A stretch of DNA of 44,243 nucleotides, taken from IMG/VR virus record IMGVR_UViG_3300023213_000527; one strand, given 5' to 3'. Every line of letters starts with the position of its first letter. Position 1 is the stretch's first letter. The translations under genes were made by a program, and so were the position numbers. The stretch comes from a virus. Positions 1 through 44,243 of this stretch are shown here, one piece after another. The notes beneath the pieces were generated by a model, which saw nothing but the letters and a program-made list of their open reading frames with translations, was not told the DNA's origin and did not search any database.

Positions 1-752
1 GCTCCCCTTTTATGCCTCGTTCTGGCGGAACCATCGATTACGTTTTGTTTAGCGGATAACGGGCGTAGATTTTCTAGAGACCAGCATTTCTTAAAATTTT
101 CCTCTTCCATAGAAATATATGGAAGATCTGAGCGAGGAATAATGTGGTCTAATTGCCAAGTCCAAGTGGATGAATCGTTATCTTTCCACATTTTGGAATT
201 ATACCTACCACGATTTTTCCAATTCATCCATGGTTCAAAACATGCTTCGATGTGTGCGCATAACTCTTCAATAGTATAGGATAAGTATTTGAGAGAAGAA
301 CGCCTAAATTTATTTCCTCCATTGCGTTTAATGGAACTTTTGATGACAGAACGTATCGTTTCACCAATTGCATAAATAGGATTATTTTTTCTTCTTTTTC
401 TCTCTCGTGCATTTACTTTCGGACGATTTTTCTTTTTGTAGGTACTTATATCTGCTATGATTCTTTCTCTATTAGCTTCATAGTGTGCTTTTCTTTGGAT
501 TTTGCGGGCTTCTTTAACATGAACATTGTATTCTCTTTTTTGTGCCAAAATATCTTCTCTATGGACGAGGTAATATTCCTGATTTGCAATATGCACTTTT
601 TTAGGATCTCTCTTCGCTAAAATCTCTGCCTTATTTCGAGCATACCTATCTCGGCTATCTGCGTTTCTGCATACTTTGCAATTAACTTTGCTTAATGAAA
701 AGTCAGATAATAGTTTCGTTTGCTTACATTTTGTACAAACTCTCGTTTCCAT
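1..752 (-). CDS. HNH/endonuclease VII-like homing endonuclease (3' end runs off the window; not in the ORF track)
   Basis: Manual translation from ATG at 752: METRVCTKCK...NCKVC...LCAHIEACFEPWMNWKN...TWQLDHIIPRSDLPYISMEEENFKKCWSLENLRPLSAKQNVIDGSARTRHKRG, open to position 1; same C-terminal domain as the other paralogs. Confidence 0.85.
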   Translation of the reverse strand, partial: METRVCTKCKQTKLLSDFSLSKVNCKVCRNADSRDRYARNKAEILAKRDPKKVHIANQEYYLVHREDILAQKREYNVHVKEARKIQRKAHYEANRERIIADISTYKKKNRPKVNARERKRRKNNPIYAIGETIRSVIKSSIKRNGGNKFRRSSLKYLSYTIEELCAHIEACFEPWMNWKNRGRYNSKMWKDNDSSTWTWQLDHIIPRSDLPYISMEEENFKKCWSLENLRPLSAKQNVIDGSARTRHKRG

Positions 753-782
753 ATTTATCCATATATCACTAATTCCACCGAA

Positions 783-1214
783 TTAGATAGTGCTCACTGA
801 AAATGCTGTGGAAATTGGTTTGAATCCCTTAGTCATTACTCCCACTCTAACATCAAACAATCTCGGGTCAATTTGGCTTCTTTGTACTGTTATCTCCAAA
901 ATAGCACTCAATTGCTCATCAGCACTTACTCTTTGGAAAGATTTGACCTGAATATCTTGTAAATTTTTGAGATTTTCTAAAGTAGTATTGAGTTGAGATT
1001 TGGCAACTTGGACTAATACCGAGTTGTAGAGGGGGGTGCCTACGAGAGTGCGAGAAATAAAGGAGCCATACCATGGATGCATAGGCAAACTGCCAGCACC
1101 GGTTAGACATATTTTAAGAATATCTTGAATCAGCTTTTCGGAATCGATCACTGTTTGCAGTTGCCCATTTTTGAGAACAAGATCTCCTTTTATAATTTTC
1201 AAATCAAATGACAT
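783..1214 (-). CDS. Baseplate wedge / sheath-initiator protein, gp25-like
   Basis: 143 aa; DLKIxxGDL...KLIQDIxKIxLTxxGSxPxHPWYGS pattern typical of gp25/XkdS-like proteins; lies downstream of hub and spike genes. Confidence 0.7.
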   Translation of the reverse strand: MSFDLKIIKGDLVLKNGQLQTVIDSEKLIQDILKICLTGAGSLPMHPWYGSFISRTLVGTPLYNSVLVQVAKSQLNTTLENLKNLQDIQVKSFQRVSADEQLSAILEITVQRSQIDPRLFDVRVGVMTKGFKPISTAFSVSTI

Positions 1215-1215
1215 A

Positions 1216-1992
1216 TTATTTTCCTACCTTATTGTGTCGTGTTTGTCTAGCTCCCTCAATGATATTCTGTTTAGCAGATAATGGACGAAGATTTTCTAAT
1301 GCCCAACATTTTTTAAACTCCTCATCTTCTGCATTAAAATAAGAAAACTCTGAACGGGGTTTTATATGATCAATTTGCCACGCCCAAGTAGATACGTCAT
1401 TGTCATCCCAAATTTTTGGATCATATTTTCCATGATTATTCCAATTCATCCATGGTTCGAAGAGATTTTCTAGATGTTCCATTAATTGAATCGATGTATA
1501 ATCTAAGTATTTAAGGCATGACTGTTCACCCGATTTGCCTCCATTTTGACGTATGCTGTTTTTGATAAGTGTTCGTACATTTTCTGTTAGTTTATAAAGC
1601 GGGTTGCTTTTTCGTTTTTCTCGTAGTTTAGCATTATTTTTTTCTTTATTTTTCTTTTTAGATTTTGCATTTATTGCGTTGATTCGATTTTTATTATTTC
1701 TTCTATAGCTTTTTTGGCACACGGCAATGCTGCTTTTGTTCGTTTGGTAATGTTGTCGTTTTTTTTTATTAATTTTCTCTTTATTCTTTTTTCGGTATGT
1801 TTTATTATAGAGAGAGATTTTTGTTTTATTTTCTTGATAATGGCATTGTTGAATTGGTTTTTGTCTTTCCCATCGACATTTTTTGCACGTATTACGATGA
1901 TAGATTTTACCATTTCTGTTAAGTGCTGTCCCGAACTGGCTCAATTCTTTTTCTACGTCACATACGTGACATGTTTTTGTATCAGTTGGCAT
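1216..1992 (-). CDS. HNH/EndoVII-like homing endonuclease
   Basis: CxxC..CxxC N-terminus, Lys/Arg-rich helix, WQIDHIKP...CWALENLRPLSAKQN; ATG at 1992 has GGGGA upstream (track start 2004). Confidence 0.85.
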   Translation of the reverse strand: MPTDTKTCHVCDVEKELSQFGTALNRNGKIYHRNTCKKCRWERQKPIQQCHYQENKTKISLYNKTYRKKNKEKINKKKRQHYQTNKSSIAVCQKSYRRNNKNRINAINAKSKKKNKEKNNAKLREKRKSNPLYKLTENVRTLIKNSIRQNGGKSGEQSCLKYLDYTSIQLMEHLENLFEPWMNWNNHGKYDPKIWDDNDVSTWAWQIDHIKPRSEFSYFNAEDEEFKKCWALENLRPLSAKQNIIEGARQTRHNKVGK

Positions 1993-2027
1993 AGTTCCCC
2001 ACAACTATGCCAAATTATTGGATGTTC

Positions 2028-3713
2028 TCAATCCGACAATCCATTTCCTTGCCGTAGATCTTTGTAAATCTTGTCCATAATGTTGTAAAAATCTTTGACC
2101 TTAACAATGAAAGATTGTTGAGCTTTGACAATACCCGGACTACTAATTCCTGTGGTGTTAATGTCGGGCAATTTCACTAATCGCACAATTGCATCATCAT
2201 CTAAGAAACCTAGTATATCACTTTGAGGCATGATGTATAAAGCGCCCATAATGGCAATAATATCACACAGTCCCAACCCACTAAATTCTCCCATGATAAT
2301 TTCTACAGTTCGCAAAGCATCATTAGCAATAGCTAAATCGTGGCTTCTAATTTTCTTTTGAGCGTCCAATTGTTTTTCTACCACGTTGCCAAAAGCTTCT
2401 GTTGTATCTCGGTCAAAAGTGGTAGCGAAGGATTCGAAGGCGAACCCACCAATGTCAGGAGTGCCGGTATTAGACGCAGATTGAGCATTAAATTGACTTG
2501 CAGTTTGTTTGAGAGTGGCATTGATGATGGCCCGATCTGCCGGTGTAATGAAATCTTCTGGTAATTGACTAGATATAATAACATCTCTAACTTGGGAACC
2601 ATCTTCTGGCCCTTTGGTAGATGGAATTGGTAACCAGTAGTATTTAGACTGAATCCTTTGGATCTTAAGCTGAGCATCTACTAGTTTAGCGCACATTGTT
2701 CTAATAATATCGAAGTATTTGATGAACTGGAGCTGATCTCCCAATTTATAAGGATCATTAGCTGCCATTTGTTTAATCAACGGTTCGTCTTGAACAGAAG
2801 GCACGCTCAAAACATAGTTGGCAAAAGTTTGTCCAGCAGTTCCTAAAGTATTTTGTTGATTTTGAACTGTGAGACGATCTCGAATTACTTTTTCAATCAG
2901 AGGGCGCTTAACAAAAGTGTTTTCTCCAATCAACAAATCTGATTTATTGGGAACGAATGGAACGGCAACTCTACGTGAAGCAGGACTAACAGTGAAGTCT
3001 ATTCGAGGATCTACCATAAATGGCTTTATAAAATGAAATCTTTTGATTTTTAATAAGGAAGTGTTAGGTTTATTACCGAATTCATCAATGTAATCAGTCA
3101 GAAGCACTCTATTATTAAATCCAATCAATCCGTGCAAATCGGGGGGTGGTTCAGATTGATTTTCGGCTGAAAAATCAAATGGATCATTACTTTCTTTTGC
3201 TAAGACATTGAAAGGTCTAACATGAGAACTAGAAGAAAGTGCCAAAACACTAGCGGTAATGGTTTTATTAACAGAAAAAACTTTAGCAATATCATTGACG
3301 TATTGCTCTCGTTGAGTGCTAATAGGTTGAAAATTATTAAACGGGTTGTCCGCAATTCCAATCTTATCATCCAAGGAAATAGTTTTGTTGGGATCAAAAA
3401 TTTTGTCATATCCGGGATTATAGAATCTGATACTGTCCTTAGAAACTACTGGAAAGCCGATCAATCTATAAAACGCATGCAAACGACTTTCTTGCGGAGT
3501 TCTTTCCGCCTTTAAAGATTGAACCAATCCCGCAATAGTAGTGCCGCTCAATGTATTTAAAATAGCCTGATTAACAGGATTAGATATATTGACCACACTT
3601 CGCACTGCATCAATTTCTTGAATAAGATCTGAAAAGATCTTATCAATATCAATGTCGAAATTTTGTGGATCTTGAAAATTAGCTTGGTTAGGTATTTTAG
3701 TGGAGACTACCAT
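2028..3713 (-). CDS. Hypothetical virion/baseplate-region protein
   Basis: 561-aa ORF, start overlaps the upstream stop (TAATG); no recognisable motif. Confidence 0.6.
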   Translation of the reverse strand: MVVSTKIPNQANFQDPQNFDIDIDKIFSDLIQEIDAVRSVVNISNPVNQAILNTLSGTTIAGLVQSLKAERTPQESRLHAFYRLIGFPVVSKDSIRFYNPGYDKIFDPNKTISLDDKIGIADNPFNNFQPISTQREQYVNDIAKVFSVNKTITASVLALSSSSHVRPFNVLAKESNDPFDFSAENQSEPPPDLHGLIGFNNRVLLTDYIDEFGNKPNTSLLKIKRFHFIKPFMVDPRIDFTVSPASRRVAVPFVPNKSDLLIGENTFVKRPLIEKVIRDRLTVQNQQNTLGTAGQTFANYVLSVPSVQDEPLIKQMAANDPYKLGDQLQFIKYFDIIRTMCAKLVDAQLKIQRIQSKYYWLPIPSTKGPEDGSQVRDVIISSQLPEDFITPADRAIINATLKQTASQFNAQSASNTGTPDIGGFAFESFATTFDRDTTEAFGNVVEKQLDAQKKIRSHDLAIANDALRTVEIIMGEFSGLGLCDIIAIMGALYIMPQSDILGFLDDDAIVRLVKLPDINTTGISSPGIVKAQQSFIVKVKDFYNIMDKIYKDLRQGNGLSD

Positions 3714-5863
3714 TAATCACCTCTCCCTTCCCCCGTATCTGCTAAATCTGTCTCATCTCTTCTTGGCTTGCCATCAGTGTCACCATCTGCAGTTGGCGAA
3801 ATTGGGATGGTAAGAGTATGAACGAACTGATAAGTAAGTGATTGCAAAGTGTGAGTTGGACTAACAGTAGCATCCGTTGGAACTGTATTGGTGCAAAAAA
3901 TATTGTTATCAAAAGAAACCATGAGCGAACCAGTGCCAGGATTATTACTGGTAATGTTAGCGGTAAATGTCTTGTATCCATCATAGACAAAATTGCTAAT
4001 ATTACCAAAAGTAATGAATGCTTTGAGGCGTGAAGCTATGTTAGCTGAGACATCGGAAGATAGTCCCGAAGTGAGTGATAAACCATTTCTTTCATTAATA
4101 TTAACAGAAACTACGATTGATTGAGTAGTAAATTGAACGCTTGGAGCCAAAGTGAATGTGCTCTTGCAAGCATCAAAACCAATGCCCACCAAGGATCCCA
4201 AAGCATTATTAGTATCAGATTTCAATTTTTGGAGACAAGCATTAGCAGTAGCTTGAAAAGTGGCTACACCGTCGGGAGTTAAATTGCTACGAAGTCCCGA
4301 CAAAGCTGTCGATAAACATTGTTGCGCCGCGCCGGGATCTGGGAAAGCCACACCAGTGAGAAGACCATTTAATGCTTGACCTTTCGTTGTAATATCTCCA
4401 GCAAAAGCAGTGTTGATGAATCCTTTGTTAAAAGCTACTGATGGAATGCACCCTAAAGTGATTAAATTCTTGCTAAACAAAATTTCAGTATGTGGATTAA
4501 ACGTATATTGCACGTTAGCAAAAGTATATCCATCACCCGGTGATAAATTTGGATTGAAAGCAAGTAAATCTGGCTGATGAATAAAATTTCCCAAAGTTGC
4601 CTGATCCGTGATAGATGTAACTCCATTGGGAGCAAATCCAGTCAATATAGTGGCTCCATCATCTTCAAATCCTTGCCCTCCTGCTAAAAGAAGAACGCCA
4701 TTGTTAATCGTTTGGTTGCTATTATTAAAAGTAGCGAGTTGTCGAGTTGGTGCTTTAAGCACGATGCAATTGATGAACCGAATAAATCGAGCAGCACCGA
4801 TTCTGCCCCAATTTGATGGATTATAGAATAATCGAAGATCTAGCGTATATGCCGCTTGGTTAGGTGGAGTTTGGGCAGTATAAGAGGCGTCGGTTGGGAA
4901 GAAAATTGTCTTTGGTGCGGGAACATCATACCCATCAGTGATATTAATAAAAGCTTGAGTTTGTGTTTGGCTAGCATCATAAATTTGCCAACTTTCAGTT
5001 CTTGCATCCACGCTTAAGGTTCCAAATGGCGGTGGTAATGGTATTCCGCTATCAACTTTGACACGATTAAGATATTTGAGTGTGCCGGTTGTCAGAGTAT
5101 AAGAGTTTTTAACAATAGTAGGACAAACATCCGAAGTACAACAACTGCTACTATCACCACATGGTGGAATGGAAAAAATTAAATTTAAAATGTCTTTGAA
5201 GATCTGAATGAAAATAACAAATAGAGATAAAAGAACGAATAAATTCTGAAAAGTGCAGAGAAGTGTGCCAATCTTTTTAGAGATAGCTAAGACAGAGTTA
5301 GAATCAGCATCCTGAAAAGCTTTGACTAGTGCATTGATATTGCGCAATAGAGATTGAATCAACTTTAGAATTTGAGAAATAATATATTCGATGAGAGCGA
5401 GAAGAAGGAGAAGAAGAGAGATGATCATAATAATCATAGCGAAAATAGGAAATAAATTTAATACTGGGGGCAAACAAGTTCTGAATAACTTGATCATGGC
5501 AGAAATGAGTTTGAATGGATTGGAAATCGCACAGAGTACTTCTATAATGCACATAATAAGATTAAGAATGGGCAAAATAAGTTGATAAGACATCAAGAAA
5601 GGCATAAATTGATCTAATAATTTCATAATGCCATCATAAACATCTTTGCCCCAATTAACCGAAAGTTGTGGTTTCAAAATACCTGGCGGTATAATCATTT
5701 GAAGACTATTAAAAATATTAAGTAGATCTTCTGGGAATCCAGATCGAAAAGGAGCAATGTCTGGAAGTTGTGGACTAAATGGAGTCCCAAATCCCGGAAG
5801 TGGCGGACCAGAAGGACCAGATGGAGTAGAAATTGAAACGTCTGTAGGAGAACACGGAGACAT
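3713..5863 (-). CDS. Baseplate-region protein with N-terminal hydrophobic (putative TM) helices and beta-rich C-terminus
   Basis: 716 aa; Pro-rich start, long apolar stretches (e.g. FPIFAMIIMIISLLLLLLALIEYII), Cys cluster PPCGDSSSCCTSDVCP; follows the spike gene. Confidence 0.6.
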   Translation of the reverse strand: MSPCSPTDVSISTPSGPSGPPLPGFGTPFSPQLPDIAPFRSGFPEDLLNIFNSLQMIIPPGILKPQLSVNWGKDVYDGIMKLLDQFMPFLMSYQLILPILNLIMCIIEVLCAISNPFKLISAMIKLFRTCLPPVLNLFPIFAMIIMIISLLLLLLALIEYIISQILKLIQSLLRNINALVKAFQDADSNSVLAISKKIGTLLCTFQNLFVLLSLFVIFIQIFKDILNLIFSIPPCGDSSSCCTSDVCPTIVKNSYTLTTGTLKYLNRVKVDSGIPLPPPFGTLSVDARTESWQIYDASQTQTQAFINITDGYDVPAPKTIFFPTDASYTAQTPPNQAAYTLDLRLFYNPSNWGRIGAARFIRFINCIVLKAPTRQLATFNNSNQTINNGVLLLAGGQGFEDDGATILTGFAPNGVTSITDQATLGNFIHQPDLLAFNPNLSPGDGYTFANVQYTFNPHTEILFSKNLITLGCIPSVAFNKGFINTAFAGDITTKGQALNGLLTGVAFPDPGAAQQCLSTALSGLRSNLTPDGVATFQATANACLQKLKSDTNNALGSLVGIGFDACKSTFTLAPSVQFTTQSIVVSVNINERNGLSLTSGLSSDVSANIASRLKAFITFGNISNFVYDGYKTFTANITSNNPGTGSLMVSFDNNIFCTNTVPTDATVSPTHTLQSLTYQFVHTLTIPISPTADGDTDGKPRRDETDLADTGEGRGD

Positions 5864-5931
5864 TAATCGTCCTTATTAAAGCAATTAAGTATTTTTTCTT
5901 TTTGATATTCTTTGCTAGTCTTTGTTTTCAT
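5863..5931 (-). other. 22-codon mini-ORF (MKTKTSKEYQKEKILNCFNKDD), possible endonuclease-gene scar
   Basis: GATATATA motif 7 nt upstream; its TAA overlaps the next ATG; contains AAGGA RBS for the 716-aa gene. Confidence 0.35.
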
Positions 5932-5954
5932 TCATCTTTATATATCGAGCATTA

Positions 5955-7964
5955 TCAAATACTTCCGCCGAAATCCTTTAACACAAGCCTATTTTGCATG
6001 GTGATACTTTCAGCTTCAAATTCCATGTTTCCATCGGCTGACAATTTTAAATTTCCTTTAGCATGCATCGCCAAGTTTCCGGGAGTTAAAATTGTGATAC
6101 CGGTTTTGTCAAACCTCAACATATGAGTATAACCGCCATCAGTAAAGATCCGTAAATCCAATACTGCGCCTACACTTCCATTATTTTGATTAACAAAGCG
6201 GCTATCACCACTAACGCCGAACCCACCAACCTGAATAAAAACGTCTCCGTTCATAGAAATAGCAGCACTTTTACCTTGTAAATCTCTACCAATATTAGCT
6301 ATAATGCCACCTGCTGTGTCCAACCATAAGGATTGACGATCTATCGTATTAGCACCAATATTCATCTCAATAGAGCCATCGAAATTAAGGGAGCCACTAC
6401 GCCCACCAGCGTTAGCACTATCTCCAGATATATTAATGCTATTGGAAACTACATTTGTTAACAATGAAATAGATCCAATATTCACAGTGGTATTGGTATT
6501 AGTTCCAGTTTGAAATTGAAGAAATCCACTACTTTGATGAGCGTAACATGTTTGCAAAATGTCATGATAAACAGTTCCGTGCCTGATATGAGATCCAGTA
6601 ATTCGATCAATTGGGGCACCATCCGCTGTTCCATCTATCAATTTGATAGATCCTTTATCCGAGGACAGATCAAATCCGCTGAAGGATGGAGTGGCTGTGA
6701 AGGCTGCAAAAGAATCCTGAAAAATATCCAAATTGTCATCTCTGAAAATCAATTTATTTGGATTACCACTATCTTCTGGTCCGAAAGTAGAATAATTTTC
6801 ATAACGAGTTAATAATGGAACATTGCCCTTTTCACTGGATGCTGGCACATTTAATTTGAATTGTCCTTCCTTGTCAATATCCAAGAAAAATCTACTTCTA
6901 TTTCTGGCATAGTCGGCATTAGAAGTAATATCAGGAAGAATTAATTTGCCGTTCTTGCCAGTTAGATCTTTACGGGCATTCAATTCGAAATGGAAGGCCA
7001 AACTTTTACGTTCAATTTCTTTGATCTTGAGAAAAGATTGGATCTTATCGCTGGATTTGTCAGGACGAATGGTATTTTGCCCCTGTCCTATTGGAAGAGG
7101 AACTCTATTTAAATCCATTACGTTCCCAAAAATATCAACTACTGTGCCTTTAATGGTCTCCATCAAATAATTAGGGGCAACCAGTGTTAAACTTAAAGTA
7201 TCCGCTCGGCTTCGACGTCTGTTTGGAAAGGTAAAGTTTTGAATTGCTGGACTAACGTTGCCATACAAAGCTGACTCGCTTAAATCATCTTTTACGTCTG
7301 CCACATATTGAAATTCATACACCGTTTCCCTTTGTTCAACGAATGATGGATTTTTAACAGAACTAGTAACAATAGGATTAGAAGTAGTGGAAGGATCAAG
7401 AGCAATCACAAAAAAGTTGGGATCGTAATTGTCATCCTCTAATTTAGTATTCTGATCAAAATTAGTATTGATAACTTTATCCCTTTTAACAATTCCATTA
7501 ATTAAACGAGTTGCTTGAGTAAAACTATATTCATTGTAAAAATTAGTGCTGATAAAATTACGATCAGTATCAATGTGAATTCTGTTGCCATCCGATCCTA
7601 ACAATATCTCATTGTTAGTTTTCAAAGACATTTTAGTGGCATCATTAGAACGTATTAATAATTCTCCGGAAGATAAAGATGGCATAATGGGAACATTTTC
7701 CACCAGAAATGATACGAAGTAGTATTGTCCGCCACTACCTTGCCCAACTACCACTGGAGTTCCAGGTTGAGGCGTGGTTCCAATGAATAGTCCATTATTG
7801 TAAAAAAGAGCATGAGGCGCTGGAACTTCCACTGGAGTATTAGTCTTAGCAGAAACAGCAATATTAAGTTTAACTTTGATGATGTTCCTAGTTGCATCAT
7901 AACTGTCAATCCAGCCACGCCGTAATAAACCAACTTTTTCATCAAATGTATGAATATTGGGCAT
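5955..7964 (-). CDS. Central baseplate spike, gp5/gpV-like
   Basis: N-terminal OB-fold-like PxxGTPVVV motif, C-terminal short beta-strand repeats (NLAMHAKGNLKLSADGNMEFEAESITM); directly follows the hub gene. Confidence 0.6.
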   Translation of the reverse strand: MPNIHTFDEKVGLLRRGWIDSYDATRNIIKVKLNIAVSAKTNTPVEVPAPHALFYNNGLFIGTTPQPGTPVVVGQGSGGQYYFVSFLVENVPIMPSLSSGELLIRSNDATKMSLKTNNEILLGSDGNRIHIDTDRNFISTNFYNEYSFTQATRLINGIVKRDKVINTNFDQNTKLEDDNYDPNFFVIALDPSTTSNPIVTSSVKNPSFVEQRETVYEFQYVADVKDDLSESALYGNVSPAIQNFTFPNRRRSRADTLSLTLVAPNYLMETIKGTVVDIFGNVMDLNRVPLPIGQGQNTIRPDKSSDKIQSFLKIKEIERKSLAFHFELNARKDLTGKNGKLILPDITSNADYARNRSRFFLDIDKEGQFKLNVPASSEKGNVPLLTRYENYSTFGPEDSGNPNKLIFRDDNLDIFQDSFAAFTATPSFSGFDLSSDKGSIKLIDGTADGAPIDRITGSHIRHGTVYHDILQTCYAHQSSGFLQFQTGTNTNTTVNIGSISLLTNVVSNSINISGDSANAGGRSGSLNFDGSIEMNIGANTIDRQSLWLDTAGGIIANIGRDLQGKSAAISMNGDVFIQVGGFGVSGDSRFVNQNNGSVGAVLDLRIFTDGGYTHMLRFDKTGITILTPGNLAMHAKGNLKLSADGNMEFEAESITMQNRLVLKDFGGSI

Positions 7965-10900
7965 TATCCATTAGCCTTTGCTTGTTCGGGCGTTACTTGA
8001 TCAAATTTGATCCAACAATCTACTACAAAATTAAAGAGGGCAGATCGAATTTTATCTTTGGGTTGAGATGGAGTGATAACATTCGCTTTTTTGGAGGAAT
8101 TTTCAGTGGTATCTGGTTGGGGGAGTGCGCTATCCATCAAACTCACATTAGAAATATTATTTCGAGCAGCATCAAAAGCTTTTTGAGATGGAGATTTAGG
8201 TTGATTTTTATCGCTCATATTAACTTGCACTATGGAAACATTGCTAGGATTAAGATGTGGATTAGTGGCAACACCAGTCGTATTTTTGAACAACTGTTTA
8301 GGCCCGGCTCCCGGAGTAGTTAAAATTTTCTTAACTTTATTGGCAAACAACACAAGCTCATTATTAACCGCTTGGCTGTCATCAAAATAAACTCGCAACT
8401 CTACTGAAGCTTTAATGGTATTACCTTTGGAGTTATTAGCGTTGATACGATAAGCTGCCGTATAGAGAATATTATTGATCGTTTGTGCATTAAAAGTAGA
8501 GTAAGTATTGATTTGTTGGTTAGGATCCCCTCCCCCAATTAAATCACTAGAATCAAAAGTATTAGAGCTGAAAGCGCTATTGGTTCTACTTCGCTTATCT
8601 TTGAGCAAAACTCCTAGATTAGTTTCATTGAAAGCGCTGGTTTGTCTCTGAATCACAAAGTCATTGAGATCTCGATTATTATAGAGCATCTTACCAACCA
8701 CATCCAACGGTGTTGGAATGTATTCTCCAGGAGTATGTCCATAAGTGAGTTCCAAAGTAGTAGTGAAACCACTGGAATAGGTAAAGGAATGTCTTACCGA
8801 ACTAACATAAAAGAGCATTCCACGACTTTCCACAAAAACAACCTCACCGGGTTGCATAAATTCATTTCCAGAAATGGTGGCAGTTCCACGAAGGATATTA
8901 CGACGCGCCCTGGCCAATAGCATAGCTGCGTAGGGAGCACATTGAGTATTAGGATCTTTCAAAAATGGAACATTGATGGAATTTTGTTGTTTAAATCCAT
9001 AATTTCTCCACATATCATAATCTATCGCGGCACCCGTGACTAAACCGTTTCCTCCCGATGGAAAGACGTTAAGATCCGATGGTAAGCTGGTGCTTGAAAT
9101 AAAAGGATCTAGCTGCCCATGAACTTCAACATAAGTAAAATCTGGTGGAGTTTCGGTGATATTGATATTTCTAATTTGAGAATTTTTAATGATGTATCGG
9201 GTACCAGATCCTATTCCATAATCATCATAACTTTCATCTTCAATCATATGTTCAAACACTTCTGGAATTTGCTTGTTCCCAAAAATACCAGGCATTAATA
9301 ATTGTCCAGCAGTATTATCATTCTCATCATCTAGCGATTTAAATTCAGTAGCATTCTTGAGAGCACCATAAAGCAATTTTATAGCCTTTTGTCTATCTCG
9401 TATTTTATCAGCTAATTCTTGAATAGTTTTAAAAGAATCGATGATGGTGCCCGCAGGAAATGATGTTCCGCCTGTATCGCTAGCTCCGGGATCCAAAAAG
9501 GACGTTCGAGAAATCTCTTGACCGGAAGCATCTCTAATTCTATTGATGAGTCTATCAATGAGAGTATTATTTTGAAAAGCGTTGATGTCAGTAATACCAT
9601 ATCCTGCTTGAGCCAATTTACTAGAAGTAATAGAACCAATGGAATCCAGCACTGCCAAAACTCGCTGGGAAGTATTGAAAACATCTTTGGTGGATTTAGC
9701 TTGCCCTTCCAAACCAATGAAAGCGGTGCGAGCATCAGGCTGAACTGTATCTTGCTGATCTGGATTGGCGGCACGTATCAATTCTTTAATACTGATTATT
9801 TTGCCAGTAGCTTCATTAGATAAAAATCCAAACGAATCTCCACTTCCGCTGGTGGATCCATTGGATAAAATGAATGATTTAGCATCTGCATCGCTATTAA
9901 TACCAAGAACTGCACAATCCAACCGGATTTGATCTTCTAAAATCTCCACTTTTTGAATCAATGCTTTAATTTGTTCGGAAAATAAGTCATCTAAAAATTG
10001 AGGAAATACCTGAACTCCGCTAGCTTTCTTTAGATACATCATCCGATAAAAAATGGAAGCAGGCATTCTATTATACTGAGAAGGTCTGATTCTAATGTGT
10101 CCTTGAGTATCGCAGAAAACTTCAAGATCTAAAAGACCAGCAACATAGGAGATCTTTTCCCTAACACTGGTAAATTCATTATTGTAAAGTCTGATTCCAT
10201 CCGTCAAAACTGTCTCATAAGCAAGAATATCATAGTCCTTATCATAAAAATCATCCACAATGAACAAATTTTTGTCTTCATTTGCTCTAACATTATAGGA
10301 CATACGATGAGTTAAATAGTTCAATTGACGTCTCAACAATCTACGTAATCCCGGATCGTTGGCTTGCTTGCTAGATTTGTTAGAATCGATGAACTCATTG
10401 AAATCAAAAGAAGTATCACTTCCGAATTGAACCAGCCCTGAAAACTTTTTACGATCTTCTTGTTCCTTGGATACCAGATCCAAAACTCCGCTAGCTAAAA
10501 CATTTCTTTCTGCTTCCGCCGCCATTTTATCTTTATTGAAAGTATCTTTGTTGTCAAAAGCAATATCCACACCAGCCCCAAAAATAAGCATTTTACGACT
10601 TAAATCTGCAACTTTTTGAAGCTTAGTTTCTAAATCTTTATTTCGAGTGATGATGTTAAGTTGAGTTTGCATTAAAGCATATGTTTGTTCATCCATTACT
10701 AAATTTTTGAAAGGAACAAAGTTGCCCCACAGCGCGTTATTTTTGGACAGGTCATTTTTCAAAGCATCATAATAAGAATAAGCCGCGTCTTGTCCGCTTT
10801 GAGGATCTCTTCCACCAGAATCAAAATTGACCACCGTCTTCCAATAGTTAGCAAAGTTATATGGTTGTCCAGTGATTAGCAAAGATAAAACATTCATAAT

Positions 10901-13033
10901 GTCTTGTCCAGCAAACGGCTCTTTAGTAATGGCTGGGCTACCAATTCTATTAGGATCTTCCATATCAATAGAAGAACCAAATTGCACTAGTGTTCCAATA
11001 CCTTCTTTCCACTTATAAACCAAACCATCAGGTGCATAGAAAATCTTGCTAACCCTGCCAGTGGTCTTATCCACCCCACGATCCTGCACTAAACTATCTG
11101 AAGAAGCTCGTTGTCCAGCATTTGGACCTAACTTAAATTTCACTAGTGGCGAATCGCTATCTTGCGATGTTCCAAGTAATTGTTTGTTCTCATCCAATAG
11201 TTCCGGAGTATCTGTTTTGGTGTTACTGCTCACTGTATCGAATCTTGTTTTGAATGGAGTCAAAGGATCAAATAAAGATCCATTAAAAACATCTATGCTG
11301 GGCTTAAAGTTAACTTTGCCCATGTCGAAATAGGCGCTATTATCTCTTCCCCGAACATCTACTCGAAAACTTCCATCTGACCAGTCATTGGTAGCACCAT
11401 CAACTACTCCCGCAAAAATATGTGTTCCTTCTTTCTCGGTGATGAATTGTCCGCGCATCAAAGCCCACAAGAAATTAGGAAAATCGGCTCCTACAAAAGC
11501 CGTTTTCTCCACTTGAAAATTGACACTTCCTGAAGGATTGAACAAAGTATCTACTGCATTCTTAGTATCTGTGACTGTTTTATTTAGATTTTGTAAGATT
11601 CCGGCACCACTAAACATATTCTGTAGACCTGACAACAGTTTAGTATCATATCTACTCTTAGAATTGATGTAGATATGAGCAATATCCATTGGCTGGATAA
11701 TTAGTTTTCCGGAGAAATTGAACCGCATCTTCCTTCTGGCGTAATTGGTATCTTTGTTGTTAGCCTTAAGAGCACCGCGAGAATTGGCATCTAAGCTCAA
11801 CTTACTAAAAATGGTGGTGATGAGACGTTGAAACAAAGTCAGTTCAGAATCAGGACTTCGATGGACTGTGCTGCCATCCAAAAAATTGAACGTTTTGTTA
11901 ACTGGGTCCAGTCCGTCAAAACCTGCCACCGCTCCACCTTTCAGATATTCTGGAGAAACTTGGGCACTCGCCCCAAAAGCGACACTTGAAAAAATATTTT
12001 CTGAAGATGAATTAGTAGTGAATGGAATCTCAATTCCTAAACGATCAATAATAGCAACCACGCGCCTGCCCAACAAAGTATCAGGGTTAATTTTAAAGGT
12101 GATTTGACTAGCGCCCCGATCAGAACGATACTGGTTGAGTCTAGTTTGAAGTTCGTTAATGAGTTGTTCCGAACTTTCCTTGCCAAATTGGAAAAATTTG
12201 TGATTGTAAAAAACGTTAGTGGCATCACTAATAGCTTTTTCAATGTCGTATTCAGTAATCAGCATGGATTCATAAGGATCCATAATGCTCAAATTAAAAC
12301 TGCCAGGATTTCGAATATCCAACCCTACAGTAGTATTGAAACTATTGAAGTTAGTAATTTCAATAACTCCTGTTCCTTGACCAAAGCTAGATTGGAACAA
12401 ATTAGTATTGTCAGTAATCCAAGTAGTGAGTGAATTAGTGGTATTAAATCCTTGAAGTTTTCTAATGCGATCTATTACTTTAACTAGACCAGTGACGTGA
12501 TTGCTAGAAGATAATGTTCCAAATCCTGCGAGATCCGTTCCCCCAAAGCTGGCTTGAGAAATAACATCGGTAAGAGAAGCAATTACGGGAATGAGTTGTT
12601 CGCCAACATTACCAACTGCGGAAGTGATCTTTTGAATCTTGGATAGTTTCTCCAAAGTAGCAATTTGCCGGCACTTATTCTGGAAAAGAACTCTCATTGC
12701 TTTATAATAGAGCTTTTCATTTTTATCCATAAAATCAGGGCGATAGTTTTCCGCAATGGAACTGAACATCCGTTTTTTGATCAGGATAGTGGCGTTGGGT
12801 TCTTGTAGCAATATTTCGAGTTGTTTGGGATTCGCCTGATAAGACGTGGCTCGGAGATATCCCTCCTCTGTGTAACTTCTAGTAGCAGATTGATCAATAC
12901 GAGAAGCTAGATCTCCAAGAGATCCGAATTTAGTTTGATGTCCATCTACCACTGCATCAAGAGTGTGAGTTTGATTTTCGCCGATCGAAAATTGAGTGCT
13001 TAATTGATTTGTAAGAGCAGATAGGAATGACAT
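7964..13033 (-). CDS. Large baseplate hub protein, gp27/gpD-like
   Basis: 1689 aa; IFAGVVD...VDVRGRD and C-terminal GTATISGNEFMQPGEVV...FYVSSVRHSF...FTTTLELTYG typical of hub proteins; large helical insert. Confidence 0.7.
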   Translation of the reverse strand: MSFLSALTNQLSTQFSIGENQTHTLDAVVDGHQTKFGSLGDLASRIDQSATRSYTEEGYLRATSYQANPKQLEILLQEPNATILIKKRMFSSIAENYRPDFMDKNEKLYYKAMRVLFQNKCRQIATLEKLSKIQKITSAVGNVGEQLIPVIASLTDVISQASFGGTDLAGFGTLSSSNHVTGLVKVIDRIRKLQGFNTTNSLTTWITDNTNLFQSSFGQGTGVIEITNFNSFNTTVGLDIRNPGSFNLSIMDPYESMLITEYDIEKAISDATNVFYNHKFFQFGKESSEQLINELQTRLNQYRSDRGASQITFKINPDTLLGRRVVAIIDRLGIEIPFTTNSSSENIFSSVAFGASAQVSPEYLKGGAVAGFDGLDPVNKTFNFLDGSTVHRSPDSELTLFQRLITTIFSKLSLDANSRGALKANNKDTNYARRKMRFNFSGKLIIQPMDIAHIYINSKSRYDTKLLSGLQNMFSGAGILQNLNKTVTDTKNAVDTLFNPSGSVNFQVEKTAFVGADFPNFLWALMRGQFITEKEGTHIFAGVVDGATNDWSDGSFRVDVRGRDNSAYFDMGKVNFKPSIDVFNGSLFDPLTPFKTRFDTVSSNTKTDTPELLDENKQLLGTSQDSDSPLVKFKLGPNAGQRASSDSLVQDRGVDKTTGRVSKIFYAPDGLVYKWKEGIGTLVQFGSSIDMEDPNRIGSPAITKEPFAGQDIMNVLSLLITGQPYNFANYWKTVVNFDSGGRDPQSGQDAAYSYYDALKNDLSKNNALWGNFVPFKNLVMDEQTYALMQTQLNIITRNKDLETKLQKVADLSRKMLIFGAGVDIAFDNKDTFNKDKMAAEAERNVLASGVLDLVSKEQEDRKKFSGLVQFGSDTSFDFNEFIDSNKSSKQANDPGLRRLLRRQLNYLTHRMSYNVRANEDKNLFIVDDFYDKDYDILAYETVLTDGIRLYNNEFTSVREKISYVAGLLDLEVFCDTQGHIRIRPSQYNRMPASIFYRMMYLKKASGVQVFPQFLDDLFSEQIKALIQKVEILEDQIRLDCAVLGINSDADAKSFILSNGSTSGSGDSFGFLSNEATGKIISIKELIRAANPDQQDTVQPDARTAFIGLEGQAKSTKDVFNTSQRVLAVLDSIGSITSSKLAQAGYGITDINAFQNNTLIDRLINRIRDASGQEISRTSFLDPGASDTGGTSFPAGTIIDSFKTIQELADKIRDRQKAIKLLYGALKNATEFKSLDDENDNTAGQLLMPGIFGNKQIPEVFEHMIEDESYDDYGIGSGTRYIIKNSQIRNINITETPPDFTYVEVHGQLDPFISSTSLPSDLNVFPSGGNGLVTGAAIDYDMWRNYGFKQQNSINVPFLKDPNTQCAPYAAMLLARARRNILRGTATISGNEFMQPGEVVFVESRGMLFYVSSVRHSFTYSSGFTTTLELTYGHTPGEYIPTPLDVVGKMLYNNRDLNDFVIQRQTSAFNETNLGVLLKDKRSRTNSAFSSNTFDSSDLIGGGDPNQQINTYSTFNAQTINNILYTAAYRINANNSKGNTIKASVELRVYFDDSQAVNNELVLFANKVKKILTTPGAGPKQLFKNTTGVATNPHLNPSNVSIVQVNMSDKNQPKSPSQKAFDAARNNISNVSLMDSALPQPDTTENSSKKANVITPSQPKDKIRSALFNFVVDCWIKFDQVTPEQAKANG

Positions 13034-13035
13034 GT

Positions 13036-13869
13036 TTAGTTTTTACTTCTCAGATTTTTGACTGATCTTCTGCTACCATCCATGATGTTTTGTTTAGCGG
13101 AAAATGGACGGAGATTTTCTAACGCCCAGCACTTCCTGAAGTTCTCATCTTTCATGGAAATATAAGGCAAACTATGCTGAGGAATGATATGATCTAATTG
13201 CCATATCCATGTAGATGAATCATTGTCGTCCCAATATCGCGGATTATACATTCCCCAATTATTCCAAGTCATCCATGATTCAAATTGATTTTCTATATGA
13301 CATTTAAGTTCGTTGATAGTATATGGCAAAAATTTAATAATCGACCCATTTTTGGTTGTGCCATTAATTTTAATTGCTTGTCTGATAGATTTAGAAACTC
13401 GCAACCGTAACTTGAAAACAGGATCTCTTTTAAGACGCTCTCTAACATCTTTTTTAATCTTAGGTAGACGTCTTTTGCGATAACATGGGTTACAATAAAG
13501 TCCATGAAACAGAAATTCATCGCCCTCCAATTTACATTCTTTGCATACCTTGATATTGGATCTTGGCTTAGGCGGTCCATGATCCATCAACCATTTTGTT
13601 CTTTGTTTTTTATTAAAACATACTTTACACAATGCACTATGAAATAGTGATTTTTCCCCTTCGAATTCACACTCTTTACATTTTTTCCATTCGCCCGAAT
13701 TTCTTTTAGGGGACACAGTTTTGCCCCGTTTAATAAAATATCTTTCTCGTTCTCTTTCATTAAAGCATTTTTGGCAGTAATTGCTATAACCTTGTTTGCC
13801 AAACGATTCCCGAAGACCCAAGAATCCACACCTCTGGCACGTCTTGGTTTTTATTTTTGCTATCGACAT
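13036..13869 (-). CDS. HNH/EndoVII-like homing endonuclease with three Zn-ribbon repeats
   Basis: Three CxxC...CxxC units then WQLDHIIP...CWALENLRPFSAKQN. Confidence 0.85.
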   Translation of the reverse strand: MSIAKIKTKTCQRCGFLGLRESFGKQGYSNYCQKCFNERERERYFIKRGKTVSPKRNSGEWKKCKECEFEGEKSLFHSALCKVCFNKKQRTKWLMDHGPPKPRSNIKVCKECKLEGDEFLFHGLYCNPCYRKRRLPKIKKDVRERLKRDPVFKLRLRVSKSIRQAIKINGTTKNGSIIKFLPYTINELKCHIENQFESWMTWNNWGMYNPRYWDDNDSSTWIWQLDHIIPQHSLPYISMKDENFRKCWALENLRPFSAKQNIMDGSRRSVKNLRSKN

Positions 13870-14774
13870 TAGAAACCACCCACAACACTTCCTGAGAAAC
13901 TGTTAGGAGTTGTGGATTGAGACGGTCCATCTTTGGAACTTCTTTCCCAGCCAAATCTGTTGGTGCGGTATCCACGACGTTGAGTAGCAATAAAGTTGAT
14001 GTCATATTCCATCAAAAAATTATCTGCTCGCTCGCGAACTGTCATATTCTCGAAATAACCACGATATACCCAACCCGCATAATACATTTCCACAGTAAAA
14101 GCTAATTGAGCTAGCGAAGGAATATTTCGAGCAGATAGGGTATTATTGGGAGAATCAAGTCCAAGAATGCCTCCTAAAATTCCTTGTCCTGCAGCGGCGG
14201 CGTTTGGAGAATTGCCAGTGCCCCCAAATAATTTACTCACTTCTCCACCAATCGCGCCCCCGATTCCATTAACTAAGTTTTGAGCTACATCAGCAGAGGC
14301 GTTATTAGCTGCCAATGTCATCCCAATGGAATCAAAAGCATATTGTTCTGCCCGATAGATTTCATGAAGAACATTGATACCCTCCACGCCAGCACTTCCA
14401 GTAGTTCCAGTGATAACCATACTAGTGAGATCCTCTCCCCAATATTGTAGCGTGTAACCGCCCTTGGTTCGATCTCGGTTGATCAATTTTCGATCAGTAT
14501 ATGTGATCCCCTGTGGGTTAACATACATCCGCACCAAACCGAATTCCGGAATAAACCAAGTAATGATGTTTCTTTTAATTTGAGCATCACGAAAACTTGG
14601 CACTTTGCTGTACGGTAAGCCAGTTCCGTCCGGCTGAAAAGTCGCCGGCAATAAAAACCCATCCGATCTAAATTGATTTGCTTGACTTTGAGTCAATGGA
14701 TTATTATTGTTCAGGAATTGTTGTGCCTGATCTATTCCGCTTGTTAAATCATCCAATAAAGTAGTGCCAGCCAT
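13869..14774 (-). CDS. Tail tube initiator / baseplate tube-like protein (gp48/gp54-like)
   Basis: MYVNPQxIxY...RTKGGY..QYWGE...ITGTTG and YRGYFENMTVRE; between tape measure and hub. Confidence 0.55.
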   Translation of the reverse strand: MAGTTLLDDLTSGIDQAQQFLNNNNPLTQSQANQFRSDGFLLPATFQPDGTGLPYSKVPSFRDAQIKRNIITWFIPEFGLVRMYVNPQGITYTDRKLINRDRTKGGYTLQYWGEDLTSMVITGTTGSAGVEGINVLHEIYRAEQYAFDSIGMTLAANNASADVAQNLVNGIGGAIGGEVSKLFGGTGNSPNAAAAGQGILGGILGLDSPNNTLSARNIPSLAQLAFTVEMYYAGWVYRGYFENMTVRERADNFLMEYDINFIATQRRGYRTNRFGWERSSKDGPSQSTTPNSFSGSVVGGF

Positions 14775-14786
14775 GTAAAGTTCCTA

Positions 14787-16970
14787 TTATTTGCGCGCTC
14801 TTCCTTGAGGTGCAGTTGAAATAGTTTGTTCATTGCCCATCATTTCCACTCCACAGTTGAGACAATATCCCTCAATAACATTGTGAATGGTGATAGCTCC
14901 ACCAGTTGCAGGAGCAGCAGTTGTAGTTGCAGTAGTAGGAGAAAATCCACCAGTTGGAGTTGTGGTAGTCGGCATTGGTCTTTCGGCTACACCTGCAGCG
15001 GCGGTTCCTACTTGGGCCCCCGCTTTTCTTCGAGTTGCTTGTTCATATCCAGCGTAAGTGGAAAACTGGCCAGGATCAACTCCAGTAGGAATAGTTCCGG
15101 TTAAACCACGACTTGATAATCCGCCTCTTCCCATAATCTTTTGGATTTGTTGAAAAAAAGTCTCAAAAGCAGTGCCAGCTTCTTGAAAAAATCTTCCATA
15201 CTCATCGACGATCTGTTCCGAGTATTCCTTCCGCATATCAGTTAGATTCTTAGCTTGCATATTCAAAGCTACTTTTCCAGTAGCGGCGGTGGCCCGTTCT
15301 GAATGACGTCTCAAGTTTTCTCTTGCTTCCGCCGCCACATCTCCTCCTTCTATTTCTTCTCCGACACCAGCTGTCAATCCAAAACGTTGAATGCCACCAA
15401 GAATAGGAACTCCTGCAGCCCCGGTAGATCTCTCTAAGATAGTTCTGATTCGGGTTAATTCGCTATACGATTTGTCTTGGATGTCTTGTCCTCTATCGAT
15501 GGTATCTTTGAGAACGGTACGAGATAACTCTTCGGCAGAAATCTGTCCTTGTTGCAACTTAGGAAATGCCTCTAATAATCGAATTGCCTGTTGATCTGTT
15601 TGAGCAAATTGTCCCAATGGACCTTGTCGCATCAAAGCAATTTGTCGAGTCATTTGTGCTGCAGCTGCTGGACTTCGAGAAGCTTCTTCCAAAGTGACGA
15701 CAGACCCGAACTGACGTTGCATAGTTTGTCGAACACGATTAAATACTTCCAATAATCCAGTGGGAGAGCGGAGCATATTTTCAATTTGAAAGGCTCCCAT
15801 TAATCCACCGGGACCACCAGTTTGAGCAGAAAGAAAAGCTTTTTGGGCTAGACTTAGCTGATTAATCTGTCCAGTAAAATTACGATAAATCTCAATAATT
15901 GGTTTGGCGCCCAGTCCAGTATTTTGCATTGCTCCTAAAAATCGACTCAAAAGAGCAGCTGCACCCTCTGATTCATTTCCAAAAAATTTAAAGGTTTCCG
16001 CAGTTTCCATTAAAGCAGATCGAACATCTTCCAATTGAATGTGAAACTTGTTAGCAACTTCTCCCATTCGAGCGGTAAATAACAAAGCTGGTTCTCCAGT
16101 AACGCCATACAATTCAAACGCTTCGCCCATATCTTTGACTACATCAGCAAAACTTCTTCCTGCTCCACGAGCTAATTGAATGGTGGCAGCTAACATTCCC
16201 ATATTTTGCCCTAAAGCGTCACCTAATCGAATGTTTTGTTGCAAAACACCCGGAATAGTTCCTAATTGAGCCCAATACTTCTCTACGTCTTCGGTTAATA
16301 ATCCGGTGGCACTAGCAGTTTCGCCTACCATTTCTTGATGTCGAGCCAAAACAGCATTAATGTCTCGAAGTCGAGTTCCGCCAGCCGCAAATAGTTCATT
16401 GAGAGTTCCGGTTCTTCCCGATAGCTGAATGATTGCGTTCTGCAATCGCAAAGCATTGTCGGCAGCCGCTAAAGAATTTTTAGCCAAAGCCCAAACGGCA
16501 TCTGCTCCCTTTTGTCGAGCCGCAGTGATTTGTGATTCAGTTGCTCCAGCATGACGAGCAATTCCGATCAAACTCTCCATCGCAGTAGTAGCTTTACTAG
16601 CCGCAGTTTCGCCGGAAAGCAACATATCTCGAATGCGATCAAGATTTTGTCCAAAAGTAGTGAATCCAGATTGGTCAATTCCGGCTAAACCAGTAAATGC
16701 TTCTCGAACTTTTAAGACGCTAGTAGTTAGAAGAGCAAATTTTAATGACTGATCAGAGGTGGAACGTCCCATTTCTCGAAGAGCTGTGCCTGCTCTATTG
16801 GCCACATCTTTAATGCCATTCATAATGGATTGTGTAATTCCCAAAATGTTACTGGTGCGCGTGCTTTCTTCTCCTAAACGCTTTTCTTCATTGGTTACAT
16901 TTTCCAATGATTTAGCTAAAGCATCGTTCGCCTCAGTTTGTTTTTGGATTTGTTCGGGAGTATCAACCAT
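14787..16970 (-). CDS. Tail tape measure protein
   Basis: 727 aa, Ala/Gly/Gln-rich helical sequence; immediately after the frameshifted chaperone pair. Confidence 0.75.
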   Translation of the reverse strand: MVDTPEQIQKQTEANDALAKSLENVTNEEKRLGEESTRTSNILGITQSIMNGIKDVANRAGTALREMGRSTSDQSLKFALLTTSVLKVREAFTGLAGIDQSGFTTFGQNLDRIRDMLLSGETAASKATTAMESLIGIARHAGATESQITAARQKGADAVWALAKNSLAAADNALRLQNAIIQLSGRTGTLNELFAAGGTRLRDINAVLARHQEMVGETASATGLLTEDVEKYWAQLGTIPGVLQQNIRLGDALGQNMGMLAATIQLARGAGRSFADVVKDMGEAFELYGVTGEPALLFTARMGEVANKFHIQLEDVRSALMETAETFKFFGNESEGAAALLSRFLGAMQNTGLGAKPIIEIYRNFTGQINQLSLAQKAFLSAQTGGPGGLMGAFQIENMLRSPTGLLEVFNRVRQTMQRQFGSVVTLEEASRSPAAAAQMTRQIALMRQGPLGQFAQTDQQAIRLLEAFPKLQQGQISAEELSRTVLKDTIDRGQDIQDKSYSELTRIRTILERSTGAAGVPILGGIQRFGLTAGVGEEIEGGDVAAEARENLRRHSERATAATGKVALNMQAKNLTDMRKEYSEQIVDEYGRFFQEAGTAFETFFQQIQKIMGRGGLSSRGLTGTIPTGVDPGQFSTYAGYEQATRRKAGAQVGTAAAGVAERPMPTTTTPTGGFSPTTATTTAAPATGGAITIHNVIEGYCLNCGVEMMGNEQTISTAPQGRARK

Positions 16971-16973
16971 TTA

Positions 16974-17324
16974 TCATCCTGTAACTAAATGCCGGCGCTT
17001 ACGTTTTCTGCCCTGATTTGGCGGCGGTGTCTGGGCACTAGCTTCCTTGACCATTCTACTGGATTCCTCAAATTCTTCTTCGGTGGATTCATGAACATTT
17101 CCTTCACCCAACAATTGTTTAACGGCTTCCGGATGGTCAAAAGAAGCTATTAAGTATGCGTGATTTTTAGCAAGGTCAGCATTTTCTACTTGATCTGCTG
17201 CCCAATTCTCAAACATCCACATTTTCTGAACCGGATCTAATTCTTCAAAGAAAGGATCATCAGGTTTTTTCTGGTAGATTTTGCAAAGTTCCCATAGAAA
17301 CCGGTGTTCCGGTTCAGACGCTAT
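16974..17324 (-). CDS. Tail assembly chaperone, -1 frameshift extension (lambda gpT-like part)
   Basis: The -1 frame is open from the A-AAA-AAA site (IASEPEHRFLWELCKIYQKKPDDPFF...) into the 16974..17222 ORF. Confidence 0.8.
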   Translation of the reverse strand: MASEPEHRFLWELCKIYQKKPDDPFFEELDPVQKMWMFENWAADQVENADLAKNHAYLIASFDHPEAVKQLLGEGNVHESTEEEFEESSRMVKEASAQTPPPNQGRKRKRRHLVTG

Positions 17325-17330
17325 TTTTTT
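17299..17330 (-). promoter_or_regulatory. Programmed -1 frameshift signal
   Basis: Heptamer A AAA AAA (17330-17324) followed by hairpin AACCGG-AACA-CCGGTT (17314-17299). Confidence 0.8.
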
Positions 17331-18016
17331 AGATCGTCAATCACCTCCTTAGCATCTTTTTCTGTTTTGATAGCGAATTTTTCATCTGCTTCCTTGGTCA
17401 TTAGCAAATATTCACTATAAAGCCGATTGAGAAGGGCATCGTCTTGTTCATCAATGAAATTTAAACGAGCACTAAGCTCAGAAGAATTTACAAAAGATTC
17501 AATATCTACTCCTGCTACTTGTTTTAAGGAACGACCTAACAATTGACGACGAATTTCAAAGGAAGCTTGAATAGTTCCATCGAACTCTGCAGCTGAAGTC
17601 ATTGCTTCTCGCATCTCTTTGCCTTTGAGTGTTTGAAGAACAAAGGCATTTTCTCCAATAACTACCTCACGAATAGTTCGAGTCATACCAACTAGCATTT
17701 CAATTCGTCGCTTGGCGCCTTCGTTTAAACGTTCTTTGCCAGAACGACGCATTTCTTTAGCTTGTCGAATCTGTTTTTCTAACTCTGCAGGTTCGTCTTG
17801 GATTTGAAGATGAGATTGAAAAGCGCGCAATTCATCTTCGTTGGGAACCGCAACAGTTCGTTGTTTAGATGGCGGAGTCGGATTAACAGGCTCTTCCATA
17901 TATCCGCTTTCATCGGAAATTTCGAATTCTTTTAGGGGCGTAGCGGCAAACTTTTTGCTACCTATCGGGCTATCATAATGAGGCATAACTAACTCCACAA
18001 GTTGAGGATTTATCAT
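17321..18016 (-). CDS. Tail assembly chaperone (lambda gpG-like part); alternative start ATG 17986 with GGAG RBS
   Basis: Acidic 231-aa ORF between tube and tape measure, ends CTA AAA AAA TAG. Confidence 0.8.
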   Translation of the reverse strand: MINPQLVELVMPHYDSPIGSKKFAATPLKEFEISDESGYMEEPVNPTPPSKQRTVAVPNEDELRAFQSHLQIQDEPAELEKQIRQAKEMRRSGKERLNEGAKRRIEMLVGMTRTIREVVIGENAFVLQTLKGKEMREAMTSAAEFDGTIQASFEIRRQLLGRSLKQVAGVDIESFVNSSELSARLNFIDEQDDALLNRLYSEYLLMTKEADEKFAIKTEKDAKEVIDDLKK

Positions 18017-18243
18017 GAGGCGAGAGATGAATACGTTTTCTCAAAAATATTTTAACAAAAGTACGCATATGGTGATATATAACACACGAAGCTAATATTG
18101 ACGAAAACCAAGTTAATATAGCGGAATGAAAACCTGTCTGGTTACGGGACGCAATCGGACATAAAACAAAAACGCGGTGAGGCGCTAGCAGTATTTAGGT
18201 CAATGAAACGCGAAGCTTTTGCCCTTAGGCAAAGGTAGTTCAC
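18017..18243 (+). mobile_element. Non-autonomous IS200/IS605-derived mini-element copy 1 (omegaRNA-like right end, no tnpA/tnpB)
   Basis: Ends GAAG-CTTTTGCC-CTTA-GGCAAAGG-TAGTTCAC; half left-end hairpin GCGAGAGATGAAT; homologous to 20154..20424. Confidence 0.75.
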
Positions 18244-18249
18244 ATAGAG

Positions 18250-19401
18250 TTATATATCACCTGGATTTAGAATATTTGTTTCCCATTTGATAATTAGCTT
18301 ATAGCCACTGTTACGAAGGATAGTTTCTCGTCGAATAGTTTCTTGATAAAGATCCCCAAAAGTCCTTTTATTATCTGAATTTGTCTCACTTGGAGAGTAA
18401 ATTGCCGGATTACCATGCCAATAATCGCCATAAAATTCGTAAATAGTATTGGTTGTAGGATCAAAGCCATCTACTTTGAAAATCTTAGAACCAACCTTAA
18501 TAGGGTATTGGCGGTGTTCTAGTGGAATGTCTAGAGAATTAAGCCAAGCTTGTTCTGGTTTGGAGATCAAATGACCACAGGATGGACAACCAACACCACG
18601 TAAATGGGAATAAACCGCTTGCCCAAAAATTCCATGTTTTTTACAGATTATAGAAACAATAGACTTGGTTTTAGGAATATTGATCAGAGAATAATCATAT
18701 TTATCACCATGCGTCTCTTTAGCACGAAATAAAAATTCTTCCATCGTAAGCGGTTCCAAATGCTTTCCAAGATTATACTTCAAATTTTGTCTTGCACATT
18801 GCTTGCATTTTCTTCCAGTTAAATGATTGCTTGGAGTTTGCCAAAAAGAACCATGATGTTTGCAGACAATTTGTATTGCAGTTTTACTGTGTTTATAGTC
18901 CACGAAAGAATAATCGTAAGTTTCGTTTCCATGGACGAGAATTGCTTTCTCTATGAATTTTTCCTTGGAACTAGTCTTTTTCTCATTAGCACACTTTAAA
19001 CATCCATTACCTTGCAAATGATGCATTGGTGTTTGAGAAAATTTACCATGTGTTTTACAGATGATGGATATGTGAGCTTTTCCATTTTTATATTTTACTA
19101 AAGAATAGTCATAAGTCGTTCTATGAATAGCAATAGCCTTTTGGATAAATTCTTCGGTTGTTAGTGGTTGCATAAATGCGCTAAGATTTTTAGCTTGTTG
19201 TATATGAGCACATTTCTGACAGCCATGTCCGTCCTTCATCAAATGAATAATAGGCTTTTGTTTAAATTGTCCATGAACAGGACAAATAATGATCACTGGA
19301 ATGTTGCTTAAACTATAAACGACTAGCGAGTAGTCATATAGATCGCCATGAACAAATTTGGCTTTGACAACGAATTGCTCAGTTGTTAATTTGGCTGGCA
19401 C
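18250..19401 (-). CDS. Putative homing endonuclease: four Zn-binding repeats plus Vsr/PD-(D/E)XK-like domain
   Basis: 4x repeat TxEEFIxKAxxxHGxxYDYS...CxxHGxFxQ...HLxGxGCxxC; C-terminal VDGFD...IYEFYGDYWHG. Confidence 0.8.
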   Translation of the reverse strand: MPAKLTTEQFVVKAKFVHGDLYDYSLVVYSLSNIPVIIICPVHGQFKQKPIIHLMKDGHGCQKCAHIQQAKNLSAFMQPLTTEEFIQKAIAIHRTTYDYSLVKYKNGKAHISIICKTHGKFSQTPMHHLQGNGCLKCANEKKTSSKEKFIEKAILVHGNETYDYSFVDYKHSKTAIQIVCKHHGSFWQTPSNHLTGRKCKQCARQNLKYNLGKHLEPLTMEEFLFRAKETHGDKYDYSLINIPKTKSIVSIICKKHGIFGQAVYSHLRGVGCPSCGHLISKPEQAWLNSLDIPLEHRQYPIKVGSKIFKVDGFDPTTNTIYEFYGDYWHGNPAIYSPSETNSDNKRTFGDLYQETIRRETILRNSGYKLIIKWETNILNPGDI

Positions 19402-19424
19402 GTAGAATCATATAACGTATCAAA

Positions 19425-20102
19425 TTAAAATAGAGTAACGTCACTTCCAATATCAATTAATCCAGCAGCATCGAGCGAACCTCTACGTGCTCCCGTATCA
19501 GCAAGTTGCTCCACGTTAACAATATTATTGCCGCTAATGACGTTAGCCACACCATTCGGACCCGCTCCAAGATGTTTAATGCCAATCTCTCCGCCAACAG
19601 CTACAGGAGTTGAGTTTCCGTTGTTTAGCACGCTGAAGATATCTTCTGCTTCCCAGTTCATAGTCTCGCTAATTACCCAATCGCTTACTTGATAAGTGTA
19701 GCTTATTTCTCCAATCCATACATTTTTGATAACGGTGGAAATTTGGCTGGACTGGTCTCGCTTCTGTTTGTCCAAAACCACAATATCAAACGGATAAACT
19801 TGACTCTTGGCATGAATAAAACCTCGAGAAAAAGCTTCTGCAATTCTTAAACGATCGAAACGAATTCGCTGACAAGTACCAGTAACGTTGGTAGATTGAT
19901 TAGGAACAGAATCCACGTGCCCATCGGTTCCAACTTCATCGATCATCCGAATTGGACGCCTCTCTGTAATAGCCAAAGATTGAACTGCACCTACTGGTGT
20001 ATTATTAACCAGAATAATAATATTAGTAGATATTCCGGTGCTGGTTTTATTAAGTCCGCTAGGCAGCGTAATTGTCGAACCAGTGTTAGGAGCTGTGGCC
20101 AT
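19425..20102 (-). CDS. Tail tube protein
   Basis: VGAVQSLAITERR...EVGTDG...DSVP and IKNVWIGEISY tube-like patterns; between sheath and chaperone; AAGGA RBS. Confidence 0.8.
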   Translation of the reverse strand: MATAPNTGSTITLPSGLNKTSTGISTNIIILVNNTPVGAVQSLAITERRPIRMIDEVGTDGHVDSVPNQSTNVTGTCQRIRFDRLRIAEAFSRGFIHAKSQVYPFDIVVLDKQKRDQSSQISTVIKNVWIGEISYTYQVSDWVISETMNWEAEDIFSVLNNGNSTPVAVGGEIGIKHLGAGPNGVANVISGNNIVNVEQLADTGARRGSLDAAGLIDIGSDVTLF

Positions 20103-20123
20103 TAGTTATTCCTTGTGTTGATA

Positions 20124-20137
20124 CTATGCAGTATTAT
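20124..20137 (-). promoter_or_regulatory. Candidate late promoter ATAAT-N3-GCATA (exemplar)
   Basis: Variants recur in intergenic gaps at 2005, 24875, 38448, 40449, 40994 (-) and 41018 (+). Confidence 0.5.
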
Positions 20138-20153
20138 GCGCATTTATCCTTAT

Positions 20154-20424
20154 AAATAGTAGAGGGCTCTCGCTTTCAAGCGAAAGATGAATGCATTTTC
20201 TCAAAAAATAATGTAGAAAAATATTGTTAACTTTCAAAAACTGTGCATAACGCGAGATATATTATGCATGAAGCTAAATTGACGAAAACCAAGTCATGAT
20301 AGCGGAATGAAAAATTGTCTGATTACGGAACGCAATCGGACATTAAACAAAAACGCGGTGAGGCGCCAATGTTAATTGGGTCATTGAAACGCGGAACTTT
20401 TGCTTTTAAGTGAAGGTAGTTCAT
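20154..20424 (+). mobile_element. Non-autonomous IS200/IS605-derived mini-element copy 2 (left boundary uncertain by ~5 nt)
   Basis: Left hairpin CTCTCGCTT-TC-AAGCGAAAG-ATGAAT, GATATAT motif, omegaRNA-like stems, right end GGTAGTTCAT; overlaps the HNH 3' end. Confidence 0.75.
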
Positions 20425-21223
20425 GCCTTATTTTTGTTCCGCCTTCTAATGCATTCAATTTTGAGGAATAAGGACGCAGATTGGTTAAAGTCCAGCACTT
20501 TTTGAAATTATCATCTTCCATCGAAGAATAAGAAAAATCAGATTGTGGAATGATGTGGTCGATATTCCATGTCCAAGTGGATGAATTATTATCATCCCAA
20601 GTTTTTCGATTATATAGTCCATAATTGTTCCAAGTCATCCATGGCTCAAACAAACTGGTCAGATGTGTTATTAAATCCTCCATCGCAAATGGTAAAAACT
20701 GAAGACAAGAACCAGATTTTCTTTTTCCATTTATTTTGAAATGTCTATTGATCGCATTAGAAATAATCTTTCTAATACGGTATCCAATATCATTGGCTCG
20801 TTTTTCTCTATCTCTCGCATTTTCCTTGTCGCGATTATTTTTCCTATATTCTCTTCTTTTAGATTTACTCTTCTCAGTGCTGTTTAATTTTCGACTATAT
20901 TCTTGTTCGCATTCAACACAAAGAGCACTAAACCAAAAGCTAATTTTTGTGCTTGCTCGTTTTCTTTTATGTTTTCGGAAAGAATCAATAGAATATGTTA
21001 TTCCACATATTTTACATGTTTTACCATTGGAATAATCCTGAGGAAAAGGACCAAAAATTGCATTATGATGTTCTGGTTTTAATCCTAAATTTTTAATAGC
21101 ATTACCTATTTTACCGCGAGAAATTCCTGTTGCTTTAGCAATTCGGCGCTCTCCATATCCTAAATGGAATAGAGATTTAATTTGTTCTAATTGTTCTTGG
21201 ATAAGTCCGGATTTCCTATTCAC
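20381..21223 (-). CDS. HNH/EndoVII-like endonuclease with N-terminal HTH; C-terminus recruited from the mini-element
   Basis: HTH (GYGERRIAKATGISRGKI), CxxC..CxxC, WNIDHIIP...NLRPYSSKLN. Confidence 0.85.
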   Translation of the reverse strand: MNRKSGLIQEQLEQIKSLFHLGYGERRIAKATGISRGKIGNAIKNLGLKPEHHNAIFGPFPQDYSNGKTCKICGITYSIDSFRKHKRKRASTKISFWFSALCVECEQEYSRKLNSTEKSKSKRREYRKNNRDKENARDREKRANDIGYRIRKIISNAINRHFKINGKRKSGSCLQFLPFAMEDLITHLTSLFEPWMTWNNYGLYNRKTWDDNNSSTWTWNIDHIIPQSDFSYSSMEDDNFKKCWTLTNLRPYSSKLNALEGGTKIRHELPSLKSKSSAFQ

Positions 21224-21240
21224 GATCTTTTAGCTAAAGC

Positions 21241-21990
21241 CTATGATTTGTGCCTGATTTTTCTAGTTCCGTCTAAATTGTTTAATTTAGCGGATAGTGG
21301 CCTCAAATTATTTAAATCCCAACATCTTCGAAAGTTTTCATCTTCCATGGAAATGTAAGGCAAATCGGATTGAGGAATGATGTGATCAATCTGCCAAGTC
21401 CAAGTATTTGGATCATTATCATTCCAAATTTCAGCGTTGTAGTTACCGTGATTGTCCCAATTCATCCATGGTTCGAAAAGATTTTCAAGATGTTGTTTGA
21501 GTTGATCGATGGTGTAGGGGAGAAATTGAAGACAACTACGACCACCTTTAGAAGAGCCTGCGGATTTTAATCCTCTCCAAATAGCATATGATACGCTACG
21601 TCTGATAACAAAATTTGGATCAGTTTGACGCCGGATTTTAGCACGCCGTTTAGCATTTTCATTTTGTAAATACCGCTCACAATTTAAGCAATATGACTCA
21701 TAGCTTTTTCTGATATGTCCATTTTTTCTAACACATATTCGTTTTCTGAATTGACTGACATTCTTAACAGAGCTACACTGCACACATTTTAATTCTACAA
21801 TACTGTCAAAATCGATTGTGCAAGGAGTTTTTCTGCCTATGTTATAAGTGCCTAATTTCTTGTATCCTTGCTGCACCATCCACCGGCTGATGCCAAGTAT
21901 TTTAGCGATCTTTCTGGCTCCTATATGGCGCTCGAATAGCGTCTTGATTTGATCAAGCTGCTTTTGAGATAAAATGATTTTGGCTGGCAT
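21241..21990 (-). CDS. HNH/EndoVII-like endonuclease with N-terminal HTH
   Basis: HTH (IGARKIAKILGISRWMV), CxxC..CxxC, WQIDHIIP...NLRPLSAKLN. Confidence 0.85.
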   Translation of the reverse strand: MPAKIILSQKQLDQIKTLFERHIGARKIAKILGISRWMVQQGYKKLGTYNIGRKTPCTIDFDSIVELKCVQCSSVKNVSQFRKRICVRKNGHIRKSYESYCLNCERYLQNENAKRRAKIRRQTDPNFVIRRSVSYAIWRGLKSAGSSKGGRSCLQFLPYTIDQLKQHLENLFEPWMNWDNHGNYNAEIWNDNDPNTWTWQIDHIIPQSDLPYISMEDENFRRCWDLNNLRPLSAKLNNLDGTRKIRHKS

Positions 21991-22016
21991 TCTTAATCAA
22001 AATCGATTATCCTATA

Positions 22017-24839
22017 TCAAAGTCTACCGACCGAGACTTTGATATAGATGAAGTTAACTGGATATGTAGGTTGTACTCTGACGCCAATATCCCATTGAGT
22101 GGGATCCACGTCATCCCTCTGCACGCTCAGGTCTTTAAATGCCGTAATCAATCCTTGAGAGATCAATGAGTTCAATAACAACACTGCTCTAGTATTTAAA
22201 ATAGCGGCAGTATCTGGAGTTTCTGCGTTGCCAATGAATCCCTGAAATCCAGCTCGTAGTGTTTTAGCCACTCGATCTCGAATGAAGACAATGGAAATTT
22301 CCTGTTCTTCCACGAAACCGCTCTGAGTAGTAGTTTTGCCCCATACCACTCTACCACCGCCCGCCACTGGTTGGAGCGTAGTAACGCCTGCCGCTGCCAA
22401 CTGTTCCAGAGTTAAGTTAGAGAATTGCTTATTACTCAAAATAGTGAATCCACTCAACACCTTATTAGTTAATGGATTTTCGAGTCTAACATCTGCTGAC
22501 AAGAAACCGGCTGCTGCAGCTGCGAGGTAGAATCCATCGATGAGAAGATTGGTAGTTCCTGCCTGTACCACAATTTGATCTGGATAGAAGAAAACAGATC
22601 GGAAAGTATTACCAAAAGCATTAGAAACTGAGTAGTTAGCCAAATCTTCGATATTACCAGCTAGAACATCGGTAACGGTAGCGCCCTCAATTCCTTCAAT
22701 GATACCAATATCTTCTACTGCAGCTAGAGCGGTTCCTATCAAGTTAGCAGGGGTTAGTCCTTTGATTGCTCCAATGAACAGAACCCGTTCTTTTCTGTTA
22801 CGAATATTGCTCATCGATTTACAATGAGACAAAGCGTTCTGGAAAATAACCGAAATGGTCTGTTTGGGCAATGGAACTAGAATATCACACTCTACCGCTT
22901 CTAGAGAGGCTAAAGCATTAATCCATCCCGCATCGAAGAAGGTGGAGTCTCTTTGATCCACTATTGTCACACGTAAGGCGTTTCCATTTGGAACCACGTT
23001 ATGATTAACAACAACATAGTTGCTGACAAGTGTCGGATCCAACACTTCATACTCCACACCGCTTTCACTGACTATAGCTTTCTTGATGGTAATTTGATTA
23101 GGAGCCACCGCCATAATATCATACAGCCCATTGTTCCCAACTGGTTGAGAGGCAGATCCGGCAACAGAACCAGATATTTTAAGTCTAAGAGTGGTAATTC
23201 CAACAATCGCATTAAAGTTAATGGAAGCGCTAGTAAGCGTTGCCGATCCTGTTCCGGGTCCAGAAGTAACTAAAACACCATCTGTGCCTGCCCCGCCAGT
23301 AATTGCTAAACCGGTATTAGGATTAACCACGGAGAATGTTACTGGAGTTTCATTCACAAAGTCGGATAAGAAAGGTGGAGCATCAGTAGTTCCACCGGAA
23401 ATAAGTGCTCCATCTGCTATAAACGTTAATTGCCCGTTGGAAACGCCGGAAATCTTAAAAAATCCAAAATTAGCCGAGTTAACTGATTGTATAATTTTGA
23501 GAGTTTTGCCAACAAAAGTGGAGTCGAAAACAATAGAAGAGCTAAGAACTCCTTGATTTTGAAAAGCCGGCAATCTACCAATGTATCCGTCTTCTCCGAA
23601 AACAAGATCACCAAAAGTCTGTTTAACAGTGTAGGCGAAAGAGTTTCCAGCGGGAGCCGGAGTATTATCGATGATGAATTGGTGAGTTGTGGGGTTGCCT
23701 GCAGTATCCAACGTAAAAAACGGAAATTTATTTGGAAAAATTTGAGTTTCTACGTTGGTGGTGTTATTTTTGACGAAGAAGTGAATGTCAGCACTAATGG
23801 TTGGAGTTACTCCAATTGGTAGTGGAAAAATAAACTCATCATCATTTGGCGCCAAGGCATTTACTTCTAGATCCAACAGATAAGAAGTTCGCCGAGGTAT
23901 TGGAGGAGCCGCTTGACAAGTGATCAAAGCAGGAGAAGAGTTAGCAAAAGCTAATTGAGCGCCTAAACTCAAGTTATTGGTTAAACTTGGAATTCCATGA
24001 CGTTTAACGACGCTGCCCAATCCTTGTAACAACACTGGAGCATTCAAATTTAGAGTTGGAATATAGTTGGCGGTTAACGAATCGCCTCTTTTAAGGACGC
24101 CGCTAGAAGTAATAACAGTAAAAGCATCACCCGGCACGAACGGCGAAGTAGTAACACCTAAAACTTGAGTTTCCGTGATAGAGAAGCTCAGAGTATTATT
24201 GGAAACCACGATACCATTAGCTGTCCAAATAAAGGGATTACCATTGGCATCCAATTTGGAACCAGAAATAGATCCAAAAGCTATAAATTTGGCTGTTCCC
24301 GCGATAGGTTGATTGCTAGCATTTCTTTGAACAGAAACGCAACGAATGGTCCATGTTTCAGGGGCTGCATTTATATCAAGTAGAGCTAAAGAATTAACAG
24401 TGCCCAATCCAACGTTAGTAGAAAGTGCTGAATAGAAAAGCCCTCCCTGATCTACTAAACTAGCGCGTTGCAACTCAATTTTTCCAGTATTAATATCAAT
24501 ACGATAATCAAATTTATTGCTAAATGGATTGTTGTCGATTAGAGCTTCTAGACCAATTAGAGGAATACCATTCTTAAATAGCGTGGTTCGATTAGAAATT
24601 AGAGGAAAATTGCTCAACAAAAAGTGTCTGCCATCAGCGCCTTGATTTGAAGAATAGCTAGGGTTAAGTCCATCGATACCGCCGCCTTGAGCTTGAGCAA
24701 CAACAGTTTCGTCTGTGGATCCTTCACCGATGACGGCTGCAAGACGTGATCCTCCGGGAACAGAAACGCCGCGGCTTTGGGTGATAACATCTGTAAAGAC
24801 GCCCGGAAGAACATTTGTGGCACCCGGAATATTAGGCAT
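22017..24839 (-). CDS. Contractile tail sheath protein
   Basis: N-terminal LPGVFT, C-terminal LTNKVLSGF...GVTTL...EISIVFIRD...VQPTYPVNFIYIKV sheath signature; extra beta domains inserted. Confidence 0.9.
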   Translation of the reverse strand: MPNIPGATNVLPGVFTDVITQSRGVSVPGGSRLAAVIGEGSTDETVVAQAQGGGIDGLNPSYSSNQGADGRHFLLSNFPLISNRTTLFKNGIPLIGLEALIDNNPFSNKFDYRIDINTGKIELQRASLVDQGGLFYSALSTNVGLGTVNSLALLDINAAPETWTIRCVSVQRNASNQPIAGTAKFIAFGSISGSKLDANGNPFIWTANGIVVSNNTLSFSITETQVLGVTTSPFVPGDAFTVITSSGVLKRGDSLTANYIPTLNLNAPVLLQGLGSVVKRHGIPSLTNNLSLGAQLAFANSSPALITCQAAPPIPRRTSYLLDLEVNALAPNDDEFIFPLPIGVTPTISADIHFFVKNNTTNVETQIFPNKFPFFTLDTAGNPTTHQFIIDNTPAPAGNSFAYTVKQTFGDLVFGEDGYIGRLPAFQNQGVLSSSIVFDSTFVGKTLKIIQSVNSANFGFFKISGVSNGQLTFIADGALISGGTTDAPPFLSDFVNETPVTFSVVNPNTGLAITGGAGTDGVLVTSGPGTGSATLTSASINFNAIVGITTLRLKISGSVAGSASQPVGNNGLYDIMAVAPNQITIKKAIVSESGVEYEVLDPTLVSNYVVVNHNVVPNGNALRVTIVDQRDSTFFDAGWINALASLEAVECDILVPLPKQTISVIFQNALSHCKSMSNIRNRKERVLFIGAIKGLTPANLIGTALAAVEDIGIIEGIEGATVTDVLAGNIEDLANYSVSNAFGNTFRSVFFYPDQIVVQAGTTNLLIDGFYLAAAAAGFLSADVRLENPLTNKVLSGFTILSNKQFSNLTLEQLAAAGVTTLQPVAGGGRVVWGKTTTQSGFVEEQEISIVFIRDRVAKTLRAGFQGFIGNAETPDTAAILNTRAVLLLNSLISQGLITAFKDLSVQRDDVDPTQWDIGVRVQPTYPVNFIYIKVSVGRL

Positions 24840-24896
24840 GATGGTCCTTGTTGATTATCCTTGAAGTATCAGCGTTATACAGGATTATTCGTATCC

Positions 24897-25595
24897 TTAA
24901 CGTTTTTTGTGGCGCGCTCGAGAGGCACCATCAACCATATTTTGCTTGGCTTCCAATGGTCGTAAATTACTCAATTCCCAGCATCTCTTAAAATTTTCGT
25001 CTTCCATAGAAGTATAGGGAAAATCCGATTGAGGCATTACATGATCAATATGCCAGTAATTGCCATAGTTATCCCAGCTCATATGATTATCAAACTGACT
25101 TTCCAGATGCTCTTTTAGTTCTTGTATGGAATAACCTAAATAGCGAAGAATTGACTGTCCTGCTTTGTTAGATTTTCCCTTTCTTAGCGCCTTCAAAATA
25201 GCGTTAGAAATATTCTCTCTTATTCTAAAAATAGGATCGTTGTGTTTTCTTTTGCTTTTGGATTTACGTTTTCTTTCTTTAAATTCTGGCGTTTGCCATG
25301 TGAGAGATATTTTGTCCCTGTTTTTGAGATAGCGTTCTTGAAAATAGGATGTCCTATCTTTATAATGTTTAGTATCCCAATTTTTTTTCTTTTGTTTAAC
25401 GTCTTCTCTAGCGTTGTATGCTCTGACGCTTTCTGGATTGGCAGTTCGCCACTCTTGACTCTTTTGAACTTCGCATTCCTTACAATAAATGGAAAGATAC
25501 ATTTTAATCTCTCCATTTCTCATTTTTCTTCGCTTCCATCCAAATTGAGCAATATCCTTTTCTTCGCTGCATCGCGTGCATCTACGTAATTCCAC
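24897..25595 (-). CDS. HNH/EndoVII-like endonuclease (short-loop subfamily)
   Basis: CxxC..CxxC; NYGNYWHIDHVMP...NLRPLEAKQN. Confidence 0.85.
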   Translation of the reverse strand: MELRRCTRCSEEKDIAQFGWKRRKMRNGEIKMYLSIYCKECEVQKSQEWRTANPESVRAYNAREDVKQKKKNWDTKHYKDRTSYFQERYLKNRDKISLTWQTPEFKERKRKSKSKRKHNDPIFRIRENISNAILKALRKGKSNKAGQSILRYLGYSIQELKEHLESQFDNHMSWDNYGNYWHIDHVMPQSDFPYTSMEDENFKRCWELSNLRPLEAKQNMVDGASRARHKKR

Positions 25596-25600
25596 AATAT

Positions 25601-25904
25601 TTATCCTTTTTGATGACGCGTTCTTTTAGCACCATCTCTCATGTTCTGAATAGCTTCAAGGGGACGAAGATTCGATAATGCCCAGCATTTCTTGAAATTA
25701 TCGTCTTCCATCGAGCGATAAGGAAGATCAGATTGGGGAATGATATGATCGATATGCCAATATGTCCCATAATTATTCCATGTCATATTCGGATCAAATT
25801 GATATTCAAGATGCTTTTTCAACTCTTGAATGGAATATCCTAAATAATAAAGAACTGAAGAACCTTTCTTACTAGATCCTAGTCTTTTTAGCCACTTATT
25901 AACA
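25601..25904 (-). pseudogene. C-terminal half of HNH gene interrupted by the tnpB element
   Basis: VNKWLKRLG...YWHIDHIIP...NLRPLEAIQN; joins in frame to 27127..27494 when 25905..27126 is removed. Confidence 0.85.
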
Positions 25905-26005
25905 GTCAATAACTTACGACTAAAGTCGTAAGCTTGTCGCTCATCCTACCATAAGCAGGATGTTGTTTTTTAATGGCAACAATAGGCTGATTGACAGCAG
26001 CCCTG
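25905..26005 (-). ncRNA. TnpB omegaRNA (reRNA) scaffold overlapping the tnpB 3' end; 5' boundary approximate
   Basis: Successive stems GGCTG../CAGCC, TGTTG../CAACA, CATCCTGC../GTAGGATG and terminal IS hairpin; known architecture of tnpB loci. Confidence 0.65.
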
Positions 26006-27045
26006 AATGAAATATTTTTAGCAGCATTGAGATCCGCGTTTATAGTATAACCACAGGTTTGGCAAATAAAAAGCGCTTGACTTTTCCTGTTTTTCTTATC
26101 GCAAAACCCACAGCAAGAGCAAGTCCGAGAAGTGTTTCTAGGATCTACCTTGATTACGGGAATGCCTTCTAACCTAGCCTTATACTCGATAAATGCTGTT
26201 AACTCTCCAAATGCCCACTTTCCGAATTGCTCTCGTTGTTCTTTGCGAACCGTTTTCTTGAAGTTATGGAGATCCTCGATAGCGATCCCCATTCCAAGTG
26301 CCTTAGCGACTTGAATAATTCGTTTAGCGATAACATGATTGGTGTCTTTTTTAAATCTACGTTCCTTTCCTGATATGTTCTTTAGTTTCTTTTGAGAAGA
26401 GTTGGTATTGAGAGATTGAAGTTTTGCTCGTAACTTGGTGTAACGTTTCCTGTTAGCGTCGGTTTTCTCACCAGAGAAAGTTGCTCCTTCTGAGGTGGTA
26501 GCTAAGTTAACGATTCCCAGATCTACTCCCAAATACTCTTTTACCTTTTTGGGTTGAGGTTCGGGAACATCAACGGAGGCTTGCAGATAGAATTCTTTAT
26601 TTCGATAGATGAGTTTGGCGGAAGAGCGAAGGGATTTTTCGGAGAGTTTCTCGAATAGTTTGGCATATTCTCCAAAAACAATGGGAATAAATAGTCTGCC
26701 ATCCAAGGAAAGAATAGAGATAGTTTCTAATTTCTTCCAATTGAGAATGCGGGCATCATATTCCATCGAGGAGTTCTTTTTAAAGGTATGCTGAACTTTC
26801 TTATCGATTGTGTAAGAATCGCAAACACGAGAGATAACACGAATAGCAAATTGGGAAGGAAGATTGAACTTTTGGCGGAGTTCATGGTAAATTTCTTCCT
26901 GAACCTTAAACTTATTGAATAAGCGATTGTTAAAGCAATATTCGCTAACCCAATTGCAAGCCGCATTGAATTGATAGATAGAGCGAAGAAGTTTAGATTT
27001 CTGCTCTGAATTAGCGAGTAATTTGACAGAAACGGTTAAGAGCAT
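25906..27045 (-). CDS. tnpB: RNA-guided endonuclease TnpB
   Basis: RuvC motifs GVDLG, IAIEDL, NADLNAAKNI; Zn finger CSCCG...CQTCG; 379 aa. Confidence 0.95.
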   Translation of the reverse strand: MLLTVSVKLLANSEQKSKLLRSIYQFNAACNWVSEYCFNNRLFNKFKVQEEIYHELRQKFNLPSQFAIRVISRVCDSYTIDKKVQHTFKKNSSMEYDARILNWKKLETISILSLDGRLFIPIVFGEYAKLFEKLSEKSLRSSAKLIYRNKEFYLQASVDVPEPQPKKVKEYLGVDLGIVNLATTSEGATFSGEKTDANRKRYTKLRAKLQSLNTNSSQKKLKNISGKERRFKKDTNHVIAKRIIQVAKALGMGIAIEDLHNFKKTVRKEQREQFGKWAFGELTAFIEYKARLEGIPVIKVDPRNTSRTCSCCGFCDKKNRKSQALFICQTCGYTINADLNAAKNISFRAAVNQPIVAIKKQHPAYGRMSDKLTTLVVSY

Positions 27046-27054
27046 GCTATATGG

Positions 27055-27062
27055 TATATATC
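27055..27062 (-). promoter_or_regulatory. Candidate GATATATA promoter (exemplar)
   Basis: Recurs at 760, 5939, 18251, 43845 (-) and 18074, 20256 (+), mostly 6-9 nt before an ATG. Confidence 0.5.
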
Positions 27063-27126
27063 AGAGGTTCTCAGAAAATGCAATTCATCCCACGATTAAA
27101 ATCATGGGCTTCCTTGCTAAGAGATC

Positions 27127-27494
27127 GTGAGTGAAACTTTGCGTCGTAAAAGATAAATCGGATCATGTTTCTTTTGATGGTATCTTTTTCTGGCTCGAGC
27201 CGCATTTTTCTGTTTACCTTTGATACTTTGATTATATGCTTTTCTATGTTCTATTCTTTCTTCTTTGTGGTCATATTCATATTGTTTTTTTCTAGCTAAG
27301 ATATTTGTTCTGTTTTCTCGATGATATTGTCGGCATTGTGTTCGCTCACATTCTCGACACTTTCTCTTAAAATAGGTTTTCTTAGTTTTTGCATCAAAAG
27401 ATGGCTGAAAATTATCTTTGGTTAATTCTAATAATTTTCCACATTTTACACATTTTCTAAGGATCAATTCAACTTCCCGGTAATGTATTAACAA
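27127..27494 (-). pseudogene. N-terminal half of the HNH gene interrupted by the tnpB element
   Basis: CVKCG...CRECE Zn ribbon, basic helix, ends HDPIYLLRRKVSLT at the insertion point. Confidence 0.85.
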
Positions 27495-28290
27495 AATCCA
27501 ATCTAGTGGTAATGTTCAAGTTCTGAGCAATTGGTGCGTTAGGATTAGAAATACGACCAAAATCCATGGAAAATAGAATAGCATCAATAATAGTATTAAC
27601 AGGTATCTCCCGCCGCCATTCTGTTCTCACATCTAATGTCAATGTTTGTCTAAATAGTTTGTCATTTCTATCATCAGTTTCAGTAGGAGCACTCCAACTA
27701 ATAGGCTTGATAATCAATCCAATGTCGCTCAAAGTATCAAAAGTAATATCAGTAAAACACATAGTAATTAACTCAACCAAATCATCTCTAGAGCGCAAAC
27801 TTCGTGTTTCCACATCGATATTTAAAGACCCTTCCCACGCTCCTGCAGTAATTAGAGATTTAGGTTTGCTAACTAGAGTTTGATTGCCATAACCATCGAT
27901 AAAAACAATATCTTCATACTGAACGGTGTTTTGGTTCCTATTGAAAGATATAGGAACTGAGCGCCCTGCTCCAGTTTTGACCAGAATAGCTGGGTAATAA
28001 ATTCCATCGTATCGGTAATTTTCTCCGATGAATAATCTAGTAGATAATCCTTCTTGATTAGCACCATCTTTGTTAAATAGAGTAGGAACATCAGCGCCAA
28101 GAGGAAGATCGGTATGATCTGTAGTTGCAGCAAATCCCCACACATCTTTGGCATAGTGATAGTAGCTGTCCTTAGAAAAAAAATCTCGCAAGGTAGCAAT
28201 AATCAATTCTTTTGGATACACTAACATCGAGGCTTGTACAATGTTGTGAAGCCTAAAAAGGTCACTACGGAAGAAGTTATTTGAGGACAT
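27469..28290 (-). CDS. Tail terminator / tail completion protein (putative)
   Basis: YPAILVK...SLNIDVETRSLRSRDDLVELI...LFRQTLTLDVRTEW pattern; first structural gene upstream of sheath. Confidence 0.55.
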   Translation of the reverse strand: MSSNNFFRSDLFRLHNIVQASMLVYPKELIIATLRDFFSKDSYYHYAKDVWGFAATTDHTDLPLGADVPTLFNKDGANQEGLSTRLFIGENYRYDGIYYPAILVKTGAGRSVPISFNRNQNTVQYEDIVFIDGYGNQTLVSKPKSLITAGAWEGSLNIDVETRSLRSRDDLVELITMCFTDITFDTLSDIGLIIKPISWSAPTETDDRNDKLFRQTLTLDVRTEWRREIPVNTIIDAILFSMDFGRISNPNAPIAQNLNITTRLDFVNTLPGS

Positions 28291-31200
28291 TTACCACCGA
28301 TATTTGACGAATAAGGGTGAAAAGAAAAGGGTGGAATTATTTAAATACCTTTTGAATCGAATATCCAAAGAAACACTAAAAGCATATCCTTGCCCAGTAA
28401 TAAACTGATCCGAGATGTCAGTACTACTAGCGCCCGCTGTAGTAGTATCAATCGTCATGTAAAGAGTGAATCCAGTAGCATTAGATTGGCCACCAGTAAT
28501 GATGGCAGCATGCAACGGATTGGTTGGAAATTCTAAAGCAACATCATTCAGAATATTGCTATCTGGAGAAGAGGAAACCGCAAAATAGTCTAAATTGGTG
28601 TAACTTGTTGCTGTAGCATATTTATTGAGAAACAAATAGAAATTACTATCAAATCCATTCGCTGGAATTGTCTTAGTTTCTACTGTACTGTTGAAAGAGC
28701 GCATACCCATTTTGATAAGAACAACCCTAACTCCGATTGGTAAATATTTATCCAAATTCTCTTGCCAGCCAAAAAATCGTGGATTAGGAACATCGGAATC
28801 TTGGATGTTTAAAACTTGAGACTTATATCCTAGTCCTAGCCCTGGCGCTGTCGTTAAAAATAAAGTATTGTTATCGAAAGTGGCAAAGCCGAATCCACCA
28901 TATAAAATTAATTGGGAGTTAGTGATTGGAATCGACGCATATCCGGTTTGATTCTTGTTTCTCTCCACTACCCATCGTAGCGAATTAATCACTGGAGTAA
29001 TGTTGAATTTAACTACATTTTCATCCAAAGTGACTGGATTAATGAATGGACTGTCAAAGAAATTATCAACTACCATTCCGCTAGCGCCCGTTCCATCCCA
29101 AGTAGGCACTTCATAGTTAAAGAAGCCAACATAAGAAGTGATGATATTAATTCCTCTAAAAATCTTGTTTTGAGCTACATAATTAAAAACGCCGCTAGTC
29201 AGAATTAAATGTCCAATAGCTCCTCCACCCGCGGGACCACCAGCTCCTTTAAGGATATTTTTAGTAATGGTGTTGGATGATTGACAATAAATATAACCTA
29301 CTGGGTAATTGTAAATGAAACTAACTGCACTTGGTAACATCCAATAACCAGTATTAACGGTGTTGCCAGAAATAATACTAGGCGAATCGCTACCCTCGCC
29401 CGGAGATGCAACATCTGGAATAGAATGTTTATCAGCGCCCACAAAAATAGCGTATCCATATGAGCCAATATTATCAGAACTGGTGCTGTTAGATTGAGTA
29501 TCTCCATAATTGGCTAAATAATTAGCATCATAGGCGCTTAGATTATTGTTGGTAATGTGGAGAGAAGCATCCTCTTCTTGTGAAATTCCAACATGCACCC
29601 AATTAGCACTGTTATTGTCGATAACGACTTTTCCAGATGGGTATCCTACCATATTAGTAGTAGCGCCACCACCTCCACCAAGTAATCTAGCTACCATAAA
29701 GTATTGACCGCGATGATCCACGTTTGTTATGTCATGGCAAGTATTGCCAACAATTAAGAGTTCTGTATTTTTATCGGAAGAGGTATTAACGTTGGGAACA
29801 ATATTAACTACTTTAGTTCCTACGGATACCCAATATCCAATGGTTCCACATACGTTGTTAGCGATGAGAACATTCTGAGTTACTAATCCCGGTAATCTCA
29901 TTCTACTAGAAACTGTTTTCGAAGTAAGCATGATAGATTGGTTTCTATTGCATGCATTGTTAGAGATTTTGGCGTTTAATACAATAGGTTGCGCTAATAA
30001 AGTGTTGGTCGCACTCGCAATGTTAATGATGGACACTGCAGGACGGAGATCATCATGTGCCGTATCGGTGTTAATATGATTAAATTTGCAGTTCGTAATA
30101 GTTAATCCATTCAACACCGATGTTGGATTAGATAACTCCAAATTAATAAAAGAAAACCTATCGCTGGCTACAATAGCTGGATTATAGTTGAAGGTAACAT
30201 TGTCTAAGTAAAGATCATTCAAAGTTGAAGAAACGTTAGAGTAAATATAGCCCTGTCCAGAGTTAATTAAATCAGTAGGATCATATCCAAAATCCAAACC
30301 GATGCCTGGATTATAGGTAGATTGCACTAAACTATTGATCACTCTCATACCTGAAGAAGTATTATTGAAAATAAATCGATTGAAGTTTCCAAAGAATTGA
30401 CTCTCGGAAATACGCACATTCAAACTGTTAGCAATGTCAAATACGTCTCCGGGAGTAACAGAAGGGCCTGATAACCCTCCGGGCACAATGATGAAGGTAA
30501 CAGTAACAGAGTTTCTCTCAAAGTTGAATTTGGAAGTATTGCTAAGATTGAAAACGGCACCGCCACTGATAGCAGAAACATAATTTATTGTGATAGAACA
30601 ATTTCTGATTAGAATAGCATTTCCACTAGTGAAATCAAAGATGATATTACCGGGAGGCGGAGTAGATACTGGAGCAGTATAAACTATTTGACAATTATCA
30701 AAAGTAATATTTTGCGAAGCTGCTTTGACAGCAATACCACCATTAAAATTGATGGTCATATCCTTAAAAATAATATTGGATCCAATGGTAACTAATCCAT
30801 TGAAAGTAAGAACCGCATTATTTTCGCCCTCTATCAATACAGTGTTAGGAAAATCCAACGTCAAAGAAGTGCTTATAATTCCAGAACTAATAGTGGCGCC
30901 CTTAACATCTGCTTTTCCGTTGAAAGCATTGTTATATTTGATCCAGTTGATTATTGCTTGTGGATTCTTAAAGTTGCCCTGAGAGTTACCAGATGTTAGT
31001 TTAAGTGGAAAGTTAGTATCGGCATCGGTGATGTATCTTCTGACATCAGTAATCTGCACTGAAATAGTTTGAGCAATTGAATTAACGGTGGATGCCACGA
31101 TGTAGATTGGAACTAAATCTTTTCTTTTATTGATTACATCAGAGAAAGTGCTGGCGTCCAAGAAATAAGTTTGTCCATTAATTGGATTAAAAACTTTCAT

Positions 31201-34200
31201 TAATCTATCAGGGCTATTAGGAGTCGCTAATGCTGGATCGAAATCCAACAAAGGTATTGGTTGATATTCTCCTTGATCGTTGATACATAGCAACCAGTTA
31301 ATATTATACAAGACGTTGCTGAAAGATTCATTGACCATGGGAATAACCACAGTCTCGTTACCAAGCTGCTTAACTTTTCCATTGACAAGAACCCCGCCGC
31401 CTAATAGATAAATCTGTCCGTTATCTGGATTGGGAGATGCGTCTGATAAATCAAATCCATTAATAACTCCATTAGAATGGAACAATTTTTCTGGAAGTTG
31501 AATAAAATTGATGGCAGAAGAACTAAGATCTTTTTCGCTGGTATTTCCGAATTGTCTCTCATCTCTAACTTGATTAACTGTTAGGGTGACATCGTTGAAT
31601 TGGCAGGTTCCAATTAACATAACTTCATCGTCTAGAGACAAAGTTGGAAATAACTGGAACTCGATCACCTGATTGGTAAATGAAGCCACTGGCGCATTGA
31701 TATCGAATACAATATCGATGTAATCGTTGTTAGTTTCATCCAAAAACCTAACTGTTTGTCCTTTTCTACCAAAAGTAAGCGGGCCCTTTCTGGTGAAATT
31801 GGTTCCGTCGAAAGTTGATAAATATCCATTGAAATCGCCCAATACCCCGTCAAAACTCAAAATGTTGAGAGCAATTTTAGTCACTGAGCTGAATAAATAT
31901 CCTCTCAATTTTGGAGAAACTTTGACGATGTTAAGTTTGGCTAATTCAGAATAAGTGGCTAGTGTGACATTTCCGTTGATAGTGGCGGCGCTGTTACCGA
32001 TGTTGATACGAGCGCGTTCGTGAGTGAATGTCTTTCCGTCCTGATTAACATACACCTCGAAGTGTCTCTTGAATGGGGAAACAACGGAAAAATCAGTGGC
32101 ACTTTCCTTGTTGAAGGAAACGGAATCCGAGTTAAAATAAATAGCTACTTTACTGCCAAGACTCAGAGTAGGTTGAGGAGAAGATCCGGTAGCATGCACC
32201 GAATCATAAACGGTAATATCAGTAGTAGAAGCAGTCCCACCACAGTTAACACAGTTAAACGAAACTGTTTTGATGATGAATCTTCCAAAGTTGAGTAAGG
32301 CTCCCTGTCCTAATGATTGAACTACTAGTGTTTTGCCAGCCTTTAGATTAGAGGTGGAAAGGTCTAATGGAATACGATAGGTAGTTTCTACTCTTCCGGT
32401 AGGAAATGGTCCCGGAAAGATATTTTGATTTTGCAAAGTAGCTACCCAATATCCATCTCCATAGCCATCTAAAGCTTGTCCAATATCCAATGCCAAGCTA
32501 TCTCTTTCAATGCCATTGACATAATAATTGTTTCTCTTGAGAGGAACAAAAATGATAGTTGGAACTTGAGAGGCTTGTGGTGATCCATAAGAAGTCAAAA
32601 AGGGTGGGCTAGCAATGTTACCACCAAAGGGACCAAATCCAAGTGGATCGGGAGCCACTAAGTTAGCGCCCACTGGAAAAATTCCAACCACGTTATTAGG
32701 AAATTGAAGGTTAGTGGCATTCTGATCAAAAGCGCCATTAGGCGTGACCACTGCACTCAATACGGAGAAAGAGGCGTTGTTATATGGTTCAGCTAGCATA
32801 ATGCCGAATTCTCCCTGATAAGAGAAGGCAATAAATCGGTAATTGAATCCAACAGTTCGAAGAGCGTTATTGGTTGCTTCTACCACAGTATCGATAGTAT
32901 ATTTTCCGGGAGTAGTACCACGGTTTCCGGTAACATCAATGCCGGGCAAAATAAAGTAACCATCCTGAGGCGATCCATCTGGATACAACGCCAAATATAA
33001 CAAATAATGAGAGGCGTCTAAATGGTCTGCGTTAAAACCAACACCAATAGCTTGGGCACCACGAGGCTGACCAATAATTAAACTTGGAATTTCAGAAAAA
33101 GCGTTATTAGCGGGAGCAATAGCTAGAACACCTTGTTTTTTATTGTTGAATAATGGACGATCAATTCTAGCAGAAGCATTACGCGAACTAAATGGGTTTT
33201 TCCCAGCAATCCTCACAACATATTTCTTATTACCGCCACTTTGGATGTATTTTTTCTCTTTGATAACAAAAGCTAGCAGTTGTGATCCATAATTGATTCT
33301 AATGATGTCACCAATTTTAACCAAAGCAAATTTCTCATCAAAAACGTTGGAAGCTATATCCGCAGCTGCTGGCATGAACTCTACAATATCATCACCAGCG
33401 TTAATGTCATCGAATGGGCTTGTATTATAGCCATCGTTCAATAAATGAGCGAATGCAGGGGTTGGTGGAATGATAGGTTGTCCATAGCCATCTGCAGCGA
33501 GAGATGAAGACCGAGAAACCCGAGAAATGCCATTAGTATAAAGATTCTGAATGCGAGTTCCAAATAGGAAAATGCTAGCACTATCAATGAAGGTAGCAAA
33601 TGCTTGCAAATCCTGAACGTTTTGTGGAATTACCTGAAAACGGGCACTATTTAGAAAAATACCGCTAGCGAGATGTCCGTAGTTAGAAGGATATACTGAT
33701 CCGTTGTTAGTAGTAACTGAGCTAATAATACCGAACGGAGAACCATCAGCGAACTGGTGAGCCAATAACTCATTGTTCATATCATTGACAGCGGAGAAAG
33801 CGCTGGTCGGATCTCTTAACAAACCGAATTTGTTCTTGATGAGTTTGCTAGGATCGCTAATCTCATCAATTCCATCTAAAGCATGGCGATAAATAGCGCC
33901 GATTAAATGCGGTTCTAATTTAGAACCACTAACTGAAATCCAGCCCAAAGCCACATTAACGTTATTAGACAAATCTCGAATATAGTTAAAAAGATCCTGA
34001 GTTCGATGATCCAACATTAACTTGGATTCTGGAATCCCAGCATTAGCGGCAATTTGACCTTGAGTAATGGGAAGGGTAACCAAACCAAGACTGGTCAGAG
34101 CAGATGCTTTAATGTTTCCAGCAGCATCCAAAGCAACGCCCAAACGCAGCGCTAAGGAAGTAGCTGATCCTGCGATATTAGTGCCGAGTGCGTTTTCAAT

Positions 34201-34314
34201 AGCAAAAGTGGCATCGCGCAAACTATTGATAGCAATATCCCCTATCTCCGTGAGATTGGAATTTATAGGCGGAAGATCCGTATCCGTATCAATGTTAGTA
34301 GGAAATTGGGTCAT
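28291..34314 (-). CDS. Large virion protein with parallel beta-helix C-terminal half (fibre/spike/collar-like)
   Basis: 2007 aa; N-terminal FPTNIDT...INSLRDATFAIENALG, many (I)xxN-x-C/ITNCKF beta-helix repeats. Confidence 0.65.
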   Translation of the reverse strand: MTQFPTNIDTDTDLPPINSNLTEIGDIAINSLRDATFAIENALGTNIAGSATSLALRLGVALDAAGNIKASALTSLGLVTLPITQGQIAANAGIPESKLMLDHRTQDLFNYIRDLSNNVNVALGWISVSGSKLEPHLIGAIYRHALDGIDEISDPSKLIKNKFGLLRDPTSAFSAVNDMNNELLAHQFADGSPFGIISSVTTNNGSVYPSNYGHLASGIFLNSARFQVIPQNVQDLQAFATFIDSASIFLFGTRIQNLYTNGISRVSRSSSLAADGYGQPIIPPTPAFAHLLNDGYNTSPFDDINAGDDIVEFMPAAADIASNVFDEKFALVKIGDIIRINYGSQLLAFVIKEKKYIQSGGNKKYVVRIAGKNPFSSRNASARIDRPLFNNKKQGVLAIAPANNAFSEIPSLIIGQPRGAQAIGVGFNADHLDASHYLLYLALYPDGSPQDGYFILPGIDVTGNRGTTPGKYTIDTVVEATNNALRTVGFNYRFIAFSYQGEFGIMLAEPYNNASFSVLSAVVTPNGAFDQNATNLQFPNNVVGIFPVGANLVAPDPLGFGPFGGNIASPPFLTSYGSPQASQVPTIIFVPLKRNNYYVNGIERDSLALDIGQALDGYGDGYWVATLQNQNIFPGPFPTGRVETTYRIPLDLSTSNLKAGKTLVVQSLGQGALLNFGRFIIKTVSFNCVNCGGTASTTDITVYDSVHATGSSPQPTLSLGSKVAIYFNSDSVSFNKESATDFSVVSPFKRHFEVYVNQDGKTFTHERARINIGNSAATINGNVTLATYSELAKLNIVKVSPKLRGYLFSSVTKIALNILSFDGVLGDFNGYLSTFDGTNFTRKGPLTFGRKGQTVRFLDETNNDYIDIVFDINAPVASFTNQVIEFQLFPTLSLDDEVMLIGTCQFNDVTLTVNQVRDERQFGNTSEKDLSSSAINFIQLPEKLFHSNGVINGFDLSDASPNPDNGQIYLLGGGVLVNGKVKQLGNETVVIPMVNESFSNVLYNINWLLCINDQGEYQPIPLLDFDPALATPNSPDRLMKVFNPINGQTYFLDASTFSDVINKRKDLVPIYIVASTVNSIAQTISVQITDVRRYITDADTNFPLKLTSGNSQGNFKNPQAIINWIKYNNAFNGKADVKGATISSGIISTSLTLDFPNTVLIEGENNAVLTFNGLVTIGSNIIFKDMTINFNGGIAVKAASQNITFDNCQIVYTAPVSTPPPGNIIFDFTSGNAILIRNCSITINYVSAISGGAVFNLSNTSKFNFERNSVTVTFIIVPGGLSGPSVTPGDVFDIANSLNVRISESQFFGNFNRFIFNNTSSGMRVINSLVQSTYNPGIGLDFGYDPTDLINSGQGYIYSNVSSTLNDLYLDNVTFNYNPAIVASDRFSFINLELSNPTSVLNGLTITNCKFNHINTDTAHDDLRPAVSIINIASATNTLLAQPIVLNAKISNNACNRNQSIMLTSKTVSSRMRLPGLVTQNVLIANNVCGTIGYWVSVGTKVVNIVPNVNTSSDKNTELLIVGNTCHDITNVDHRGQYFMVARLLGGGGGATTNMVGYPSGKVVIDNNSANWVHVGISQEEDASLHITNNNLSAYDANYLANYGDTQSNSTSSDNIGSYGYAIFVGADKHSIPDVASPGEGSDSPSIISGNTVNTGYWMLPSAVSFIYNYPVGYIYCQSSNTITKNILKGAGGPAGGGAIGHLILTSGVFNYVAQNKIFRGINIITSYVGFFNYEVPTWDGTGASGMVVDNFFDSPFINPVTLDENVVKFNITPVINSLRWVVERNKNQTGYASIPITNSQLILYGGFGFATFDNNTLFLTTAPGLGLGYKSQVLNIQDSDVPNPRFFGWQENLDKYLPIGVRVVLIKMGMRSFNSTVETKTIPANGFDSNFYLFLNKYATATSYTNLDYFAVSSSPDSNILNDVALEFPTNPLHAAIITGGQSNATGFTLYMTIDTTTAGASSTDISDQFITGQGYAFSVSLDIRFKRYLNNSTLFFSPLFVKYRW

Positions 34315-34338
34315 GTTTTAGTTCCATATCCCGCCAAA

Positions 34339-34746
34339 TTATACCTGCGAGTTATTGGGAGGAGACGGTTTGTCAGATGAGGGTGATTTGGGAGAAGTGA
34401 TGGAAGAAATAGCACTGACGATTTTATCTCCAAGTAATGCCTTAATTACTCGATATATTAAAGTAGAAAGTAATCCTGCTACTAATCCAAAAACAAATCG
34501 CCCACTTGTGGTAGTCAATCCATCTGGATATGGAAACATGGTAAGTGCTGCGGCTCCTCCTGCGCCCAAAAAAACAGGAAGAATTGGTAACAATAAATCG
34601 GTCCAAAGCTTGGATTCTTTGGCAAAAATCTTATACGTGTCCATCAAAAATTCAACAATCTTGCGGATCACGAAGATCACGGCAGCGATTCCCAAACTAA
34701 AAAAAACAAATTGCCAGCTTAAAAGCGTTTGTAGAAGCGGATCCAT
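34339..34746 (-). CDS. Holin-like small membrane protein
   Basis: 135 aa, three hydrophobic helices, polar tail, AAGGAG RBS. Confidence 0.5.
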   Translation of the reverse strand: MDPLLQTLLSWQFVFFSLGIAAVIFVIRKIVEFLMDTYKIFAKESKLWTDLLLPILPVFLGAGGAAALTMFPYPDGLTTTSGRFVFGLVAGLLSTLIYRVIKALLGDKIVSAISSITSPKSPSSDKPSPPNNSQV

Positions 34747-34795
34747 AGAAACTCCTTGCGAGACTATGCAAAAAAAGTGGCATATTCCTGCCTAA

Positions 34796-36061
34796 TTAGC
34801 AGTTGGATACGTCAAACCCAATTGCACTACTTGAGCTTCCGGCATAACAATATCCATCGGAATTATAGGTAGCCATAACGGTCCATGTGCCAGAAGAGGG
34901 GAATGTATTGGGTGGCGCAGCAAATGCGCTTACATCGGCACTCGCATTTATCGTTGTACCTGCCACTCCACCAGTGCAACCAGTAAATGAAGTTGGAGTA
35001 ATACCAGTATAAGTAATAAGTTGAGTTACAGTACTGGTAACAACGTAAAATGTTCCGGATGCAAAAAATCCGGTTGTTGAAGCAACATTAATTGTTGATG
35101 CCGGTAATGATTGAGAGCCGCTAGATGGTGTAGTTGTATGTGGCACCACCCCACTACTAATGTAAGATGATCCTAAGTTAATAGATAAAGGAGTGGTGGC
35201 TGTAAATGTTACTGAACCTACTGAAGGATTTGATATTAGAGCGCTCGAAACAGTAGTAAAGAATATCATGTATTGAGATTTACAATGAGATTGAGAAGCC
35301 GGTCTGGTGGGCGCACTGGTAGTAGTAGTTGCTAATCGAAGTGCAGTTATTGGTGTCCCGGCTGTTCCACCGGGAGTGGCACTTTCAGCAAAACAAGCAT
35401 CTCCCAAATAGATAGCTTGTAGAAAATATCCATCAGGCAACACAGTGTTAGCTGGAAGCATGGAATTAGCAATACCACTTGAAACGGCGCTCAAAGGTAA
35501 ATCAACAATTTTAGTGCCGATGCTTCCATATATCCTGAACAATACATATCCATCAGGTATCGGACTACCTGCATTATTAGTTACCGTAGCAGAAACCGGA
35601 AAATTTTGGGCATAACAAAAATTACTTCCTTGAGGCAAGTTAATACTAATGTTGCTGGTTGCTAATTCAATGTTATATGGAGTGATCGGAGATTGACTCG
35701 CTCCAAAAGCACGAAGAACATTTCCCGAAGTATCAAAATCCATTACAGTTTGGAGAACAAAGGGACATGAATAAAAGGCAACAAATTCGCCGGGACGATT
35801 ATTTAAGACGGCTAAAATGGTAGCGGTGCTTCTACCGGGCGCAATCGAAGTTAATTGGGTGCATGGCAAAGTATATCCATCAAACAAATCTTGAATAACT
35901 ACATAGCCATCAGGAGAAATATATCCATCAACTTCTACGGTAAAGGCAATTAAACTTTTACAAGTAGCTGTTCCATTAGGAGGGCTAATATTAGTGATGG
36001 TAGTGGTAGTAGGATAAACATTGATCCTAGGCATTAGCATCATTCCGCGCCCAATTGACAT
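34796..36061 (-). CDS. Ig-like (Big_3-type) repeat virion protein
   Basis: Ser/Thr-rich beta repeats with GxVxF and AxYxGD motifs; six DGY motifs. Confidence 0.6.
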   Translation of the reverse strand: MSIGRGMMLMPRINVYPTTTTITNISPPNGTATCKSLIAFTVEVDGYISPDGYVVIQDLFDGYTLPCTQLTSIAPGRSTATILAVLNNRPGEFVAFYSCPFVLQTVMDFDTSGNVLRAFGASQSPITPYNIELATSNISINLPQGSNFCYAQNFPVSATVTNNAGSPIPDGYVLFRIYGSIGTKIVDLPLSAVSSGIANSMLPANTVLPDGYFLQAIYLGDACFAESATPGGTAGTPITALRLATTTTSAPTRPASQSHCKSQYMIFFTTVSSALISNPSVGSVTFTATTPLSINLGSSYISSGVVPHTTTPSSGSQSLPASTINVASTTGFFASGTFYVVTSTVTQLITYTGITPTSFTGCTGGVAGTTINASADVSAFAAPPNTFPSSGTWTVMATYNSDGYCYAGSSSSAIGFDVSNC

Positions 36062-37446
36062 TAGGCTCCTGAATTGCTAACAATGCTAACTTGAGTAACT
36101 GAAAACCAACTAATAGTATTAGCTCCTCTGCCACTCAAAACGGACACAGACGTGCCAGATCCAGTCAAAACAATAGTAGGTATTGGCCAAATTCCAGCAC
36201 CGGGGGTGAATCTAGGATCGGAAGAAGTTGGAGTTGAGCTTCCAACGCTAGTAGCCGGACTGCTTCCAGCATTTCTAGTAAATCCAATGGTGAAATTGAA
36301 TTGAGCAGCATCATTAGTAGTGATGTCTTTGCCTTGTATAATAACATCTATTCTCGTAGTGGCATTATCGCTCAAAGCAAAAGATCGCATCGTGACCGAA
36401 GTCATTGGAGGGGATTGCGCAAAATCACGATAGGTAATTGTTTGTTGTCCATTAGTTCCCCAAACGCTTGGATTAGGGACGGAACCTACCGCAAACTGAG
36501 TTCCATTGGATTGCTGAACCCACAACTGTCCCCCATTAGAAAACACAACGGTGCCATTATTAGGAGGAGTAACCGGTATGGTTCCAAAAGATCCATAACC
36601 ATCATTAAAAAGCACATCTCGAATATAGATAACACGATCTCCAGACCCAGATGGCATATCCGTCGATGTTACGTTGCCCGATCCAACTAATGATAAAATT
36701 CGTTGTCCAGGAAGGACTTCATTAAGTTGCACCAAAGTATAACCATCTAATTGAAGCTTAGCACCACCTCTTACTGCGCCTAAACCACTGACACGTGTTC
36801 CACCAGAAAGAACTACGTTACCACCATTACCTCCCGAAAGGCTGGAAGCTTGGGCTCGAATGGTAAAATCAATGCCATTTCCAGATGAATTAGTTGTTTG
36901 AGTTAATAATGGAACTGTTCCAAGTCCAAAGTTGATAGTGTTGCAAACAGCACTCACAACTCCGGATGTTCCAGTAAGACCAATAACACGTTGCAAAACG
37001 TTGGTTCCAGATAAGTCTCCATTAGCAGAAAAAGCATTAAGCGAAGGAGATGGTCCCCAAGCACTTCCATTCCAAGTAAGAACATCATTCAGATTAGGAA
37101 CTAATGTGTTAATGGGCTTGCCTTGAATTTGAGTCACCACTACGTTAGTAGCGACTCCTCCGATGTCTCCGGCCAATTGAACAATGCCCAAGCTAGAAGT
37201 AGTGGCATTTGGAACAGGTGGAGGATTTATTAGATTAGATAAAGCATTCAAAGCACCTTGAACAGTAGTTTGAAGACCATATCCATCAAAAACTAATGCT
37301 GGAAAAAGATCAATATGAGTTGCGTTATGACGAAATGCCTTTCCCTCAATATGAAGCTCAAAATCATAGCGATCCGTTGCCAGACGGCCAGGGTTGCTGA
37401 CTGGATTATAGGTAGGAGCGGGCAGAATGGGAGGAGGATTAGTCAT
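36061..37446 (-). CDS. Tail fibre-like virion protein
   Basis: ATTSSLGIVQLAGDIGG, NDVLTWNGSAWGP, GDLSG, GGNGGNVVLSGG fibre-type repeats. Confidence 0.65.
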   Translation of the reverse strand: MTNPPPILPAPTYNPVSNPGRLATDRYDFELHIEGKAFRHNATHIDLFPALVFDGYGLQTTVQGALNALSNLINPPPVPNATTSSLGIVQLAGDIGGVATNVVVTQIQGKPINTLVPNLNDVLTWNGSAWGPSPSLNAFSANGDLSGTNVLQRVIGLTGTSGVVSAVCNTINFGLGTVPLLTQTTNSSGNGIDFTIRAQASSLSGGNGGNVVLSGGTRVSGLGAVRGGAKLQLDGYTLVQLNEVLPGQRILSLVGSGNVTSTDMPSGSGDRVIYIRDVLFNDGYGSFGTIPVTPPNNGTVVFSNGGQLWVQQSNGTQFAVGSVPNPSVWGTNGQQTITYRDFAQSPPMTSVTMRSFALSDNATTRIDVIIQGKDITTNDAAQFNFTIGFTRNAGSSPATSVGSSTPTSSDPRFTPGAGIWPIPTIVLTGSGTSVSVLSGRGANTISWFSVTQVSIVSNSGA

Positions 37447-37468
37447 TCAAATCTCGATTGTTCAGATA

Positions 37469-38449
37469 TTATACGGGTTTATTCGCTTTTGATTTTCGTT
37501 GATGCATTTTGATAACAGCCTCAATGCGCACAAAAGGCAAATCCATTTTTTCTGCAATCTTCTTGTATGTATGCTCTTTGCTGCTATGCAGCTTTATAAT
37601 TGTGTCTTTTTGTTCTTGTGTTAGATATTTGCTTTTGTTTTGTTTCACTTCGTTCCAATAACGCAATATATACCGTATAGTCTTTTCTTCTATGTCAAAT
37701 TTATCTGCCAAGTCACGCTTCAAAAAATTTCCAGTAGCGTAGAGTAATACAATTTGATCCCTTTGTTCATCAGTTAATTCTCGGCTAAGATTTTGTTGAA
37801 CGGCTATTTTGAGTTTTTCTTTTGTTTCATTAGAGATAGGATGAGGCGCACTTGGGTTTTGTTGTTTGGTGACTGATATTTTCTTGCCACGTGCAATTCT
37901 TTTTTCAGGTGCTTCAATTCTACCATACATACCATTGTTTTGTCCAGAATTGGCAATAGAAATCTTTTCCTTCGCTTCATCAGTATGTTTCCTGCCAGTA
38001 TTGGCGGCAACGATTGCCTTTTTATGTTCTTCCGTTAGTTTTCTTCCAATGCATGGATGAGGGTGCGTTTTCCAAAATTTTCGCATGTATTCTGAATTTT
38101 TACGTTTTTCTTCATCGGTTTTTATTATACCAGATGGGCCCTCTCCGCCACTGGTAAGATTATACCCCAATTTTCTATTGTTTGATTGATAAATTCGTAT
38201 CCAATTTTTTTCTCTAATGAACGCTTCTTCTTCGGTCTCACAATGCTCGATAACATCAAAAGAAAAATTCTTTTTCCCATACTTTTTGAGAGCAGCATGA
38301 ATATAATGGAACCCATCATAATTTTCGCCATACTCAACGATATACCAATGTCTATTCCATCGCGTCTCTGGATCATTAGCTTTACCAATGTAAATCTTGC
38401 CATTAATATTATTAATTATTTTATACACATGCGATTTGCTCATGACCAT
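37469..38449 (-). CDS. GIY-YIG homing endonuclease (Seg-like) with NUMOD3 and HTH repeats
   Basis: HVYKIINNINGKIYIG, R, E and GYNLTSGGEG motifs; GRKHTDEAKEKIS repeats. Confidence 0.9.
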   Translation of the reverse strand: MVMSKSHVYKIINNINGKIYIGKANDPETRWNRHWYIVEYGENYDGFHYIHAALKKYGKKNFSFDVIEHCETEEEAFIREKNWIRIYQSNNRKLGYNLTSGGEGPSGIIKTDEEKRKNSEYMRKFWKTHPHPCIGRKLTEEHKKAIVAANTGRKHTDEAKEKISIANSGQNNGMYGRIEAPEKRIARGKKISVTKQQNPSAPHPISNETKEKLKIAVQQNLSRELTDEQRDQIVLLYATGNFLKRDLADKFDIEEKTIRYILRYWNEVKQNKSKYLTQEQKDTIIKLHSSKEHTYKKIAEKMDLPFVRIEAVIKMHQRKSKANKPV

Positions 38450-38479
38450 ATGTCATAATATGTATATGAGGGACGATAT

Positions 38480-40444
38480 CTATATTATAATGTTATGAGT
38501 ATGTCCCAAAGTTTCAATAACTGTTAATTTACCAGTTCCAGCATTAAAGAAAACATTATGATTATGTCCTTGTGAAACCGATGTAAGTTGATTCCATTTG
38601 GACGGATTTGTTTCATTCTTCGTAACAACGTGCGTATGTGGTGGTATTCCAGTAGTAAATCCAATACCAGTATTGAATTTGGATGGGAACATCGCAGTGT
38701 TACGAAACACCGGTATCTGATAGATTGGATCGAATTTCCTAACTCGAAATGTTTTTAGATGTTGTCCGCCATCTAAACCAAGAATAGTATCATTTCTAGT
38801 AACGTCAGAAACTTCATATCGAAAACTTTCGTTGTCATTTTGATCAAAGATTACTAATACATCACGTGTTTTGATTGTCGGAACTGTCAAAGTCCAAAAA
38901 TCTACTGGAAATTCAGATTCTAACCCAGCTTCTCGCATTCGGAGATTTTCTGCTACTGGAGATGGGCGCACTAAAATTCTTCCATCAGAACGACGAGGAT
39001 TAAAATATTGATCCCACCCCACCACAAATTTAGTGCCTAGGCATAGACTACACCGATCATCAGGATATTCGCTCGACGGTAAATAACAGGAACACGTAAT
39101 GCCTGTCTGAACTCTCTTTATCAGAACAGCTGGTCGTCCCGTAACTGATAATAAAATATCTTGACGTTGAGTATTATGATCCTGCAAAGAAAATCCGCGA
39201 AGAATGTTGAAATTGCCAAATTTATCAATGCATCCCATCTCTCCACCAATATAGCTTCCAACACAAGTTCCATTCAACAACTGAACCGGATCGGTTCGAT
39301 GATAACCTGCAAAATCATACATTGGAAATTGAACATTAGCTGCATCCGCTCCTGTTAAGTCAGTTGATAAAATATCGGTATTAACCTGATGATACCCATC
39401 GACCAAGTTGAAAGCGTGATTGGGAAATTCAAATCGAGATTGACATGCAAAAATTCGATCAAAAGCTTCCTCTTCTTCATCGGCCCACAAAACCACTGCT
39501 GGATCCTGAATGAAGTATCCATCAAATCCTGCCACAGTGTGCGAACTGATTTTAGTGTTGTCGAAGCCTCGTCCATTTGTTCCTACAATCGCACCAGATA
39601 CCTGAACAATAAAACCATCACCTTGTCGAAAAGCTGGAGAGGTTTCTTGGATAGAAAAACTTAAGATTCCATTAGATACCACTTGATTGTTAGCTGTCCA
39701 GACAAATTGATTTCCAGAACTATCTACTTTACTTCCGGAAATGGAACCAATAGCAATGAATTCGGCAGTTCCAGCTACTGGATTGTTTTGAGAGTCACGT
39801 TGAACCCAAAAACAACGAATAGTCCATGTTTCCGCGGGTGCAGCAGTGGTAAATAGTGCCAAATTGTTGATCTGCCCACCTCCAACATTGGTATTAATAG
39901 GTGCCCAAAATTGCCCGTTGCTTTGTAGTACCAAAGAAGCATTGAGGGAAGAGGTTCCGCCAGCTACGATCAGGTTGTTATTAACAGTATCAACGGCGGT
40001 GTATTGAATTAATTCTACACCAACTTTGATGACACCAGTGGGAGGAAAGCCAGTAACATCCAATAACGGAATCGACATGTCGGTAGCTCCAATGTCGTGA
40101 CGGAGCAAACTTTGAGGGTAGAAGCGCAAGTTATCATGTGCTACAGGTAAAAGAAGTAGATTATAAAGAAATGGATCATATTCTAACGGACGAACCGAGA
40201 AGAAATATTCTTGTCCCGGTATTAGATTAATGATATTGACATTTAAGGAAGAGTCGATGGAAACAAATTTGCGTCCTTCGGTAAAGACATTTTCTTTAAC
40301 GGTAGCGTAATAAATATTGTAAGCAATCTGATTGGTCTTAACTTTGGGAAGGGCTTGCCACCAAGTTAAGTTAACGGTATGCCCCTCGCCCAAACTTTGA
40401 GTGTCTCTAAGTCCGACATTTACTGGATTAGGATAGAAAGCCAT
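38480..40444 (-). CDS. Neck / head-closure protein (putative) with FN3-like N-terminus and His-rich C-terminus
   Basis: YNIYY...LIPGQEYFFSVR (FN3-like); CSC...CSLCLGT Zn site; HTH/HNH/HTH tripeptides at the C-terminus. Confidence 0.55.
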   Translation of the reverse strand: MAFYPNPVNVGLRDTQSLGEGHTVNLTWWQALPKVKTNQIAYNIYYATVKENVFTEGRKFVSIDSSLNVNIINLIPGQEYFFSVRPLEYDPFLYNLLLLPVAHDNLRFYPQSLLRHDIGATDMSIPLLDVTGFPPTGVIKVGVELIQYTAVDTVNNNLIVAGGTSSLNASLVLQSNGQFWAPINTNVGGGQINNLALFTTAAPAETWTIRCFWVQRDSQNNPVAGTAEFIAIGSISGSKVDSSGNQFVWTANNQVVSNGILSFSIQETSPAFRQGDGFIVQVSGAIVGTNGRGFDNTKISSHTVAGFDGYFIQDPAVVLWADEEEEAFDRIFACQSRFEFPNHAFNLVDGYHQVNTDILSTDLTGADAANVQFPMYDFAGYHRTDPVQLLNGTCVGSYIGGEMGCIDKFGNFNILRGFSLQDHNTQRQDILLSVTGRPAVLIKRVQTGITCSCYLPSSEYPDDRCSLCLGTKFVVGWDQYFNPRRSDGRILVRPSPVAENLRMREAGLESEFPVDFWTLTVPTIKTRDVLVIFDQNDNESFRYEVSDVTRNDTILGLDGGQHLKTFRVRKFDPIYQIPVFRNTAMFPSKFNTGIGFTTGIPPHTHVVTKNETNPSKWNQLTSVSQGHNHNVFFNAGTGKLTVIETLGHTHNIII

Positions 40445-40458
40445 ATTAAAATGCGAAT

Positions 40459-40989
40459 TTATTGAGACTTAACGTCTTCCATCAGCGTTTTTTTTAACTC
40501 TTTTTTTTCCTTACCTTCTTTGTCGTGATGTTCCAATAGATTATCCACATAAGTTTCCGCTTCGTCTTCGCCAAAATTATTACCAATATATTCTATTTGT
40601 TTTTGGAAAGCTTTTTGCTCATACTTGTTGTGAAGGTAATCGCCATCATTTGCGCTCTGAGTAGCTTTGGTGCTACAACATTGATCGAGCCAGTGCTGCG
40701 CCTCATGAGTTCCGTAACTAAAGTCTTTAAAGAAATCTCCATCTGTTAATAATCGATAACTAAACGTAATGACGCCGTGATCAGTGCGCGCAGAAACATC
40801 GATGTTCCCAAACTTCATCGGGATATAATCAATCTCTTCCATACCCACACCATATTCCTTGAACATCTTTTGGACAGTCTCGTCTTTTTTAAGAAACTCT
40901 CGCATCTTTTTGAGCATCCGATTGAGAGATTTGTAGGGCATTTTTTTGACAACGCTCAACGGAATTTTCTCATCTTTCTTAGAGGGCAT
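40459..40989 (-). CDS. Small HExxH (zincin-like) protein
   Basis: THEAQHW plus downstream YEQKAF glutamate. Confidence 0.5.
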   Translation of the reverse strand: MPSKKDEKIPLSVVKKMPYKSLNRMLKKMREFLKKDETVQKMFKEYGVGMEEIDYIPMKFGNIDVSARTDHGVITFSYRLLTDGDFFKDFSYGTHEAQHWLDQCCSTKATQSANDGDYLHNKYEQKAFQKQIEYIGNNFGEDEAETYVDNLLEHHDKEGKEKKELKKTLMEDVKSQ

Positions 40990-41055
40990 GAAAATATGTC
41001 AAAATAGCGGCAGTCGCATAATTCAGCATCTTTAAGAACGTTATAGAGATAAGAG

Positions 41056-42549
41056 ATGGCACTTTTAGGAATTCCCATACCCATAACAGCTGCTCGACTT
41101 CTTTCCGATATTGATATTCACGGAAAGAAAGTTGGAACCCACGAAATGCACATCACCATTCTGCTTTTTGAGGACGATTTTCCCATTTCAGAAATTGCCA
41201 AATCTTTAGAAACCACTTATGATGTAGTTTCTAAAATTGATCCTTTTACCATCAAAATCAAGAAAATATCTTGCTTCCCGCCAAAAGAAGGCAAACCACA
41301 TCCTATTATTGCTCTAGTGGAATCGGAGGAATTGCACGATCTATGCAAAAAACTACGTCGCAAATTTAATAAGGATGGAATTGACTTTGATAAAACCTTT
41401 AAGAAATACAATCCGCACATCACCCTATCCTATGCGGATAAGGAAATTAAAGAATTCAAAATTGATCCGGTGGAGATAGTGGTGCAGGAATTAGTATTGT
41501 TAGGCGGCAATCATGGTGATACTAGATTGTTTATTACTTTTCCGTTAAAGAGTCCAGAGAAGCATGGAGCATTGCTAAGAAAATGCAAAATATTAGAGAA
41601 ATGGGGCGAAGATCTAACTCCTCAAGAATATGAGAAAATGATGCTTCATCAGATGAAAAAGGGCGATCCAGAAAGTATTTTTGCTTTCATCACAGAGAAT
41701 AAAGACATTTTGAAAAGAAAAAAGAAAACTGATCTAATTTATCTCGCTAAAGCCGCTCATGACAGATTTAGGCGAACTGCTCCACGTGCCTTTTATAAGT
41801 GGGCGAAACGTTTATCTCAAATAGATCCAGAATTTTTTCAACCCGTCAATGATGCAATGGTTTCTGAGATCATAGACGCAAGAAATAAGGCACAACAAGA
41901 TCCTGACATGTGGTATTGGTTCATTAACGACGATTTGGTGCCATTAGAGGATTTTTTATCCGATGACCAAATACGAGAAAGTCTCAAGATCTTTTGGGAT
42001 TCGGTTAATTTTGAAGATCCTAACAAAACACAAAAATGGGCTTCTGCCTTAACTGGATTTCTTGCAAGCCGACGACTAAAACAAAATTTGGTGCTTCGAT
42101 TGTTGCAATGGATAGATCCAAAAACGTTCGCTGAGCACTATCATACACAATCATATCAACGTGTCCAAGAAAGATCTTTCTTCAAACAAGATAAATATAC
42201 TACCGATGACATCATTTATTTTTTAGAAATACCTATGGTTACCCATGTTCAATACCGCGAATTAAGGCATATCATTGATCATGCAACGCCTGCCGCCAAA
42301 AACATTTTACAGAGAGTACTTTGGCGGAGTCTATGGGGCTTTCCCAAATATTTTGTCTTAGACGAAAGCATGAAACCACTAGGATTGGAATACGACAAGA
42401 ACAGTAAATCGTATGTTCAAATCGGAGTAGAAATTCCTTTGTATGAAGGGATAGGTAGAGCTGAAAATATCGATGATCAAAAGTGGCGCGATTTATTCGC
42501 AGATTATCAAATTGTAGCATATCCGGGAACGTTCGCAAGTTTAAGTTAA
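41056..42549 (+). CDS. 2H phosphoesterase (LigT/Acb1-like) fused to an unknown helical domain
   Basis: Two HxT motifs (MHITI, PHITL) ~85 aa apart in the first 165 aa. Confidence 0.8.
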   Translation: MALLGIPIPITAARLLSDIDIHGKKVGTHEMHITILLFEDDFPISEIAKSLETTYDVVSKIDPFTIKIKKISCFPPKEGKPHPIIALVESEELHDLCKKLRRKFNKDGIDFDKTFKKYNPHITLSYADKEIKEFKIDPVEIVVQELVLLGGNHGDTRLFITFPLKSPEKHGALLRKCKILEKWGEDLTPQEYEKMMLHQMKKGDPESIFAFITENKDILKRKKKTDLIYLAKAAHDRFRRTAPRAFYKWAKRLSQIDPEFFQPVNDAMVSEIIDARNKAQQDPDMWYWFINDDLVPLEDFLSDDQIRESLKIFWDSVNFEDPNKTQKWASALTGFLASRRLKQNLVLRLLQWIDPKTFAEHYHTQSYQRVQERSFFKQDKYTTDDIIYFLEIPMVTHVQYRELRHIIDHATPAAKNILQRVLWRSLWGFPKYFVLDESMKPLGLEYDKNSKSYVQIGVEIPLYEGIGRAENIDDQKWRDLFADYQIVAYPGTFASLS

Positions 42550-42551
42550 TA

Positions 42552-43838
42552 TCAGATTTTTGGTTTTTGAATTATTCCATGCCTGCGCAAATGCCCTCTA
42601 ACCACGTCTCTTGCGATTCCTAATTCTCGAGCCACTCCTCGAATAGAGCCAATCCGAGTATATGCTTTTTCTAAAATCTCTTTAGTCAAAATTTCTGAAT
42701 AATCTTTGTAGATAGCATGATCGATTCCAATTTTCTGAAGTGCATATCGCACAATTCCCTTTGCTACTCTATATTTCTTTGCTATTGTTAAAATGGACTT
42801 ATACTTTTGAAAATCTTGACGAAGCTGTTCTTCTGAAATCATTGATAGAAGTTTATTAATGGGTCTAGCTGCCCTGTAAATCCTGCTTGCTTCTTCTTGT
42901 AATCCGAATTCTATAGTTCTTCTAATCAGCATAGTTTGAGATATTCCAAGCGCAGCGGCTGCTTTCTTGATGCTTCTACAAGTAACAATCGCGCGTAGAA
43001 TCTCTTTTCTATCAAGGGAAATTTTTCTTGGTTTCAAATCTAAAATTTGTTGAGCTATCTTATATTTACGGTCTAGAATGACAGTAGCAGCATCATATAA
43101 GTAATTAATAAGTTTTTGTTTGTCGCTTAACTTCCAAAAATCCATTGTATATAAGTCATCTTTGCGATGTTTAATGATTCCTGAATCCAACCTAAGCTTT
43201 GTTTTCAAAAAATTGAAGGTTGTTTCAACACAATCTTTGGTGCCACTTAATCCAATCTTCTCCAGATAAATCCACCCATCTCCATCAATTAACCCTCGAA
43301 TAAAGTGTCTAACAAATTCATGATCTAATAGGTGTTTGGGAAACAAATACGTTTTGCTTTTAGCAGGAACAACGCCAAAAATTTCTTTTAGATCCTTAAC
43401 CATTTGTGCTGAACTAAATCTAATCGATGAAGAATAATAAATACCTCGCTTGAATTGAGGACGAGTTTCTTTCTTTTCGAGATCAATAATAGGCATGGTA
43501 CTTTTGATATTCTTTTTAAACTTTTCGATATGAGAACGATCTTCTCGTCCTAATTCTAGTTTTATTCGATTAGAACTTTTGACGATTCCAAGGCGAGTTT
43601 TTCGTTTCTCGATGTTACCATCTGCGGCTAAGAATCCTGCCCAGTAAAATGTTAATTCGTTGTTTCTCGAAAAGAAGTCATGATCGCAATCATATTTCTG
43701 TCGCTTTTGATAGGGAATGTCGAGAGCGATAAATTTTTGACGAAGCGTTTCCAGATGGATCCCTAAAATACTGGCAACGTTTTCAAGTGTTTTATGAGCT
43801 TTATAGAGAGAGATTAGCTTTCTCTTGGAAAATCGCAT
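42552..43838 (-). CDS. Free-standing double-motif LAGLIDADG endonuclease with HTH repeats
   Basis: YWAGFLAADG and FIRGLIDGDG; HTH units at both ends; ATG 43838 preferred over track start 43868. Confidence 0.9.
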   Translation of the reverse strand: MRFSKRKLISLYKAHKTLENVASILGIHLETLRQKFIALDIPYQKRQKYDCDHDFFSRNNELTFYWAGFLAADGNIEKRKTRLGIVKSSNRIKLELGREDRSHIEKFKKNIKSTMPIIDLEKKETRPQFKRGIYYSSSIRFSSAQMVKDLKEIFGVVPAKSKTYLFPKHLLDHEFVRHFIRGLIDGDGWIYLEKIGLSGTKDCVETTFNFLKTKLRLDSGIIKHRKDDLYTMDFWKLSDKQKLINYLYDAATVILDRKYKIAQQILDLKPRKISLDRKEILRAIVTCRSIKKAAAALGISQTMLIRRTIEFGLQEEASRIYRAARPINKLLSMISEEQLRQDFQKYKSILTIAKKYRVAKGIVRYALQKIGIDHAIYKDYSEILTKEILEKAYTRIGSIRGVARELGIARDVVRGHLRRHGIIQKPKI

Positions 43839-44013
43839 ATATGGTATATATCGGTATTTAATAAACAATTCCTTCGTCCAAATCCGAAAGGAATAGGCTT
43901 ATTCAATATGACGAGCGCCGGCCTTAACCCCGCAGTAAGACGTTTAAGGCACCTTAGGCAGAGACAGATAATTTGAGATATCTATCGATTAAAATGGATC
44001 ATTTTGCTTAACA

Positions 44014-44243
44014 TTATTCACGCCGCCGCCCATCCAATACATTCTGTTTTGCTGAATATGGTCGCAAATTTTTAAGATCCCAACATTTCTTAAAATCTTC
44101 ATCTTCCATTGATGTATAACAAAACGATGAGTGCGGAATAATATGATCAATTTGCCATACCCAAGTATTTGGATCATTATCGTTCCAAGTTTTAGCATTG
44201 TATCTTCCATAATTATTCCAATTCATCCAAGACTCAAATTGTC
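44014..44243 (-). CDS. HNH/EndoVII-like endonuclease (5' part outside the window)
   Basis: QFESWMNWNNYG...WQIDHIIP...NLRPYSAKQN. Confidence 0.85.
   Translation of the reverse strand, partial: QFESWMNWNNYGRYNAKTWNDNDPNTWVWQIDHIIPHSSFCYTSMEDEDFKKCWDLKNLRPYSAKQNVLDGRRRE

Follow-up and report, generated by a model that had tools for sequence, protein, structure and literature searches.

Short sequons that mark proteins for glycosylation include D/E-X-N-X-S/T of Campylobacter PglB, D-(S/T)-(A/I/L/V/M/T) of Bacteroidetes O-glycosylation and N-X-S/T of the cytoplasmic NGT enzymes. Tyrosine-linked glycans are known from the S-layers of Paenibacillus and Thermoanaerobacter. Freeman et al. (2023; Cell Host Microbe 31:1216) reportedly described the glycosylation of mycobacteriophage virions by phage-encoded glycosyltransferases, with glycans that are said to have been demonstrated chemically on capsid and tail-tube subunits. 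Work on mycobacteriophage virion glycosylation is cited in PMC12582341 and PMC11256854. Tyrosine GlcNAcylation of Rho is carried out by Afp18 and YeGT (PMC4518317, PMC11152714), and cacaoidin carries a tyrosine-linked deoxyhexose disaccharide (10.1101/2020.05.20.105809). The capsid of chlorovirus PBCV-1 is glycosylated by virus-encoded glycosyltransferases at atypical sequons (PMC9614988, PMC7019647).

The sequence analysed here is a stretch of 44,243 nt (the window) of the virus record IMGVR_UViG_3300023213_000527, lying within a 118-kb contig that holds approximately 28% of the genome of an uncultured huge phage; complete relatives of its clade measure approximately 430–450 kb. As in the mycobacteriophages, the structural operon contains or adjoins glycosyltransferase genes, and a glycan coat made in the cytoplasm on virion proteins is proposed; the mycobacteriophage glycans have reportedly been demonstrated chemically, whereas those of the present system are putative. 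In contrast to the reported capsid and tail-tube targets of the mycobacteriophages, the putative acceptor is a strict Asp-Gly-Tyr (DGY) scattered over the outer tail proteins of huge myoviruses, and neither the protein in the tube position nor the major head protein of the complete relative G003 contains it. The resemblance to the PglB, Bacteroidetes and NGT systems lies in a motif of three to five residues, often beginning with Asp, that marks many unrelated target proteins. In those systems OST or GT41 enzymes, largely periplasmic, modify Asn, Ser or Thr, whereas the phage system would have Tyr as its candidate acceptor and soluble enzymes of GT4 and GT2 types acting on virion proteins assembled in the cytoplasm. 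The precedents for Tyr-O-glycosylation indicate that cytoplasmic glycosyltransferases can modify the Tyr hydroxyl, and that the glycans may contain 6-deoxyhexoses of the dTDP-glucose 4,6-dehydratase pathway, but none involves a DGY motif or a phage virion, and no relationship of their enzymes to the GT4 described below is detectable. PBCV-1 is likewise a large virus with its own cytoplasmic glycosylation machinery and non-canonical short acceptor motifs (putative in the phage); it differs in its eukaryotic host, in the N-linkage of the glycans on its capsid protein and in the motifs themselves. A literature search returned no paper in which 'DGY motif' and 'phage' occur together.

DGY occurs 21 times in the window, in seven proteins, against 1.65 occurrences expected from per-protein composition (0.71 in the seven proteins themselves), and the remaining 25 open reading frames contain none. 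It is the top outlier among the 8,000 tripeptides, with a Poisson p of 1.5e-16 (next best, approximately 3e-7); 1,000 within-protein shuffles gave a mean of 1.67 and a maximum of 6, and a first-order Markov model predicts 4.1. All 21 sites lie where the initial annotation had placed them, and its roughly estimated excess survives the composition, dipeptide and shuffle corrections. It had understated the extent, as three giant baseplate/fibre proteins encoded on the same contig, immediately upstream of the window, contribute a further 17 sites. The whole contig carries 43 DGY against 4.2 expected, and its structural part 38 against 2.24, an excess over chance of 10–17-fold distributed over at least 10 unrelated proteins. 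The dipeptides DG and GY are themselves mildly enriched; the Markov expectation for the contig is nevertheless only 8.75, which argues against a compositional artefact. At the nucleotide level, GAYGGNTAY is found 43 times in sense frame 0, four times in another sense frame and four times antisense, and the DGY codons are variable and match the codon usage of the genome. Since the enrichment is limited to the sense reading frame, the signal resides in the protein, as had been proposed from the varied codons; this limitation and the ordinary codons rule out a DNA-level repeat or restriction-like site.

The DGY-bearing proteins of the window are all encoded on the minus strand. Six sites (residues 45, 51, 61, 170, 210 and 402; for example, nucleotides 35921-35929) belong to a 421-aa protein with tandem Ig-like domains (34796..36061), whose AF2 model (m5a7384d1a788) is all-beta, with Foldseek matches to BIg/FN3 adhesin repeats. 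In this model a loop contains D and G, with Y at the start of a strand. Alignment A1 of this protein shows P-DGY-V and DGY-VLF in the near clade at the places where the far clade has P-TGT-V and TGR-VQF. A 2007-aa virion protein of no known family (28291..34314) has five sites, all within residues 275–620 (275, 294, 451, 616 and 620), the last two forming DGYGDGY (nucleotides 32449-32469). Its orthologues carry three to six DGY each: site 275 is present in 13 of 13 and site 620 in 12 of 13, and at least 12 sporadic gains have occurred at other alignment columns. Three sites each are found in a 461-aa fibre-like protein with a weak DUF5907 repeat (36061..37446; residues 54, 234 and 282; zero to three DGY in orthologues) and in a 716-aa protein that belongs to the baseplate-proximal block and matches no known family (3713..5863; residues 310, 444 and 628). 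A 654-aa neck-side protein (38480..40444) has two, at residues 308 and 349, and shares a domain with the sheath (42–53% identity to sheath orthologues over approximately 130 residues); its own orthologues have zero to four.

The tail sheath (22017..24839, 940 aa; phrog_279 at 1e-20) contains a single DGY at residue 417 (nucleotides 23583-23591). The Pfam sheath domains match residues 704–937 only, and the site thus lies in the non-core part of the protein. It is invariant in 17 of 17 orthologues, although its flanks are 56% conserved against a protein mean of 76%, and relatives have nine more DGY columns in the variable region. The 273-aa protein encoded upstream of the sheath gene (27469..28290), called a terminator in the initial annotation, matches no family; its one DGY, at residue 132, is also invariant in 17 of 17 orthologues, with flanks 62% conserved.

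Only the outer tail, baseplate, fibre and neck proteins show the excess. A 1689-aa protein (7964..13033, minus strand), which matches no family and is therefore taken as tape-measure-like from gene order, by its position and size, has no DGY, and nor do any of its 17 orthologues. The same holds for the 225-aa protein encoded directly after the sheath gene (19425..20102, minus strand; phrog_985 'virion structural protein' at 7e-6), a tube protein by position, in all 23 orthologues, so that the absence of the motif from tube and tape measure noted earlier extends to relatives. In G003, the tail module contains 26 DGY against 4.9 expected, and the rest of the genome 8 against 11.8; this apparent avoidance in non-structural proteins is not significant (p 0.17).

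Megablast of the window against cultured phages gave no match. With tblastn, the sheath has weak C-terminal matches only, to Eggerthella phage LE2-3 and Bacillus phage G, which served as negative controls for the DGY excess, and a search for the sheath in prokaryote genomes, as a clue to the host, found none. Two unrelated large myoviruses have 4 DGY against 3.9 expected and 4 against 2.8, with no excess. Among relatives of the phage, DGY is enriched in every one examined (approximately 150 IMG/VR loci), by 5–36-fold in all 23 sheath loci, 51 loci with the GT4 gene and 73 fibre loci. Relatives have gained the motif repeatedly: invariant islands exist alongside many independent gains at non-homologous columns, with replacements that include TGT to DGY and TAT to DGY. 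Tandem arrays have periods of three to six residues, and one orthologue has 13 sites. Most plausibly, DGY is a short linear motif that is positively selected where tail, baseplate, fibre and neck proteins face outwards.

The motif is exact. Near-variants on the contig are at or close to expectation (NGY 5 against 5.4, EGY 4 against 3.5, DGF 9 against 6.8 and DGW 2 against 1.5; DAY 0), as are all five permutations of DGY and D-x-Y with x other than Gly. In the 1182-aa family (35 members), DGY occurs 184 times and each permutation 3–12 times. Across 96 non-redundant sites there is no extended sequence context, no hydrophobic periodicity in the flanks and no D/N enrichment at −2 or −4. An EF-hand or dockerin calcium loop (DxDxDG), defined by Asp/Asn at the second and fourth positions ahead of DG and an acidic residue at the sixth after Gly (loop position 12), was rejected as the source of the bulk of sites, given the lack of D/N enrichment at −2 and −4. 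Dockerin/EF-hand-like loops do contain a few DGY, among them DVNGDGY-I-T of L100 and the one at site 758 in the 1182-aa protein. An Asx-Gly type I' beta-turn was also rejected: in such a turn Asn and Asp are interchangeable, as is the aromatic residue that follows, and the site lies between two strands, whereas NGY, DGF and DGW are at chance, strands flank only some of the sites and exchange of Tyr for Phe is nearly absent. In DGY columns, Phe accounts for 1 of 42 Tyr replacements, as compared with 336 of 676 at other Tyr columns; counted by columns, the exchange is seen in 1 of 8 against 95 of 131 (p 0.001). From this near-absence, the tyrosine hydroxyl of DGY seems to be required.

Two AF2 models place DGY in loops, a hairpin turn, mid-strand and a helix. 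The initial annotation had suggested surface loops; loops accommodate some sites, and others lie in a strand or helix of folded domains. One repeated fold fails to explain the motif, as these contexts are heterogeneous and BLAST of 123-aa segments aligned only 3–4 of 38 sites in register, within one repeated module.

The search for modifying enzymes led to the 3' end of the fibre operon, 16–23 kb before the window, where three glycosyltransferases and a dTDP-glucose 4,6-dehydratase-like gene were found. The GT4 gene, two GT2 genes (PF00535) and the RmlB-like gene lie just downstream of the fibre genes and on the same strand. GT4 (contig 56353-57477) matches PF00534 at 39.7 bits (cut-off 26.4) and PF13439 at 30.0 bits (cut-off 28.5). 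The RmlB-like dehydratase (contig 50468-51436) matches TIGR01181 over its full length at 345.2 bits, below the equivalog cut-off of 365.1 but the best of 27 families, and the extended-SDR family PF16363 at 203 bits. Pfam and NCBIfam scans of the block found GT4, GT2 and SDR dehydratase only. The block also encodes a conserved membrane-anchored protein of 350 aa that matches no known family and whose matches in an ESM Atlas search are unnamed viral clusters only. GT4 is a generic GT-B enzyme, with an uncharacterised glycosyltransferase as its best solved match (1.5e-12); its profile shows no detectable relation to known protein-O-glycosyltransferases and a weak solved match to the PBCV-1 glycosyltransferase B736L (3oy2, E 2e-4).

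The GT4 gene is present in 68 of 68 fibre loci with enough downstream DNA, within 100 bp of a fibre gene in 11 of 37, and the dehydratase-like gene belongs to the same block in most loci. In the most distant subclade, GT4 has diverged to 32% identity, and 6 DGY are found against 0.66 expected. G003 is without both GT2 genes and keeps its DGY enrichment, which leaves GT4 as the common factor. No relative with tail genes but without GT4 was found among the 68 fibre loci; because the two occur together in every relative found, their link is inseparable from shared ancestry.

The universal presence of GT4 in these loci, with the dehydratase-like gene in most, makes it plausible that DGY is an acceptor tag, most likely for the phage GT4 adding a sugar to Tyr; we give this reading a probability of roughly 0.45. 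The fuller version, in which DGY is the acceptor sequon of a previously undescribed Tyr-O-glycosylation and GT4 decorates the tail exterior of the clade with a deoxyhexose-containing glycan, is somewhat more tentative. We infer a modification of DGY with Tyr as its acceptor, GT4 as its reader and a role for the resulting coat. The soluble GT4 would read Asp-Gly-Tyr on cytoplasmic proteins and place a sugar on the tyrosine hydroxyl. The probable sugar is a 6-deoxyhexose that originates from dTDP-4-keto-6-deoxyglucose, the putative product of the neighbouring RmlB-like dehydratase, and the two GT2 enzymes may elaborate it further in most sublineages, the outcome being a glycan coat on the tail exterior. 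The modification sequon suggested in the initial annotation thus gains from the enrichment, the turnover, the neighbouring glycosyltransferases and the retention of Tyr over Phe, and is weakened by the confounding of GT4 and DGY with ancestry. As counterpoints, conserved gene order alone could account for the adjacency of GT4 and fibre genes, enzyme access would be limited at DGY inside strands and helices of well-folded domains, and a few sites are explained by the repeated module or by dockerin/EF-hand-like loops. The glycosyltransferases could also serve DNA, small-molecule or host-envelope glycosylation; the role in DNA glycosylation is weakened by a search of two complete relatives that found no ThyA-family pyrimidine hydroxymethylase.

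A less likely alternative is that DGY remains unmodified and acts as a multivalent surface micro-site that binds a host envelope glycan, a cation or a matrix polymer, or as a docking peg for a virion, decoration or assembly protein. Hydrogen bonds or charge would come from Asp, and stacking and a hydroxyl from Tyr; a pair of Asp and an aromatic residue is typical of carbohydrate-binding sites. Exterior restriction, turnover, tandem arrays and the preference for Tyr over Phe fit this explanation as well as they fit a sequon, and no enzyme has to be assumed. However, useful affinity is rare from a three-residue site, the very different local structures argue against a single defined pocket, no candidate docking partner was identified, and nothing in this explanation accounts for the conserved GT4/RmlB block with which the fibre operon ends.

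It is improbable that DGY is a tag for other chemistry or another reader (Tyr sulfation, phosphorylation, nucleotidylation, cross-linking or a host-encoded enzyme), with the neighbouring glycosyltransferases serving another purpose. The apparent need for a Tyr hydroxyl and the acidic residue at −2 would suit several Tyr-directed enzymes, others may be encoded elsewhere given that 28% of the genome is on the contig, and the 350-aa membrane-anchored protein in the sugar block is of no known family. No such enzyme was identified, however, and sites of sulfation or of kinases are usually permissive of Glu and of variable spacing, whereas EGY and non-Gly D-x-Y are at chance. Proteolysis would cut inside folded Ig domains and at the invariant sheath site. 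Isoaspartate formation, which had been raised earlier, predicts enrichment of NGY, the more isoAsp-prone form, and is disfavoured because NGY is at chance.

Least probable is that DGY is a structural or folding motif of beta-rich tail proteins (an Asp-Gly turn with a strand-starting Tyr) inherited along with shared domains, or a compositional artefact: a Gly that often pre-exists at the sites, the loop-to-strand placement in the Ig-like protein, the 3–4 sites in register and the mild dipeptide enrichment speak for it, but the specificity and Tyr/Phe tests already go most of the way to refuting it (turn-equivalent variants are not enriched, and the exchange with Phe, normal at structural tyrosines, is nearly absent), the contexts include helix, mid-strand and loops with aperiodic flanks, arrays spaced by 3–6 residues cannot all form hairpins, and unrelated phage tail modules have no excess.

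If true, the preferred reading, DGY as an acceptor tag for GT4, would provide the first sequon to be defined for the glycosylation of phage virions and the first known for tyrosine glycosylation. Site-specific Tyr glycosylation would gain a portable three-residue tag and a compact set of enzymes (GT4, optionally with RmlB and GT2). Even without modification, an exact tripeptide that is repeatedly gained and in 10–30-fold excess on the tail exterior points to an undescribed reader or ligand. Hundreds of uncultured phages keep the motif on their tail exterior, with approximately 150 IMG/VR loci examined. Should the tag be glycosylated, these huge phages would coat their tails with self-made glycans, which would bear on host recognition, protease resistance and environmental persistence.

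The tripeptide Asp-Gly-Tyr (DGY) is in excess across the virion proteins of the window. A recount agrees with the initial annotation, which gave 21 copies in seven proteins with a count for each; the other 25 ORFs hold none. Composition protein by protein predicts 1.65 (p = 1.5e-16), and DGY ranks first of the 8000 tripeptides in the window, with the runner-up nine orders of magnitude behind. Within-protein shuffles (n = 1000) gave a mean of 1.67 and a maximum of 6, and in 100 shuffled proteomes no tripeptide came near the real DGY p value. The whole contig holds 43 copies (expected 4.2 from composition or 8.75 from a dipeptide model), 38 of them in its structural part from 58.8 kb onward (expected 2.24), where the three giant proteins immediately ahead of the window carry 7, 8 and 2. 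Close pairs number 5 on the contig, versus 1.6 expected (p = 0.015). The motif resides in the protein, as first proposed: eleven codon triplets encode it at frequencies that match overall codon usage, and GAYGGNTAY occurs on the contig 43 times in sense frame 0, four times in another sense frame and four times antisense. The observation is real and strong. Known nuclease motifs account for the few copies outside the tail module (contig pieces L026 and L024): one lies within a LAGLIDADG-type G-DGY of a 1292-aa protein (L026; contig 36132-40010), and two L024 endonuclease paralogues (contig 55205-56362 and 57477-58820) have a common E-L-DGY ... A-F-E-H-N-G motif.

The virus record is a single contig of 118,039 bp (CheckV completeness 28%); the window forms its final 44 kb and contains a contractile-tail module coded on the minus strand. 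The sheath (22017-24839, 940 aa) was identified by a match to phrog_279 (1e-20), and a Baseplate_J protein is encoded just upstream of the window. Most other virion proteins gave no match in family searches, so the tube, tape measure, 'terminator' and neck roles follow from gene order only. Sequence searches found no close cultured phage; IMG/VR relatives reach sizes of 430-480 kb. A scan of 185,579 prokaryote genomes turned up no sheath relative, though the complete relatives G003 (446 kb) and G005 (433 kb) are both labelled 'provirus' in IMG/VR. Homing-endonuclease genes interrupt the tail operon densely: two lie on the minus strand (37469-38449 and 42552-43868; types seen include GIY-YIG, phrog_314, 2e-41, and LAGLIDADG with HTH), accompanied by about eight more HNH-like ORFs (for example 3-752, 1216-2004, 13036-13869, 20381-21223, 21241-21990 and 24897-25595), and among them is a multi-copy family with 35-60% identity to one another and to relatives. 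The product of the sole plus-strand gene of its part of the window (41056-42549; 497 aa) carries a 2H phosphoesterase/LigT domain (PF13563, 9e-11) that also matches the anti-CBASS Acb1 family (PF23474, 4e-6); it may act in counter-defence by cyclic-nucleotide degradation.

Conservative variants occur on the contig at chance (observed versus expected: NGY 5 versus 5.4, EGY 4 versus 3.5), as do the aromatic swaps DGF (9 versus 6.8) and DGW (2 versus 1.5). Middle-residue variants number 5 versus 5.0 (DSY) and 0 versus 4.0 (DAY), and the permutations YGD, GYD and YDG 6-7 each versus 4.2. The family of the 1182-aa fibre protein encoded upstream of the window (35 members) contains 184 DGY and 3-12 of each of the five permutations. 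When 96 non-redundant sites from the relatives were pooled, none of the flanking positions was strongly biased (at most 2.3x, for Thr at -1, then 2.2x for Gly at +1), and no hydrophobic periodicity surrounds the motif.

The same excess extends throughout the clade. All 23 sheath-orthologue loci (45-76% identity) are enriched, mostly 5-17x, as are all 73 fibre-orthologue loci (38-76% identity; mostly 7-36x) and all 51 loci with an orthologue of a GT4 glycosyltransferase; the count in the most distant subclade found is 6 DGY versus 0.66 expected. Control tail modules show no excess (Eggerthella phage LE2-3, 4 versus 3.9; Bacillus phage G, 4 versus 2.8). The 100-kb tail region of G003 has 26 (expected 4.9), and the 105,000 residues outside it have 8 (expected 11.8). 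DGY avoids tail-module proteins expected to be internal, with none in 17 orthologues of the 1689-aa protein (7964-13033, minus strand; tape measure by position) or in 23 of the tube-position protein. The 301-aa and 231-aa tail-module proteins and the major head protein of G003 (phrog_2522, 1e-77) also have none. In the sheath, the conserved core matched by Pfam is C-terminal (aa 704-937); DGY 417 and most of the variable DGY columns fall elsewhere in the protein, in insertions of the kind that point outward in contractile sheaths. A literature search found no paper on a DGY motif in phages.

The sites fall into two classes, invariant islands and sporadic gains. DGY is 100% conserved in 17/17 orthologues at sheath site 417 and at site 132 of the 273-aa protein, within ten-residue flanks whose conservation (56% and 62%, respectively) is under the protein mean. 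At sporadic columns, of which the sheath has 9, the 2007-aa protein more than 12, other orthologues hold unrelated tripeptides such as LGT, TAT, NAS or QAI; the 1182-aa family has 27 DGY columns in total. One clade of the 421-aa Ig-like protein (34796-36061, minus strand) has P-DGY-V and DGY-VLF where its sister clade has P-TGT-V and TGR-VQF, a difference requiring two non-conservative replacements around a Gly already there. Relatives also carry tandem arrays with a period of 3-6 residues. A 980-aa fibre orthologue (L100:6932-9874) contains 13 DGY, with arrays DGY-x3-DGY-x3-DGY and DGY-VE-DGY-G-DGY and two copies within dockerin-like DVNGDGY-I-T loops.

Of the proposed placement in surface loops, a loop setting held for some sites in the two models; others lie mid-strand or in helices. 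AF2 models the 421-aa protein (pLDDT 72.6) as a series of Ig-like sandwiches similar to BIg/FN3 adhesin repeats, with D and G in loops and Y at the start of the strand that follows. The 1182-aa fibre (contig 58843-62391; L024:14844-18392) has dockerin/EF-hand-like calcium loops at aa 591-608 and 745-770 (PF00404, 7e-6; pattern DIDGD-F-x-I-T-x-x-D). In its model (pLDDT 62) the seven DGY of the protein occupy diverse settings: a loop (542), a hairpin turn (628), mid-strand (666), a helix after a dockerin/EF-hand-like loop (758), a helix end (832) and low-confidence loops (925 and 1013). The conserved DGY 758 starts on the final Asp of that loop. A repeated module carrying DGY in register could be detected for no more than 3-4 of 38 sites; with such varied contexts, no single fold or turn type explains the motif, and this origin was rejected.

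A packing tyrosine should often give way to Phe, and six ortholog alignments were compared on this premise. Phe accounts for 336/676 replacements in 161 ordinary Tyr-majority columns versus 1/42 in 12 DGY-type columns (Fisher p = 4e-11, with phylogenetically non-independent cells). By column, Phe is present in 95/131 variable ordinary Tyr columns versus 1/8 DGY columns (p = 0.0012), and it makes up 1.7% of alternative residues in columns with at least one DGY. From this near-absence, the phenolic hydroxyl of the DGY tyrosine seems to be selected.

A search for modifying enzymes, suggested initially, found glycosyltransferases downstream of the DGY-rich fibre genes, in a sugar block directly adjoining them on the same strand (contig 50.5-57.5 kb). 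In reading direction, from the fibre side, it encodes the GT4 enzyme (contig 56353-57477), a GT2, a 111-aa ORF without family match, an Fpg/Nei-type DNA glycosylase (L024:9335-10174, contig 53334-54173; H2TH 6e-17), a 350-aa membrane-anchored protein (L024:8304-9356, contig 52303-53355), a second GT2 and a dTDP-glucose 4,6-dehydratase-like SDR (TIGR01181, 345 bits versus a cut-off of 365). The block is interrupted at two points by homing endonuclease genes that flank GT4, and the DNA glycosylase is absent at that position in G003. The 350-aa protein has one N-terminal membrane helix, stays in the block in most relatives and matched viral clusters only, with no Pfam, NCBIfam or Atlas family; the dehydratase is also encoded on the most distant of the large contigs. 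GT4 lies downstream of the fibre gene in 68/68 loci with enough downstream DNA (73 fibre loci in all), with a gap of <=100 bp in 11 of the 37 measured. Neither GT2 has a homologue in the G003 genome, which nevertheless keeps its DGY enrichment; this makes GT4 the candidate if a single enzyme reads DGY. Among the block's glycosyltransferases, only GT4 persists in all the relatives. Pfam and NCBIfam scans found no initiating phosphoglycosyltransferase or flippase in the block, and a ThyA-family thymidylate synthase or pyrimidine hydroxymethylase is absent from G003 and G005 (control positive in 10/14 genomes), making envelope-polysaccharide or hydroxymethyl-pyrimidine DNA glycosylation less attractive uses of these enzymes.

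The Tyr/Phe exchange test, the heterogeneity of structural contexts, the GT4-only argument and the absence of a ThyA-family hydroxymethylase are added here. No relative without GT4 was found, so its association with DGY is inseparable from common ancestry. A direct binding or docking motif is a rival reading of DGY that we consider possible but doubtful. The case for GT4 presupposes a single reading enzyme, and a tag for another chemistry or another reader is unlikely. A purely structural role, with Phe so rare at the tyrosine and the contexts so varied, is the least probable. We tentatively favour, at a probability of about 0.45, a reading from sequence in which DGY would be a selected surface tag with a functional Tyr hydroxyl, most plausibly a predicted Tyr-O-glycosylation sequon for the phage GT4.

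Follow-up and report, generated by a model that had tools for sequence, protein, structure and literature searches.

What are two protein-less repeats doing beside the tail tube gene of a phage, and could they supply guide RNAs to a TnpB nuclease encoded elsewhere? The repeats, copies A and B, lie in a 44,243-nt stretch of DNA from IMG/VR virus record IMGVR_UViG_3300023213_000527 (the window). They are almost certainly miniature elements of the IS200/IS605 family that have lost tnpB (IS1341-type, PATE-like). On balance, they and their relatives are probably best explained as nuclease-less omegaRNA elements, the guides of which are used by the phage's own TnpB.

Two miniature elements beside the tail tube gene

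A reading of the sequence alone had described two diverged copies, about 75%–80% identical by eye, next to the tail tube gene. Both are present there, and alignment puts their identity at 80% across its whole length and at 84%, ungapped, over the final 146 nt. The likeness is far above chance (covariance-model scores of 122–124 bits, E ~1e-28). The ends first assigned to them, 18243 and 20424, were right, but the starts were not; the elements begin at 18014 and 20148 rather than at 18017 and about 20154. The parts of copy A are the following.

18009-18013, plus strand: TTTAT, the putative TAM of copy A
18014-18243, plus strand: the copy A element, ending at 18243
18014-18096, plus strand: left end, from family alignments and pairwise alignment to copy C and the G002 mini-element
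18097-18126, plus strand: retained 30-nt internal piece, formerly RuvC-II codons of tnpB, with a small hairpin; it aligns to the LIDENQVIIAE codons of full-length tnpB

Copy B is more complete and has inserted into a gene.

20143-20147, plus strand: TTTAT, the putative TAM of copy B, inside the last codons of the opposite-strand endonuclease gene
20148-20424, plus strand: the copy B element, ending at 20424
20148-20277, plus strand: complete left end, from alignment to full-length elements and from the endonuclease C-terminus restored when 20148-20424 is removed
20168-20187, plus strand: left-end hairpin
20254-20263, plus strand: -10-like box
20264-20266, plus strand: remnant of the tnpB start codon
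20278-20307, plus strand: retained 30-nt internal piece, from alignment to full-length elements and mini-elements
20381-21223, minus strand: EndoVII/HNH-like homing endonuclease gene (PHROG 1035) interrupted by copy B

Several features that had been proposed from the letters of the DNA can be placed precisely. The IS605-type left-end remnant is real, with a hairpin and a conserved motif arranged as they are 5' of the local tnpB. The GATATAT motif occurs at 18074-18080 in A and at 20256-20262 in B, the two copies have the same two deletion junctions relative to the full-length element, and the structured right end stops at a sharp boundary at 18243 or 20424. In copy A, the left end is interrupted after its first 5 nt by an internal deletion of 26 nt, which took away the 5' arm of its hairpin. 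It still holds the 3' arm, the conserved motif, a -10-like box (18071-18082) and a remnant of the tnpB start region. Copy A is considered immobile because half of this hairpin is lost. Copy B has subterminal hairpins at both ends, on the same strand (20168-20187 and helix 4, below). A composite transposon, in which the left end of A and the right end of B would move the tube gene together, was ruled out since A has no left-end hairpin.

The same TTTAT pentamer, or a one-base variant of it, stands directly 5' of the left end in eight independent insertions, and the sequence further upstream is unrelated, which suggests that TTTAT is the TAM. In IS608-type elements, the tetranucleotide 5' of each hairpin matches the cleavage site. 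Read by this rule, the left-end tetranucleotides predict TTAT or TTAC, in agreement with the observed TAM. At the right end, GAAG goes with TCAC, and GAAA or GGAA with TCAT, in 10 of 11 elements, as read by eye on the aligned sequences. Copy B, for example, terminates in TTCAT and has the matching change in the tetranucleotide 5' of its right-end hairpin.

The boundaries also make sense of the interrupted genes. The last 13 codons and the stop codon of the endonuclease gene at 20381-21223 are now derived from copy B, and precise removal of the element gives the protein a paralog-like C-terminus. Precise removal of the G002 mini-element likewise yields a 97-aa Cpn10 ORF. Each of A and B has an endonuclease gene on one side and a structural gene on the other and runs antisense to both. 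In this clade of phages, endonuclease genes have inserted repeatedly at both spots next to the tube gene, and in most related phages, the sheath and tube genes are 18 nt apart, with no such element between them.

Cognate nucleases and the origin of the family

At both ends, the window's contig shares an overlap of exactly 127 identical bases with a 327-kb IMG/VR contig, and therefore the two close one phage genome of 445,208 bp. CheckV gives 28% and 76% for the two contigs, which share nothing else apart from repeats. Mini-elements in the 327-kb contig (88%–92% identical) had been taken as a sign of transfer between unrelated phages, initially on the ground that the contigs have no similarity in structural genes. 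That reading was dropped once the end overlaps showed a single genome.

The companion contig carries two intact cognate tnpB genes, in full-length elements FL1 and FL2. The left-end and right-end hairpins of FL2 resemble each other in sequence. The cognate TnpB has 397 aa, the full Pfam architecture with RuvC and zinc-ribbon domains, and a match to ISDra2 TnpB structures at E = 2.9e-82. The sequence-only reading had looked for its nuclease elsewhere in the phage or in the host and had named the absence of a cognate tnpB as grounds for giving the idea up; two intact genes are present in the 445-kb genome. In bacterial genomes, TnpB has no relative closer than 47% identity (Scytonema, Chloracidobacterium), which therefore gives no clue to the host, and no host copy of the element was found. 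Neither DNA nor tube-protein searches of the INPHARED phages gave a match.

A nearer candidate partner lies within the window itself.

25906-27045, minus strand: local tnpB of a different subfamily (Pfam matches), 24% identical to the cognate TnpB, with no match to scaffold covariance model R1 in its locus

It was ruled out as the partner of the cassettes on that low identity and on the missing R1 match, and the latter bears out the earlier remark that the scaffold is unlike that of the local tnpB. A Y1 tnpA is present in the same genome (E = 4.7e-42). It is the phage's only tnpA and belongs to an element with hairpins that differ in sequence from those of the mini-elements, so their movement by this TnpA is assumed to be cross-mobilization.

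The genome holds six intact mini-elements and one partial copy; five of these are in the window's contig and the other two in the companion contig. Alignment to FL1 and FL2 shows that the mini-elements are the ~1.28-kb tnpB element minus two internal stretches, with the same deletions. What remains comprises the left end, a box that is probably a promoter, the 30-nt piece and the final ~115 nt, and the only coding capacity is an 11-codon remnant after the start codon. They are thus protein-less derivatives of an IS605-family tnpB element, as had been supposed. The spread was also rightly placed after the loss of tnpB because six copies share both junctions. This means that the mini-elements descend from one ancestor that lost nearly all of tnpB by two internal deletions and then inserted at several TTTAT sites. 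A metagenome scan, by 18-mer and then by covariance model, revealed no further mini-elements and only two extra full-length relatives.

The omegaRNA scaffold and its conservation

The right-hand part of each copy has the features of a guide-RNA scaffold.

18129-18243, plus strand: omegaRNA scaffold of copy A (model R1, 123.9 bits; covariation; one broken pair)
18135-18143/18153-18161, plus strand: helix 1 of copy A
18173-18176/18209-18212, plus strand: helix 2 of copy A
18181-18188/18195-18201, plus strand: helix 3 of copy A
18215-18223/18228-18236, plus strand: helix 4 of copy A, the right-end hairpin
18147-18150 with 18238-18241, plus strand: pseudoknot of copy A
20310-20424, plus strand: omegaRNA scaffold of copy B (model R1, 122.2 bits; helices as in A, offset +2181; one broken pair)

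The last ~115 nt of the mini-elements comprise four covarying helices and a pseudoknot. In the scaffold alignment, 95.6% of cells are paired, compared to 27%–38% in slid controls and with 0 of 500 shuffles reaching that level, and 19 pairs have double changes. Only one or two pairs are broken per copy even though 18 of the 64 paired columns vary. The pseudoknot, which was left out of the model, is 98.8% paired, with double changes in three of its four pairs. Covarying stems had been seen by eye in A and B, and examples are not hard to find: pair 58-76 of helix 3 changes from UA to CG, and pair 13-27 of helix 1 from GU to AU. The G-U pairs are invariant, and the strand of the RNA is therefore fixed. 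The mini-elements align to the 3'-end segment of full-length tnpB elements that matches the scaffold model, and in 15 full-length relatives, this match runs as far as the conserved terminal motif, within a few bases of the tnpB stop. No Rfam 15 family reaches its gathering score anywhere in the window.

For transcription, the -10-like box is TATAAT in FL1 and FL2, with variants in the mini-elements, and the box by itself points to a tnpB promoter that is probably retained in them. A scan for sigma-70 promoters gave nothing above chance.

One could also consider the mini-elements to be inert passengers, that is, non-autonomous copies recently moved by TnpA, in which the guide-RNA part has been kept by the short time or by recombination with full-length copies and the RNA goes unused. 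Four copies are 88%–92% identical to one another and are therefore fairly young, and the similarity to FL1 and FL2 is mosaic (helix 3 of B is that of FL1, helix 3 of D that of FL2), suggesting gene conversion. The loss of mobility in copy A and of helix 1 in copy E, a 45-nt hybrid of left and right ends elsewhere in the genome, which shows that such elements can decay, and the promoter scan all fit this explanation. However, A and B differ by about 20%, and yet just one of 32 pairs is broken in each and the pseudoknot is intact. The non-coding scaffold and 30-nt piece (88%–90% identical among mini-elements) are more conserved, and have fewer indels, than the left end (61%–80%, with many indels). 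The two end hairpins would suffice for TnpA, but all 115 nt are kept in six copies, and the cognate nucleases are present and intact. Taken together, passenger status is rather unlikely. The 30-nt piece is 90% conserved among the mini-elements, and a search for its role turned up only a weak 4–6-bp hairpin and no pairing to the scaffold.

Another explanation is that the cassette works on the opposite strand, its reverse complement having been co-opted as a terminator, stabilizing hairpin or insulator between the homing endonuclease gene and the downstream structural gene. The antisense position shared by A and B and the terminator-like hairpin with a T-run on the minus strand of both would suit such a role. 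The hairpin has only five pairs, however, and a terminator scan found two sites where 1.9 are expected by chance. The invariant G-U pairs would become A-C mismatches on the minus strand, the other copies are in sense orientation or inside coding sequence, and most related phages do with the 18-nt spacing between sheath and tube genes. This cis-acting role is very unlikely.

Guides, proposed use and known systems

The guides are read from the flanks of the two elements.

18244-18263, plus strand: guide of copy A, taken from the right flank; antisense to the DUF723 endonuclease gene at its 3' end, stop codon included
20425-20444, plus strand: guide of copy B, antisense to C-terminal codons of the endonuclease gene 20381-21223

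They begin where the sequence-only reading had put them, and right after the conserved TTCAY end, the sequence departs from all other copies. The matches next to a TAM that it had proposed to look for did not appear: the 445-kb genome has no second TAM-flanked match, at ≤3 mismatches, to either guide. The expected target would be the empty insertion site, with the TAM joined to the right flank, and not another locus. A search for a natural empty allele found none, so no guide-target pair was seen. Phage-borne mini-CRISPR arrays that lack cas genes supply guides alone and rely on an effector whose gene lies elsewhere, and by that precedent, the guides could be weapons aimed at a host gene or a competing phage, a wider possibility for which the sequence-only reading had left room. 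Each guide is no more than the flanking sequence, as expected of any IS605 insertion, which together with the lack of another match in the genome makes retargeting extremely improbable.

In the favored explanation, guide use by the phage's TnpB, Y1 TnpA would move the mini-elements in trans as single-stranded DNA. From the kept promoter box, a short plus-strand transcript would run through the scaffold and end in the flank-derived guide, and one of the two cognate TnpB proteins would load it. The loaded TnpB would then cut a genome copy, or a co-infecting relative, in which TTTAT is joined directly to the right flank (an empty or excised site), and recombination would copy the element back into the cut, bringing about retention and homing. 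From sequence, the chances that the mini RNAs are in fact produced and put to use in trans look evenly balanced. More tentatively, and with some doubt, RNA structure may have stayed under selection once the nuclease gene was gone and so maintain a dispersed set of six guide cassettes that have no nuclease of their own and draw on two TnpB genes, with each site and its linked alleles (the tube gene and flanking homing endonucleases) forming a homing locus in mixed infection and copy A a fixed guide locus; recent spread, or gene conversion with the two full-length copies, could also conserve the scaffold.

If true, this would be a natural intermediate, with many guides and one effector, linking transposon omegaRNAs to CRISPR arrays, and homing elements guided by RNA and by protein would share the two sites next to an essential tail gene. 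Should the cassettes be in use, they offer a compact natural system for a question so far only raised in the TnpB field, namely whether guides of protein-less copies are loaded in trans and bias inheritance. The parts are defined to the base: two cognate nucleases, six guide cassettes whose TAM and boundaries are known, an immobile copy that could act as an internal control and a candidate transposase. If they are unused, they are ordinary decaying transposon copies.

Protein-less omegaRNA elements have already been published in bacteria (PATE-like, 10.1101/2023.03.14.532601). In Geobacillus stearothermophilus, PATEs encode omegaRNAs and need TnpB in trans (Meers 2023; 10.1101/2023.03.14.532601). 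The mini-elements resemble them in having no protein gene, in left and right ends that correspond to those of elements in the genome that carry tnpB and in keeping the omegaRNA; TnpB would be needed in trans and TnpA would mobilize them in trans. They differ in residing on a ~445-kb phage rather than a bacterial chromosome, in outnumbering the cognate nuclease genes six to two, in having one copy fixed by a left-end deletion and in co-retaining a 30-nt internal tnpB fragment.

The omegaRNA of ISDra2 from Deinococcus radiodurans has a 116-nt scaffold, four stems, a pseudoknot at -5 to -3 and a tetraloop at -20 to -17 (PMC10097598). The mini scaffold is similar, with ~115 nt, four stems, a pseudoknot from the first stem-loop to the bases before the guide and a last-stem tetraloop at -20 to -17, and the inferred TAM, TTTAT, is one base away from TTGAT. 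There, however, the RNA overlaps an intact tnpB; in the mini-elements, the RNA is left on its own by deletion of the gene.

Compared to phage mini-CRISPR arrays, which are also guide-only loci, the mini-elements have no repeats or spacers, the guide is set by the insertion site, and the effector would be the phage's own TnpB and not a host Cas protein. The free-standing homing endonuclease genes of T4-like phages are likewise intergenic selfish insertions by essential structural genes, for which the expected gain is biased inheritance in mixed infections, but the mini-elements would achieve this with an RNA guide and a nuclease encoded elsewhere rather than with an inserted protein.

Mini-elements around the tail tube gene and across the genome

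Two protein-less omegaRNA cassettes had been proposed, in a sequence-only reading, to flank the tail tube locus. The two diverged copies are genuine repeats, with 80% identity over the full alignment and 84% over an ungapped 146 nt. Both are intergenic and on the plus strand, antisense to the neighbouring minus-strand genes.

Copies A and B and their neighbours (window coordinates, descending along the minus-strand gene direction)
22017-24839, minus: tail sheath, first in order
21241-21990, minus: EndoVII/HNH-like homing endonuclease gene, after the sheath
20381-21223, minus: second EndoVII/HNH-like homing endonuclease gene
20148-20424, plus: copy B, between endonuclease 20381-21223 and the tube-like gene
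19425-20102, minus: tube-like virion protein
18250-19401, minus: DUF723 endonuclease gene
18014-18243, plus: copy A, between the DUF723 endonuclease gene and gene 17321-17988
17321-17988, minus: gene after copy A, last in order

In most related huge phages, 18 nt separate the sheath stop from the tube start, with no insert, and the A/B repeat was found in none of about 40 such relatives. EndoVII-like or DUF723 endonuclease genes recur at both tube-adjacent spots in relatives (loci L145, L154, L158 and L161); these two positions are hot spots for homing endonuclease insertion. Elsewhere in the window (41056-42549, plus), a 497-aa protein with an N-terminal 2H phosphoesterase / 2'-5' RNA ligase-like domain matches the anti-CBASS Acb1 family at threshold (27.1 bits, cut-off 27).

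BLAST and the covariance model described below recovered five copies, A to E, in G000, the 118-kb virus contig to which the window belongs.

Further copies in G000 (G000 coordinates)
8235-8487, minus: copy C
31317-31604, plus: copy D
33695-33845, minus: copy E, partial

A companion contig, G002 (IMGVR_UViG_3300023213_000432, 327 kb), was reached through an IMG/VR scan with a 15-mer. It carries two further mini-elements and a pair of full-length elements of 1.28 kb (FL1 and FL2), both with a gene for a 397-aa TnpB. Aligned to FL1 and FL2, the minis retain the left end as far as the start codon of tnpB, a 30-nt piece from the former RuvC-II coding sequence, and the final ~125 nt, made up of C-terminal codons and the right end. 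Since both deletion junctions are common to A, B, C, D and the two G002 minis, the elements spread after tnpB was lost, as had been supposed. Copy E has a single deletion, unlike that of the other minis, and lacks helix 1 of the scaffold. On either side of E, outside the window, stand the two units of a direct repeat of 46 nt (89% identical; G000 33933-33888 and 33696-33651), made of a small gene's C-terminal codons. TTTAC precedes the upstream unit, which has one mismatch in 16 against the guide of E.

The two contigs meet at both ends: the first and last 127 nt of G002 are exact reverse complements of the first and last 127 nt of G000, respectively.

Terminal 127-nt overlaps
G000 1-127: start of G000
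G000 117913-118039 (window 44117-44243): end of G000
G002 1-127: start of G002
G002 327297-327423: end of G002

CheckV completeness is 28% for G000 and 76% for G002, and the contigs have only repeats in common (IS copies, endonuclease paralogs and minis). Such a pattern is typical of adjoining contigs in an assembly graph with k = 127, and the two very probably form one huge phage genome, a 445,208-bp circle of 38.6% GC. This genome has seven tnpB genes of several subfamilies, one Y1 tnpA and nine copies of the present scaffold type (in FL1, FL2, the six intact minis and E). As FL1 and FL2 are in it, it does contain the cognate tnpB postulated in the sequence-only reading. The tnpB within the window (25906-27045, minus) was rejected as a partner, since its identity to the cognate type is 24% and the scaffold model has no match at its locus, in agreement with the earlier remark that its scaffold is different. 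The element that carries it (window 25905-27130) has a second copy of 1227 nt, 93% identical, at G002 224859-226084.

Ends, boundaries and a putative promoter box

In eight independent insertions, TTTAT or a one-base variant stands directly 5' of the left end, and farther upstream the sequences are unrelated. In the IS608 rule, the tetranucleotide before each hairpin is linked to the cleavage site, and under this rule the left-end tetranucleotides predict TTAT/TTAC. From the shared motif and this prediction, we infer that the TAM is TTTAT. Right ends close with TAGTTCA or a near variant in all family members, then C or T, after which the sequences diverge. The rule also covaries at this end in 10 of 11 elements, GAAG occurring with TCAC and GAAA or GGAA with TCAT; in B, the tetranucleotide change and the terminal change are present together.

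Removing 20148-20424 in silico alters the C-terminus of endonuclease 20381-21223, where 13 element-coded residues give way to a paralog-type ending (…IRHKCA* vs …IRHKS*), and removing a 253-nt G002 mini regains a 97-aa Cpn10 ORF. Both removals validate the predicted element boundaries. The 253-nt mini (locus L130, plus-strand 1501-1753; G002 ~165207-165459) interrupts the phage Cpn10/GroES gene after codon 12, and both halves of the gene look undecayed, which suggests a recent insertion. Copy A retains TTTAT and five bases at the start of the left end but has then lost 26 nt, among them the hairpin's 5' arm, so A should no longer be excisable by TnpA. A ~45-nt relic at G000 ~17510-17560, outside the window, joins TTTAT and the initial left-end bases to a right-end-type hairpin that closes with the family terminal motif; it is a left-end/right-end hybrid without the guide-RNA part.

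The GATATAT motif aligns with a perfect TATAAT of FL1 and FL2, 7-9 nt ahead of the start codon, and also occurs upstream of the window's own tnpB and of the tnpA-tnpB element. It may act as the -10 box from which tnpB is transcribed as a nearly leaderless mRNA, and every mini retains it. A promoter consensus scan gave nothing above chance. TGATATAT is found 7-11 nt ahead of several start codons, that of the window's tnpB among them, and immediately ahead of the one at G000 34387. It could represent an extended -10 box in front of nearly leaderless transcripts; overall, the 7-mer is only slightly more frequent than expected (31 vs 24).

Sites of TGATATAT (G000 coordinates)
21355, minus
34387, minus
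50469, minus
74563 (window 767), minus
100858 (window 27062), minus

The guide-RNA scaffold and its possible maintenance

Thirteen scaffolds were aligned, drawn from the minis, from FL1 and FL2 and from five related tnpB elements at their 3' ends, and RNAalifold gave four helices. In this alignment, 95.6% of cells are paired, compared to 27-38% with slid partners. Nineteen pairs have changes on both sides, and 0 of 500 shuffles reach the observed values; the two covariation examples picked out by eye were both correct. Besides the G000 copies, the resulting covariance model matches more distant tnpB genes at their 3' ends, in viral contigs, Chloracidobacterium, a Bacteroidales MAG, a Plectonema assembly and two metagenome contigs, and these matches confirm it as the predicted guide-RNA scaffold of this TnpB clade. 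A pseudoknot outside the model, formed between the helix 1 apical loop (GGAAY) and RUUC at -6 to -3 ahead of the guide, is 98.8% paired in a 22-sequence alignment, and double-sided changes occur in three of the four pairs. In A, as in B, 1 of 32 pairs is broken and the pseudoknot is intact.

Invariant G-U pairs identify the structured strand as the element's plus strand. A cis-regulatory role on the minus strand is most improbable, as the G-U pairs become mismatches there and the orientations differ among the other copies. In both copies, the scaffold linker read as its reverse complement (minus strand; window 18171-18186 and 20352-20367) does fold into a short hairpin followed by a T-run that scores as terminator-like, but such sites are no commoner than chance.

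All divergence among the six minis arose after the coding constraint was gone. The scaffold core and the 30-nt piece are nevertheless 88-90% identical and nearly indel-free, whereas the left end is 61-80% identical with ~200 gap positions; 18 of 64 paired columns vary, almost always with pairing kept. TnpA requires the end hairpins only. The contrast suggests that the RNA is under selection, and thus that TnpB uses it. Helix 3 is identical between B and FL1, and likewise between D and FL2, so gene conversion from the full-length copies could also bring in conserved sequence. The 30-nt piece (window 18097-18126 and 20278-20307), non-coding in the minis, is 90% conserved, equal to the scaffold core; only a weak 4-6-bp hairpin was found in it.

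Proposed use in trans and known relatives

We lean, by a modest degree, towards cassettes that are transcribed and loaded in trans by the cognate TnpB, which would cut empty sites made of TTTAT plus the flank, either after excision or in co-infecting relatives. Recombination after cutting would then restore or spread the insertion, as proposed for PATEs by Meers et al. (10.1101/2023.03.14.532601). The main rival, that the minis are inert passengers that moved recently, is a less likely but still serious possibility. Retargeting of the guides to another locus found no support in a search of the 445-kb genome.

The same authors have already published PATE-like elements encoding omegaRNAs that rely on TnpB supplied in trans, so this is a known kind of element, here in an unusual host replicon, a huge phage. 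What is new is the genome closure that puts cognate nucleases and a transposase in one genome with the cassettes, the base-level anatomy with TAM and boundaries, the pseudoknot and end-rule covariation, and the conservation contrast following gene loss. The inferred TAM differs from the TTGAT of ISDra2 by one base, and the cognate TnpB matches ISDra2 TnpB with E = 2.9e-82. The cryo-EM structure of the ISDra2 omegaRNA (PMC10097598) has a ~115-nt scaffold, four stems, a guide-adjacent pseudoknot and a tetraloop at -20 to -17, and the scaffold described here is like it in each of these features.
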